From contig CAJFCJ010000029.1 of NCBI GenBank assembly GCA_904063045.1, forward strand, positions 1-64,000: a DNA stretch of 64,000 nucleotides, given 5' to 3'. The position numbers and the translations under genes are program-made. The stretch is from Dimorphilus gyrociliatus (lineage: Eukaryota; Animalia; Annelida). Below the pieces are notes generated by a model, which had not been told where the DNA came from, did no database searches, and saw nothing but the letters and a program-made list of their open reading frames with translations. Within the stretch, counting starts at the first letter, position 1, and each line of letters starts with the position of its first letter. Shown here in pieces: positions 1-64,000 of this stretch.

Positions 1-785
1 GTTTTTAATAGGTTTATCTTGATTGATCATATCATTGTAAGTTCGATATTTAAAGTATGGTCCTATAAATAGCATCGTAATTTAATTTTATTCTTGCCAG
101 ACTTTAATTAACTACCTGAAAGTAATCCAAAGAAGCAATAAGCATAACAGAGAGTGTCAAAGAACCCTGGGAATATTTCTGTATATTTTAGTTTTAATCT
201 TAAGGATTCGTCTTTGGAAGATCGAATAAGTTCCTTCTTTGATTTCTGAGAATCGCATAACTCAAAAGCTAGACCAGCCATCTGAGAGAAGAATAGCACT
301 TATTTGTTTTTTTATCCTATATTTTCAAATATAATATTATACTCTTAGGGTTATGAAAAGCTGTATTGCATTAGAATGGCCTGAAATAGACTTCTCTTGA
401 AGGCCCAGTAAGTGAGCTCCCCTAAACAGGGCTAGGTATCCAAAGCACCAGAAAAAGCTTGCAATATGATAATATCTGTAGTTAATGCAAAAGAAAATCG
501 ATTAAGGAGATTATTTTAATAAATAATTATTAAATGTCTTAATATTCTTAGATAATAAATAGAGACCAACCTAAATCTTTTAAATCCATGTAAAATAACG
601 CAGTTTCCAATAACAACAATAAAAGAATGAAAAAATTCATAGCCGGATACTAAAATTGCAAATACTATTCCAAAAAAAGTTGTTAACAGTTTTCTAGCAA
701 ATCCATTTTGTAATTTTGTTGATAAATAACTTAAAGGAATTGAAATTGTTAATATAATTAAATAGATGAAATCCTCTCTAGACAT
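1..785 (-). CDS. MBOAT7: Lysophospholipid acyltransferase 7 (MBOAT7/LPIAT1), 5' part; gene runs off the left edge
   Basis: Spliced exons 785-571, 475-343, 281-116 and 62-<1 with GT-AG borders give MSREDFIYLIILTISIP...HSNAIQLFITLRMAGLAFE...YAYCFFGLLSGPYFKYRTY. This is collinear with the MBOAT7 N-terminus (MSPEEWTYL...NAVQLLLTLK...YCYVGIMTGPFFRYRTY). Confidence 0.9.
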
Positions 786-1652
786 ATTTTTCTATTATTA
801 TTTCTATCGAATGACCTGCATGCCAGTGGATATTTGACTAAAATTTTTACCTATATAGACTGGTAAAGGTTACCTTTACAATTGAATCTTTGAATAAAAC
901 TTTCTTAACATTTTGTTAACCCTTCCTTTATATATATTTCGAAAATTTTTCACATATTTTTCTTCTATTAAATTTATTCGTTAGTAATCTATTGTTTGTT
1001 TACGTTTAATCAATAGTTGAAAAGTAGATTTATGAATACATCGATATAATTCCATATTTTCGCTTTTTTTCTCTTGTCGAGTACACATGAAAGTAGGTGA
1101 AGGAAGAGGATAATAACAGTGAAAAGATTTTGCCAATCGAATTATACATTCTTATTTTAGATGTTTGAACTATATATAATGATATCAGATTGTGTTTTAA
1201 GAGGAGAAAGTTTCATCTTACGTTCCTGGATATTGATTACACGCAAAAATTGATAAAATCAGAATAGACGCATGCTGCTTACTTATATATATATATAGAT
1301 ACATATGTATGAATAGTTAAATAGCAGACAATTTTTAACACTTGCCAGTCTATTCAAGTGTAAACTGTTATAAATACGGAAATAGTTCAATTTTTTTTTT
1401 AAAAAAAAATTGAACTAAGTCTTTATTAAAAGCATATCTGTATTTATCTGAACAATTAGTGTTAAGTGGTCAATTTTTAGAATTGTTTATAATACATAGC
1501 TGGCTTTTTTTTAAATATCATAAATAGTTTACATTAATTTATTAGATCGACTGTTTAATGTAACAAACACGTTTAGTCGCTACGATTGATTTTCTGATTT
1601 AAATTAATCATAACAGAGTTGCTCTCTGCAGTATTACTTAAAATTAACTTGG

Positions 1653-1667
1653 GTTGTCTGTAGCAAC
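1653..1667. promoter_or_regulatory. RFX X-box-like palindrome upstream of the CCDC166-like gene
   Basis: GTTGTC-TGT-AGCAAC fits GTYRYC-N(0-3)-RGYAAC. It lies about 300 nt upstream of the ATG of a coiled-coil gene family linked to cilia/sperm. Confidence 0.45.
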
Positions 1668-1961
1668 TAATCAGAAAAAAAATCTACGGACAACTTTATT
1701 GATTACAAATATTCTTACTTAAGAAAAAACCATATGTACATGTGTAGTATGTAAAATATAAATATTTTTCAATTACTTAAACTATAAAGATTCACTCATT
1801 TGTTTTAATTTACATTGAGTTAGATAGATCAAAACTGTTTGGGTGTCACAGTCCTATATACTGTCTAACTGTATTATGTCAGTTCACATTCAGCTCGCAA
1901 GATGGCGCGCGTGCTTGAAACTGTTTCCAAGGTAATTATTGTGACTCTTTGATTGTCAACA

Positions 1962-3103
1962 ATGCCGCCTAAAGCGAAGGGTAAAAGAGGTGGAAAGGAT
2001 CAAAAAAAGGAGGAAGAAGAGGCTGCAAGAGCAGAAAGCTCTGAACCAACCGATGCGGAAGTTGCTTTACAGAAAGAGTACGATTGTTAAAATATTCTTA
2101 ATTCCGTGTGATACATTATTTCGCTTTTGTAGATACGCTGGTTTAAAAGTGGAATTAGAAGAATTAAAGAAAAAGGTAGAAGATTTGTAAGTTAATAATC
2201 ATATATTTATACTAAAAAACACGGCTTTAATCTTTGTCTATTAACCAGACGTAATGAAAATAAATGGCTTGAAGACGAGGCGAAAGTTGTTCGCTATGAA
2301 ACTGTATGTGTTTTTTTATTAAATAAAAATATAATATAGTTCACCTTTCATAAGAGAAAAAAATTATATATTTACAGCACCAATATATGTCATATATGTC
2401 TAAGAAAACAAGCAAAAGACAAGAAGAGATTATTACATTAACGGATGAGAATCAACGACAAATTAGAATGTTTCAAAAGCAAAAAAAGGAAATGTTGGAA
2501 GAGTATGCTAGACAAAAACAAAGTATGTCATTTATGCTTACATCTCATATTTTTTACATTTAGAGCAATATCTTTGTTCTTATTATAGAATTAAATGAAC
2601 TTTTATTGGAAAAAGAAAAGATATTGAAACAAACTGAAAGGGAACTTGGCGATTTACAAGAATATAAAAATTTAAGGGACGAACAACTGCAAGAGATTAA
2701 AAGATTGGAAAAAAAAGTTGTTTTAGTCAGAGCAGAACATTCAAAAAAGCTTTCACAACTTAAAGCTAAATTCTTACAAGAAAGGAACCATCAGCAAGCT
2801 GCTAGCGACAAACATATCACTACAATAGCAAAACAAGCGTCTAGGGATGCAGAAGCATGCTTGAACTCGCATACAGCTAAAATTAAAGAAGAAAACAGAA
2901 GTCTTAGACATGAATTATTACTTTTAATAAGAAAAGCACGAGCTTTACACGAGCACAAAAGTTATTTGCAAGCTCAGAAAAAGCAATTACTGGCTGAACA
3001 ACAATACGCTAATGACCTAAAGAAATTAAGAGCAGCAAAACAACAAAAGTTATTAAAAAAGCAAGGATTAGTTGATAATGAAAGTGAAAAGGATGAAGAT
3101 TGA
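1962..3103 (+). CDS. CCDC166: Coiled-coil protein, CCDC166/CCDC121-like (DUF4515)
   Basis: Starts MPPKAKGKRGG at 1962 and continues through several small exons. The last exon (LQEYKNLRDEQLQEIKRLEKKVVLVRAEH...IKEENRSLRHELLLLI) aligns by eye with CCDC166 ([29 protein letters not shown]...IKADNGRLRQELLLLL). Confidence 0.75.
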
Positions 3104-3293
3104 TTAACTCTTTTTTGTTTGTTGTTTTTCATTTTCTACTTGGACAAAAAAGACTAAAATTTAGGTTTTTTTTATAAATTCATTACTTTTAATAAAAATA
3201 TAATTCACTCATCAAATATATCTAATATATCAAATATAAACTAAGACATTATATAGTAAACTTGTTTAAGTTTCTCATCAATTCTTGGAATGA

Positions 3294-4292
3294 TTAATCA
3301 TTATCTATTTTAGGTTTTGCATCGGTATTACGATATTTATGACGTCTACGACGTCTGCCATCTGCTCTTTTATCTAACGTTTCGTCATAATACCCATAAT
3401 CTGTTTCGATACTTCGTAAAAGATCAAAATTAGGTTTTTGTAGGCCTATTTTTAATTAATGAATTTATTACTTTAAAATAATAGTATAAAAGAGTTTTAT
3501 TAATGTCAAACAACCTGCAATCTGCAGTAAAACACGGGCTATATTATATTGCCAGCCTTCCCAGCTTAATGATTCAGCATAGCTAATAGTTTGAAAAAAA
3601 TCAGGGAAATCTGGTAGGGAAACCAATAAATCATCATTATCTCTTGTCATTAGTAATATAGTATAGCAAATCCACCTCGCCAATTTATCCCCTTCCTTTA
3701 CTATGTCAATAAATAGACTAATAGCATTATTATTCATCAGACTTTCATGAACAGTCTTATTATCGCAAACACTCGTACTTAACATTCGGATAATTTCTAT
3801 CTTAATATTATGATCAATATCCTTTGATTCTAGCATTTTTAGAAATTTGCTAATATAGATTGACAACGCATTACCAGCCTCTAAACCACCCATGTAACAA
3901 AGTATACCTATTTCTCTATTTATATACAAACATGTTACAAAAATTCTTAAACAATTACGAATACAAGAGATAGTTAACCCACTTGATTAACTCAATACGT
4001 TTTGCCAATGATATATTTAAATCATATTCGAATAGTATTCTACAATTTATATATATATCTCTGCGATATTTATTCTTTTCATCAATTTTATCAAATTTAT
4101 CTTTTCGATCTTCCCATATTAAATCTTTCTTTCTTTTTCTTTCTACAAAACGAAATTGTAGATAAAAGCATTATTGAAATTTTCATTTAATAACGAAATA
4201 TAAAAATTTTAATTACTAAAAAAATACGGTAGCCAATCAAACCAACCTTTCCAAATAGAGGTTTTAGCTTTTAATCCAACTATATTATTCAT
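3294..4292 (-). CDS. ARMH2: Armadillo-like helical domain protein 2-like
   Basis: KRIELIKREIGILCYMGGLEAG...RWICYTILLMTRDN...SWEGWQYNIARVLLQIAG resembles ARMH2 ([21 protein letters not shown]...KFWTCYVLSVMTCNN...NWSGWTENFAEVLYFLIG). The terminal exon is 3446-3294. The start at 4292 is tentative. Confidence 0.7.
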
Positions 4293-5062
4293 TGTTTGTA
4301 AATAGTGAATAGCGCAATTTGAACTCAAATTTCTATTCTGTTGACAGGAGCTTTTCGAAAAATGTAGGCATATGTGTAAATATATATTTATTTAGTATTT
4401 TTAATCAGAGATATGTTTAATATAACAGTATTTAGACGAGAATAACAGAGGCATCTTTGAATAATAAAAGAGAAAATTAGTTCTTTTATTATCATTTTAC
4501 ATGTATTGTTAATAATTTGATTTATAGTTTTAAAAACAATTCATTTGTTTTCCGCGGAATATTTTAGTATAAAATAAGATGAACTGACAGAAAATCTATT
4601 TTTATAGCATTACTATAAATCTTAAAGCTAACAGCTTCATGTTCGTACTAAATTTGTTAGTCTAAATATTCATTACACTAGGGCTCATTAATAATTTGAA
4701 TAAAATTATTGTTGTCATATTTCTATAGTATATCAATTTGTATTTCAAAAATCGAAACCAAATGACTTTATTACAATATATAAACATATTAATATATTGC
4801 TATTTGTTAATTTTATAGAATTAGAACTTTTTTTTCAAGTTTACTTAGAAGAAAACAAACTACAGACAGCATTATGATATAGAATACATTTGAAAGAAAG
4901 AAAAAGCAGAGCCTTTTCTCTTCACTTGCAGGAAATCCGTTTTCTAAAGACTCTTTTTGTTTGTCTTTTTTTTGTATTTTAAATTTTTATTTATGTTACT
5001 ACTAGTCGAAAGTAAAAATAGTTTTCAATATTTCTTTTGTCCCCAAAGGTTTTCTCTCTCTT

Positions 5063-5913
5063 TCAATACTTATGACTCTCAGCTCCTCCGTGTCCGAAAC
5101 CTTTTGGTCCAAAAAGTGCTGCATAACACGGTTTATGACAATAGGGTTTGTCATCATGTACAGCATGACTTCCAGAAGATAACGTCTTGCCACACTTGAG
5201 ACATTTCAAGCAAGGACGATGAAAATCTTTGCCCATAGAGGTGACTTTTTCAGCTGAAAGATAAATAAAATGTTTTAAAAATTTGATAAGCTTATGCTAT
5301 ATCTCTATGTAAATAAAACAATGGATTAATAAAACAGGTATCTAATATAAAATATAAGATTCTATATATGTTTTTAGATAAGGCATAAATTCTGATTTTA
5401 GTAAATACAGGCCTATTTAACATACATTTTTATAGGACCATTAAAAATCCTGTCAATTATGCATACAATATCTATTTGTACTACAACGAATAGGTCTTGG
5501 GCTGTTTATTAATCTATCTTGAAATATAAAAATTTAATATGAAAAGTATAGAACAGCATAAAAAAGTTTGTGTGTTGGGTGTTGCCTCTCTCTCTCACTA
5601 ACTCTCATCCTATAGGAAAATCAACCAATAGACATTCTCTTTAATACTTTAAACATTCTCAAAGAAGTGTACCGCTGTAGTTTTTCTATTACCATAAGCT
5701 TTTTACCAAATCTGAATAATTGTTTCTGTTTTTGATTTAACTAAAAATAAAACGGCATTGAAAGCTAAATTGTGTTGTAACTGATAAAGTTGTTAATCAA
5801 CAATATAAATATATTGATTTTAATAATCCTGCAAAGAGCAAAAATTGATTATATCATTTTCACTCTCTGTTCTCTATATGTTTCTTTATCCCCAAACTCT
5901 CTTTCTCTTTCGA

Positions 5914-5944
<31 letters not shown>

Positions 5945-6473
5945 CTCACTCTCGCTATCTTTCTCTCTTAATTTTTTCTGTGTCATAATCAATTTTTCAC
6001 TTAGTTTAACAGCTGAATTTCAATTGAGTATCGAATACCAATAGAATTCTTAACATGTTACGTGCTATATTTACTTTGAAGGGTCTTTTTTCGTGAAAGA
6101 AATGCTTTAAATTATTTTATTCACAGCCATTAATATGTCCTATTTATGAGTGCATTGAATAATTTATATCAACTAAAGGAATTTTCCATCCCAATTATAT
6201 TCACATATAAAGTATATATGACTGTGTATGTTATCTAATTTATTACATATCAATAGAAAAACAGCTTAAATATATACAACTGCATAATAACCCTATGCAT
6301 TTACTTTTCATTTACTTATTATACTAATTTGTATGTGATTAATAACGTTTGTACTAAACATGTCTATACAACTACAAAATGATACACTAGGCTAAGTAGG
6401 AAGGAATATAAGCCTATTTCGCATGTTACTTACCAAAGTAAACTTCTTTAGCGCAAGTCGGACACTTCGGCAT
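5063..6473 (-). CDS. CRIP1: Cysteine-rich intestinal protein 1-like single-LIM protein, 76 aa
   Basis: Exon 6473-6434 ([13 protein letters not shown]) plus exon 5253-5063 ([63 protein letters not shown]) total 231 nt in frame. The ORF track misses this gene; its 5002-5193 ORF is the wrong frame. Confidence 0.95.
5897..5968. repeat. (TC)n/(GA)n microsatellite in CRIP1 intron 1
   Basis: Pure TC run at about 5914-5941 with degenerate flanks. Confidence 0.9.
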
Positions 6474-6934
6474 TTTGTCTTAAATTGATGATCTCAAATT
6501 GTACATATACAAAAATGTCTCTCAAATACTCAACTACGCCCTTTTATTCAATATTTTTTGCACACGATACTAGAAAATTTCATGTTTACAAATACAATAC
6601 ACCATCTGGCTGTTAAGTTAGACATTAAATTATTTCACACGACACTACAGTTATTATTAATAAGAAGAGCCATGTTCACAATCCTATATTTGTTAAATTT
6701 ACAACGAAAAACGTTTCCATTTCTAGGCGAATAGGAAATAGGCAGGAGATTCAAGATAAAGAGAAACATGGAAATTTTAAATGTCATTGCATTTGTTCTA
6801 AATTCTCAAAAAAAAATATTCTTTCAAGTTATATAGTCAATTAATATTAAACTGTTCGAGGCCTTCGCTTGAATCATATGAACGTTTAATTTTTTTACTA
6901 TTTTACTCTATACTGCACACTTTGATTCGAACAA

Positions 6935-8912
6935 ATGGCGGAAACAACTCCCACTTTTGAAGACCTTGTTAAGCAAGCTAAAGACCTATTTAAGACATCT
7001 TTTGATGAAGAAGCAACACACGGAGGCTCTGCACCGGGACGAGTAAATTTAATTGGTGAACATACAGATTATAATGACGGATTCGTGCTACCAATGGTAG
7101 GTTTCTTTATGAGCGATATTATAATTATTATTATGCCAACATATTTAAGACTACATAACTTTTTCTACTTTGTAAAGAGATAGTGACTCTGATACAATAG
7201 CTATAATTATAACAATGTTCTCTCTATTAAAGAATGGTAATACTAAGAATTCAGATAAACTCCCCCTCAGGGTGAAGATTTGATAAAAATTCAAATAGCA
7301 TTTGCACTTTACGAAATAAGTAATATATCTCTATGATTGAAAGAGTATCTAATCCGAACAAGGCTTTGATGTTAATGGTAAGGTAAGTCAATACTTAGAC
7401 TGGAGAAAGTATAATATTTGAAGACGATTCTTCTTTCTGTTGTTTAATTTTATCTGAATTCTTATTTTAAAAGATTTCCATTGAAATTATGAAATATATG
7501 AAATTTTAATAAGTATTAATTTCATATATTTACAATATTTGAAAATATTACGTAATTATTTATTTTCTGTTAGGCTCTTCCACTCCGGACTGTTATAGTT
7601 GGTAAACCATCTAAAAACTGTCAATGTACTATTGTAACTTCCGCCGTGAGTATTGATGGTCCTTTGCGAACGACTTTTCATTTGCCTTCCGACGAATTTA
7701 TTTTGGAACCTGGCTCACCTAAATGGGCTAACTATGTAAAAGGTGTTGTAGCTCATTTTGATGGTCAGCTGTTACCATTTAACGCTGCTATTGTAAGTTC
7801 GGTACCACTTGGAGGTGGTCTATCAAGCTCTGCTTCTCTTGAAGTTGCAACATATTGCTTCTTAAAATCTTTAATTGGAGAAACAAATTTAGACAGACCA
7901 AAAGTTAGTTAGATTATAATAATCATTTAAATAATAAGCATATACTTGTTTAGGTAGCGGAAATATGCCAAAAGGCTGAACACACTTTTCCTAATATGCC
8001 ATGCGGAGTAATGGATCAAACAATATCTGTTTTAGGCGAGGAAGGGTACGCTCTATTACTAGATTGCAGGTAAAGTATACTTTATATATTTTTACATAAT
8101 TAATAAATATACTTATATAGATCCTTAGAAACCTTCAAAGTTCCTTTAATTGATCCAAACACAGCCGTTTTGATTATTAACTCCAATGTTCGTCATATAT
8201 TAACTGGTAGTGAATACCCCGAAAGACGCCAGCAATGCTACAGTGCTGCTGATAAACTTGATGTTAAAAGTTTAAGAGATGCTACTATAATGGAACTAGA
8301 GTGTAAATAGCTTCTCTTTCAATTAAACAATTGGCTGCTAATTAAAAACGTTCTTATTTACGTAACCTTATAGCAAAAAAAGAAAAGATGTCTGAATTGG
8401 AATACAATAGGGCTCATCATGTCATCACTGAAAATGATAGATGTTTAAAAGCGAAAATGTGCCTCGAAAAAGGAGATTTAATCTCTTTTGGAAAGTTGAT
8501 GTACCAAAGTCACGAATCATTACGCGATAAATTCCAAGTTTCGTGTTCGGAAATTGACCAACTGGTCGACATTGTCTCCACGATAAAAGGTTAAGGCCTC
8601 TGCATAATATTTTATGCAAAAAAGCTTTACTACATAAAGGTAATACTGGTCTTTTACAGGTGTTTATGGAACAAGAATGACCGGTGGCGGCTTTGGAGGT
8701 TGTACTGTTACGTTATGCGAGTCGAAAGTTGTCAGTGATATTATCAAAAAAGTTAAGGTTAATAGGCCTGATAACTTGAAACTTTATTTTTTTTGTTAAT
8801 TTGTCCTGAATTTGTACCTTTTCTTGTTTAGAGTGAATTTGATGCAAACGAGAGAAAGGCTACATTCTACGTCGTTAGCCCAAGTTATGGTGCAGAAGTG
8901 CTGAATTTTTAA
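6935..8912 (+). CDS. GALK1: Galactokinase (GHMP kinase)
   Basis: Motifs [47 protein letters not shown] and [14 protein letters not shown] are spread over GT-AG exons. Stop TAA at 8910-8912. Confidence 0.95.
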
Positions 8913-9146
8913 ATTCCGTAAAAGAAATAAGAAAGAAAAGTGCTGAAGTTGAATTGATTTGTTAGTTTTATTATCATAATAAACGATCATTTTTAGATAC
9001 GTCACAATGACGCATACCAGAAGAAATAATAAACATTATTTAATAATGAGCTAAGACGATATATACATAAATCTAAAAATTATATTAAATCTACGCATTT
9101 AAATAAAATCTGCATTACTTAGTGATACATAGGATAAAAATCTCAA

Positions 9147-10940
9147 TCAAGATAATAGCTCCTTAAATTCTCTCGCTGATCCTAATGTTAACCATTTTTT
9201 CATTTCGTCCGACTTTTCTATTACTTCTGTGTCTTTTTCCTTTGAAATATCCATATTTGTCATACAATTATCTTCTGATCTTTCAAGGATCCAATTAAAA
9301 TTCTGCTGAAATTTCCTCAAATTATTTATACTATCGTCTAACTCTATATTAGGAGGAAAGGATGAGGAACTTAACCAAGGATTTAAATAATCTGGTAAGG
9401 TTTTCGATGAACCACTGGACAGCCATTCTTTCAAGTTTGTCTTATTTGTTGTGATTGCCAGAAAATCTTGTAGACTCTCAGCACAGGCGCATCTATCATC
9501 AACATCTTTATCTAAATCATCACCAATGTTGACTTGAATACAATTCATTTTATCCAAATTTTCAATGTCAAATGTTCTTTTCTTTTCTGCGCAATTCGAT
9601 TTACAGTTTTGTAATAGGGCAGCTGATGAACAAGAAAGCCAATCTTTTGATTCTTTTGAAATATGTGAAAAAGGATTTTCTTCATAAACATCCATCTCTT
9701 CGGTATTAGAAGAAGACAACCATAATGACGCCGGAGATTCGAGAATCTCTGTCATATGATTTAGTGTTAATTTCTGAATTTCAGTTTGATCATCATCTGT
9801 GAAAAATGTAATGTAAGTTTTTTTTCTAAATATGTGAAGCAGATTATGAAAGATTAGAATGTTTACCTGATGATTTACTGCAATCTGAAGTAGATCCAAT
9901 TATTTCAAAGTCCAAACTTGCCTCTTCTTCAACTTCAGGTGACACTTTCAAGGTTTCTAACCAATTACAAACATCACCAGAGGTTCTTTCCTTACTTAGC
10001 CACGAACCAAGAGACACAGGTTCTCCATTTGGTCTGTCCGACTTTCTAGACATCTTTGAAGTTGATGATAACCATTGACTATCAGGAATATCTGGTAAAC
10101 AAATATGAATTTCTTCTTTAATCTCTTGACAATGTTCCCTCAGAGGTTTATAAAGAATTTGTTGATCAACATCCTCATAATCCTCAAAAGTGTTTGGTAG
10201 AGATGGTGATTGGAAAATAGTACGTTCAGATAAAAACGAACGAGTCTCCGGTGTCCCACTTATTTTCCCAAAGTTAAAAATAGCTTCTTGAAGTCCGTCA
10301 ACATCTACGTGGAAGGCCATATGGGCGTCCTGCTCCAGAGTAAGATCCATATCAGATGCCCTAAGTTGATAATTATAGTCATATGAAAAACCTTCCAGAT
10401 GATTTTCAATCCAGAGAACAGTAATTTTTAATTAAATTTGCTTTTTTAAACGTTTTAATGAAAAATTACTTTATTCTTATAAATAGGAGCAGCTAATTAG
10501 CTAAAATATAAATAAGATGTAAAACGGTAAGAGATACGTACTCATTTAATAGAGTTGGTAGCATTGTCTCGTCCATGTTTTTATGTTGAACTATTGAGTC
10601 TATTTTAGAACATAGCTCATTTATTGTTTCTCTTTGTTGTCTTAAAACTTCGTTCTTAGCACTTGATACCAAGTCAACTTGACTAAGTAACCACAATTCT
10701 CGACTACGTAACGATTCTAATTGCCTGGACATACACGAGTGAATTTGTGTCTTCACCTGTTGTGTTATAATGAAGAAGAGATGACGCTTAAAGAAAAACC
10801 TAAAAAACTCATCAACTCACCAACTGAGTGCTAGTTTGTAATCGCCTTTTGATATTGTTAAGTAAAACAACTGCTGACTTCAATTTATTAACTGTTAATT
10901 GCGCATCCGAATACAAATCAGGAGTAGTTGAATTTTCCAT
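9147..10940 (-). CDS. NCOA4: Nuclear receptor coactivator 4 / ARA70-like (ferritinophagy receptor family)
   Basis: VKTQIHSCMSRQLESLRSRELWLLSQVDLV matches NCOA4 VKAQIHSCISRHLECLRSREVWLYEQVDLI. Exons are approximately 10940-10821, 10756-10542, 10360-9868 and 9799-9147. Confidence 0.85.
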
Positions 10941-11433
10941 AATCTTAAAAACTGATTTAAGACAAAAACGCAAGTTAATTCTCAAATCTATGTCGATGGA
11001 ATATCTTAATATATCGAATACTAACCTTTTAATTTCCTTATACTTCTTGAAAACTAATCCAAATGGTTCCTTGAAGTGGGACGTGACCGTAGATCGTTCG
11101 TCGAACCGAACAGTATTCGATTGGCAATCAGACTTTGCTACAACAAATTACTACCTATAAACAGGGGAGAAATATTTTGGCTGAATCGAATACCAAGGTT
11201 AAATATTTTTCTGCGATACTATGATCACGTGCTAGGCAATATTAGCGCGTTCTTAGTGATTGAAAAATAATATTTGCTATTTGAGGGAATTTTTCTTGTG
11301 AAAAATATTTATATTAATTTAATTAATACTTCAAAGGCTTGTGCTAAACATTTAACGCAAAAACTACGTTTCAAGCACTTTATTAAAATAATTATCCACT
11401 ATTCACCTGGTACTTTTCTTTCGTTCCAATATA

Positions 11434-12686
11434 ATGGGAAGTTTAGCAACAAAATTTAGAGAAGAAGGCAGTAAAGTTTCTCCCAGTACTCATCCGAGAA
11501 GTCCAGAATGGATCACAGTACATAGCCGGGCTTGCAATTGTTTGTGACATTATTTATGAAAGTTTTACAAGTAGTTAATTACCTAAATTAAAAAACTTTT
11601 TGTTTGTGAACAGTGGCTGTTGTTGAGGTTGAAAGATTGTGGATGAGATTTCAGCAATTAGGATGTACCGAAAATGGCGTTTTACCTCGACAAGCTATAG
11701 AAAGACTAAACTTAAAAGATGATTTATTGGCAACAAATGTACACAAACACTTTTACATTTTGCACTAACAGCTTTTCATCTTAGTTTTTGAATCTAGGTC
11801 TTGAAATCTCTGCAAACAGCCTATTCTGAAAATGAAATGATTACTTTTCATGCATTCTTACTAATGAATCTCTGGGTTGTTGAGTGCTGCGATGTAGAGA
11901 AATTTAAATTTGATGCTTTGTTAAGAGCTATCTTCACTTTATTCAACAACTCAGATCCAGTTGATAAAGATACATTAATTACTGTTTTGCGAAGTGTTTA
12001 TCCTCATGAGGATGAAAAAGAAGTAAAAAGAAGCGCCGAAACATTTATGTTGTTTTTAGATCCTGAGAATACAGGTAGATTAAGCAAACTTCACCCTATT
12101 AATTATTTTACTAGCATATTCAATATGTGTATAAATATTGTAATATTTTAAACACAGGATATATCGAACAAGATGCTTTCGTTAGCTGGGGAAAAAATTT
12201 GCCTGTGGAAACACTTCAAAATATTTTTATTTATCATATAATTCCGCCAGAAGTTTTAGATCGTGCCAATTTGGAGTTTGAAAGGGAAAACCCTCATGTA
12301 TTTACCTTAATAACGAAATACTATTGGCAATGCTGATAAATTGATAATTTTAAATATTTCTCTCACAGAATACTAATAGAGGTGGACCAACGCCGTCTCC
12401 ACGTGCACCTTCTACACGTCCTTCCCTTTCTGAACAGCCCACTGACTCAGTTCTTCAACAAGTTGCTGATAAAGCGTCAAGACGAGATTGGCGATTACTG
12501 CTAAATAGCTTAAACTATACAGACGATGAAGTATCAGAATACCAACAAAGATATTCACACGATCGTACGGAAATGATTTATAAAATGTTAATCAACTGGA
12601 GAAATAAAGACAGTAAAACAACTTCCGATTTACATAATGTTCTAAGGTCGTGTGGAATGGGAGATTTTATCTCCGTTCTAATGTAG
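11434..12686 (+). CDS. CHP/calcineurin-B-like EF-hand protein fused to a C-terminal death domain
   Basis: Five exons give MGSLATK..., then EVERLWMRFQQLGCTENGVL (CHP-like), LDPENTGYIEQDAF (EF loop), a P/S/T-rich linker and DWRLLLNSLNYTDDEVSEY...EMIYKMLINWRNK...DLHNVLRSCGMGDF* (death-domain pattern). Confidence 0.7.
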
Positions 12687-12888
12687 TAATTTTAATTTAT
12701 CTTTATAAAAAAACACTAGTTCCGTCCAATTTACGAAACTTTACTCCTTTTGTTATCATTTCTATTTTTTTTATAATAAATGATTTGTGTATTATTTCTA
12801 AGATAGACGTGAATTCAAATGCAAAAGGATTATATCAATAATATACAAGTGTAACAATTTTTTTGAAAGAAGATAGCAAAGAAATGGA

Positions 12889-13462
12889 TTATTTAATATA
12901 TTGTCTCCAAAGTTTACTATGTAGCCTTTCCGAAGGCCAATCTGAGGCAATAATAAAATCAGGTGTAATTAACGGTAATTTTCTTACTTCTCTTCTAGGT
13001 GTAAAATCCATAGATTTTGTATAATCGCTATAAGTTGTCAGAGGTTTGATATTTGGTAATTTTAAACCTTCCTTCTCTGCCTCGGGTAGTTGTGTTCCTT
13101 TGTTTTCTCTTAACGTTCCCTTCGATTTAGGGAATAGATTTCTGTTTAGGTGATTACGATCTATCTAAATTCATTAAGTAATGTTTAATAAAACTTACCT
13201 ATATCCGTGTCTTTGCCTGTAAAATACATCCTTAAAAGCCATGGCTTTGGTGAAAATTTCTTCAAGTTTTCAATCTGCTCTCTTAAGTTTGATTGAGTCC
13301 TTAACTCTCTATTGAGTAGGCGGATTGGCAATATAAAGTATTCTGAACTCCTTGTAAATAAGCGGGAAGAACAACTGTTGTCCCTTTTGTGGACAGGTAT
13401 AATCGAAAGGCTGACGTATAATTACTTTCTGCAACAATAAGCGTCTGGATTAGGGGGTAAAT
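12889..13462 (-). CDS. Putative uncharacterised spliced gene (3' exons only resolved)
   Basis: Frame-compatible exons ...ELRTQSNLREQIENLKKFSPKPWLLRMYFTGKDTDI|DRNHLNRNLFPK...LTTYSDYTKSMDF...SDWPSERLHSKLWRQYIK* are joined by a GTAAGT...TAG intron. The start codon was not identified. Confidence 0.4.
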
Positions 13463-13983
13463 CTATAATGGCAATGGTTTAATTAAAGTTTTTCGATCGT
13501 TCAAACTTGAGCTAGGCCTATGTTTGTCTTTGATATAAGTAACTCTAAGATCAGCGATTTAAGTCAGGAAATTATATATTTTGCTCATAATAATTATCCA
13601 CGCCTGATTAGTCTACCATTCAATTTTTTTGCAAAGAGAACATTCATTAGAATTATCTATTTCTTGGAAACGAGAAATGCTTTTAAAAGAGATATAGTTT
13701 CAAGGTGAATTAGAGGTCGAAAGATAATATAATCTGGTTTATATGTAGCTAAATGTCAATGTCCTACCGACATTTCAGTCTTTCATTAACTAAGAAAATT
13801 GGTTAGCGAAAGATGAAACGAATTATTTCACAACTTTAACTTTACTCTGATAACAGAGAGGGCGACACTTGTTACTACATAGTAAAGTCATCTAGTGACA
13901 AATGGTATAGTTGAAGGTCACGGTCAACGTGGCGTATCCTCCTATGTAAGAAGTAAATAAACGTAGTCATTACAATATTAATC

Positions 13984-14960
13984 ATGAGCTGGAATAATAG
14001 AGATTTGGACGACCAATTTGGTAGACCTGTCTATCCTACCAAAAGTGATGAACCAGAAGAAGAACGAGTGTGTGGATGGGGAGAAGGTACTGCTCAGCAA
14101 CAGATAGAGGGTTCAATGACTAGACAATTAAATTCAACAAAGCAATCCTTAAGACTGATAGCTCAATCAGAGGAAATAGGTATTACTGCTGCCCAAGAAT
14201 TAGATCAGCAAGGAGAGCAATTAGACAATATTGAGAAAAATCTAGATAAAGTGAATACTGATGTCAGAGCTACTCAAAAGCATTTAGATAGTATTAAGAG
14301 CGTTTTTGGTGGTTTGAAAAACTGGTTTACTGGAGCTAATAAGACGGCTGAAGAAGAAAGAAAAAAAACGGAAGAAGCTTCACGTCAACGTCTGGAGCGA
14401 AAACGCGAAGAAGAAAGCAAATTGCAGAAGGTTATAAATGAAAATCAACGTATATCAACTCAACAGCGTCAAACAAATATGAATATGAATGATAACATCT
14501 TCGATCAATCAAATCCAATGGCGAAGCACGAAGCAGTTTTAAATGAAAATTTAGGTAAAAATTTGTATAGAATTATAAGAGAGAAGATAATACTCATTAT
14601 GCTGGATTTGTTTTGGTTCTCTTTTTTATTTAAATGTAGTTAGCTTGACGCTACGGCTTCTGTTTTACAGAAGCTTCCAGTATAGTTACAATATTGTCAT
14701 TTTGAACAGTTATTTACATATTTATTTACGGTTAATCTACATACAATGTTTCAATTTACATCGCTTAACCTTACTATTTATCTTTCTTTTCAACAGACTT
14801 AATGCAAGGTGGAATTTCTCGTTTGAAAAATTTATCCTTAGGTCTACAAAATGAAATTGATAGTCAGAATGATCAGCTGGAATCAATAACCTCAAAGGCC
14901 GAAAGAGCTGATACAAGAATAAGAGATCAGAATAGGCAAATGGGGCAGATATTAAAATAA
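13984..14960 (+). CDS. SNAP29: Synaptosomal-associated protein 29 (Qbc SNARE)
   Basis: Two SNARE motifs: STKQSLRLIAQSEEIGITAAQELDQQGEQLDNIEKNLDKVN and, after splicing to 14787, LDLMQGGISRLKNLSLGLQNEIDSQNDQLESITSKAERAD. No palmitoylated cysteine cluster, as expected for SNAP29. Confidence 0.9.
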
Positions 14961-16099
14961 AAGAATCACTTTATGTTTCTATTTTTTATTTGCAATTAAT
15001 TTTTTTCTTCTATTTTTCTCTTTTCTCACTTAAAAACAAGAAAAGAAAAGGATAGAAGATACTTACTATAGTATTTAAACAATTCGTTATAGTTTCTTTC
15101 CAATAATTCCAGGTTATCTTTTTGATTTAATACTTAACTAACTATATACGGTAGATATTAAAATATACAGTATGTATTTACTATTACTGCAATCGTTTTG
15201 TTCAAAGTTTGTTTATTATTATCTAATAAAATTATAATGTAATTGTTTTTATTTAATTACAACAGTATCATTATTAGTTTTTGAAGTAAAACACTTACAT
15301 ACATATATATCCGAAAGGTGGCGCTGGGTGTCATATAAAACGTAAGACAAAAAAATCATTTTTTAACTCAAGTGGTAAATTGGAAATTGCTACAAATGTG
15401 ATGAAGAAGTTGTAAAGGGCAGGTGCAAAAATACGATTAACTTAACTTTTAGCTGTCAAAAGTTACATAAAATGTAACTTTTCCATTACTTAAGACACGT
15501 TTAATATATTAAAATAATAAAGTATTTTTTGATATCAATCATTATAATTACTTTTTAAATCTACAGTTTAAGTTTTACAATATCATATTATCGCTCCTTT
15601 GCATTCCTTTCTGTTGATTATGTTACGCCCCACCACCCATGAATTGGCGACTTCAATGTGCCAGTCGGCGTTGAGGAAAAGGCCGAAAAATTCGCACGCC
15701 TATTATATTAACCGGCCCACGAAGCTGGAGAAAACTAGTGATCGATTTAACAATCATACTGGATTCCTAAGTTTTCCAATCAGGTTTGTACATGGTTGCC
15801 TTATTGTTTTTTAACGGGTTTTATAATTTGCATTTAATTACGTTACGTAAGAGTCGATGATAAGCCCACCGGCATTTTAGATAGGAATGTAAAAGGTATT
15901 AAAGGAATTACAATCAATGTCTAGTCGGTCTATTTTAGTCTTGCAATTGTACTGAGCTTCACCTACTAAAGACGACTCTCTGTTGGCTATCATGTTTTCT
16001 AGGTCAATTTTAAAACTTATTAAAAGCAATATTCAAGAAGGTATTGCTACTTATATGTAAATATATAAATAAATTTGTACCTAGGACATTTTAATGCAA

Positions 16100-16372
16100 G
16101 CACACATGTTCGGTACGGGTCACGTGACGTTCAATAATTAAGCGGCGTTCAATACAATCGAGTATTGACTGGCAAACTGGAATGCAGTAATGGCCAACTG
16201 CAACTAGCACGTGCAGCTCGCGCTGCAAGAAGCTTCGTTTTGATTAGTTTATTAATTAGCTTTTTTTGGATATATTTTCAACTTACGAAAAAGAATATTT
16301 CTAACATTGGATTTTAGTTGATAGGAGATAAATACTGCTCGAATGTTCAATTTTTTAAAAATTCAGTAAGTA
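16100..16372 (+). promoter_or_regulatory. Probable promoter and non-coding first exon of the giant cadherin
   Basis: Locally GC-richer segment with GTCACGTGAC (16119-16128) and GCACGTGC (16207-16214). A GTAAGT donor follows at about 16366 with no upstream ORF. Confidence 0.4.
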
Positions 16373-16374
16373 AA

Positions 16375-16406
<32 letters not shown>

Positions 16407-16415
16407 CGAGAGAGA
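16375..16415. repeat. (AG)n microsatellite
   Basis: Near-pure AG run directly after the putative first-intron donor. Confidence 0.9.
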
Positions 16416-17536
16416 ATAGTCTGTGTTAAAGGGATACTATCGATTAGCAAATTTTTGTAGAAAGAATCAAAGTCAAGGTTATGAATAATCTGAATGTTCT
16501 TAATAGGTATATTGAATATCTAGTATTATATCTAAGTGATATTTGTTAGGTCATAAGTAAAAGATTTACACTATAAGAACCTATATGTATCTTATATATC
16601 TATATATCTATATTTATATACCTTACACTGTATATATATATAGATAGAAAAAAAGAAAGGTTGTGCAATGAATCACTCATTGTTTTCCCTATTATTAACT
16701 ATATAGATTGGTTAGAGGGGAATTTACCGTTATTTTTTTCCCCATCTTTATTCAATTTTTTTTTCGCAAACTGTTTTCAAAATTATTTGTATATTTCATT
16801 GATTTTTTTTTCCGAGTGTAATCGTAAGATTAATAGATTAGGGACTTTTTCTTAAAATCTTACGAACGTGTTTGGACTAAGCATACATTCAAACCGAATA
16901 TAGACGATTTAAAAAGCTTTTGAATAGAAATTTAGTTTAGATTACGTTCCAATTCAATATACATTTTTTGTTGATTCTATTTTGTAATTGACTTGTTAAG
17001 TAAATTTAACAAACTATTTAAAAATCAACGAGTATATTTCTTACTTTTTTTCTCTGCCATTAGTTGGATTTTTACGCTCTTAACCTTACTTATTTATTGA
17101 ATTTTCACCAAAGAATATCGACTTAAAACTTCTGTCAAGTGCCAGTCGATACAAAGTAATTTTTCAACCTATAAATTAAAATTTATCTAAATACCATTCT
17201 TTCTTAATAATCCCATTTTGTTTATGAAAATTTTACTAAATGTACAATATCTGTATCAAATATACCAATGATTTATATTGTTCAACACTTAGCGTAGGTG
17301 GAAATGGTAGAGGAAGTCACGAAATATTTTTGACAGTATTTTACAAAAAACACATGATCAATAGTTTATTATTTCAATTCTATCTTCGAAAGTAAACTCC
17401 GATTAATAATCATAACAAGAGTAATAAAACATTTTCAATTTTTTTATAGTCATTGCTTTTAATAGCAAGAGAGAGCGAGAGAGAGAAAGGGTACTGTAGA
17501 GGTAGGCAAGTTATGCAGTTACAAAAGAACAACATC

Positions 17537-17549
17537 TGACCTTTGACCT
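17537..17549 (-). promoter_or_regulatory. Perfect DR1 nuclear-receptor element (AGGTCA-A-AGGTCA)
   Basis: TGACCTTTGACCT on the plus strand, in the non-coding region 1 kb upstream of the cadherin ATG. Confidence 0.55.
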
Positions 17550-18523
17550 TAAGGTTTCTGAAAAGGAAACATACCGAAAGTAAATAACATATTGTATCAA
17601 AATATATTTTATATGTACAATACAATTTTACTCTAGAAAAAAAGCTATTTTTAGAATATGATCGTTATTTTAAAATGTATATATAAATAATTACTATATT
17701 AAATCAGTTGAAATAAAAAAAAAATTTTTTTAAGGTCATTCAATATTCAAAAATGGTCCATTAGTCACATTTCAGCGTTTAACTATCTATTATTCACAAG
17801 AATATGTATGACTTTCCGCTTCTAGTTCATTCTCTGTCTTACTTATTAAAAAATTATCAATGATCTAGCCCTATTTATAACGGAACTGTCACTTTTTAAT
17901 AATGAACTAGATATAGAATAGTCCTTTAATATTTTAATATTTTCTGATGAATTTACATTGGCAAAAAGGAGGAATCTGGGCTAAATTCATTCATCGCAAT
18001 GCAGAATGCAACTAGGCGTAGAAAATTATTTACTGTATACAACAATAAAAGTAAATGCAAGAATGCGTATTATTATCTCTTTTGATGTTACTAAACAATT
18101 TTTTTTTCATGGTTAGGCCTATGAATTTTTCAGCTGTTTTACCATTGTTGACTTGAATTTTAATCGATAATCTCTCATTACACACACACACATATATATA
18201 TATAAATTTATATATATATATATATATATGAACAAAGTAATTGTTAATGCAATTTATAGCCATCTCTTAGTTTTCTTACTTAATTTAAGCATAATTGCAA
18301 TAATGACAGTAATAAAGAGAGATAATAAGATTACCATTTTTTTTTAACTCCTAAATTATGGGGTAATTTTGTAAATATAGGTAATAAATTCTCTTTTGTT
18401 CAATATGATATAAATCTTGTTTTTCCTATCCTCTCCTCAATATATCTTCTTCTATTTTTCATCCACCTCACCTCTATGGACTAAAAGTTTAGAACAGTTT
18501 GAGGAAGTGCAATAAGTGGAGGG

Positions 18524-21500
18524 ATGTTTTCCCTAAGAATCTCGGTGATCCTGTTACTTTTAGCAGTTCCATCGATAGCTCAAGAACGTTAGTATGCTAA
18601 ATTAAATTTTAGTCTACTCTACGGAACGTCTTATATATTCATGTAATTAAATTATTAGTATGCACCGCCAAAGATGATCCGCGTCTTCGAGTTGAAGTTA
18701 CGGAAGCTAATCAAGCAACTTTTGAACAAAATAGAGATTCTGATGCTTATAAAGCAGAAATCAAAGTTCATGGAATATTAAATGACAACATAAAAATGGA
18801 TCTGAAGCAAAACTCGGGTTCAGTTTTTAATCCTCAAGAGTAAGATAATCCACATATTGATTACCATTTAAATAAATACTTGTATTTGTAAATATACTAA
18901 TTTACCAGATTTTTTACACTGGAAATGGAGGATAATCGTATTATGCTTAAATTGAAGCAAGGATTAGACCGAGAGGTTGATTTTATTCTCTTATTCTCAA
19001 GATAAATTCAATTTATATTAAATTAAGGAATTATATTGATTAAACCATTATTCCAGAGCTACCCTTTGGAGTACTATTTTACAATAGTGTGCACAAAAAT
19101 TACAACAAATGATCAAGGAGTAAGTATTTATCTATTTTAACCTGAATATATTAATTAATTAATTAAGTAGACAAATTAACATAAAAGGCTATATTATTCT
19201 TATTATTACTTGATAAATATTCTTCTTATTGAATAATTCGTAGTGATACTTTTAAAATACTATATACTTCTACGTAGTTCTAGATTTTAACATAGTTTTT
19301 TATTGTTTATTTCTACTAACACTAATGATTTTTCAACTCTCAGTCATCTGTCCGCAAGGTACCAAAATAAAATAGATTTGCTATAAAAAACAGTTTATTG
19401 CATCATATCAAAAGAAAACCAATAAGCCTATTCTTTTCCTTCTGCTTGAACTATTTCCTACTTCGTTGCTTATATTTCTATCTCTAGTTTGTAGTAATTT
19501 GCCGTTACTGTGTTATCTTTTTTGTTTTTTGTGCTTTTTATCTTTTCTTCCCTTCTAATATTTTCCTTATTCTAAATGAAAGCTTAAAATAATAATTGAA
19601 CAAGTTTCACTCAAGCGGGCTGCTTTGATCCCAATGAAAAACACGAGAGCTAACCTGAACTGATTATTTTTCCATATTTTTTCCTTTCATCCCTTTCCCT
19701 CGTTTATTTTTAATCTGAAAAGTTCATTTCATTTCTTAAATCTCAACAAAAATTCAACTTTACTAATAGTCATTTTTTTTTTCTTTTTTTTTCTCTTTAC
19801 CAATTTCTAGGTAAACTTGAATGTTTCTCTGAGAATAAGAGATGTTAATGATAATGCTCCTCGTTTTTTGGACGCCAACTATAATGTAAAAATAGAAGAA
19901 GTCAGTAATTTTCTTTAACGCAAGGAAAGGCATTAGTTGTTTATTTTTAATTTATTTATAAATCCTAGATTGTACCAGTGGACTATACTGTATTAGAAGT
20001 TGCTGCTAAGGATAAAGATTCCGGTAAAAATGGCGAAATTACGTACAATATTGAACCTGCATTAAATGTTAGGAATGACGGAAAAGATCACTTTAAGATT
20101 TTATCTTCTGGAATAATTAAAGTAGCCAAAGCATTGGATTATGAGGCTTTAGCAATTACTGGCGATCGTAGTTTCTATTTAAATGTCTCTGCATCGGATA
20201 ATTCGGATACTTCGAAATTAACAAGCTATCAAACTGTTCGTATTCAAATAGAGGACAGTGACGATCTGGGACCTGTCTTCATCGCCTCAGGATGTGTTCA
20301 AGTAGACGCAGTCTGCATTGATGTCAAGTATACAATAACTCTTGAGAGTGGAGTTCTCAGACCAAATTTAAACGTTCGTCCTAATTCTATTCGAGCAATA
20401 GATAGAGATAGGGGAATAGCGAATAAAATCACTTATAAATTTGTGGCCGGTGAACCGTCGATTTATAATAACTTTTTTGAAATTTCATCTGATGGAACAG
20501 TTACCCAAAAGAAGGCAGTTGACAGAATAACAGACTTCAAAGAAGCCACTATAACAATTCTTGCCCAAGAAATTTCAATTGAAAAACGATTTGAAACTGC
20601 TGTTTTACATATAGTTGTCAACCAGAAGAATGATTTTGCACCAGTAATTAAGAGTGTCGACGATAAAACTACTGCTTATATTAGAGAAAACTCTGATGTC
20701 GGAAGCTTTCTTATGGATGATCAGGGTAAAGCTTTCAAGATAGAGGTTAGCGATCCCGATCAAGTTGAAGGAGATAGTGCTACAAAATTTAGTTTGAATG
20801 TAATAGATACTGGAATAGTGGGTATTACTGATGAAGGATATCTAAGACTTCAACAACAAGTTGACTTTGAACAACTACCCGATGCCATAAGTTTTAGAGT
20901 TCAAGCCAGGGAGTTAAATGTTCCAAATGGAAAAACGACTCTTGAATCATTCAGCATAAAAGTTGTTGATGTTAATGATAACAAACCAAGATTTTCTACA
21001 TCAGATAATCTTGTATTCATTAAAGAAATAGAGAATCCTGAGCCAAGGGTAGTTTATACTGTTAGCGCAAGTGATGTCGATTCTGGAGACTTTGGAAATG
21101 TTACTTATTCTATAACATCTGGAGGTAATGGGAAATTCGAAATCAATAAATACACTGGTGACATATCTCTCATCCGTTCTGTCAAGAGAGAAGAAACCTA
21201 CACTTTATTCATTCAGGCACAAGATAATGCACCCGCAGATGATAGATTGTAATTGATTTTCAATTTTATTAATTCAGATAGCACTGAAATGGTTGTTTTT
21301 TTTAATTTAGATTTGATACAACGTCTGTAGAGTTTAGAATTTTATTCGCAATTAATACGATTCCAAGATTCCCTTCGGAGAAGTACAAAGTAGAAGTGAG
21401 CGAAGCTACTCCAAGAAATACCATAATCTTTACGATCCAAGCTCAAGATCCTGATCCTAACGCTAGGATTAACTATAAAACAAACTTTGAAGATATGTTT

Positions 21501-24500
21501 TCAATTAACAGTCAAACTGGAGAAATTCGACTGAGGAATAGTTTGGACTACGAAAGACTAAGGACCATCCCTGTACGAATAACAGCTACGGACGGGAATA
21601 TAAATGCAGTAAGTTTTATATAAACAAAACTCATCTCTTTCTCATTCTCTGTACATTAAATATTTTATATAACGTAATTCAATCAGCGTTAATCATCGTT
21701 TTTTTATAATTCTAATCAATTTTTTTCCCCCATTTTTTTTTTACTAGACCGCAACAACAACCCTAGTTGTTACCGTGACTGATATTAATGATAATTCACC
21801 TGAGCTAGGAGAGACTGTGAAAGAGCTGTTTGTTGATGAGGGTAAGAGTAATATTATTGTCGACGGTAGAATTTGGGGTAATGACGAAGATGAAGGAGCA
21901 AATGGACAAGTTCGCTACAGAATTGAAAATAACGAATACTTCCGTATTGATGAAAACACAGGAAATATGTATACAAAAACGGCGTTAGATTATGAAACTA
22001 AAAAAATCCATAAGGTCCCTGTCATCCTCATTGATAGAGGAACACCACCAAGATCGTCTGTAGTTTATATAACCGTTAATGTCAACGATCTTGAAGATGA
22101 AATACCAATATTTGATAAGACTAGTTATCAAGCCACTGTAAATGAAAACGATGATAATGCATATGTTGTTACTGTTTTGGTTTGTATTGATATTTTTTTA
22201 CCAAGTTTTCTCAATTATTTATAATAATTTCACTTAACTAAAGGCAAGGGACGCCGATACAAATAAATCGGTAACTTATAAATTCAGCCGTAATGAAAAC
22301 AACCTTTTCAAGATAAATCAAACAAATGGAGAAATTCGAACAGCTGTCAACCTAGATTATGAATTATCACGTCGGCATACAGTTATAGTTTCAACTGAGG
22401 AAGCTGGAAATAACAGAAATTATCTATATTCAGCAACCGTCACTATAAGTGTTTTGGTAAATAATAGGCCTAATAATAATTGATTCTTCGATTGAAGCTT
22501 CAAAGAGATCGATTATACAAATAATTTTTTTTCTTTAAAAGGATCGAAACGATAACGTACCGAAATTTGAAAAGGACTTATATCGAGTGGAGAAAGGCGT
22601 AAAAGAAAATATTGCGGTTGGCTCAGACCTTACTAGAGTTAGAGCTACAGATGATGATCCGTCAGGGGTACAACATTTTTTCCCAGCTTTTTTCCAATAT
22701 ATAGGCAATTTCCTTTAACGTGACTATTTGTTTTTGTTTTTGTTAGACATTTAATAGCAGGATACGTTATAAGCTTAAATCTTCCGTACCACCTTCCGGG
22801 AATGGATTATTTTTGGTTCATCCGGATCAGGGAGTAGTAATTGTTAGAAGACCATTGAGCGATGATAAAGATGACGTTTCGAGTTACGAGGTTTGTTTTC
22901 ATTGGCTATTTACTATATTATTAAATCAAATACTTGAAGTAAGTGATTAATTGTAATTTGTATATTAACAAATAGTTAACCGTTGAGGCGATAGATTTGG
23001 GTAATCCTCCCCTTTCAAGCACCACTAAAGTTGTTGTACCAATACTTAGGAATTTAAATGCTCCAAAGTTTACGGAAACGAGTATATCAAGAACAATTCC
23101 GTCTACCTTCCCAGTGAATTCTGAAGTTGCGCGATTAATTGTTAGCGATGCCGATACAATTGATCCATTCAACTCAATTCGACTTAGAGTTATTGGCGAT
23201 GGTAAAGCTCAAGGATATTTTAAAATATCACCTAGTGGATCCCTGAGTCTAAGTCGTAATTTAAAAGATGACTCAGACAGAAGATATACAGTAAGAATTA
23301 GAGCAACTGACGGAATGGGTAAAGAAAATGAGAGAGACGCTGTTGTTAGAATTACTGTTGAAAGAAATTTAAATGCTCCCGTATTTAATCCAAAAAAATA
23401 CGATAAAACAGTTCAAGATAACCAGCCATTGGGAGATACAATTCTCACTCTTACTGCAACGGACGCTGACAAATATGCACCTCACAAGACTATTTCTTTT
23501 CGAATTATGCCTAACAATGCTGGTACACACCAATATTTTCAAGTTGATGATTCAGGAGAAGTATACCTAAAGAGGTCGCTAGCACTTGATACCGCTTTAA
23601 GAACTCAATATAAATTTAACATAAAAGCTTTTGATGAAGGCGAGCCTGAAAGAAAGGAATCTGTTGAAGAAGCAGAAGTCACTATTCAAGTTCTTCGTAA
23701 TGAAAATTCTCCAATCTTCTTTAATTCATCATACTCGGCCTTTATAAGAGAAAATGAAATAAACGTTGGTAGATTGATAACAACAGTACTGGCTAATGAT
23801 AAAGATACAGTTAATGATTTCAAAACCATTAGTTATGATATTATTGGTGATGATAAGGCTTCGAGCTTTTTCAATATTCATAAAACTAATGGAGAAATTC
23901 GAATTGCAACTAATTTTGTCAACGATCCAGCGGAGTTGCATAGAATTCGTGTCTTAGCAAGCGACAAGGGGAATCCACCTAGAACTGCAAGCGTATTCGT
24001 TAATGTTGAAATCGATAGAAATTTAAAATCTCCACAATGGAATGGTGGTATCAATAGAAACTATAAAATTTTAGAAACTGTTCCCTCAGGAACAATAGTG
24101 GGAGACGTTCAAGCTCGAGATTCTGATAAATTCCCACCAAATAATGTTGTTTCATATTATTTAATTGGAGATGAAAAGGCAACTGAATACTTTAACGTCA
24201 ATGACAAAACGGGTAGAATTTTTGTTCAAAAAGATCTCACAGCCGATTCAAGCTCAAGTTTATCTTATAGTTTAGTATTAATTGCTAGAGATTCCGGTAA
24301 AGTGCCACGATCCAGCTCGAATTTAACAATAACAGTACAAGTCATTAGAAATTTGAATGCCCCTGTATTTACTTCCGGTGATTTTACAGTACAGCCAATT
24401 AGATCTCAAACTTCTGTTGGATCTAGAATTTACACTGCATCCGTATCGGATAGCGATGATAAAAATCAATTTGGCTCCGTAACATATAGTATTATCGGAG

Positions 24501-27500
24501 ATAGTTTAGCTAAAAATTTCTTCGAGATCAATTCAAAATCAGGAGAAGTCAGAGTAAGAAATGCACTAGATAGCGATCCATCAACAAAATATAATCTTGT
24601 AATTCTGGTTGAAGATAATGGAGATCCTCCAAAATCTGATCAAATGATTCTGACAGTACCAGTAAACAGAAATCAGAATAAACCTAGATTTTTTACAAAT
24701 AATAAGAACATTGTCATTTTGGAAACGCAAGAATTAGGAGCTATAATTGCTGAAATGCCTGCTAGTGATAATGATAAATTCCAACCATTCAATACTATCA
24801 CCTACAGACTTAAGCCTGAAGGAGTAAATGCTGAATACTTTAATGTTGATTCCTTCACTGGAAATGTCTCAGTTAGAACTAGTTTAAACTCTCATTCAAG
24901 AGATGTTTATAGGGTAAGATTTTTTTTCCTATTGTACTTAAATCTTGTCCAAGTTCTAAAAGCGTGTATGTAATATTTTAAATAGCTGACCATTGAAGCA
25001 TGGGACGGTGGAAATCCGCCACAAAAATCCGATCAAGATGGAAGAGTTACAGTCAACGTGCGACGAAATAAAAATACACCGAGGTTCACCGATTCGAATT
25101 ACGGCGTCAAAATTGATAGAAACATTGAAGTTGGCTCAAGAGTAATCAGAGTTCAGGCAACAGATTCAGACACCACACAGCCTTTTAATACTATTACATA
25201 TTCAATTACCGGTGATGATGTGGCAAGCGATTATTTCGAAATTGATAATCTAGGAGTTATAACGCTAAAAGCGTCTATAAACCTTAGAGAAGAGACAGTT
25301 TATAGAGTAAATTATACCATAATCTATATTTAAAAGCATTAACAATAATTTAATTATTAATTTTATTGTAGATAAGAGTTATTGCAAGCGATAAAGGCCT
25401 TCCATCAAAGAGTGCAATTACTATTGTTACTGTTAGTGTTAATAGGAATCTTGAAGTGCCTATATTCACAAATCCAACAACACGTATTGCTAACACAACT
25501 ATTCTCGAGACACATGATTACAAATCAGTTATTTTTACTTTCTCTGGTACTGATAGTGATGTCACCGTAAGTCTTTGCCTAACAGCATATGTATTCCTCT
25601 TTCTATTTATATTTATTTATTAAAGGCGCCATATAATACTGTAAATTTTCGAATTGTTGGAAATTCGGATGATACTCAATTCTTCTTAGTCGATTTTAAT
25701 TCTGGAAAACTGCAACTCAGAAGGTCTCTATTACAAGATTCTAATTCCAAAACAGTATACAATGTTAGTATATAGAGTATTTGTAAATTCAATTAATGAT
25801 TTATTGTACAATAATTTGTGTTGCTTTCTTTTTAGTTGGATATTGAAGCTGTTGATGGAGGAAATCCACCAAAATCATCTATCGATCGAATTAGGTATAA
25901 GGTTTTTGTTAAAAGAAATACCGGAGCTCCAACTTTCTCTCAACCTTCTTATTCTTTTTCTGTTGACGAGACAACTGGATCTGGCAATAAAATTGGAATA
26001 GTTTCTGCTACCGATTCAGACTCCGATTTTAATAAAGTAACATATGAAATTTTCCGAGGGGATGTAGCTTCTAACTTCTTTTCTATTAATCCCAATACTG
26101 GTGAAATATCTATAAGAAGATCTTTACAAGACGATTCCGCTTTAACCTATGAAGTAATGATTAAATAATTTGAATGAATTTTTTATTATAGTATTATTTT
26201 ATACTTCTGCAATAGATAAGAGTTATAGCATCCGATGATGGTGTTCCACCACTGTCTGAGACAAAGCTAGTAAAAATATCAGTAAATAGGAATCTCAATT
26301 GTCCTACTTGGAATGATAAAAATATCAATACGAACATTATGGAAACTGATCCTGTTACAAAATTAATTGCCAGAGTAAGAGCAAGTGATAGAGACTCGAA
26401 GGTATGCGAAACTGTTGCCACTGTGTAACAAAGGAACAATAAAACTAATTATTTCTTTTATTTCAGAGTCCACACAAAGATATTAGATATAAAGTAATTG
26501 GTAATTCTGAAGCTAGTAAATATTTTACCGTTAATGCTATTTCTGGTCAAGTCTATCAAAAAGTTCCCGTATTGAATGATCCAAACAAAGCCGAAGTATA
26601 TAAAGTAAGGATAACTTTTACACACAGATATACTGTATATATTTAATACAATAGAATCAATAACCTTTAATCTTTTCACTCAGATTGAACTATCTGCTTC
26701 GGATTTAGGAGAACCTATTCCTTGCACTGCTGCTAGTAATAGCAGCGTTACAGTTAGGGTCTATAGAAATTTAAATGCACCCGTTTTCACTAATAATGGA
26801 ACATATAGCAAAAAGATTAGAGAAAATTCAAATATAAATGATTTTGTCACGTCAGCAAGAGCGACAGATAAAGATTCCAGATCGCCTTTTAGAGATATTG
26901 AATATAAAATTGTTGGTGAAGGTCCATCTATTGGACTATTTAAAATTGGACTAACAGATGGAAATATACGAATTCGTAATTTCCTAACAACCGATCCATC
27001 TCAAACTTATCGAGTATTTATAACTATCAATATTTTAAATTATCGAATAATTAATGCTATTTAATCACTACAGATTATTGTAGTAGCCGAAGATAAAGGT
27101 ACTCCAAGGAGATCGGCCACAGGAACAGTTGATGTAGCAGTTGAAAGAAATTTAAATCAGCCATCATTTACTGAGACCAACGTTCGTTATGAGATCGTTG
27201 AAACAACGATTGTTGGAACTGAACTAGTTCAACTAAGAGCAACTGATGATGATACTTTTGTAAGTAAATGTAAAATTATTATTCGAATTGTTATAAATTA
27301 TGTTTTATCGTCTTAAAAAAAGGCTCCCCACAACGAAATAAGATACAGTATTTCGCCAAACCAATTCCAAGCAGAAGAGTATTTCAGCGTTGATCCAATT
27401 TCTGGGAAAATCTTTTTAAGGAAATCTGTTCAACAGCTGAACAATTTAGAAGTAACGGTTCGTATTTTATAAAATCAATGTTTAATCATTGTTATACCAC

Positions 27501-30500
27501 TTCGCTCTAAAGTACCCTTGAAAAACAACAACAACTGCACTCCTCATATTTACATTAAACGTTGTTGATGTGTCTTATTGTTCATTTAATTGTTGAATAT
27601 TCATATCGTAGTCAATCTCTTGCACATTTTTAATTACTTAATTTTTTAATTGCTCGCAGGATATCGAGGTTTGATTTTAATATCATAAGCAAACTTTAGC
27701 TAAAAAACCCACGTTGTAAGCGAACGTCGCTAAGAATGCTTTATAAAACTTATAACATATTTTAGCTAGAAAATATCTTATCCTTAGTTTTAATACAAAT
27801 CCTAAAACGAAGCACTGTTCAATAAAAATATTTACGCTTACTAGCCAATGCTATTGCAGGTGTATATTTTGCAGAACGTTGTCATTTTCTCTCTCACACA
27901 TATAGCATGTCTTTTGGGAAGATAGAAAGAAGACAATATTATTTCATTTTTATATTATTGTTGTTTTTAATAAATTATATATATATTTTTTTTTTTAAAA
28001 AAAAAGAATCTTTTTTCTATAATTAAAGTTTTTAATAATATTTCGTTTTCTTTTAGTTCCGCTGTGAAATTACTGATCTTGGCATCCCGCCAAAAAAAGG
28101 TAGAAATGCGGCTACTGTAACTATTGGAATTACGAGAAATAAGTATTCACCGAAATTCACTAATATCCCGAAGACTATAACTGTCGATGAAACGGAAAAA
28201 GTAAATCAATTGATTATTTAAAAATCAATAATTCTATGTATAGAAATTACAAATTAGACGCTAATTTATTCTATTTGTAAATTATAGCAAGGAATTGTCG
28301 TTTATACCGTTAAAGCTGAAGATAGAGATACTAAAATACCATATAATTTTATGACATTTTCTTTAATTGGTGACGATACTGCTGATTCTTTCTTTAAAAT
28401 AAATGAAAATAGTGGTTCTATATCAATTAGAAATGATTTGGTAAATGCACCTGGTCAAACAGTAACTTACAGAGTAAATATTTATCATTTATAAGGTTTT
28501 TTTTTTAATTTTAACTTCAAACTGCAAAATTTTAATCCTTTTAGCTTCGAATCAGAGTAGAAGATGGGGGAAGTCCAGCTAGATTTGATATACAAATATT
28601 GACAGTACAAGTCAATCGTAATCTTAATTCACCAATTTTCTCTGAAACTCGAAAAGTATATAAAGTTAAGGAAACTCTCAGAATTGGTACAACTATCGGA
28701 TCAGTTTCTGCTAGAGATGCTGATACAAAGAATCCTCACAATAGAATTAGCTATTCTACCAATAACAACTTTTTTGATGTAGAAGAGAGCAATGGTAGAA
28801 TATTCTTAAAACGCCTCTTGCTGGATCAAGGAAGCGATGCAATGACTGTTGGTATTTGGGTTTTCTAAACTATTTTTGTTGTTAACTTTCAAATCCTGCT
28901 TCAGATTACAATAATCGCTACGGATAATGGTATTCCGAATCGTCGAACTTCTCCTGAACCAGCTCTCGTAACAGTCAATATAACAAGAAATAAATTACCA
29001 CCAGTTTTCCAATCTTCCACGTATAAGATGAAAATTAATCAAGCACATTCGGGAAGAATAATCTTGGTTCAAGCAACTGATCTTGATACAGAGGTATAAC
29101 TATTTAACGATTCATAAATTTCCTCAAAAATCTGTTATTAATAAATCTTATCCTGATTTTTCAGAGCCCATTTAGAGATATCAAATACAGTATTATTGGT
29201 GATGACAATGCCAATAATTACTTTTCTATAAATGAAGTATCTGGAGAAATAACTCCGAAACAAAGTTTAAAAGACCATGACAGAAAATCTTATAAAATTC
29301 GAGTAGAAGCTAGAGATGGTGGCACTCCACCACGAACTGCTATTACTGTAGCCGAAATTGATGTGGAAAGGAATTTAAATGCACCTACATTTAATCCAAA
29401 GAGCGCGATTATCTCTATACTAGAAACCATTAATTTGGGTCAGACTATTTATACAGCTTCTGCAACTGATCAGGATAAAAATGTTTGTATTAGTATTATT
29501 ATCATGAGAAAATCTGAAGTTTTCTATCATAATTTATCCATAGGCTCCGGATAATCAAATTCAATATGCCATCTCTAATGAAAACGATAATTTTAACCTA
29601 TTCAAAATTCAAGAAGGTAGTGGTGAAATCTACATTGCTAAAGATTTAAGAACCAATAGCGCCGATTCTTACTCGGTATTTCATAATAAAAACCAATTAA
29701 ACAATCGTTAACAACATTAATTTCACAGGTGAAAATTAGCGCAACAGACAAAGGAACAAATCCTAAAAAGGCAGCTGAAGATTTTATACTTGAAGTACGA
29801 GTATCTAGAAATAAAAATGAACCAACTTTTACTGATGGAGCTGTTCAATCACAAACTATATCGGAAAATGTTGAAGACGGATATATCGTTAAAAAATTTA
29901 ATGTTAAAGATCTGGATGACAAAGAACCATTCAACGTTGTCACAACTGGAGCCATTGGAGATGGTAATGCAGAAACCTTCTTTGAAGTTAAACCTAAAGG
30001 GGAAGTTAGCATTAAATCCGCATCCAGTCTAGCATCTGATAAAGCTCCATCATACCAAGTAAGATACGATGATTTCTTTTAATGAAAGTATCCTCACTAA
30101 AATAATATTCCAATTTCTTTTAGTTGAGAGTTTTAGCATCAGATGGAGGAACGCCGCCTAAAACTTCAACAGCTGTACTTACTATCAACGTCCAAAGAAA
30201 TTTATACGAACCGAAATTTTCCAATGAAAACAATATAGCTGTTTCATTGAAAGATACAGTAGCTCCAGGAACAGAAGTTACCGTTTTAACAGCTACAGAT
30301 GATGATAATGATGTTAGAATTTCTTTTAATAATAAGCAAACTATCTTCTAAACAAAGATTTTACAATTTTTTTTATATAGGCTCCATACAATACAATAAC
30401 TTTCACTATTATTGGAGATGGAAATTCTACAGACTTTTTCTACATCCATCCAGATACAGGCCGTATTACAACATCTAAGGATTTTTTTACGACGACAAAA

Positions 30501-33500
30501 AACTTTTTCAGAGTTTGTTATAGATTCTCTATTGTTGTTTAGATTATTAAACACGTCTATTCCGTTATAGATTCGAGTTAAAGCAACAGATAGAGCTCCC
30601 GTACCAAAATCTAGTATTACTTACGTAGAAGTCAGTATTATAAGAAATCAAGGTACACTACGATTCAGTAGTAACACTTTAACAACAGAAATTCAAGAAA
30701 CAAGAGCAATCGATCAAACGGTAAAAGAAATTTATCTTTAATCTTTAAATGTGCGTTACATTTTCTTTAATGTATTTGTAGATATATCTTGCTGTAGCAA
30801 GTCCATCTGATAATGTAAAATATCGAATAATTGGTACTCTATTATCTCAAGAATATTTCAAAATTGGACAAAGTGATGGAAAAGTACAAATTAAGAAAAG
30901 TCTTAAAGATGATCAAACAGCTGCCCCGTATTATTTGGTAATTGATTTTCAATTTTTTCTCTATTGTTAATCTATTAGGCTAATCTTTTTTCCTTGTCTC
31001 TAGATTCATATTGAAGCGGAAAGAGAGTTTGAAGTTACCAAGCAAATCGCTAAAACTACTTTGAATGTTACTGTTATAAGAAACTTAAATCAGCCTAAAT
31101 TCTCCTCAAGACTGTTTCAGAGAAGAGAGTTGGATGAAAAGACTCCTAAGGGAACAATTTTATTGGAATTATCGGCCGTTGATAATGACAAAGTAATGAT
31201 GAAAATATTTATTGCTATTCTTCTAATTATATGTTTTTCATGTTAATAGGATGTTTTACTTTACTCGGTTGCTGAAGGAGAAGATGCGTCTTTCTTCTAT
31301 TTGCACCCGTCAACTGGAGAAATATCTCTGATTAAATCCCTTCTTACCGATACAGCAACTACCTATGAGGTTGGATAGTATTTTCAATTATCAATATCTA
31401 TTTATTTATCATATTTGCATGGTAAAATTTTCAGTTTGACGTTATTGTCTCTGATCAAAGAATTCCACCAAAAACTGATAGAGCCACAGTAAGAGTTTTT
31501 ATTAAGAGAGATGTGAAGGATCCATATTTTGAGGGAATTCCCTATATTACTGAAGTAGAAGAAACGGCTCCACTAAATCATCTTATCATCCAACTAAAAG
31601 GAAAGGATGATGATAGAGAAGGGCCATTAGTTTATGGAATTGATGGTTTTGATCCTGCTCCATTTTATTTTCGTGTTGATTCAAGTTCAGGTCAGGTTAT
31701 GGTGAAAAGAAACTTAAAATTGAGTTTAGATTTTACTTTTACTGTAAGTATACTGCTGCAAAATAGATCAATATCATCATTTAATCCCATTTTCTTACCT
31801 ATAGTTATCAGTTTTTGTTTATGACAATGCAAATCCTGATAAAAAAGCTAAAGCTAATGTTACAATTACGGTTCTTCGTAATAAGAATCAGCCCGTATTT
31901 CAAAAAGCTAAATACGAGATGTCTGTATTGGAGAATAGACGAGTTGGATCCACCCTAGTCAATGTACAGGCTGTTGATCAAGATGGTGATGAAGTACGAT
32001 ATAGGATAATAGGCGAGAGCAGTCAGTTCCTATTCTTAAACGAAAGAAATGGGGCCATCAGCCTTGCTAAACCTTTGAGTGATGCAGTTGAAGATCAAAT
32101 TAGAATAAAAATTGAAGCTTACGATAACGGTTATCCGGTTCGAAGCAGTTCAACAAATGCTGATGTTATAATAAATATTAACAAGAATAGACATTCACCA
32201 GAATTTATTGAAGATCAATATTCAACAACTATAACAGAGAAGAGGGGAATTAATAGCGATATCTTGAGACTTCAAGCTACTGATAAGGATAATCAGGTAA
32301 GGATTAAACTTGCTTGCAAAATTATGCTCATTAGGTAATAAACAATTCGCAGAGTCCCTTCAACACCATTAAATATTTTATGATCGGTGATGAAAGTGGT
32401 CCTACCTTCTTCAAAATTAGCGAGGAAACCGGAACTATATCAATTAAATCGAACCTTAGAAACGACGATAGAGAAGTTTATTATGTAGATAATTGTGAAA
32501 TACAAAAGCTACTGTAATATTTAACAATTTTTAATGATATTTTTTAGCTAAGAATAGAAGCAAGGGACGGAGGATCTCCTGCAAAAATAGCTACTCGTGT
32601 AGTAGTTGTAACAGTGGAGAGAAACCTTGAAATACCTCGATGGAATAAGAATACATATATTGAAAATATACTAGAAACTTTCCCTGTCGGTAATACTGTT
32701 ACAAGATTACAAGCAAGGGATGACGATGATCGTGCTCCTTATAATCAATTGGAATATAGTTTAACCGAAAATGTTGACTCTCGTATATCGGAGTTTTTTG
32801 GTGTTGAACAGTACACAGGAGCTCTTTTCCTTAGGAAATCTCTAATTTTAAGCGATCTAAAACAATTCGGGGTAAATTTAGATATGGATGAATATTAATA
32901 CTTTGTACTTACATTTATATTTTTTTTAGCCTTTCGACGTTGTGCTTAAAGATAGAGCACCTAATCCTAAAACGGCTACGTCCATGGCTAAGGTCACTAT
33001 CAACATTGGACGAAATGAATTTTCTCCATCTTTTGGTCAGAGTACATTCAACAAAACGATTGATAGAAATCAAAGAAATGGCGAATTATTGACTGTAACA
33101 GCAAGGGATTTAGACACAAGCTATGGACCAGTTACCTACGAACTAATTGGTGATGGTGAAGCTACAGCTTTCTTTAGAATAGATGCCAACACTGGCAGTA
33201 TTTCACTCACGAGAAGTGTCAACAATGAAGCTGCAACAGAATATAGACTAAGGATAGTTGCAAAAGATAGAGGGACTCCTCCAAAAACAGATACAGCTAT
33301 TGTCATTGTGGAAGTTCGACGAAATTTACATAGACCAACCTTTTCACCAAATACTTACGATTTAAGAATTGTTGAGAATTGGCCAGTCTACCAGCCGACC
33401 TTCTTAGTCGTAAAATGTAGAGACAGTGATGTTGCGCCTCCGTATAACACTTTGAAATACTCAATTACATCTCCAGAAGAAGCTAAAAATTATTTTGAGT

Positions 33501-36500
33501 TAGAAGAATTAACGGGTAGACTTAAATTAAAACAATCACTGATCGGTGCCGAAGGATTATCTGAGAGATTAGAAATTCGGGTTCAATGTAGTGATTCTGC
33601 TGTACCACCAAGGGTCAATACAGATGGAAGTATAAGAGTAAACATCATTAGAAATAAATTTGCTCCCAAATTCGAAGGTTTTCCGTATGAACGAACTGTG
33701 CCTGAAGATTGGAAAACTGATACCCAAATTTTACAAGTTCTAGCAAAGGATAGCGATTCAGAGGTATTTATAAAACTTATAATTAAAGAACTATTTCATT
33801 TCTCTTCCACATCTATAGAACGATTTCAAGAAAATAACATATTCACTAATTGGAGATGATTCTGCCACTGATTACTTTAGTATAAATAATGAAACTGGGC
33901 AAATTTTAATTAAGACAGATTTAACACAAACTCAATTGACATCTATGCAGGTTTGTAATCGGTCTTTAAAATTAAATATTCTAATAACATATATTCTATT
34001 TATTCCATTATTTCTGTCTTATTACAGTTGAGAGTTGAAGCTAGAGATGGTGGAACTCCCGCCAAATCATCAAATACCGCTTTTAAAGTAACAATTAATC
34101 GTAATTTGAGAAATCCTGAATGGTTAGGTAGCACTGGAATTTCAAAAAGAATTGAGGAAAAAACTATTGTTGGAACTGTTATCGGAAATTTCTCAGCAAC
34201 CGATAAGGACCGAAGTTCTCCCTATAATCAAGTAACTTTCTCTGCACTGGATGGTGGAGACGGACCGATTTGTTTAGGAGTAAATGGAAGAAATGGAGAA
34301 GTTTTCGTCAAACGTTCCTTCTTTGTCGAACCTTGCTCTAGAAGTGATCAATTTACTCTTAGAGTTAAAATCTCTGATAATGGTTCCCCACCAAGACAAG
34401 CATCGGCAACCGGAACATTTTCCGTAAGAATTGCAAGAAACAAGCACATTCCAGTTTTTACGAATAGTGGACAATATAAAGTCTCTATTAAAGAGAATGT
34501 CGGCAGCGATAAGTCAATTTCCAGAGTTCAAGCGACAGATAGAGATTCAGAGAGTCCGTATAAAGATATCACCTATCGATTAGTAGGGAAAGATAACGCA
34601 ATACGTTACTTTACTGTTAACTCTACTAATGGTCGAGTTTTGCTATCGAGAAGCTTGGCTCAAGACTCTGCCTTACAATATGAATTAGAAATTGAAGCTG
34701 TTGATGGAGATAATGGTAAATCTACAGCAACTGTAATTGTTGATGTTGAAAGGAACTTATATCGACCTATTTTTGTTGAAACAAGTAAAACTGTAACAAT
34801 TTTTGAATGGCAAAATCTGGGTAACGTAATAGCTACAGTGACGGCCATAGATAACGATTCCAAATCGCCACATAAGGATTTTAGATATGAAATAAGAGGG
34901 AACAATAAGGCCAAAGAGTATTTTGGTATTGATGAACTCCGTGGTGATATTTTTGTCAAAAAGCCTTTAACAAGAGATTTATCAGGCTCGTCAGATTATC
35001 AAGTAGAAGTTATTGCAAAAGATCGTGGTATCCCTCCGCTACAAAGTTCTAATCAAGCTGTCGTAAGAGTTCAAGTTAGAAGAAATAGGAATTGTCCACG
35101 TTTTAGCGGCTCCTTTGCCACCAATATAAACTATACTTTACAAACCAATACTTTGGTTTTTAAAATTCAAGCTAATGATAATGACCCTGTTGGAACTCCT
35201 ATGAAGCAACTGACATACTATTTAGAAGGAAATTCAAAGGCTAAAAATTACTTTAGAGTTGATGCAGACACAGGAAGTGTTTACATCCGAAATAATCTAA
35301 GAAGCGATACCGATTTGGAGTATAAATTATGGATAAAAGTAGCTGATAATGCACAACCTCCATGCGAAGCACAACAATTATACACTGTAAATGTTCAAAG
35401 AAATCTCTATTCACCTGTATTTAATCAAAATCAATATACGGTAACGATTGATGAAGAACATTCAAGATCAAATGTTGTAACTACAGTGTCGGCAAATGAT
35501 AGAGATGAAATTCAGTTATATAGAACTGTTAGATACTATATAGCACCCGGCTCATCACATCAAGATCTTTTCCGTATTAATCAGAACAGTGGTGCTATTT
35601 ATTTAGCTTCTTCATTAATTGGATTAAGTGGAGAGGATTATACGGTAAATTTTATTAAATTTGATCTATTTTATTTCTAAAACTATCATCTCCTTCTAGA
35701 TAAGAGTCATCGCTAGAGATACAGGAACTCCTAATCAAAGATCTAGTAAAGAAGTTAACGTTAGAATTCGCGTTAATAGGAACAAGCGTTCACCTAGATT
35801 CCAATCAAGAACATATTCAGCTAATATGACACTGTTAACTGCTATTAATACTACTTTAGTAACAGTTAGGGCAACTGACGACGACAATTTGGTATATATT
35901 CATTGTTCTCTTTCTTTTATTCAATTCTTATATAATGAATGATTTTCAGAGTCAATACAAACGCATTTCCTATAAAGTTATTGGAGACGATTCAGCACCT
36001 GTCTATTTTAAAGTTCTACCTAATAGCGGGGCTGTTCAGTTATCTAAAAGTCTTAAATATGATTCAACTGTTGATTATAAGCTAAGAATACAAGCTGAGG
36101 ATGGTGGTACACCACCAAAAGTTGATTCAACATTAGTTCAAATTCACGTTAATAGGAATGAAAAATCCCCAAGATTTGCAGACACCAATATCCAAAGTTC
36201 TATCTCTGAGACATTGGCTCTTGGTCAACAATTTACGTCAGTGAGAGCCTCAGATGGCGATGTCCAAACTCCTTACAACAAAATATATTACATGTTAGAA
36301 CCAAGCTCGGAATATTTCAATGTGAATAGAGAAACTGGGGGTATTTTTGTTCAGAAATCGGTCATGGACGATCCAACGAAGAAAACTCAATACGATATTA
36401 CTGTTGTAGCATTTGACGAGGGATATCCTCACCAAAAGAAAAGTTCCAACTCAATCAACGTTCGTATAAGAATTGTGAGAAATTTGAAAGCCCCAACATT

Positions 36501-39500
36501 CCTCAACGCTGATAATTATAAAAAGACTATTAAACAAACCATTCAACCTGGCCAATCCGTTATATCGATATCTACAAGAGACGAGGATACAAATGTAATT
36601 TTCCCTTTGACTATCATCCACCCGCCGAATACTAATTTGTTGCTTTATTCTTTTTTTATCTAGTCTCCATTCAACGATGTTACTCGTGAAATTATTGGAG
36701 ATGGAAAAGCTCCGCAATACTTTGATATGAAAAATAACGGAGAGATTTTCCTAAAGCCAGGTGTCGATCTTGTGGCTGATACAGAAATGCTTTATGTGGT
36801 ATGATATTAATTTATGCTTATTAGACCAAGCTATACAAATGTATAAAATTAATGTTTATTCAGCTAAGAATTTTGGCTAAGGACGGTGGAACTCCATCTT
36901 TATCCAGCACGGCAACAGCTGAAATCACTGTTGAAAGAAATTTAGTTTCACCAAAATTTGAAAGAACCAACTCTTTTGTGGAGATTAATGAAGATGTTAA
37001 GCCTGGTTCGAGTATTTCTCAGGTAAATGCTGTCGATGAAGATGTCACTGCACCTAACAATGAATTTGTTTACGATATTGTTGGAAATGAACAAGCTAAA
37101 GTATATTTCCACGTTCACCCACGATTGGGTGAGGTTACACTGGCAAAGCCCGTTTTAGAAACTAACAGCAGCCGTTATACCATCGTCATTACTGCTACTG
37201 ACAAAGGAGAACCACCAAGAACTTCGACTGCAACAATTCAAGTTTCAGTTAAAAGAGAAAAGGGAGAATTAAAATTTTCGACTGATCTGTATAATGTCGA
37301 GGTATCGGAAAACGATAATGTTGGTAAAATTGTAACTAAAGTCTCAGCTAGTCCAGGAGTATGTTTATCATATGAATTTTTATGATTAGTATTAAAAAGA
37401 TTGAAAATAATTCTTTTTTTTAAAGGCTAACTTACAATATGAATTAACCGGCTATGGCTCGGGACCAGAATACTTTAGAGTTATCGAGAGAAGGGGAGAT
37501 ATTCTTATTCGCAAGAAATTACTGAATGATCCATCAAAGATAACTGAATATAAAGTAACTTTGCTTAAATATATCAATATAATATATTTAATTGTCTAAT
37601 TTCAACAGCTCAAAGTCTTAGCAACATCTAAAGATGTAAGAGAGCAGACTGCCACAACTGAAGTTTTGATAAAAGTTAAAAGAAACGAATATTATCCATC
37701 ATTCTCCCAAAATAATTATGATAGAACTTTCCTTGAAAACTTGAGATTAGGAGAGGAAATTCTTAAAGTCTCTGCCTCAGATCGAGATCTGAGTGATGTC
37801 ATAACGTTCTCTTTTGACAATAGCACAGATGCTGAACTGTTCTTTATTAATCCATCAACTGGTTCAATCACATTAAAACACGTATGGAGTCCAGATAAGC
37901 AAACTGTATTTAATGTAGGTGTTTTGAAATCGTTTTAAATTAAATACTTCAAATAGTTACGAGCGAAAAATTTCAAACTAAATATCTTATTTTCAGTTCA
38001 ACGTTATTGCTTCCGACAACGCATTACCACCTAAAACGGCTTCAGCAAGGGTTCGACTTAGCGTAGTAAGAGACAGAGTACCAACGTTTATTAACCTTCC
38101 AAGATCGGTTAACATAGATGAATATCAAAGGAATAACTCTCAAATTTTCGGTGTTCAAGTCAGAGATGACGATAGACAAGGTCAATTTGTATATTCTTTC
38201 GTTGACTCTTCTGAAAGTAGCAAAATTTTCTACATTGTTAATACGACTGGTCAAGTTCGTATAAATGATGCTGAGAAATTGAAAAATGATCAAATCAGCG
38301 AATACGCCATTGCCATCAAAGTTATAGATGATAAACGACCTGTAACTTCCTCTGCAATTTCTACTCTAATCATTCGAGTTAATAGAAACGTTTATCAACC
38401 GAAATTTGAGCAAAGTAGTTACAGAGTTTTGATTAATGATAGATATCAAATTGGTCAAGAAATAATTAAAGTAAAAGCAAATGATCGGGATACGGATGAT
38501 GTACTAAGGTAACATTATATTTGTTAATAAAATATGTGTATATTCATTTTAATATTTTTCAGATATGAAATAACTGGTACAGAAGATGCAATGCAAAGAT
38601 ATCATATTGATCCATCAACTGGATCGATTAGTCTCAAATACAATCTTCAATCTTTAACTCACAATACTGATACCGTAAAATCTTAAACATAAAACCGTCT
38701 TCTTTGTAGATTTATGTCATAATTCTATTATTTTCCTTTAAATCAGATTCAAGTTAGAGTCAGTGATCAGTCCACTCCTCCTCAATTTGACAACGCAAGA
38801 GTTACGGTCACGATTCGTAGAGATACTTCTCCACCAAAATTCCAAAATAATGATTATAAAGCCACTATTAACGATCTTGCAACAGTAGGATCTGGTTTAA
38901 ATATTCAACCAGGTGTTAGAGCTACCGATAGAGATAATGAAGGAAAAATTGAATACGAGCTGGTAGGAGTTTTCCCAGCACCACAATTTTTTACCATTAA
39001 TCCAAATACTGCTCAAGTAAGAGTATCTACGGATTTACGGAAAGATACCCTAAATTCTATGCTTTATACTGTCAGTATTTTCATATATTTCCTTTAAAGA
39101 AGAAGAATTAAATATTGACTTTTTTCTTTTTAATTAAAACAGCTTGAAATTGTAGCATTCAATAGTCTTTATCCTAGCAATCGAGAGACAGCTACAGTTG
39201 CAGTATCCGTTGAAAGAAATACAAAAGCTCCAAGATTTAATCAGCAAACTTATACCAAAACCATTAATGAAGATGTCGGTATTGACTATTCAATTTTAAC
39301 AGTTAAAGCTGTCGATGATAACAAGGTATATCTCATTTGAAACTGAAGATTCCCATTACTTAATAATAATACAATTGTTTGTTTAGGATGACAAAATCAG
39401 CTATTCAATTTCCGGCGAGGCTGATGTTATATCAAAATTTTTTGTTGACTCTGAGACTGGTGAATTAACAACTAAAGAAGATTTGACGAAATATACTGAG

Positions 39501-42500
39501 AAGAAGTATAGGTTCTTCGCCGTAGCAACTGATGATGGTGTACCCAAGCAATCGTCATCAACCTCAGTTGTGATTACGATCAGAAGAGATGAATTCGCTC
39601 CTATGTTTACTGGAGGGCCTTATACAGCGCCTCAAGTTCCAGAGAATAGAGGAATAGGAAGTCAAATTTTCTCTGTTCAGGCCACTGATCAAGATAGGCA
39701 AGGGTCAATACGATATGAAATGATAGGAGATGCACCTGCCACAGACTACTTTATTGTAGATACGAATTCTGGAGGAATTCGAATTAAAGATAAATTAAGT
39801 AAAGATAGCTCACCATTTTACATAGTGCGAATTGCTGCCTACGAAAGTCAAAACCCACTAAGAAGGGTAACAACAACTGTTCGAATACCAGTTCTTAGAA
39901 ATGCAAATAGTCCCAAATTCGAGAGACAGCAGTATGAAAAGACAATCGAGGAAAACTTGCAAATAGGTAAAACTGTTGTTCAAGTAAGAGCTAGAGACCG
40001 GGATCCTGACGACATTATAAGCTACTCTATACCTGGAAGCGAGAACGATACTCCAGCAAAGAGATATTTTGGTATAACAGGAGAATCGGGAATTCTCTAT
40101 GTAAAGAAATCCTTACAAGAAGATAATTCTAATACGGAAACATTCCAGGTTACACAATTATTAACAAACAGAAATTTAATTACTTTACATAAAATACTCT
40201 TTCAATAGTTTAAAGTTACCGCCAAAGACAATAAAAAACCAGAAAGAACAGACGAGACAGATGTGATAATAACAGTTGTCAGAAATCTTGCAAAGCCAAC
40301 GTTTACAGGTCAACCATACAAAGTAAATATCGGTGTGTCTCTTAATTCCGGTCAACTCGTCACAAGCGTCGTGGCCAGAGATACAGACCTAAAAGATCAA
40401 GTAAGTACTTCATTTAATAAAGAAGATTTTAATAAGAAGTAGATGAGAGAAATAAAGGTTGAAAGAGTGTAAATGAATGTGTATATAAATGTATATAGTA
40501 CATATATATATATATATATATTAGTATAAATTTATATTAACATATATATATTTTAGGATAATACGACATTGGTACGTATTGTAAAAAAAAAACAGCTACT
40601 ACTAAGTTTTTTCTACTGCCAAAAAAATAAACAAATAAACAAACAAACAAACAAAAGAAACAAACAATTATTAAAAAAAAAAACAACTAAAACCCTGTGT
40701 TTTTTTTTATTTATTTTCATTACTACTGTATTGATTAAATTTTGTCTTTTTCATTATTTCTGATGATGTTTGAATTCCTTCCCTTAGTTTTCAAATAATA
40801 TTTTTATATTAGCTTTTTATTTGTGTGTGCGTTTTTTCATTTTTTGATATTTTAGAAGAAGTTAGAGAGAAATTATTAATTTATTAATTTATTCTTCTAT
40901 TTTACAGAATCGAATAAAATATGAAATTAATGGAGTAGTACCATCGCCATATTTTTTTGGTATTGAAAATAATGGAAATATAATGTTAAGAAGAAGTTTA
41001 AAAGCTGATTTATCACTCTCTTATTTGGTAAAAAATATAAAAAATATTCTCCAGTATTAATGAAAACTTAACTTTATCTTTTAGATTCAAGTTGTAGCTT
41101 ATGACAGAGTGTATCCTAATGATAAAGGTACTGCTACTGTTACTGTTGAAGTTAATAGAAATGAAAATCAGCCTAAGTGGGTTAATTCTGAAACTCTAAT
41201 AGTAACTGTAAGTGATAGGGTGCCCCTCGGTTATACTGTTACCGATGACGTAAAAGCTACTGATGCCGATGATAAAGTATGTCAAAGATATTCGACAAAA
41301 GAAGTGATTTAATAGATGTGATATATTTTTATAGCAATCTGTTTCGTACCGCGTATTGGGTGATGGTGATGCTCCTGGATACTTCTACGTTGATCCTACT
41401 ACTGGTCGAGTGAACCTTAAGAAATCACTTTATCCTGGAAGAGCCACTTCTTACAGACTGAGAATAGAGGCTGCAGATGATGGAATACCAAGAAAACTAA
41501 ACGAAATGACCTTATATATTACTGTCAAGAGAAGTTCAACACCACCACGTTTCGATGGTGCTCCTTATCCAAAGAAAACAATCGATCAAACATCTAAAAT
41601 CGATACACTTGTTACTACAATTAAAGCCCACGACCCAGACAGCGTTGGAGGATCTGGAGGAAATGCAGATATAAGATTCTCAATTACTGGAGATTATCCT
41701 GCTCCGTCCTTCTTCAAGATAGATGAGAAAACAGGAGAAATAAAAGTTAAAGAACGGCTAACAAAAGACAACTTAAAAACTACTACCTATCTCGTATTAA
41801 AAAAATATTATATTCATTCTAGTAACTTCATTTAACTTATCAATTCATTGTTCTATTCATACAGATAAGAATTCAAGCTATCGACATTAATTATCCAGAA
41901 CAGAAATCATTTACAACCGTAAAAGTCGATGTTGTAAGAAATGCTAATGGACCAAAATTCGAAGACACTGAGTTTCAAAAGTCAATGCCTGAAAATACTG
42001 AACTGGGATCGTCTGTTCATCAAGTCATCGCTAAAGATGACGATGGTGATAATATAATTTATGAACTAACTGGAGAAGATGACTCTAAGGAAGTATTTCA
42101 CGTTAATCCGTTTACCGGTTTAGTCCTACTTAAAAAATCATTTACTTTAACTAATGAGATGCAATATAAGGTAACAATATCAATTTTGGTTACAAGATAT
42201 TTCTTTATATTGTAAATTTTTCAGTTGCTCATTCAAGCATGCGATTCGATATCTTCTGAGAAAAAGTGTGATCTTGCTACTGTTTTCATAACAGTTATCA
42301 GAGAGAACCAGCCTCCAGCTTTCCTAGGAACACCTTATAACTTTAAAATTAATGAAAGACGTCCTGTTGGCAGCGAAATCTATACTGTTCGAGCTGATGA
42401 TGCAGATAATAACGATCCATTAATTTACAAAGTTGTTGGAATATCTCCAGCGCCAACTTTCTTTAATATCAATGATACGACGGGTAAAATAAGCGTTAGA

Positions 42501-45500
42501 ACAGATTTAACAACTGATAGGCGCACGCTATATCTGGTAATATCTTACATATATAAAATTAAAAATGATATATGTTGAATTCTTCTCTTGTAGTTGAAAG
42601 TTACAGTAGCATCAATAACAGAGAGTCACCGTCAAACAACCGCAACCGTTGCTATCAATGTTGAAAGAAACGTAAACGAACCAAAATTTAAACAGAATAA
42701 TTACAGATTTAGCTTAGCCGAAAATACTCCATTGGGAGAGAGTCTCTTCTCGGTTAATGCAACAGATGACGACGGTGATATAATCAAGTACAGCATTGTT
42801 GGAGATGAATTGGCTAAAGAATATTTTTTCATTGAATCAACAACTGGTTCCGTAACTTTGAAAAAACATTTGGGAACAGGAACATTTAAAACAGTCAATG
42901 TATGTAAAGAAATAATAGATAAATGATTATTATTAATTATTTTAATTAATAATTTCAGTTATTGATCGAAGCATCAGATCAAGCTTTACCAGTTCCATCG
43001 GTTAAAGTTGCTCAAGTAACAGTTTCGGTTAAACGAGACGCTAGCTTCCCAAGATTCAATAGACAAGAGTATGTGTTTACAATCAATGAAGATAAGGCTG
43101 TTAACAGTTCTGTTGGAGAAATAATTGTAACAGATAACGACAAAGCGGGGAATCTTGTTTTTCAAATTGAAAATATTCATCCCGCTCTATCTTTTTTCCG
43201 TGTTGACATCCTCCGAGAGGGTGAAGCACGTATTGTCGTTGCTAGATCACTAAAAGAGGAAAGCCTTCAACTAACAAGCTATAAAATCATAATAAAAGCC
43301 TACGATACATCTTATCCGAATAACATTCAAGAAGTCGATTTTATAATAAATGTGAGAAGGAATATAAATGGTCCAACATTCAATCCAAGTAGCTATAGAA
43401 AGGAGATACTAGATAAACATCGAATTGGCGAAATAATTCTCCGAATATCCGCATCCGATCGCGATGGAGTAAGTTAACGTTTTACTAAACACATTACTCA
43501 ATACCGCTAACTTATTTTTTTTTTTAAATTTCCAGGATTTAATTAAGTATAGACCATTAAATCCTGATAATTCTGAATGGGAATACTTCTTCTTAGATGA
43601 AACTAATGGTACTTTGACTATTAGAAAGAGTTTGTCTGGAATTGAAAAAGAATTTTTGGTAAACTTTATATAAAGACTTAGAAAATAAGGAATTAATTCA
43701 TTAACTTATATTTCATTTTTATTAGTTACAAGTTCAAGCGTATGATCCTAGGGGAAGAGCAGTAAACGGAACAATATCAGTAATAGTTAAGAGGGATAAC
43801 TCACCGCCAATATTTGAGGATGTTATTATACCAAAACCAATATCAGAAAATTCTGCCAACGGCTCGGATATTCTCGAAATCCAAGTCAACGATCCTGATA
43901 GAAAAGGGGATATTCAATTTGAAATTATTGGATTCGATCCAGCTCAAAAATACTTTTCAGTTGAACCAATATCCAATACTGGAAGAAGTAAGATAGTTAT
44001 AGTTAAAGACCTCAAATCCGATCCATTGAAATTATTATCATACTCGGTAAGTTATTAAACAATACAATATTAAATTGCTAATCCTTTTTTGATTGTTTAC
44101 ACAGTTGAGAATTAAAGTTTACGATTCGGCAAGCCCAGATACTTTCAGCTACTACGATGTTGACATTCCTATCTCGAGAAATGAATTCCGCCCCGAATGG
44201 AGAAATACACCATACACGAAGGAAATCTCTCAAGATTTCCCAGTTGGAGATTCGGTTACGAAAATTGAGGCGATAGATTCAGATAAGGTAAGCGTCTGTT
44301 TTAAAATGCTATACTATAAAACCTATATTTCCGTTTTAATAGGATGACGTAATTAAATACTCGATTTATAATAACGATGAAGCGCCAACTGTAAAAGAAT
44401 TCTTTTGGTTGGATCCATCCACCGGAGTTATATATCTAAGGAAACAACTTGACAAGATAGAGAGGACAATCTACTCTTTTGAAGTTCAGGCATCTGATCA
44501 AAATGTACCTGAGAAGACGGCTATAACAAATGTACAGATCATTGTGGCCAGAAATGAATATCCTCCGTCCTTTGATTTTGATACCTATACGCGAACAATT
44601 AATGAACAAGCTGCAATTAATTCATCTGTAATAGGCATCAACGCGAACGATAGAGACAAAAAAGGAACAATAATGTATGAAGTTGTTGGAATTTTGTCGG
44701 CTCCAACATATTTTTGGCTAGATAACAGACAAGTTCGAGTACTGAATGATTTAAGAAGTGACCTATCGGTAGAGTATAAGTTAAGAATAGCTGCTTATGA
44801 TTCTGCTGATCCAAGTACGAAAGCGTACACAACGGTTGTAATAACAGTTACGAGGAATGCTAATGCTCCAAGATTTAATCCCTTCACCTATAGTGCACAC
44901 ATTATTGAAGAATTCCCTATCGGAGGAAAAATTGAAACTGTTAGTGCATCAGATTCGGACCAAGATACTATCTCTTACAAATTAGTAGGCCCAAGAACAG
45001 CATTATCCTTCTTCTATGTGAATCCAACTTCGGGTAGTGTTTACCTTATAAGAGAGCTAAAAGACTTAGATACCAGACCATTAGTGGTAAGAATTTAGAA
45101 TACCTAAATCTCAATTGAACAGGTTATTTATATTAATGTTATATGTATATTTATTAGTTGACGATCGAAGCATCGGATAATAGAGTACCTGTACCTAAAA
45201 AAGTTAATACAACTCTATCAATAACAATAACAACTGACGAACAACCGCCAGTATTCGTGAATTCTCCATACACGACTCTCATAACCGAAAATCAAGAAGT
45301 TGATAGCTACTTTTATTCATCAGTTACAGCCACAGATGCTGATCTTAAAGACGAAATTAGGTACCAGCTTGTTGGAGATATTATTGCCTCGAGCTTCTTT
45401 ATGATAGAAGAAAATACTGGACGAATTGGAATAAAACAGAGTTTAAAGACAGATCCTTTACAGCTTGCTTCTTATACATTAGTCTTAGAAGCTTATGACA

Positions 45501-48500
45501 GCGCAAATCCGAGGAGAAGAGCACAAACAACGGCAACTGTTCAAGTCAGACGAAATGTCTTCCCACCCCGTTTTGATCAGAATCAGTATAATGTAGCAGC
45601 AAACGAAAGCCTGCCTCTTGGACAAGTAATACTTAAAGTTGAAGCCGATGATAGAGATAAGGTAAGAAGAAAAACGAAAAATAATAAATTTAATAAATTA
45701 AAATATTTCAATAGGATCAATTGGAATATTCAATAATTGGTAATGAGAAAGCTTTGGAATATTTCCATATTAACCCAAGAACAGGAGAGATTTCACTAAA
45801 TAAACCCCTAAATAAAGATAATGATGAGAATTATCTTGTAAGTCTTTTAAAATTTAAAAAGTAGAGCTTTCTGTCTAATGATAAATGAATATTTTTAGAT
45901 ACAAGTAGAAGTTAAAGATGGTGGAAAACCCGAGCAAAAAGCAATTACGAATGTAAGAGTAAAAGTTAAAAGAAATAAGAATATGCCAACATTCGATGCG
46001 GAGATTAATGCAAATGTTCCAGTTAATACTAAAGTTGGTGCGGTAATATCATCTGTATCTGTATCGGATCCAGATTTATCTGGCAACCTCATTTACGAAA
46101 TTTCGGGTGATGATACAGCAAAATTGTTTTTCTCTATTAATAGTAATGGTGAAATTATACTCAAAAAACCATTAACCGATGATAATTTAAGAAATTTACA
46201 ATATAAGGTAACACTTTGATAATTTTAACTGATTAATGAATGATAATACATGTTAAATCATTGAAATTTAATTAGCTTAAAGTATCAGTCTACGATTCAC
46301 ATTTCCCGAGAGATGTTATCTCTACAACTGGAACTATTGATGTCAATCGTAATGCCAATCCGCCACAGTTCGATTCTAGCAATTATAATTTTGAAATAGC
46401 TGAAGATACTGATATCGGAGCATCTGTATTTAAAGTATCAGCAAACGATCCTGACGGAGTAAGTTTTTATATTACTATATCTACAGTATCAAATTACTCT
46501 TTTCGTTTCATTTTGAAAATAGGGAAATGTTACTTTTATGATAAATGATGAGACTGTTTATCAAAAGTACTTTTACATTGATCCACATTCTGGTGTTATT
46601 AAATTGAGGAATTCGATCCTAAAAACCCCTGAGAAAAATATGGTTATTGTTGTTGAAGCAACTGATTCTGGAAAGCCGATTCAAGTGGTTAAAGCTAGAA
46701 TTAATATTTTTATCAAAAGGGATGAATATCCTCCAGAATTTGTTAATCTTCCAAATACAACAAAAATTACTGAAAATCAAGAGATTAATGGAGTATTTTT
46801 TATAGCCAAAGCCAGTGATCCTGATTCTATTACTCAAGAAATGAACTATGAAATTGTCGGCTATCCACCAGCCGATCAATATTTCCAAATAAATAAGGAA
46901 AATGGTGAAATTAGTGTTCAGAAGAGCTTGAAAGAAGATCGCGGATTAGATTATATACTAAGAATTGGATCTTACGCAACTGTAAAACCTGCACAGAAAG
47001 TTTTCCAAGATTTGACAATTACTGTACAAAGAAATGTTTACAAACCGCAGTTTACGCAAACTCAATACGAGAAATCGGTAAAATCAACTCAAGCGCTTGG
47101 TGATGTAATTCTTACTGTAAATGCTACTGATCGGGATCAGGATGTTTTAACGTATACCCTAGAAACTGAATCTTGTAAAGAATACTTCTTTATAGACTTC
47201 AGAGATGGAAACTTGAGATTAAGTAAACTATTACCTGCTGATAATTCCATAAAGGAATTCGATTGCATAATCAAAGCCAATGATGGCGGCTATCCTACGC
47301 CTCAAACAACTACTGTTCCTGTAAAAATCACTGTTCAACCGTCCAACTTAGTTCCCGTAATTGATCCAGTTCAGAGCATTGAAATTGAAGAATCAGTACC
47401 AGAAAATACTATAATCCAAAGTGTTAAAGCAACGTTGCCTTCAGTTAGCGTGAGTTGAAAAAATATAATATCTAAACTATTTATATACTCTTATCATTAA
47501 TGGGTTTTTGTATAAAACATCTTCATTTTATCTTATAGGGAGAATTGAAATATGAAATAGTAGGCGATTATCCATCACCGGACTTCTTTGGTATAAACTC
47601 ACAAGGAGAAATAACAATAACAAGAGATTTAAGAAAGGATAGTCTACAATTGAACGCCTATAGAGTAATTATTAAAATAATTCGTAGAATCTTTATGTGA
47701 TTTCAACCCATTTTTATGTTATTAGATAAAAATTGAAGTTTACGATAGTGCTACTCCAAATGCAAGAGCAAAAACAGAATTCTCAGCAACTGTTAAACGT
47801 AATGTTAATAAACCATCCTTCGAGAAGGATACCTATCAAATATCAATTAATGATACATGGAAGCAAGGAGATCTTGTTGCTGAAATAAAAGCAACAGATA
47901 AAGATAACGAGACTATTACATATTCCATTGTTGGTGATGATAAATCGATCATATACTTTCATATCGATCAAAATACTGGAAAGTTATCGGTTCGAAGACC
48001 ACTATCTGAAGACAATACCCAAGTGTATGAAATAACTATTCAAGCCAAAGATAAAAGAGGTCATTTGAGCTTTGCTAAAGTTACTGTTCAAGTTCCACGA
48101 GATCTCTACCTCCCAGTATTTGAGGCTGACAATGATCCAACTGTAATTGTCGAAGGAGTAAAACCAGGACTAGTTGTTAAAACTGTAAGAGCGAATGATC
48201 AAGACCTAAAACAAAAGATAAAATACGGAATGGATGGCTATTTCCCATCAGACATTTTCTTTGAAGTAGATGAAAATACTGGAGAAATAAGGGTAAAGAA
48301 AAGTCTAAAAGATGATAATTTAGGAAACCAAAAATATATCGTAAGTTAAATTTGCTACTTAGAATGAGAGATATCTAATCTTTATCATTTTCAGCTGCAT
48401 ATGTACGCCTATGACACTCAATTTGAGGATAGAAGAGGATATGCTAATTTTACAATTACTATTAGAAGAAATCCTAACGCACCTCAATTCAAGGAAGATG

Positions 48501-51500
48501 TTTATGAAAAAACTATGCCATTAACCACTCCTATTGGAGAAGAGATCGTTCAAATAGAAGCCACTGATGGAGATAATGTACAAATCTATTATCCCTTTAA
48601 CATTCTCCTTATAGTATTCTGTATTATTTATTTTTCACTCCAGGATAGGATTATCTACTCAATTGAAACAGAACAAGGATCAACAATTGATAGTCTTTTC
48701 TTCATTAACCCCGATACTGGTCGAATAATATTAAGAAAATTATTAGTTGGAGTAGCAGAAAAATCATTTGAAGTTTGCCTTTAATTTATAGATATACTCT
48801 CTTAAATGACCAAACATAAAAACATATTTATTACTTTCCCACAGTTTTTAGTGAAGGCTGAAGATAGCAGAGGAAGTTCATCATCAGTTGTCGTTAGATT
48901 AACAATCGGAGATAAAAATGAACCACCAGCGTTTGATAAAGAAATTAACAAATTTACTTTATCGGAGAATAGTCCAGTTAATGAAAATGTTATACAGATT
49001 GCAGCCACCGATCCTGGTTCTTATACTAATTTACTTAGCTTGTAGCTATTTTTAAATAATCTATTAATCTCTATTATAGATTTGTTCGGACCAATGGTCT
49101 ACGAACTTAAAGGAGTTAGACCAGGTTCAGATTATTTCGGCATTAGGACAATAAACAATATTGGTCATATTTACTTATTGCAAACTATCGAAAATGATTG
49201 GACCCAAATATATACGGTATGTTTAAATAAGTTGAATTATTTATAGCATAACAGTAACTTTAATAATAATTTGATAGTTACGTATTGTGGCCTATGATCA
49301 ACAATACAATTACCTAAAAGCTGAGACGTTGGTTGAAATAACAGTTGAAAGAAATCTTAATAAACCTGTGTTCAAATCTTCCAATATCCGAGTATCTGTT
49401 AATGAACACGATCCTCTTGGAAAAAATATTACTCAAGTTTCCGCCACTGATGCTGATGTTCCAGTAGGATTATTTTGTAAATTATATAATCACATATCTT
49501 AATCTTTAACTGTATTTCTCAAGGGTCCAAAATCCCAGATTTCCTACGATATTATTGGTGACCATCCAGCAGACAGCTTATTTGCTATACATCCAAAAAT
49601 TGGTTACATTTTCATAAAAGAACCATTAACCGAAAAGCCAGAAAAATTATACATTATTAGTGTTGTTGCAAGAGATAATGGCATACCTCCTCAATCATCA
49701 GTAGCAACTATCAGAGTAACAGTTGAAAGAAACGATCTTAGCCCTGTTTTCCCTATTAGTTCAGACTATTCTAGAACAATTGGTTTCCGATGGGCAATAG
49801 GATCAAGAATAGTTCGTCTTGAAGCAACAGACGGAGACGAAGAGGTTTGACAATTAATAACAAATTGGAACCCAACTTACTTTTTCATTAAACTTTTAGG
49901 GACCAAATAGTATTGTGTCTTATAAAATAGCAGAAGCAAATAACGAAACAATTGAATATTTCATGGTTGAAGAAGAAACCGGATGGATAAGTCTGAGAAA
50001 AGACTTATCAACAAGCGCAACAAACGAATTCAAAGTAAACTTATACTGCAATATTAAAAATATTCGTTCTAAATTAGCCATCTTCTTTTACAAACTAGAT
50101 GAGCGTCATCGCATATGATCACGGTAAACCATCGAAAGAAAGTCAAAAGAAAGAACTAACTATAACAGTATCGAGAAATTCCACAACACCTATTTTCAAA
50201 CCTACTGACTACGAGGCTGAAGTTGGTGAGAGTCAAGCTGTTAACTCAGAGATAAAGATCAACCCACCACTCCATGTTATTGATAGCGATAACGTAATTA
50301 TTAATTAAAAATAAGGGGGAAAATAGACCAGAATGATTAATTTTGTTTCTTTTTCATCGTATAGTGCGGTCTCCTATATTCAATAATTGGACTTGACAAA
50401 GCTCAAAATTTATTTAAAATCAATCCAGGTACAGGAAAGATAACTATTGGTAAAGATTTGAGATTGGATCACGAACCATCTTATACTGTAATTTTTTCCC
50501 TTTCTTTTGTTTGTACACGAAAAGATATACACGTAATTTATTATTTTTATGTAGATAAAAGTAGCTGTTCAGGACGAATGCGACAAACAAAATACGGCAA
50601 TTGCTCAGATTAAAGTAAACGTGAATAGAAATGAAAATTCACCAATATTTAGCAACGAACCATACGTAAAGAGTGTGGGAGAAGATATATCTATCGGTGA
50701 AGAGATAATAACTATAACAGCAACAGATGAAGATGAAGGAAAGGCAGGAGAAATTAGATATTCTATTGTTGAAGATGACTCCTCAGCAAATATTACTGAT
50801 CTATTCTTCCTTAATCCTCAAACTGGAGTTGTCACAATCATCAAGAGTTTACTCGATGATCCTAACAAGAGACAAGTCTATAGAATAACGGTTCAGGCTG
50901 CTGATCAGAGTTTAGTTCAGAAATCAACAACTGCAATAGTTAGAATCAACGTCAGAAGAAACTTATATGCACCAGTTTTTGACAAACCTTCATACAATGC
51001 TGAAATAAGTGAAAATGCCAAAGTTAACGACATTGTTTTGAATGTTAAAGCCACTGATTCTGATGACGCAACTGTAAGTAATGAGTATATTATAATGATA
51101 ATATTAAATCAAAACCGGAATATTTTTATAGGGTGAAAATTTAACATACGAGCTAATTGGAGGAAATGACGCTGGTATAGGATTATTCCAAATAGGTAGA
51201 AGATCGGGTGTTCTCTCTGTTAAAAATCCTTTATCGACAAGTTCCCAAGAGTATTTCAATGTATGATGATTTATTTATTATTGATATACTTTCGCATATT
51301 AACTAGAAAATTTAATTTTTTATCAGTTTATGGTTGAGGTGAAGGACGGAGGCTCTCCTGAAAGATCGGCCAGAGCTCCTATTTCTATAAGAGTTAAAAG
51401 AAATGAATTTCAACCAATTTTTGAAAGTCCAACCTACACAAAAGTTGTTAATGAATTTATAAGAGTTGGAGCTAATGTTCTCACTGTAAAAGCTGTAGAC

Positions 51501-54500
51501 AAGGACGATAGTTCAACAAGATCTGGAACTATTGAATATTTCTTGGAAGACATAGAAAATTCAGGAGAGAACGTAATTCAATATTTCTCTATTTGGAGAT
51601 CGGAAGGAAGAATAGTTATTGCCAAAAATCTTCATGAGGATGTATCTAAGCAGAGAACATACATGTTCAATGTTATCGCTAGAGATCAAGGAATACCATC
51701 TAAGAGCAATCGCACAAAAGTCGAGATAACTGTAAGACGCAATGACAACAAACCGATTTTCGAAAAGAGTCCATACAAGTGGTCTGCTAATGAATTAGAT
51801 CCTATCGGTACAGTCGTAGGGAAAGTTAGAGCCGTAGACGCCGACATTGAATTTCAACCTGACGTAAGTGTTTATATAACTAACACTTTCTGGGTGATAA
51901 CAATTTTATCTATCGAAAGTGAAAGTAATCACTAGGTGTCGTTACTGACACCTATTTAAATGCTGGTATGTTAGAACGTCACTAACAGTAACATTTCTCC
52001 ATCAGGCACCGAACTCGAAAGTTACCTATAGATTATCGGCATTTTCTGGAGGATTGGAATACTTTGCTCTAAATTCAAAAAATGGTGAAATCTCCGTTGC
52101 TAAATCTCTATTCGCAGATCCCGATGCCGTATTACAATATATGGTAAAACATATGCGCTAATCTATTTAACACAATTTATAATATTAGCCAATAATCCAT
52201 TAGCTTAAAGTCTTTGCTGAAGATGGCGGAAACCCAATGCAAACTGATCAGGTGGATGTTCTCATCAACGTTACCAGACCAACAACATCAGTTGTTGGTA
52301 AATTGGGATTTGCTAAATCGTTATATCTGTAAGTAGCGTAAGCGTTTAAATCTTTCCACTAGTTCTAATATCTAATTATCCAAACAGAAAAGAAGTAATG
52401 GAAGATATGACACAAAACAGAGAAGTTGAAAGATTACAGGTTGTTAATCTTAAAACAAATCAAACTGCTGAATGCCTTATTCAATCCGGAAATGACGAAA
52501 GTATAACAAAAGATATTCCAATGATACATCAATTTAAATGATAAAAACATATATACTAATGCATTCTTTCTTCCCACATTCTTCTTTTCTAGATAAATTT
52601 TCAATAGAGATAAACAAGAATCAAACCTATTGTACCATTAAACTAGATGGAGAGCTGGATAGAGAAAAGAAACAGAAATATATCCTATCAGTCATCATTA
52701 AAAATAAAAATAAAAATACCGGTACCAATCGAAAAAAGCGAGATGGTGTGTCATAACTTTTCCTTTCTATAACATTTTAGATATAATATACACCTATACG
52801 TATAATCATTGTTTAACCCACACAAGTAACTAGTCACGTTGTTCGTCATTCTATTCAGGAACTTGTCTCCCCTTTTTTATCTGATTAGATAAACTTAAAT
52901 GTTTATTTAATGCATATCTATATATGTTGTTTAAATGTATGTATATAGTAGTTATATTTATTAGTATTACCGAATAGTATTCTTAATTGCTATATAACAA
53001 AAACATCCTTTTTTATTGTTATATAGCAATATGCACATAGATCACCATATAGCGTTACTGTAGATTTAACATATGTCTTTTTGGCACATAAAAATTGTTA
53101 CTTAATTGACGAATTGAATATTGATTATATACTTTTAATTTGCAGTTGTAGCCACTGGTTTTAATAGGATAAGAGTAATAATTGAAGTGCTTGATGTCAA
53201 CGATTCACCACCTGAATTTATAACACCGGATTACAGTCCTTTGAACTTGAACAACGTCTACGTTACAGCTGTTCCTAGGGAAATATCAGCACCTAGTAAT
53301 ATAATACAGATAAAGACTATCGACAGAGATTTGGGCGTTAATAAAGAAGTGACTTACTCAATATTAAGTAACGACGTACCTTTTAAAATCGACACAAACG
53401 ATGGACAAATATCGAATCTAAAGGAATTTACGAAAGAGGATAGTTTCTTTGAATTTTCAGTTAGTGCGTCTAATTCAAAATCGGATGTTAAGTTATTATC
53501 AACTGCTAAGACTTATGTAAGTTTAATAGATTGATTAAATTAAATTAATTGACTAATTAATTTCTATTTGTCTTTAATTTAGATAAATCTAATTGAAGAA
53601 AAGCATAGAATAGTCCTTGTATGGGAAAATCAAGCTGTTGAAGATGTTAGTCAGAGATTGAATGATACTAAAATGTAAGTTTCTTATTGAATATGTATAA
53701 ATAGTGAAACATTAAATTGTTCAATCTTCTAGAGCTCTTCAGAGATTATCCAATAAGATAATCGTAATTGAAAAACTAACACCAAGAACTTATTTTGCTG
53801 GCGGTGATGAGAAAGTTGAAAAAACTGAGTAAGATCTCCCATTGATTATTCAATTAAAAAGAGTAATTATTTATTCTTATTTACAGTACGGATATGTACT
53901 TTGTCGCCATATCGCCCACAACTTTTAAAATCTTGGAAACCGAAAGTGATGAAGTAAGCCAGTAAGTAACAAATGCTAAGATTTTGTAGAGTTTGTTTTT
54001 AAATATCCTTTGTCATCTATTACACCAAGCGTTATATGAAACGAAAACAGAGCAAAACCAAAACCAACAAGTGTCATACCGAGAGCTACTATAATAGATA
54101 ATAATAAATATATAGTTATTCTTCTTTTCTTCTCTTCTGCTCGTTGCATAGCCTCCAGAACCCTCGTTCTTCTTACTCTTTCAACTTTTATTGGAGTTGC
54201 TAGGGCGTCCCATACAAAATCATCTTCTTTAGATACTAACTCAGTTTGAGATTTTAGAGAAAAGGTCGCTCTCCACCTTCGCATTATTCATTTAGTAATA
54301 ATTATGAATTACGAATTATATAATAATTTGAATTTTTAAAACAGATCTTTCACATCATCGGTGGCGATTACTAATATAAAGAAAGAGATGGAAACTCTTG
54401 GACTAAATATTCAAAGTGTGAGAACTGCCTATCCAGTTGTCGGTGCAATTACGGGAAAAACGTACGAAAGCTATGACGAAGCTCCTTGGATTGCCCTAAT

Positions 54501-55388
54501 AGTTCTTGCAGCCCTTATTATAGTCTTTTCAATAATTGGAATGTTTGTAATATGTTTCACCTACGGAAGATATAAACACTCTCTTAGAGATAAAAATGCT
54601 GCCTATATTCGAACTTTACCTGCTGGACATGTAAATGGCTCTACAACCGAACTTATGTACGACAATTCGTCGGATTTTCTTAGGGAGTACGAAACTCAGA
54701 GCTTAGCCGTTTACGTTCCGGCCGACGAGCCAGTACAAGAACAAGGAGAAATTAACATGAACTTTTCTGTGGCGGACGAAGCAACAGCTCGCACACTACC
54801 TCGAAGTACCTACAGTGCCGATGCATCAACAAGATCCCACAATGGTGGTGTATTCTCGGCTACTAATCCAATATATCAAAGGTATAGAGATTCATAAAAT
54901 AACATTATAGAAGTTCATAAACAAACATTTATATTTTCTCTAACAGTTCTCAACAATTTACCTCTATTCATGAACGACTCAGCAGTGGAAACGACGCTAC
55001 AACATCAAGAGCGGTCGGATATGGAGGTGATTTTACAACATCAAGAACGGTCAGAGGTGGAAGCGACTTTGCAGCATCAAGAACGGCCGGAGCTGGAAGC
55101 GACTTTTCAACATCAAGAGCGGTCAAAGGTGGAAGCGACTTTGCAACATCAAGAACAATAGGAGGTGGAAGCGATTTTGCAACGTCCAGAAAAATTGAAG
55201 GTGGAAGCGATGTAGTATCATCAGGAGTGATCGGAGGCGAAAGTACTAGCGATACAAGACACGAATCAAGATTAGTAACAAAAACATCAATGAAATCATA
55301 CGGTCATAGAGAGAATACAAACCGATTCTCATCAGGCAGTCAGACTGCTGCCGCTTACGAAGTTAACGACGATCCAACCGTCTTTTAA
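18524..55388 (+). CDS. Giant cadherin-related type I membrane protein (~85 EC repeats; PCDH15/Cad99C/CDHR-like termini)
   Basis: Signal peptide MFSLRISVILLLLAVPSIAQE at 18524. Continuous in-frame GT-AG exon chain through EC repeats, a MAD12/SEA-like juxtamembrane region (about 53582-54480), a TM helix ALIVLAALIIVFSIIGMFVICF (about 54490-54560) and a cytoplasmic tail ending ...DDPTVF* (TAA 55386-55388). All cadherin ORFs in the track from 19978 to 54897 are exons of this one gene. Confidence 0.93.
19344..19358 (+). other. Candidate 15-nt microexon (SSVRK) in cadherin EC1
   Basis: ACTAAC branch-like site, pyrimidine tract, CAG|TCATCTGTCCGCAAG|GTACC; phase 0-0 inside an unusually long ~690-nt intron region. 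Confidence 0.65.
27660..27668 (+). other. Candidate 9-nt microexon (DIE) in about EC21
   Basis: TTTTTTAATTGCTCGCAG|GATATCGAG|GTTTGA; phase 0-0 within a ~600-nt intron, with TGC just upstream of the acceptor. Confidence 0.55.
40557..40571 (+). other. Candidate 15-nt microexon (DNTTL) after the DxD motif of about EC54
   Basis: TTTTAG|GATAATACGACATTG|GTACGT; phase 0-0, flanked by enlarged introns (40401-40556 and 40572-40907). Confidence 0.6.
53976..54284 (-). CDS. Nested antisense 102-aa single-pass membrane protein inside a cadherin intron
   Basis: ATG-to-TAG ORF fills most of intron 53962-54344. It has a charged N-terminus, a KKRR stretch and a ~30-residue hydrophobic segment (ITIYLLLSIIVALGMTLVGFGFALFSFHITLGVI). 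Confidence 0.55.
   Translation of the reverse strand: MRRWRATFSLKSQTELVSKEDDFVWDALATPIKVERVRRTRVLEAMQRAEEKKRRITIYLLLSIIVALGMTLVGFGFALFSFHITLGVIDDKGYLKTNSTKS
54981..55232 (+). repeat. Seven 36-nt coding tandem repeats (12-aa xGGSDFATSRTI consensus) in the cadherin cytoplasmic tail
   Basis: In the spliced frame: SSGNDATTSRAV GYGGDFTTSRTV RGGSDFAASRTA GAGSDFSTSRAV KGGSDFATSRTI GGGSDFATSRKI EGGSDVVSSGVI. Confidence 0.9.
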
Positions 55389-56049
55389 AGAAAGAAACTC
55401 ATATTACCTTGCCATTTTACTTATCATTAGTTAGAAAGAGAAAAAGATAAAAGAAACAAAAAAAAACAAATGTTCTATACCTTTGATATATATATATATA
55501 TTTGTATGTTTCACGACAGAGATTTTTTATACGGAAAGAAAGATCTGTGATATAATATAATATGCTCTTTTACTCTTATTTAAATATATGAATATTCTAA
55601 TAATATTTATTTACTTATTCATATATTTTTTCAAGCACATGGAATTAAAAAACAATCTATTATATAAAGTATATAGATATGAGTTGAAATTTATATGATT
55701 ATTTGGAATGAAATGCAATTTTTTATGTCTTTTAATAAATTTATTAAATAAACTATGAAATACACTTTTTTTCCTTATCTTAACGAGAGGATATGGTGGC
55801 TTTCGTTGAGAGGAGGGAACACCTCTCTCTAGTTCTTTTGCGATAGAATAGTTTGAGTTTACCTCTTAAGCAGATAAATTTTAGGTTCAAAGGTAGAAAG
55901 CGATAAATTAGAACTTTCAATTAGCTTAATGACTTTCAAACAGAGCTTTAGCCAATCAGCGCTCATTGTTTTCTTGGTATTTAATTATGGAGCGTTCTTT
56001 CAATGGATGATCAGTTGTCGTTTTCGAACCGAGTAGTGTATTGGCAAGG

Positions 56050-56496
56050 ATGAACGATTCTTGTAACAATTTATCGAAAACTTTACCAAAGTTTGTTAAT
56101 CAATCGAAATATTTAAAACGAAAAGCGGATAGAGAATGCCCAATAGACGTACCAAATTTAAAGAAGAGACAAACATCGATAACGGATTTCGGAAGACATG
56201 TTAAGAAGCCAAAGAAAATTTCTACATGTTCATGGGAAGAGGATATTCTCTGCAAAAATGATTCCTCAATATCTTATACAATACAAAAGTCAAAAACAAC
56301 AAATTCCGTTCCTCCTATACGCAAAGCTTTACTACCTATTAAAAGTATTAAATTATGCAAATCAAAGCTAAAAGCCTACGCTAATAACTCTTCCTCTTCT
56401 ACAACACCAACAACTGTGAGTACTACTACTGTCTCTCGGCCAATAATTGAACGGAAAGTGTTAGCAAAGGTTATTGTACTAACAGAAGTTTCATAA
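56050..56496 (+). CDS. Small basic S/T-rich protein with a p21-like PIP box/degron
   Basis: 148-codon ORF from ATG 56050 containing KKRQTSITDFGRHVK. A CCAAT box (AGCCAATCAG, 55950-55959) lies about 100 nt upstream. No recognisable folded domain. Confidence 0.5.
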   Translation: MNDSCNNLSKTLPKFVNQSKYLKRKADRECPIDVPNLKKRQTSITDFGRHVKKPKKISTCSWEEDILCKNDSSISYTIQKSKTTNSVPPIRKALLPIKSIKLCKSKLKAYANNSSSSTTPTTVSTTTVSRPIIERKVLAKVIVLTEVS

Positions 56497-57242
56497 CGGT
56501 GATAAAATCTTATCTCTATGGTTGTTTTATTCCCTTTCCAGTGCCTATCATTATTTTTATACCATTTATAATCGTCCTCTATTAAACAAAATTTTATCGT
56601 TCCAAAAATCTCTGCAGAATCGATTGCATTAATTAGTTTATCTAATTGAATTATGAAATAAAAGTATGTTTATTCAAAACAATTAGCATTCATTCGTTAA
56701 TCTTCATTATAATATAGGCAAATTAACATTGAAACTTAGAACGCAACATAGCTTTCGAACGATCGAAAATAAACAAACTAAAAATATTTCTCTAGTAAAA
56801 AGAGTTCAAATTTTGGCTATCAATCTTATAAATAGATTGTCCTAAATTAGAACTAGATTTTAGACCAACGCTCCAGCTCTTATGACCCCTATATGTAACT
56901 TAGGTTGATCAATTAACCATCGAATAGAAAGGAAATTGTAGAGATTTATCTATTTTATACGAAAAGAGATGAGAGTACTACACATATACTTTATATATTA
57001 AGAATGTTATTTTTTAGTGTCATCGTTGACACTGATTAACCATTATTTATAATGGCAAAATATTTCTTAATTTCTAAGAATATAAACATACTTGGCCTAT
57101 CCAATCTAAACGACCTTATTAATGTCCCTGTTTCCAACCATTTAAATACTCAAAAATAAGTCTTCATACGAATAACTATTAAAAGAAATTTGAAGAAAAG
57201 TTATACCAAACGTTAAGAGACTAAATTCGAGGGATATTTGTA

Positions 57243-58740
57243 ATGGCTTCCATAATTTGGCATGTTCTTACTAATAAAGAATTTTGGGAATCGGCCCAAA
57301 TCGAACAAAAGTAAATAAATTAAAGTAAACTTTCTCAATTAATAGTACATTCTTATTTTAAAAGTTTAGCAAAACATTCAAAATGCGATAGCGACGTTAC
57401 ATTAGAAGGGAAAGTTGCTATTGTTACTGGTGGTACTGCAGGAATTGGAAAGGAATGTGTAAGAGACTTCGTAAAAAGAGGCGCAAAAGTTATTATTCCA
57501 TGTAGGGAAATGAAAAAAGGGGAAGCTGTTAAATTGGAAATAGAAAATGACACTTGTTCTTTTGGAAAGATTATCCTTATGAATATGGATCTATCATCAA
57601 TGGAAAGTGTTAGAAAATTTGCAAAACAATTTAGAAAGAGTAAGTATTTTATCATTCTTGAGTTTATCTTTTTCACTTCTGATGCTAATTTTAAGGAGAG
57701 GATAGATTGGACATTCTCCTGAATAATGGAGGAATAATAAATGCTCTTAAATCGCATACTAAAGATGGTTTTGAATCTATATTGGCTACAAATTCTCTAA
57801 GCCACTTTTTACTAACTCATCTTCTATTTGATTTGCTAAAGAAAAGCTCCCCGAGTAGAGTTGTAAATGTTTCTTCATCGGGTCATTATGCTGCCACCGA
57901 TATGATGTTTGATGATTTTCAAATATTTCAAGGATGTTGGAAACCTTCTGATTTCTATTTGTATTGTCGAAGTAAAGCTGCCAACGTTATGTATGCTGTA
58001 GAATGGCAAAGGAGACATCCCAGTTTGTACTTCTTAATTGTTGATAATTAACGTATTCATTGTAAAAATTTCCTGTTAGATTCGGGTGTCACTTTCTATA
58101 GCTGTCATCCAGGGGCAGTTAGAACAGAAATCTTTCGAAATTACAACTTATCCAACGAGTTTATTGGTTTCTTAATGTATAAGGTATGAAAAGCATCATT
58201 AACCTTTTTGAAATATAATACTAATGTAACAAATACTATCGCTTATTTACGCAAAGAAGGATTTCAATTGCTATTGAATTGTTCAATATAAGGTTATTAA
58301 TTTATGGCAAGTTCTATTTCTTGTCCTGTTTGTAGACCCTTGTAGGCTTTTATCTAGGACAGAATTTAAAGAAATCGCTTGACTTGTAATAAGTTTCTTT
58401 AATAAAGACTTAGGTAAAGTGTTAACAAAAATCATTGACTAATGACTAATTACCTATTCGTTTACACTCAGACATTAGATTGTTGGAACCCTCTGTTAAA
58501 ACACGGGAAGACGCCTGTTCAGGGAGCCCAAACACCAATCTACTGCTGTATTCAAAGAGGACTAGAATCACAAGCGGGCTTATACTTTACGTAAGATATT
58601 CTAATGCATTTAATTAGCGCCTTTCAATAATTATTATTAAATGAAGGGAATGTGAAGTTAGTGAGATGTCAACGCTGGCTCAAAATATTGAAGTGAGAGA
58701 GAAATTATGGAACATTACTCGTGAAACTTTAAATATATAG
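57243..58740 (+). CDS. Retinol dehydrogenase 11-14-like short-chain dehydrogenase/reductase, copy A
   Basis: Motifs VTGGTAGIG, MDLSSMESVRKFA, LDILLNNGG, VVNVSS, YCRSK, HPGAVRT and TPVQGAQT; six exons. Confidence 0.88.
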
Positions 58741-59504
58741 CTGATCATCTTTTTAATCTATTAAATGTAATTAACTTTAAATCTTTAACCTTTTGTAATA
58801 CACATAATACCAATGTTATGTTAGCTATTATTTATAAGGTATTATTTAATTAGAAAAGTTATTTATTAAATGACAATTTATACTAAAATCCTCTCTAATT
58901 TAGATAGTCATACTAGATAATACCAATCTTCTCTTCGCCATAACACAATATTACTCCATATAATAGATTTTGCAACAAAATGTTATTGGTTTAGTCCATT
59001 ATATGAATCGACTGATGTTAAAGTTAGGGTTAGGGTAGATGTTCAAATGGCTTTAGTATACTTAAACTTTTCCTCTTCAAATGTATGATGCAATAAATTG
59101 TAGTCATGTTATGCTTGCCATTATTCGATTAGTTATGTTAATTATTAAATGTCAATTTATGTTCCAATGCTTGCAAATTGAATAAATTTCCAATGACTTG
59201 AAAATAATTTGCAATAAATGAAGATATTTTAAAACAATGTAACAAAACGTTGTGAATGAAAATATCTTTATAATAGACTAATAGGACGAGATAGCTGGTT
59301 TGTTTCTAAAAAAGAATAATTTGTTTTCATAGTCTAACAGCTATAACTCAATTTTTTTATCTGAGCTGTAAGCTGTAACATAAAAGTATAGAAAACTATA
59401 CGAATAATATTATACAACTGTGAATAATAGATACTGTAGCGTTTAAAATACAGAAATTATTCAATAATTTCAATTTATATATCATTAACAAAAATAAAAC
59501 AATT

Positions 59505-60809
59505 ATGGCTGTTATGCTATGGCATTCTCTATTGAATAAGGAACTTGCTCAGGCCAATGAATATGAATTATAGTTGAGTCTTAGTTTGAATAAGCTGTAG
59601 AATTGTGTTTGTAAATTTTTTTTAAATAAAAGCTTAAGAGAATCTTACATTTATAAAAGCGATATTGAATTGTTTGGTAAAACTATCGTTGTTACTGGTG
59701 GAACTGATGAAGTTGGAAAAGAATGCGTCAAAAATTTTATAAAGAGGGGTGCAAGAGTTATTGTAGGTTATAGAAGTAGCAAAAACGGCATCAAACTTAA
59801 AGAAGAGATTGAAGATGATGATACGAATAAAGGGACACTGGTACTAATGGAATTAGAGTTATCATCAATGGAAAGTGTGAGAAAATTTGCTGAAAAGATT
59901 AATAAAAGTATACTTTTTTACCAATACCTTTGTATTTATTAGTATTTTAAAATACAATGAATTATAGGTGAACAGAGATTGGATGTTTTATTAAATAATG
60001 CCGGAATTCTATCAAGCAGTACAGCATATACAAAAGATGGCTATGAAATGATTACAGCTGTCAATTACCTGAGCCACTTTCTTCTGACACATTTACTACT
60101 GCCTCTACTAAAGAAGAGTTCACCTAGTAGAATAGTCAATGTATCTTCCTTTGTCCATAATTTAACAACTGATATGATGTTTGATGATTTTAACATTAGA
60201 ACTGGATATTTTATTCCGACTTCGTTCTATCTGTATGGAAGAAGTAAAGCGGCAATGAATATGTTTACCAAAGAATGCCAAAGAAGATTTAAAGGTTAGT
60301 CTATTGTTTTCGATAGTTTTTTGTAAAGACCAAAATATATATACTGTATATTCTTCAGATATGGGTATAACATCATACAGCTGTAATCCTGGCGCCGTAA
60401 AGACAAACCTTTTTAATCATTTTAGTCTAATCAAGGATTTTACAAACTATCTTTTATTTAAGGTAATTATTTACATACAATTACAAATAATAATATTTTA
60501 TAAACCATTATACGTTTTTACAAAAAAAAAATAGACTTTTAAACTGATAAATCCCATTCAATTCGTCGGTAAGTCTGCTAATGAGGGTGCTCAAACTCCT
60601 ATATATTGTTCAATTGAAGAAGGGATAGAAACCTACGGCGGATCTTATTTTACGTTTGTAATCTATTAAATGATTGAAAATTTAGTAATTTTTTCTTTTT
60701 CTTTAGGGACGGTAAACCTTTTAAGGAATCCAAATTGGTTAATAATGATGAAGTTTGTGAGAAATTATGGGACTATACTACTGACCTCTTGAATTTATCT
60801 AAACTATAG
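59505..60809 (+). CDS. Retinol dehydrogenase-like SDR, tandem copy B
   Basis: Same exon layout as copy A. Motifs VTGGTDEVG, LELSSMESVRKFA, LDVLLNNAG, IVNVSS, YGRSK, NPGAVKT and EGAQT. Confidence 0.85.
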
Positions 60810-61074
60810 TTTATAAATCATACAGAAAAAATATTAATCTAACGATATTGATTATGTAGGCTTAAACGCTTGTTTACTAATAATACATTCCAGCGTGTTA
60901 AGGAGAGGTAATTTTTTGTGATAAATATTGTATTTTTCTATTATTATTGTTCATTTGCAATTGAAGAGCATTTGAGTCTTCTCTCGAAGATTTTTTTTTA
61001 ATAAATTGATCAACTTGTTCTTATTTAATAACTTTAATCGGTTAGTGTTGCGTCTAGAGCAGGAGCGATTAGTC

Positions 61075-61087
61075 GTTGCTATAGCAC
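61075..61087. promoter_or_regulatory. Possible X-box-like element just upstream of the ankyrin gene
   Basis: GTTGCT-AT-AGCAC is one base short of the GTTGCT-AT-AGCAAC palindrome and lies about 30 nt before the ATG. Confidence 0.3.
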
Positions 61088-61114
61088 TGCGTAAACAATC
61101 GCCAACCCGTAAAA

Positions 61115-62317
61115 ATGGCTGCTCTTCCAACATGGAATATTGGAGAAGAAGAAGAAACACCTTCAAAGAGGGAACCTCTAAATGCTGCTGCGGGTTATGG
61201 TAAGGAGAATGTTGTAGAAGAACTACTGAAAGAGGGAAAGCCTATTCAACTCGAGGGACAAACTCGTCAAACTCCTCTACACGAAGCATGTCAAGGAGGT
61301 CATTTACGAGTTTTAGAATTACTTCTTGACCATACTAAAGATTGTGTGAATATAAAAGATAAATGGGAAAGAACTCCTGTTCATACATCCGCATTTCACG
61401 GGGAATTAGAATGTCTGCGTTTATTAAAAGATAAAGGAGCTAATCTGACAGCCTCTGACGTAAACGGCGCTCAAGCATCTCACCTGGCAGCTGAACGAAA
61501 CCACCGCAACATAATTGAATATCTTTACGAACAGGAAGTAATACTCGATAGCGCTGATCATAGCGGGCGTTTGCCATTGCATTACGCCGCAAAGCATGGT
61601 TCATTAAATTGTCTTGTAAGCCTAGTAGAAAGAGATTGTGATCCAACATTGCCGGACAATGACGGAAATTTGCCAATACACATTGCTGCCAGGTACAATC
61701 GATTGGATTGTTTAAGATTTCTACTTGAAACCGGAAATCGTTTAGAGTCTGTTACCCCTGGATCATCTAAACGAAGAACCTCGCTGCACGTTTCATCTTT
61801 ATGCGGGTCGGAGAAAGTTGTTCATTGGTTGTGTGAAAAGGGAGCAAATGTTCACGCCCGAGATATTAATGGGGATACACCGTGCCACTTAGCCGCTCAA
61901 TATGGTAGAGCTCAATGCTTTAATTGTTTAATAAATCATGGAGCGTCTGTTTCTATAAAAAATTATAAGGATGAGACACCCCTTGACGTAGCCAAACGAT
62001 CAGGTCACCCACTATTAATTGCCAAAGCCATCGATAATAACGTTACTTGTTCTACTTGTTACTCAAATTGCCGCCTAGCCGAATGGGAACGTAAGCATCC
62101 TCTCCCAGAAGTGCATAAGAAAATTAAACAAGCAATTAAAAAAGAAGGCCTATTTGATATTCCGGTGAGAAGTGCACATGCCGAACCAAAATCCCGTTTT
62201 TATGGTAAATTTGAAGAAAATTTATTAAAAAAACGCTCGCCAAGACGTGATTTGACAGCTCAATTTTTAGGAGAACATTTACCAACTTATAGACCTCAGT
62301 CTAGTCAAAACTTCTAA
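61115..62317 (+). CDS. Intronless ankyrin-repeat protein (about 8-9 repeats) with a Cys-containing C-terminal tail
   Basis: 400-aa single ORF with TPLHEACQGGH, TPVHTSAFHGE, LPLHYAAKHGS, LPIHIAARYNR and TPCHLAAQYGR repeats, followed by TCSTCYSNC. Confidence 0.9.
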   Translation: MAALPTWNIGEEEETPSKREPLNAAAGYGKENVVEELLKEGKPIQLEGQTRQTPLHEACQGGHLRVLELLLDHTKDCVNIKDKWERTPVHTSAFHGELECLRLLKDKGANLTASDVNGAQASHLAAERNHRNIIEYLYEQEVILDSADHSGRLPLHYAAKHGSLNCLVSLVERDCDPTLPDNDGNLPIHIAARYNRLDCLRFLLETGNRLESVTPGSSKRRTSLHVSSLCGSEKVVHWLCEKGANVHARDINGDTPCHLAAQYGRAQCFNCLINHGASVSIKNYKDETPLDVAKRSGHPLLIAKAIDNNVTCSTCYSNCRLAEWERKHPLPEVHKKIKQAIKKEGLFDIPVRSAHAEPKSRFYGKFEENLLKKRSPRRDLTAQFLGEHLPTYRPQSSQNF

Positions 62318-62379
62318 CAAAACGTCTTTAAAAAAATACAGTTAAAAAATATTCTAAAAAAAATCATTTACGGAGAACA

Positions 62380-62573
62380 TTAATGTTTGACCATTTCTTG
62401 TTTTCGTCGAAGATTACGAATTAGGCAGCAGGAGAGAAGAACGCCAGTAGCAATTAATATGCAAAACGTTATTCCCAAGCCAATCATAATGCTTGTGTGC
62501 TCTTGAATAAATTCCTTTCCTTTATCGTAACACCCCTACATAAAACCATAAATTAACATTTTCCAATTATATA

Positions 62574-62609
<36 letters not shown>

Positions 62610-63997
62610 CAACTCCTTACATCGTAGTATAAAGCTCTGTTTAAAGCACCTTCGTGTTGTCCTGGTGGTCCAATATTCCAAGTCATGCAAACCCTCTCGT
62701 TAACAGCTCTATAGTATTCGTCTCTTACGCAACATGATGAAGGTACATAAGGATTTTGTCCCTCTATATTTTATAACGTTTAAAAATATATTTAAAAGCA
62801 CATTATACCAATATTAAATTATGTAATAGCATTAATAAAATTGCATGCATCTTATTATATCATCAACATATTTCTTATAATATTAATGCTATTATTAATG
62901 AATGATTAAGAATAAGAATCAAATAACATATAGAATCATACCGTGCGAAAACTCTTTTTCAGCAATTGACTTTTTACCAAAGTCTTTAAACCATTTTGAT
63001 TCTCTATAAATGAACCAGCTTTTCGAATTAACGGAACAACAACGAAGCTGAAAAGCGAATTTTTAAAGCTAATCATAAGCGTTTATTAGAATCATACAAG
63101 TTAAAAATCGTAGATATTTGTTTGTATAAAAAATCGATTTGATTGATTATATGGGGAATTTATTTGGTGATGCTACCTGGATTCATATCCAATGCAACTC
63201 TCTCGTACCACAGAGAATTTTGATAGTGACTCCAACTTTTGGGATATATAGAGCAGCATCTTAGCTGTTTTATCATTATAATTATAATTAATGGAAAGGA
63301 ATTGGAATATTACTTAAAAATGTATATCCGAACGATCAATCAAGTTTCATTCGTAAGTTACGTAAATAATAACATTACAGTTTTACAAGAAATAATATTT
63401 AATTCAGTTAGAGTATTGCAAAATACATTACCTTTTCCTGTGCTTTATCCCAAGCCCTTGTCACATCCCTATTGAATTCCTCGTGAAGGTCAACTCCATA
63501 CTGGTCTCTTAAAGTATCTTCCATTATACTTTTGACTTTATTTCCGATTTGAGTACGGAAGACACCAGCCAAAAGTCCTCCAAGAAAGAATCCAACAGCA
63601 ATTACAATCAGACATATACTATAGCTAAAGATTAAGCATTTGTTCTCCATCATGCTTCCAGTGCAACCAAGTAAAGAGATGATAAAAGTTATACATCCTG
63701 TAACTAAAAGAATGTAAGCAGCCACCTCAAACAGAGAACTTCCAATAATATGAGTTAAGTAGTTTCTATCGATAATCAACCATAATCCAACTCCTATAAG
63801 GGTTGCTCCCATACACTATCATGAAGATGAACATTTATTAATAATCTTATTACTAATAATAATAATATAGAGATATCTATTATTTTAATAAATTCGAAAA
63901 AAGACCGAATAGTGATATTTACCCATGCCAGCGACGAAAATATAAATAAAAGATATTTATAAAAACTTATACGCTCATTCGTTTTAGACGGCAACAT
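62380..63997 (-). CDS. Tetraspanin (TSPAN11/18/CD151-like)
   Basis: Four TM helices across exons 63997-63923, ~63818-63432, an alternative LEL exon, 62763-~62620 and the terminal exon to TAA 62382-62380. LEL motifs are CCS, PSSCC and GC. Confidence 0.92.
62575..62607. repeat. (TA)n microsatellite in the last tetraspanin intron
   Basis: Pure TA run; similar runs occur at about 18191-18228 and 40499-40521. Confidence 0.9.
62942..63264 (-). other. Tandem duplicated, mutually exclusive tetraspanin LEL exons A (63264-63177) and B (63047-62942)
   Basis: A = LRCCSIYPKSWSHYQNSLWYERVALDMNP; B = LRCCSVNSKSWFIYRESKWFKDFGKKSIAEKEFSH. Both are phase 0 to phase 1 with canonical AG/GT. Confidence 0.85.
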
Positions 63998-64000
63998 CTT

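What the first reader, a model, noticed from the sequence alone, without database searches (positions are those of the whole stretch)
18524..55388. A single ~85-repeat giant cadherin built on a PCDH15/Cad99C-like chassis
Seen: the many cadherin ORF fragments splice into one reading frame from a signal peptide to a TM helix and tail. I count about 85 EC repeats (about 9,000-9,500 aa). The ends look like the tip-link/microvillar cadherins: EC2-3 has DDLGPVFIASGC (PCDH15 DDLGPMFLPC; CDHR5 has a similar Cys-containing segment), and the juxtamembrane KIIVIEKLTPR...TDMYFVAISPTT plus TM resembles the PCDH15 MAD12 region. Known: PCDH15/Cad99C have 11 ECs, CDH23 and Dachsous 27, Fat 34. Inference: a PCDH15/CDHR-type link protein with about 75 extra repeats could span roughly 0.35-0.4 um at ~4.5 nm per EC. 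It could act as a very long inter-microvillar, ciliary or cuticle/glycocalyx tether. I know of no functional description of such a molecule.
Basis: partly seen in the sequence, partly recalled or inferred. Interest (0 to 1): 0.92.

Follow-up and report, generated by a model that had tools for sequence, protein, structure and literature searches.

The report
85-repeat giant PCDH15-like cadherin gene
This is one expressed gene for a roughly 9,500-residue membrane cadherin with 85 repeats, the longest member found here of an unstudied family in molluscs, brachiopods and ribbon worms; its two ends resemble the hair-cell/microvillus link protein PCDH15/Cad99C, and its 74 middle repeats have lost most of their calcium-binding residues.

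Summary
It has 92 exons, about 28.6 kb of coding sequence and about 9,500 aa: signal peptide, 85 gapless cadherin repeats, one transmembrane helix and a 250-aa tail. One spliced 26,955-nt transcript contig covers the 5' leader to EC84. A second covers EC84's end to the tail. The junction between them is inferred from reading frame, domain continuity and orthologues.

The PCDH15/Cad99C affinity holds. EC2-5 align collinearly with PCDH15, including the DDLGPxF linker and Cys pair. A model of the family's juxtamembrane domain finds PCDH15 MAD12, CDH23 MAD28 and Cad99C first. There is no EGF/LamG region, so it is not Fat-type.

- EC10-83 carry an xRNxN linker. Arg is present in 95%, calcium site-3 ligands are kept, and site-1/2 ligands are mostly lost. 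The repeats alternate with a period of two.
- A furin-type RKKR site in EC84 is conserved in most relatives examined.
- 3,300-5,900-aa relatives exist in molluscs, Lingula and a nemertean, auto-named "Fat4-like".

Function is inferred only, and 0.38 µm is an upper bound. The scan also noted another ~80-EC cadherin elsewhere in this genome (s1-080738, unchecked).

The parts
15752..15783 (+). 3' end of a non-coding 5' leader exon, spliced to 18486/18488 across a ~2.7-kb first intron
   Evidence: The loose 5' letters of the X1 and X2 contigs at 18486 match 15752-15781 exactly. A GT/AG junction fits with the cut 2 nt further right.
18524..55388 (+). Coding span of the giant cadherin gene: 92 exons, ~28.6 kb CDS, ~9,500 aa
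   Evidence: Gene finder, RNA joints, corrected model.
18524..18583 (+). Signal peptide (aa 1-19/20)
   Evidence: Hydrophobic N-terminus; one of only two strongly hydrophobic stretches.
18584..23059 (+). N-terminal module EC1-EC9. Linkers are mostly classical (DVNDN, DINDN, DRNDN). EC1 has a Cys pair (aa 23 and 116). The EC2-3 linker DSDDLGPVF plus two Cys lies at 20254-20316.
   Evidence: Collinear PCDH15 match of EC2-5. Invariant D.DD..P.F/C/C columns in alignment A2.
23060..52305 (+). EC10-EC83: 74 repeats with xRNxN(x)P linkers and a two-repeat periodicity
   Evidence: Column statistics, ligand table, lag analysis, linker list.
52306..53234 (+). EC84, split by the 400-nt intron 52746-53145. 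Its loop carries the furin-type site RKKR at 52730-52741. It ends in a classical DVNDSPPEF linker.
   Evidence: Pfam partial hits on exons 86 and 87. The equivalent RRKR/RKKR is present in P0008, P0010, P0030 and P0036.
53235..53606 (+). EC85, the last cadherin repeat
   Evidence: PF00028 E 9e-9 on exon 87; own profile.
53583..54486 (+). Membrane-adjacent domain (aa ~9127-9265), encoded by four short exons and the start of exon 91
   Evidence: Fits the family profile A1 at E 2e-22. The family model has a MAD/ferredoxin-like fold.
54487..54564 (+). Transmembrane helix (aa 9266-9291)
   Evidence: Hydrophobicity scan on the first gene model; position of the helix sequence in the final model.
54565..55388 (+). 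Cytoplasmic tail (~250 aa). It contains a conserved FLREYETQSL..P.DE...GEINMNF block (54676-54765), NPIY (54865-54876), a 36-nt x ~6 tandem repeat (54985-55210) encoding a 12-aa unit built on GGSDFATSR, and a C-terminal -TVF.
   Evidence: The same block, NPxY/F and T-x-hydrophobic ends are seen in P0008, P0010, P0036 and P0047.
55389..55480 (+). 3' UTR, at least ~90 nt
   Evidence: X2 contig reaches 55480; sequence.

Best explanation
The region is one expressed gene for a type I membrane protein of about 9,500 aa: signal peptide, 85 cadherin repeats, a membrane-adjacent (MAD) domain, one TM helix and a ~250-aa tail. It is the longest member found here of an unnamed lophotrochozoan family of long cadherins. 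That family combines a PCDH15/Cad99C-type N-terminal module (EC1-9) and a Cad99C/PCDH15-type EC-MAD-TM ending with a variable-length insert of specialised repeats.

Shown:
- gene structure, splicing and expression;
- the repeat tiling;
- in EC10-83 the DxNDN linker is replaced by xRNxN, with Arg in 95%; the ligands of calcium site 3 are kept (93-96%) and most ligands of sites 1-2 are lost;
- a period-2 super-repeat;
- a furin-type site in EC84, conserved in most relatives examined;
- a conserved tail block, an NPxY motif and a PDZ-ligand-like C-terminus.

Inferred:
- The protein is displayed on an apical surface (microvilli, cilia or epidermis).
- Its N-terminal tip makes the adhesive contact, and the MAD favours parallel dimerisation as in PCDH15.
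- Each middle linker binds about one Ca2+, and the invariant Arg pairs with the remaining acidic residues in place of the other two ions. This would make a long filament that is more flexible or extensible than a classical cadherin rod. Its resting length would therefore be below the 0.38 um maximum.
- Furin cleavage in EC84 leaves the ~9,000-aa ectodomain either held non-covalently or shed.
- The tail anchors to PDZ/PTB scaffolds.
For: One gene: gene finder; a spliced 26,955-nt contig plus 3' contigs; a single BLAST alignment of aa 8910-9395 to nemertean P0036 spans the unbridged junction; a related species' contig is collinear with aa 2-4110 at 55-75% identity. 85 ECs. PCDH15-type N-terminus: and the Mya 'cadherin-99C-like' fragment. 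MAD. No EGF/LamG: gapless EC tiling up to the MAD. Linker chemistry. Period 2: identity ~0.31 at even lags versus ~0.27 at odd lags. Family and its length range (3,267-5,858 aa). Furin site and tail motifs. MAD-driven dimerisation and partial-Ca linkers acting as elastic elements are documented for PCDH15 (10.1101/460097; PMC5120219, title and abstract only, listed). A Platynereis gene annotated Pcdh15 marks epidermis and ciliary bands (PMC5913682).
Against: No contig spliced across 52745|53146 was listed. Contig depth rises from 116 to 633 to 918 toward the 3' end, which could mean 3' bias or an extra internal start. The MAD fold was modelled on orthologue-like P0047, not on the window's own sequence. 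The MAD has no sequence-level match to PCDH15. EC1 and EC85 are not PCDH15-specific. Foldseek on the window's own EC2-5 model does not separate PCDH15 from other cadherins. No phylogeny with PCDH15/Cad99C sequences could be built, so orthologue versus paralogue is open. Mya has a Cad99C-like fragment only ~31% identical to the bivalve family members, which hints at a separate true orthologue. The roles of the Arg, of furin and of the tail motifs, and the protein's localisation, are untested.
Confidence: 0.72

Rival explanations
1. There are two transcription units: a secreted ~9,000-aa cadherin array ending near 52.7 kb, and a separate short membrane protein (end of EC84, EC85, MAD, TM, tail) starting near 53146. 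A weaker version is that the full-length mRNA coexists with an abundant short 3' transcript.
For: The transcript assembly breaks at 52690-52729. Depth is 116 upstream and 633-918 downstream. Two contigs start at 53145 with loose A-rich letters that do not clearly match exon 86.
Against: Exon 87 begins in mid-domain: it carries the last strands of EC84 and the DVNDSPPEF linker, with no ATG or signal peptide. The frame is open across a GT..AG junction. Lingula, Patella and Tubulanus relatives encode the same segment as one polypeptide, and one alignment spans the junction. The break lies in low-complexity sequence that the tool skipped. A rising depth toward the 3' end is what poly(A)-primed libraries would be expected to give on a 29-kb mRNA (my expectation, not tested).
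Confidence: 0.06
2. It is a Fat/Dachsous-type planar-polarity cadherin, as the automatic names of its relatives ('protocadherin Fat 4-like') suggest.
For: Whole-sequence HMMER scores of the family's N-terminal region are highest for Fat4 and CDH23. The relatives carry Fat-like names.
Against: Those scores are sums over many generic EC matches. There are no EGF or laminin-G domains and no room for them. The only collinear multi-EC match is to PCDH15. The MAD abuts the TM as in PCDH15/Cad99C/CDHR2, and no Fat or CELSR appears among the top fold hits. The DDLxPxF+Cys hallmark is absent from all Fat4, CDH23 and DCHS proteins fetched.
Confidence: 0.03
3. The molecule is the same, but it does a different job. 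After furin cleavage the ~9,000-aa ectodomain is released or loosely held. It then acts as a structural component of the glycocalyx, cuticle or mucus layer rather than as a tensioned cell-surface link. The PCDH15-like ends would be inherited chassis without tip-link-like function.
For: The RKKR/RRKR site is conserved in the penultimate EC across phyla. Repeat number varies widely within the family, from ~25 to 85, as is common in matrix and mucin-like proteins (general knowledge, not tested here). EC1 is divergent.
Against: The MAD, TM, tail block, NPxY and PDZ-type end are all conserved, which argues for a signalling or anchoring membrane stub that stays coupled to the ectodomain. There are only 58 N-glycosylation sequons and no mucin-like region. 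Repeats are conserved one-to-one with the related species.
Confidence: 0.17

Closest known systems
Protocadherin-15 (vertebrates) / Cadherin-99C (Drosophila)
   Same: EC2-5 are collinear with PCDH15 and include the non-canonical DxDDLxPxF EC2-3 linker and the following Cys pair. A Cys pair sits near the start and end of EC1. The ectodomain ends EC-MAD-TM, and Cad99C and PCDH15 are the best fold matches to the MAD. The C-terminus looks like a PDZ ligand.
   Different: It has 85 ECs instead of 11. Seventy-four inserted repeats carry xRNxN linkers. It has a furin site in the penultimate EC. The tail block (YETQSL..P.DE, GEINMNF, NPxY) found only family members in a word-indexed search restricted to proteins of 1,863-5,927 aa; PCDH15 and Cad99C were not compared directly. 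EC1's first ~95 residues and the MAD have no detectable sequence similarity to PCDH15.
Unnamed lophotrochozoan long cadherins annotated 'protocadherin Fat 4-like' or 'hypothetical' (e.g. Potamilus CHS0354_039207 3,387 aa; Patella XP_050391949.2; Lingula XP_013411494.1; Tubulanus XP_074647699.1; Saccostrea 5,858 aa; Sepia transcript 5,252 aa)
   Same: They share the architecture where models are complete: a PCDH15-like N-terminus (Potamilus, Sinanodonta), RN-type repeats, a dibasic/furin site, the last EC, MAD, TM, tail block and a T-x-hydrophobic end.
   Different: They have about 25-55 ECs against 85 here. None has been characterised.
Cadherin-23
   Same: It is long (27 ECs). Its MAD28 lies next to the membrane and is among the top fold hits. 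It has a PDZ-binding end.
   Different: No collinear match to CDH23 EC1-3 was found. The N-terminus is PCDH15-like instead. CDH23 linkers are mostly canonical (general knowledge).
CDHR2 (PCDH24), the intermicrovillar link cadherin
   Same: The ectodomain ends EC-MAD-TM, and CDHR2's MAD is a fold hit (rank 9). It has a microvillar link role by analogy.
   Different: CDHR2 has 9 ECs. There is no specific sequence similarity beyond generic ECs.
Fat / Dachsous giant cadherins
   Same: They have many ECs, some Ca-free linkers, and reported proteolytic processing of Fat (general knowledge).
   Different: This protein has no EGF/LamG, a different N-terminus, its MAD directly at the TM, and 2.5 times more ECs.
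Other database giants, e.g. Nematostella LOC116612238 (up to 7,723 aa)
   Same: They are very long uncharacterised cadherins.
   Different: They have canonical DxNDN linkers and extra non-cadherin N-terminal domains. They are shorter than this protein.

Membership tests
Cadherin superfamily | Tandem extracellular cadherin (PF00028) repeats in a membrane-anchored protein | tested here: met
   PF00028 is found on 9 of the 10 large exons. 84 profile domains plus EC1 tile the ectodomain. There is one signal peptide and one TM.
PCDH15 / Cad99C | Eleven EC repeats | tested here: not met
   85 ECs.
PCDH15 / Cad99C | Collinear similarity of the N-terminal ECs, with the non-canonical EC2-3 linker DxDDLxPxF and the Cys pair that follows | tested here: met
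   One 414-residue stretch aligns to PCDH15 residues 153-571 at 100.7 bits. The columns are invariant in A2. The motif is absent from the Fat4, CDH23 and DCHS proteins fetched.
PCDH15 / Cad99C | EC1 of the tip-link type (N-terminal strand pinned by an intradomain disulfide; CDH23-binding face) | tested here: inconclusive
   Cys residues lie at aa 23 and 116, at what I recall as the positions of the PCDH15 EC1 disulfide; that correspondence comes from memory and was not aligned here. The first ~95 residues of the family's EC1 match nothing in the PDB; the register with PCDH15 starts at the end of EC1.
PCDH15 / Cad99C | Ferredoxin-like membrane-adjacent domain (MAD12) between the last EC and the TM | tested here: met
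   AF2 model of P0047:3118-3260 has pLDDT 76. Top PDB folds are 6eet, 8tri, 6bxz and 6c14. Top Swiss-Prot models are Cad99C (23% identity) and PCDH15. The window's own aa 9127-9249 fit the profile at E 2e-22. Caveats: the model is of a relative, not this protein, and there is no sequence-level match.
PCDH15 / Cad99C | Orthology: groups with PCDH15/Cad99C in a tree of EC1-5 or the MAD | not testable with these tools
   No PCDH15 or Cad99C sequences could be fetched for a tree. PMC10734073 reports no PCDH15 in Crassostrea gigas, while a C. gigas family member exists.
Fat / Fat-like cadherins | EGF and laminin-G domains between the EC array and the TM | tested here: not met
   Only a ~125-aa MAD lies between EC85 and the TM. 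There are no Pfam hits other than Cadherin on the C-terminal exons or on relatives' C-termini.
Dachsous | 27 ECs joined directly to the TM, and a Ds-type N-terminus that binds Fat | tested here: not met
   DCHS1 EC1-4 structures match only single ECs. A MAD is present. There are 85 ECs.
Cadherin-23 | 27 ECs with a CDH23-type EC1-2 and MAD28 | tested here: not met
   A MAD-type fold is shared, but the N-terminal ECs align collinearly with PCDH15, not CDH23.
Lophotrochozoan RN-linker long cadherins (unnamed) | PCDH15-like EC1-5, an array of xRNxN-linker ECs with period 2, a dibasic site in the penultimate EC, MAD-TM, and the tail block YE[TS]QSL..P.DE / GE[IV]N / NPxY | tested here: met
   N-terminus 30% identical to P0047 at E 1e-113. 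C-terminus E 1e-44 to 1e-48 to P0047, P0036 and P0008. Motifs are shared. RN linkers: 33 in P0001, 20 in P0008 and 67 here.

The most novel reading that the evidence does not exclude
This family is the 'missing' lophotrochozoan orthologue of PCDH15/Cad99C, which has been reported as lost in the oyster. It was lengthened by repeated insertion of a two-EC cassette in which an invariant arginine replaces two of the three linker calcium ions. The result would be a new class of cadherin linker and, at 85 ECs, the longest cadherin filament known: an extensible sub-micron tether on microvilli or cilia whose stiffness depends little on calcium.
Probability: 0.25. Interest if true: 0.8.

Novelty: new variant of a known kind. 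Interest (0 to 1): 0.62.

Why it matters
Cadherin mechanics rest on three calcium ions per linker. Here 74 consecutive linkers keep only the site-3 ligands and carry a near-invariant arginine. This is a natural experiment in how to build a long cadherin chain with different calcium dependence and elasticity, and it is directly testable with a two-EC fragment.

The gene also shows that the PCDH15/Cad99C ends (adhesive tip and MAD-TM) can carry anything from 11 to 85 repeats. That bears on how link length is tuned to the spacing of microvilli, cilia or cuticle.

It may also explain why PCDH15 is reported as absent from a mollusc: the candidates are annotated as 'Fat4-like'. For annotation, it gives one RNA-supported model for a gene that automatic pipelines tend to fragment or misname.

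Tried and rejected
- Regex scans for classical motifs (DxNDN, DxDxGxN, LDRE) found them only at the two ends. That first suggested the middle might not be cadherin. Pfam and the self-built profile showed it is, with altered linkers.
- The first gene-finder pass over-extended the gene to 15172-59960. Splice matrices and an intron-length cost fixed this. Three real middle exons were then recovered with a profile bonus.
- Whole-sequence HMMER rankings for the N-terminal region are dominated by Fat4 and CDH23 through summed generic EC scores, so they are uninformative for orthology. The ESM Atlas look-alikes all scored 0.94 and do not discriminate.
- The best short named hit, P0277, proved to be a clustered-protocadherin-like fish protein, not PCDH15.
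- Sequence and profile searches of the juxtamembrane domain against the PDB found no MAD. Pfam found nothing on the short C-terminal exons or on relatives' C-termini.
- Foldseek with the window's own EC2-5 model ranks CELSR, protocadherins, E-cadherin and PCDH15 together. PCDH15 EC3-5 has only the highest identity (26-28%).
- EC85 shows no special likeness to PCDH15 EC11.
- A contig in X2 joins 23371 to 36945 (EC10 to EC46). The junction has only an 18-nt microhomology and no GT..AG, so I treat it as a template-switch or assembly chimera, not an isoform.
- The window's own MAD could not be folded, because it is split over four exons and has no single reference.

Full report
**What is in the sequence.** The window is AT-rich (about 32% GC). 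Between 19.9 and 53.5 kb it holds many + strand open frames. Nine of the ten largest carry Pfam Cadherin domains, up to six per exon. Introns are short GT-AG introns of about 55-70 nt.

I wrote a small Viterbi gene finder that uses codon log-odds trained on the cadherin hits, iteratively trained splice matrices and a cost on intron length. Adding a bonus for matches to a profile built from the gene's own repeats recovered three skipped exons.

**Transcript evidence.** Two public runs hold the sequence. Run X2 (organism coded A, 2017) contains a single spliced contig of 26,955 nt.
- It starts with 75 letters that map to a leader exon ending at ~15781-15783.
- It joins to 18486 and then follows the predicted exons through at least 52690, with GT..AG joints throughout.
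- A second contig of 1,253 nt runs from 53145 across four joints into the last exon. A third reaches 55480.
- Spliced contigs 95-99% identical occur in a coral metatranscriptome (X1).
- The joints corrected four exons of my model (18909-18975, 19057-19119, 51327-51863, 52204-52328/52388-52500). All other testable joints agreed.
- Between 24201 and 50098 my model has 20,804 exonic nt against 20,651 in the contig. The 9,543-aa model is therefore about 51 aa too long somewhere in the middle.

**The one weak point.** No listed contig is spliced across 52745|53146. The assembly breaks in an A-rich stretch at 52690-52729, an unspliced low-depth contig bridges the intron, and depth rises from 116 to 633 to 918 toward the 3' end.

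I still read it as one gene, for four reasons:
- Exon 87 starts inside EC84. It supplies that domain's last strands and the DVNDSPPEF linker, and it has no start codon or signal peptide.
- The frame is open across a GT..AG pair.
- Relatives from Lingula, Patella and Tubulanus encode the same segment contiguously.
- One BLAST alignment of aa 8910-9395 to the nemertean protein spans the junction.

**Protein anatomy.**
- The self-built profile tiles aa 118-9138 with 84 domains, back to back. EC1 is assigned from context only, and EC84 has only weak profile and Pfam support.
- A ~125-aa domain, the TM and a 250-aa tail follow. There is no room for EGF or laminin-G domains, and no Pfam hit to any.
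- 79 of 91 introns are phase 0.

**The middle repeats are unusual.**
- EC1-9 and EC84-85 mostly have classical linkers (DVNDN, DINDN, DRNDN, DVNDS).
- EC10-83 read xRNxN(x)P instead.
- Across these 74 repeats the residue at the X position of DxNDN is Arg in 95%.
- The ligands of calcium site 3 are kept in 93-96%: the central Asn, the DxD pair and the Asp of the A-x-D-x-G-x-P motif of the following repeat.
- The site-1/2 ligands are mostly gone: first Asp 15%, second Asp 19%, Asp of DRE 4%. The XEX Glu (79%) and an Asp/Glu at the DRE Glu position (62%) partly remain.
- Mean identity between repeats is 0.31 at even lags and 0.27 at odd lags throughout the array. This confirms a two-EC super-repeat, as another first-stage note had proposed.
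- Repeats are only ~28% identical to one another. They are one-to-one conserved (55-75%) with a related species' 32.9-kb genomic contig covering aa 2-4110. The array is therefore old, under selection, and not an assembly artefact.

**N-terminal affinity.**
- Exon 6 (EC2-5) aligns to PCDH15 (PDB 11iy_C, residues 153-571) as a single collinear stretch of 414 residues, 100.7 bits.
- That stretch places DDLGPVFIASGC on DDLGPMFLPC and DNAPADD on DNAPPAE. CELSR, protocadherins, CDH23 and DCHS1 match only one EC at a time.
- The D.DD..P.F...C...C columns are invariant in an alignment with the related species, three bivalve proteins and a Mya 'cadherin-99C-like' fragment. That fragment's own best PDB match is again collinear PCDH15.
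- The motif is absent from all Fat4, CDH23 and DCHS proteins fetched.
- EC1 has Cys residues near its start and end, but its first ~95 residues match nothing.
- Foldseek with an AF2 model of the window's own EC2-5 does not discriminate among cadherins.

**C-terminal affinity.**
- Sequence and profile searches of the juxtamembrane domain find nothing in the PDB or Pfam.
- Its eight best PDB matches are PCDH15 EC9-MAD12, CDH23 EC25-MAD28, PCDH15 EC10-MAD12 and the PCDH15-LHFPL5 complex (E 1e-5 to 3e-4). Nup54 follows, which is the known structural cousin of MAD12.
- Against Swiss-Prot models the order is Cad99C (23% identity, TM 0.64), human PCDH15, Cad87A, Nup54, other PCDH15s and CDHR2. No Fat or CELSR appears.
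- The window's own aa 9127-9249 fit the family profile at E 2e-22.
- MADs are also predicted in CDH23, CDHR2, Fat and CELSR (10.1101/460097). What the evidence supports is the EC-MAD-TM arrangement, with Cad99C/PCDH15 as nearest fold. It is not proof of orthology.

**The family.**
- An exhaustive HMMER search with six middle repeats returned giant proteins.
- Those rich in RN linkers come from Haliotis, Patella, Bulinus, Candidula, Lingula and Tubulanus.
- Potamilus P0047 (3,387 aa) is full length. It aligns with this protein's first 1,000 residues (30% identity, E 1e-113) and with its last 640 (E 1e-44).
- A search restricted to MAD, TM and tail found only molluscan relatives of 3,267-5,858 aa, including Crassostrea, Saccostrea, Solemya, Batillaria, Gigantopelta and a Sepia transcript. 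That search was word-indexed and limited to proteins of 1,863-5,927 aa.
- Shared features are a dibasic or furin site in the loop of the penultimate EC (RKKR here; RRKR or RKKR in Patella, Lingula and Tubulanus; weaker TKRQ in Potamilus), the tail block F[LV]R[ED]YE[TS]QSL..P.DE and GE[IV]N, an NPxY/F motif, and T-x-hydrophobic C-termini (TVF, TML, TEL).
- All are uncharacterised and auto-named Fat4-like or hypothetical.
- A recent survey reported PCDH15 as absent from Crassostrea gigas (PMC10734073). This family offers a candidate for the missing gene, but I could not build the tree needed to test that.
- In Platynereis, a gene annotated Pcdh15 marks epidermis and ciliary bands (PMC5913682). 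This is a lead for localisation, not evidence about this gene.

**Mechanism.** Shown: the architecture, the motif pattern, conservation and expression. Inferred by analogy with PCDH15/Cad99C and general cadherin structural knowledge:
- The protein is an apical, parallel-dimerising filament. Its N-terminal tip binds a partner, and its tail docks to PDZ/PTB scaffolds.
- The middle linkers hold about one Ca2+ each, with the Arg salt-bridged to the remaining acidic residues.
- Partial-calcium linkers are described as an elastic element of PCDH15 (PMC5120219; title and abstract only, listed). Seventy-four such linkers with a two-EC period suggest a flexible, possibly zig-zag, extensible chain. The 85 x 4.5 nm = 0.38 um figure is therefore a maximum, not a resting length.
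- Furin cleavage in EC84 may yield a non-covalent heterodimer or a shed ectodomain.

**Verdict.** The gene is an extreme member of an existing but unstudied family, not a one-off. I rate it a new variant of a known kind. Its interest lies mainly in the linker chemistry, the record repeat number and the possible link to the 'lost' protostome PCDH15. The scan also lists another ~80-EC cadherin without EGF/LamG on a different piece of this genome (s1-080738). I could not examine it.

Noticed in passing
window 54985-55210: A 36-nt tandem repeat of about six copies encodes a 12-aa unit built on GGSDFATSR in the cytoplasmic tail. The X1 (coral metatranscriptome) contig 'goes back 36' at 55175/55140, so that strain has one more unit.
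   Followed up: partly
window 23371 joined to 36945: One X2 contig continues from the EC10/EC11 boundary into the start of EC46. That would delete 35 ECs in frame. The junction has only an 18-nt microhomology and no GT..AG, so it is probably a template-switch or assembly chimera.
   Followed up: yes
window 52730-53174 and 53145: A low-depth unspliced contig covers intron 52746-53145 (retained intron or pre-mRNA). Contig depth steps up from 116 to 633 to 918 toward the 3' end. Two contigs start at 53145 with A-rich loose letters. An additional short 3' transcript is not excluded.
   Followed up: partly
window 53976-54284 (- strand): This is the 102-aa antisense ORF inside the 383-nt intron that another first-stage note flagged. 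It has zero RNA depth at 53980-54178 in both runs and no Pfam match.
   Followed up: partly
window 61115-62317 (+): A 400-aa open frame is full of ankyrin repeats (PF12796, E 3e-59). It belongs to a neighbouring gene downstream of the cadherin.
   Followed up: no
window 2606-3103 (+) and 13984-14960 (+): A DUF4515-like ORF lies at 2606-3103 (E 2e-10). Upstream of the cadherin leader exon there is a predicted two-exon gene of 735 nt with no Pfam match.
   Followed up: no
L001 / L002 (Logan SRR23372229, SRR23372228): Genomic contigs from a related species (GC 31%) carry the orthologous gene with the same exon layout and 55-75% protein identity. The 32.9-kb contig ends while still inside the repeat array.
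   Followed up: partly
run X1: A coral metatranscriptome contains spliced transcripts 95-99% identical to this gene. The source animal or a close relative therefore lives in or on coral samples.
   Followed up: no

What the first reader, a model, noticed from the sequence alone, without database searches (positions are those of the whole stretch)
22975..52300. About 75 consecutive linkers replace the Ca2+-binding DxNDN with R-[N/D]-x-x
Seen: EC1-8 and EC84 end in canonical or near-canonical linkers (DVNDN, DSDDL, DINDN, DLEDE, DRNDN, DVNDS) and many carry LDRE/LDYE. From about 23050 (ILRNLNAPKF) to about 52280 almost every repeat ends in RNLN, RNKN, RNEF, RDEY or similar, one residue shorter, and has lost DRE. 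Most keep DxD and the A-x-D-G-G-x-P aspartate. Known: Ca sites 1 and 2 depend on xE, DRE and the linker aspartates, while site 3 uses the linker Asn, DxD and the top Asp. Inference: these linkers hold at most one Ca2+, and the near-invariant Arg may replace the lost ions by salt-bridging to the retained xE. That would be a distinct, largely calcium-independent junction repeated about 75 times, predicting an ectodomain with different elasticity from classical cadherins.
Basis: partly seen in the sequence, partly recalled or inferred. Interest (0 to 1): 0.88.

Follow-up and report, generated by a model that had tools for sequence, protein, structure and literature searches.

The report
Arginine-type linkers in a giant cadherin
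One expressed gene encodes a cadherin of about 85 repeats in which 75 consecutive junctions swap two of the three usual calcium sites for a conserved arginine, and the same junction type fills giant cadherins of molluscs, a brachiopod and a nemertean, so it is an undescribed but widespread variant of the cadherin joint.

Summary
My spliced model has 82 cadherin (EC) repeats between 19969 and 52329, and about 85 in the whole gene (18524-55385, + strand). RNA contigs confirm all 15 listed introns between 24600 and 30500.

From EC9 to EC83 the linker reads V-x-R-N-x-x-x-P-x-F. Arg is present in 69 of the 74 complete linkers, and N or D follows it in 66. Shuffled sequence gives 0.16 matches.

- **Site 3 is kept.** Its ligands (linker Asn, next-domain DxD, top Asp) are as conserved as in canonical cadherins (96-98%), and they are lost together in a few junctions.
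- **Sites 1 and 2 are dismantled.** The first Asp of DRE and both linker Asps are gone. The xEx Glu (80%) and an Asp in place of the DRE Glu (62-66%) remain.
- **The linker is one residue shorter.**

I therefore read it as a one-calcium junction, not a calcium-independent one. The Arg-to-acid salt bridge could not be tested.

AlphaFold predicts a confident but non-canonical two-domain geometry: rmsd 5-8 Å to solved EC pairs, against 1.5-3 Å for a canonical control.

PCDH15 EC5-6 is a solved single example of a site-3-only linker. This scan had noted the same gene before under other headings.

The parts
18524..55385 (+). Whole giant cadherin gene: signal peptide, about 85 EC repeats, transmembrane helix, cytoplasmic tail
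   Evidence: ORF pieces and splice model. A 26,955-nt spliced RNA contig covers it.
18524..18588 (+). First coding exon with the signal peptide (MFSLRISVILLLLAVPSIAQ)
   Evidence: donor at 18588
19811..22559 (+). Head, from the EC1-2 linker to EC8. Linkers are canonical or near-canonical (DVNDN at 19841-19855, DSDDL, DVNDN, DINDN, DLEDE, DRNDN), with LDYE motifs. Collinear with PCDH15 EC2-5.
   Evidence: phmmer: exon residues 12-426 align to PCDH15 residues 153-572 in one stretch, E 3.6e-33.
22560..52297 (+). Array of 75 EC repeats (true EC9-EC83) that end in the Arg-type linker V-x-R-[N/D]-x-x-x-P-x-F
23048..23071 (+). First Arg-type linker, RNLNAPKF (end of EC9)
23378..24061 (+). EC10-EC11 pair (with the start of EC12) modelled with AlphaFold2; the linker is R107-N108
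   Evidence: pLDDT 92.4, pTM 0.78; rmsd 4.9-8.5 Å to solved EC pairs
24600..30500 (+). Stretch where RNA contigs confirm the predicted GT..AG introns, including the 599-nt intron 27457-28056
   Evidence: All 15 listed joints equal my junctions.
37600..48940 (+). Zone (EC46-EC75) where every second linker deviates: R-D / R-E / R-S / T-D, often followed by P-P. This is a two-EC super-repeat.
   Evidence: Linker class string
32171..32206 (+). Exception: EC31 linker ININKNRHSPEF, with Lys in place of Arg
37230..37275 (+). Exception (approximate coordinates): EC45 linker VKREKGELKF, with no Asn and no Pro. The following EC has no DxD (SASPG).
47327..47362 (+). Exception: EC71 linker ITVQPSNLVPVI, with no Arg and no Asn in register. 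The following EC has no DxD.
48899..48934 (+). Exception: EC75 linker LTIGDKNEPPAF, with no Arg. The same EC also lacks the xEx Glu and the Asp at the DRE position.
52270..52297 (+). Last linker of the array, VTRPTTSVV. Arg is kept and Asn is lost. The following EC84 has NLK in place of DxD.
52363..53207 (+). EC84, of canonical type: LDRE at 52655-52666 and linker LDVNDS at 53190-53207
53208..53531 (+). EC85, the membrane-proximal cadherin repeat
   Evidence: Pfam Cadherin, E 5.1e-09
54487..54558 (+). Transmembrane helix (WIALIVLAALIIVFSIIGMFVICF)
54559..55385 (+). Cytoplasmic tail with GGSDFxxSR repeats, ending in TVF. No Pfam family found.

Best explanation
The array consists of true cadherin repeats joined by a remodelled 'RN' junction.

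- **The half of the junction that belongs to the next domain is canonical.** Counted from the Pro, the linker Asn residues sit where N102 and N104 sit in classical cadherins. DxD and the top Asp of the next EC are kept. Ca site 3 is therefore retained (inferred).
- **The half that belongs to the preceding domain is rebuilt.** The pair D100-x101 is collapsed into a single Arg, which makes the linker one residue shorter. D103 and the first Asp of DRE are lost. The xEx Glu stays, and the Glu of DRE becomes Asp.
- **Role of the Arg (inferred).** The most likely reading is that the Arg guanidinium occupies the space of Ca sites 1 and 2 and neutralises the two or three remaining carboxylates.

This would give a junction that needs one Ca2+ rather than three and has its own fixed inter-domain angle or twist. 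Repeated 75 times in one expressed transcript, it would build a filament several hundred nm long, with shape and elasticity unlike a classical cadherin rod.

Shown: the motif statistics, the expression and splicing, the conservation in other phyla, and the predicted non-canonical geometry. Inferred: the Ca stoichiometry, the Arg contacts and the mechanics.
For: **Motif counts in this protein** are. They agree with counts over 254 RN and 2048 canonical junctions from 163 giant cadherins:

| Position | RN | Canonical |
|---|---|---|
| xEx acid | 80% | 99% |
| first DRE Asp | 5% | 89% |
| third DRE position | D 62%, E 6% | E 91% |
| next DxD (two Asp) | 98%, 96% | 99%, 99% |
| top Asp | 98% | 92% |

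- **Cross-phylum agreement.** The window's frequencies equal those of the other 33 proteins.
- **Co-loss.** Loss of the linker Asn and loss of the next DxD go together: 3 of 7 against 2 of 68, p = 0.005.
- **Linker length.** Strand G ends right before Arg107 in the RN model and before Asp98 in the control. The Pro follows at +5 and +6 respectively.
- **Geometry.** RN pair model: pLDDT 92.4, pTM 0.78, yet TM 0.44-0.60 and rmsd 4.9-8.5 Å to solved EC pairs. Canonical control made the same way: TM 0.74-0.89, rmsd 1.5-3.3 Å for nearly all of the top 50, on the same entries.
- **Precedent.** PCDH15 EC5-6 has a changed XEX, no DRE and linker PPNNQ, keeps DXD and XDX, and binds one Ca at site 3 (PMC7547225).
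- **Expression.** One spliced RNA contig of 26,955 nt covers the gene.
- **Selection rather than recent duplication.** The repeats are only 24-33% identical to each other, so the conserved Arg reflects selection.
Against: - No coordinates could be read, so no Arg-carboxylate distance was measured.
- AlphaFold2 models no ions, and no solved structure has this linker type for it to have learned from. The predicted geometry may be wrong.
- The xEx Glu and the Asp at the DRE position show no mutual dependence among RN repeats (odds ratio 1.2, p = 0.59).
- 20% of repeats lack the Glu and 32% lack the Asp, so a fixed Arg-Glu-Asp triad is not universal.
- Too few linkers lack Arg (5 of 74) to test coupling with the acids.
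- The three remaining carboxylates (xEx Glu, Asp at the DRE position, second Asp of DxD) could still hold a weak second Ca2+.
Confidence: 0.55

Rival explanations
1. Two-calcium junction. Sites 2 and 3 are both occupied, as in PCDH15 EC3-4 or mouse PCDH24 EC2-3. The Arg lies outside the site, for example packing on the next domain.
For: Three carboxylates that normally touch site 2 remain: the xEx Glu, the acid at the third DRE position and the second Asp of DxD. Two-Ca linkers are documented (PMC7547225; PMC8691648).
Against: Both linker Asps, which the documented two-Ca linkers keep (DGDDL, DxPDL), are absent here. A conserved cation right at that spot would repel Ca2+. The Glu-to-Asp change at the DRE position is not expected for a retained site.
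Confidence: 0.15
2. Fully calcium-free rigid junction. The Asn, DxD and top Asp are kept only as a hydrogen-bond network, and the Arg holds the two domains together.
For: Ca-free linkers exist: PCDH15 EC9-10, LI-cadherin EC2-3 and DN-cadherin. [quoted passage not shown]
Against: As I know them, and not checked here, the solved Ca-free linkers lack the DxD and XDX motifs. Here those motifs are kept at 96-98%, as high as in canonical junctions, and are lost together with the linker Asn. The RN model fits the bent Ca-free PCDH15 EC9-10 even worse (rmsd 8.5 Å).
Confidence: 0.12
3. The Arg serves something other than the junction itself. It could be a periodic contact for side-by-side (cis) packing of filaments, or for an anionic partner such as sulfated glycans. 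The loss of sites 1 and 2 would then be a separate event.
For: The residue before the Arg is Lys or Arg in 21 of 74 repeats, which gives a periodic basic patch. Giant cadherins often work as bundles or dimers (PCDH15, PMC7547225).
Against: The Arg appears exactly where the first linker Asp was and only together with the loss of the site 1/2 ligands. RN and canonical linkers almost never mix within one protein. A surface contact residue would rarely be 95% invariant across repeats that are 25-30% identical.
Confidence: 0.1
4. Not a functional feature: a recently amplified or decaying repeat array whose uniform linkers only reflect recent duplication.
Against: The repeats here are only 24-33% identical. 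There is no stop in 8717 codons. The gene is spliced and transcribed in two independent runs. An orthologue at 69% identity keeps every linker. The same motif frequencies occur in molluscs, a brachiopod and a nemertean.
Confidence: 0.02

Closest known systems
PCDH15 EC5-6 linker (partial Ca2+-free linker, Ca only at site 3; PMC7547225)
   Same: The XEX is changed, DRE is lost, and the linker has lost its Asps but kept Asn (PPNNQ). DXD and XDX of the next repeat are kept, and one Ca2+ is seen at site 3. The head of this protein is also collinear with PCDH15 EC2-5.
   Different: It is a single junction in an 11-EC protein and has no Arg. It is seen in several orientations, so it is flexible. Here the type is repeated 75 times with an invariant Arg, an Asp kept at the DRE position and a confident single predicted geometry.
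Ca2+-free linkers (DN-cadherin EC2-3, PCDH15 EC9-10, LI-cadherin EC2-3; Jin et al. 2012, cited through PMC8325961)
   Same: These are non-canonical junctions that change the shape of long cadherins.
   Different: As I know them, and not checked here, they lack all Ca ligands including DxD and XDX, and they are bent or flexible. The RN junction keeps the whole site-3 set. The RN model fits PCDH15 EC9-10 poorly (8.5 Å).
Canonical three-Ca2+ cadherin junction (XEX, DXD, DRE, XDX, DXNDN)
   Same: The EC fold is the same (Pfam PF00028). XEX, DXD and XDX are kept. The Asn residues are in register with N102 and N104 when counted from the Pro.
   Different: The first DRE Asp and both linker Asps are lost. 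The linker is one residue shorter, with Arg at the first linker position. The predicted two-domain geometry is 5-8 Å rmsd away, against 1.5-3 Å for the control.
Spiralian proteins auto-named 'protocadherin Fat 4-like / Fat 1-like / cadherin-99C-like': Haliotis rubra XP_046564129, Patella vulgata XP_050391949, Lingula anatina XP_013411494, Tubulanus polymorphus XP_074647699, a Gigantopelta aegis protein (P0015) and others
   Same: They carry the same RN linkers with the same motif frequencies. The Gigantopelta protein also starts with a run of canonically linked ECs before the RN repeats (its similarity to the PCDH15/Cad99C head was not tested).
   Different: The database entries are shorter or partial (at most 39 RN linkers in 3738 aa). 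Their names are automatic. None is characterised as far as I could find.

Membership tests
Cadherin superfamily (EC repeat, Pfam PF00028) | Tandem repeats of about 110 aa that match the Cadherin profile | tested here: met
   E 2.9e-74 and 3.2e-61 on the long exons; 82 domains in the spliced core
Canonical three-Ca2+ junction | XEX Glu in the preceding EC | tested here: met
   Acid in 59 of 74 repeats here; 80% over 254 RN junctions
Canonical three-Ca2+ junction | D-R/Y-E motif in the preceding EC | tested here: not met
   First Asp 5%; third position is Asp 62% and Glu 6%, against D 89% and E 91% in canonical junctions
Canonical three-Ca2+ junction | D-x-N-D-N linker | tested here: not met
   R-N-x-x-x with Asp at -6 in 1 of 74 and D/E at -3 in 15 of 74; one residue shorter
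Canonical three-Ca2+ junction | DXD and XDX (top Asp) in the following EC | tested here: met
   D 71/74, D 71/74 and D 68/74; 98%, 96% and 98% in the wide set
Partial Ca2+-free, site-3-only junction (type PCDH15 EC5-6) | Site 1/2 ligands missing while the site 3 ligands (linker Asn, DXD, XDX) are kept | tested here: met
   definition from PMC7547225
Partial Ca2+-free, site-3-only junction (type PCDH15 EC5-6) | Exactly one bound Ca2+ at site 3 | not testable with these tools
   Needs a structure or a titration; AlphaFold2 models no ions
Ca2+-free junction (Jin et al. 2012 class) | Absence of all Ca-binding motifs at the junction | tested here: not met
   DXD, XDX, linker Asn and XEX are all kept
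PCDH15 / Cad99C family | N-terminal ECs collinear with PCDH15 | tested here: met
   Exon 19969-21249, residues 12-426, aligns to PCDH15 residues 153-572 in one stretch, E 3.6e-33
PCDH15 / Cad99C family | 11 ECs followed by the membrane-adjacent MAD12 domain | tested here: not met
   About 85 ECs. No family found in the short exons between EC85 and the membrane. The exons are small, so absence of MAD12 is not shown.
Fat / Fat-like cadherins (the automatic name of the relatives) | EGF and laminin-G domains between the ECs and the membrane | tested here: not met
   Pfam finds only Cadherin in the exons from 52204 to 55385

The most novel reading that the evidence does not exclude
The RN junction is an old, separately evolved way of joining cadherin repeats. 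A built-in arginine replaces two calcium ions and sets a fixed non-straight angle or twist, so that long RN arrays form regular helical, spring-like filaments that stay assembled at low calcium. If the window's organism is a non-bilaterian, as its isolation from named relatives hints, the junction predates the split from molluscs, brachiopods and nemerteans.
Probability: 0.3. Interest if true: 0.8.

Novelty: new variant of a known kind. Interest (0 to 1): 0.62.

Why it matters
Cadherin mechanics are thought to be set junction by junction by how many Ca2+ ions each linker holds. Until now non-canonical linkers have been seen as isolated hinges within otherwise canonical chains.

Here a single non-canonical type, with a conserved Arg, makes up almost the whole ectodomain of an expressed protein of about 9,000 residues. 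It also defines a family found in at least three further phyla, where it is hidden under automatic 'Fat 4-like' names.

The family offers about 250 natural sequence variants of one junction for structural and single-molecule work. It also gives a direct test of whether a side chain can stand in for the Ca1/Ca2 pair, and a new building block for long extracellular filaments. The biological role of the filament is unknown.

Tried and rejected
1. **Which canonical residue the Arg replaces.** Sequence alignment could not decide. phmmer and MAFFT place the one-residue gap either before or after the Arg. I settled it with the strand ends in the two AlphaFold models.
2. **Three-EC alignment for folding (A1).** MAFFT staggered the overlapping paralogues into 691 columns, so I replaced it with non-overlapping pairs (A2).
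3. **Coupling of the Arg to the acids.** Only 5 of 74 linkers lack Arg. The xEx Glu and the Asp at the DRE position are statistically independent (p = 0.59). Nothing can be concluded.
4. **A first RN class in the wide set** wrongly included canonical D-R-N-D-N linkers. This was corrected.
5. **Naming the organism.**
   - A neighbouring ankyrin gene has only masked or unnamed close relatives. Its next named hits, at 38-41% identity, are in a hemichordate and a sea star.
   - The orthologous contigs carry only run numbers.
   - A placozoan-like animal is my guess (GC 32%, short introns, transcripts in a coral metatranscriptome). It is not shown.
6. **Furin site or N-glycosylation as the role of R-N.** Rejected: there is no R-x-K/R-R pattern in general, and no N-x-S/T sequon in the consensus.
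7. **Literature.** Four searches found no description of this linker type. Jin et al. 2012 is not held, so their survey of linker classes could not be checked.
8. **The search of earlier findings by words** gave nothing on linkers.


Full report
**What is in the window.** The window is AT-rich (GC about 0.32) and eukaryotic. On the + strand, from about 18524 to 55385, dozens of short open frames follow one another. All the long ones match the Pfam Cadherin domain.

I built a repeat profile from the long exons and located all coding pieces. I then chose each GT..AG intron by combining the profile score with splice-site matrices. The core from 19969 to 52329 reads as 8717 codons without a stop, through 78 introns of median 63.5 nt, and holds 82 EC domains.

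One EC and the signal peptide lie upstream (18524-19915). EC84, EC85, a transmembrane helix (54487-54558) and a tail ending at 55385 lie downstream.

**The gene is real and expressed.** A 26,955-nt contig of one public run, and shorter contigs of a coral metatranscriptome, skip exactly the introns I predicted between 24600 and 30500. All 15 listed joints agree, including the 599-nt intron.

**The observation.** The first eight linkers are DVNDN, DSDDL, QKNDF, DVNDN, FAINT, DINDN, DLEDE and DRNDN. Most of these repeats carry LDYE. From the linker at 23048 onward the pattern changes to V-x-R-N-x-x-x-P-x-F and stays so up to about 52270.

Of 74 complete linkers:
- 69 have Arg five residues before the Pro;
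- 66 have N (59) or D (7) after the Arg;
- one has Lys, and one has the Arg with a still shorter linker.

The last linker (EC83) keeps the Arg but not the Asn. The pattern occurs 66 times, against 0.155 in shuffles. The Arg column carries 3.9 bits, which puts it among the five or so best-conserved positions of the repeat.

Within the repeats:
- the xEx Glu is kept (E 52, D 7 of 74);
- DxD is kept (71 and 71);
- the top Asp of A-x-D-x-G-x-P is kept (68);
- the first Asp of DRE is gone;
- the Glu of DRE has become Asp (D 43, E 3), so the motif now reads L-x-x-D.

**Which residue the Arg replaces.** Sequence aligners disagree on where to put the one-residue gap. The two AlphaFold models settle it. 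Strand G ends at Leu106, just before Arg107, in the RN pair, and at Leu97, just before Asp98 (the first Asp of DxNDN), in the canonical control. The Pro follows at +5 and +6 respectively.

Counted from the Pro, the RN Asn (-4) and the frequent second Asn (-2) sit where N102 and N104 sit. In effect the pair D100-x101 has been collapsed into one Arg. The C-terminal half of the linker, which belongs to the next domain's site 3, is unchanged.

**Is it special to this genome? No.** The best database hits to a six-repeat exon are an unnamed orthologue at 69% identity and proteins of molluscs. Twelve of the top 120 hits carry RN linkers; eight of these are named, all molluscs, and four are unnamed. 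The other 108 are canonical.

An exhaustive profile search found further RN-dominated giant cadherins:
- Haliotis rubra (39 RN linkers, none canonical, in a partial 3738-aa entry);
- Patella vulgata;
- Potamilus streckersoni;
- the brachiopod Lingula anatina;
- the nemertean Tubulanus polymorphus.

All are named automatically as Fat 1-like or Fat 4-like, or left as hypothetical.

I then scored 3330 junctions from 163 giant cadherins:

| Position | RN junctions (254, in 34 proteins) | Canonical junctions (2048, in 136 proteins) |
|---|---|---|
| xEx acid | 80% | 99% |
| first DRE Asp | 5% | 89% |
| third DRE position | D 62%, E 6% | E 91% |
| next DxD (two Asp) | 98%, 96% | 99%, 99% |
| top Asp | 98% | 92% |

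The window's own figures and those of the other 33 proteins are nearly identical. RN and canonical linkers hardly ever mix inside one protein. The repeats are only 24-33% identical to one another, so this is selection and not recent copying.

**What it means for calcium.** By the established assignment of ligands, sites 1 and 2 use the XEX Glu, DRE and the linker Asps. Site 3 uses the linker Asn, DXD and the top Asp. The motif list is given in PMC7547225; the residue-level assignment is from my knowledge of classical cadherin structures.

Sites 1 and 2 have lost three of their ligands, while site 3 has lost none. Site 3 ligands are under the same constraint as in canonical cadherins.

Inside this protein they are also lost together. 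Of 7 junctions without N or D at -4, 3 are followed by an EC without DxD (after EC45, EC71 and EC83). Of 68 junctions with it, 2 are (Fisher p = 0.005). This is what a shared Ca site predicts.

The solved PCDH15 EC5-6 linker has the same logic (changed XEX, no DRE, PPNNQ, DXD and XDX kept) and binds one Ca2+ at site 3. I therefore read the RN junction as a one-calcium junction. 'Largely calcium-independent' is not supported.

**The arginine.** It appears only together with the loss of the site 1/2 ligands, at the very position of the first linker Asp. It is replaced mostly by Lys when it is replaced at all. The acids that remain next to it are the XEX Glu, an Asp shortened from Glu at the DRE position, and the second Asp of DxD.

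A guanidinium filling the Ca1/Ca2 space and pairing with these acids is the simplest reading. I could not test it for three reasons:
- the structure tool returns no coordinates;
- too few linkers lack Arg;
- the two acids vary independently of each other (p = 0.59).

A control pair with DxNDN linkers, modelled the same way from 22 sequences (pLDDT 95.4, pTM 0.81), superposes on the same entries at 1.5-3.3 Å with TM 0.74-0.89 for nearly all of the top 50.

The predicted RN junction is thus neither the canonical straight one nor the L-shaped Ca-free one (PCDH15 EC9-10, 8.5 Å). I cannot say whether the difference is tilt or twist. A linker one residue shorter would be expected to change the twist.

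**Family and novelty.** The head of the protein is collinear with PCDH15 EC2-5. One mollusc relative is named cadherin-99C-like and likewise starts with canonically linked ECs followed by RN repeats.

No EGF or laminin-G domain was found, so the 'Fat-like' names of the relatives are not supported for this protein.

In the second half of the array every other linker deviates (R-D, R-E, R-S or T-D, often with P-P). This is a two-EC super-repeat, also noted earlier by the scan.

Partial Ca-free linkers are a known kind. An Arg-bearing, one-residue-shorter, site-3-only junction used as the near-exclusive joint of giant cadherins in several phyla is, as far as four literature searches show, not described. 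I class it as a new variant of a known kind.

**Limits.**
- The organism is not identified.
- Three junctions of my model (near 37330-37430, 46486-46570 and an in-frame intron-like piece near 48600) are uncertain. They do not affect the counts of linkers.
- The representative search lists only its best 150 proteins, so absence of RN arrays from other phyla is not shown.

Noticed in passing
window 37600-48940: From EC46 to EC75 every second linker departs from R-N (R-D, R-E, R-S or T-D), and the Pro is often doubled. This gives a two-EC super-repeat inside the array.
   Followed up: partly
window 19969-21620: The head is collinear with PCDH15 EC2-5. The linker that follows (ILFAINTIPRF, at about 21311-21360) lies where PCDH15 has its own site-3-only EC5-6 linker.
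   Followed up: partly
window 27457-28056 and 40401-40907: Two introns of 599 and 507 nt stand out among introns of about 63 nt. RNA depth is zero inside the first. The second holds an AT-rich, Lys/Gln/Asn-rich open frame (40557-40760).
   Followed up: no
window 48593-48665: An in-frame stretch without a stop (VQIYYPFNILLIVFCIIYFSLQ) inside EC75 looks like an intron that my model kept. If it is retained in some transcripts it would insert a hydrophobic segment.
   Followed up: no
window 54921-55385: The cytoplasmic tail carries about six degenerate copies of G-G-S-D-F-x-x-S-R and ends in T-V-F, a possible PDZ-type ending. No Pfam family was found.
   Followed up: no
window 24600-30500 (run X1): A coral metatranscriptome holds correctly spliced pieces of this transcript with about 14 single-letter differences. 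A close strain of the organism therefore lives in a coral-associated community.
   Followed up: no
window 61115-62317: A single-exon gene of 400 aa encodes an ankyrin-repeat protein. Its nearest named relatives are only 38-41% identical (hemichordate, sea star), then ctenophores. The organism seems far from any named proteome shown to me.
   Followed up: partly
L001/L002 (SRR23372228, SRR23372229), 1-7803: Genomic contigs of a related species carry the orthologous gene (69% identity in the six-repeat exon), with a broadly similar layout of called cadherin pieces and every RN linker kept.
   Followed up: partly
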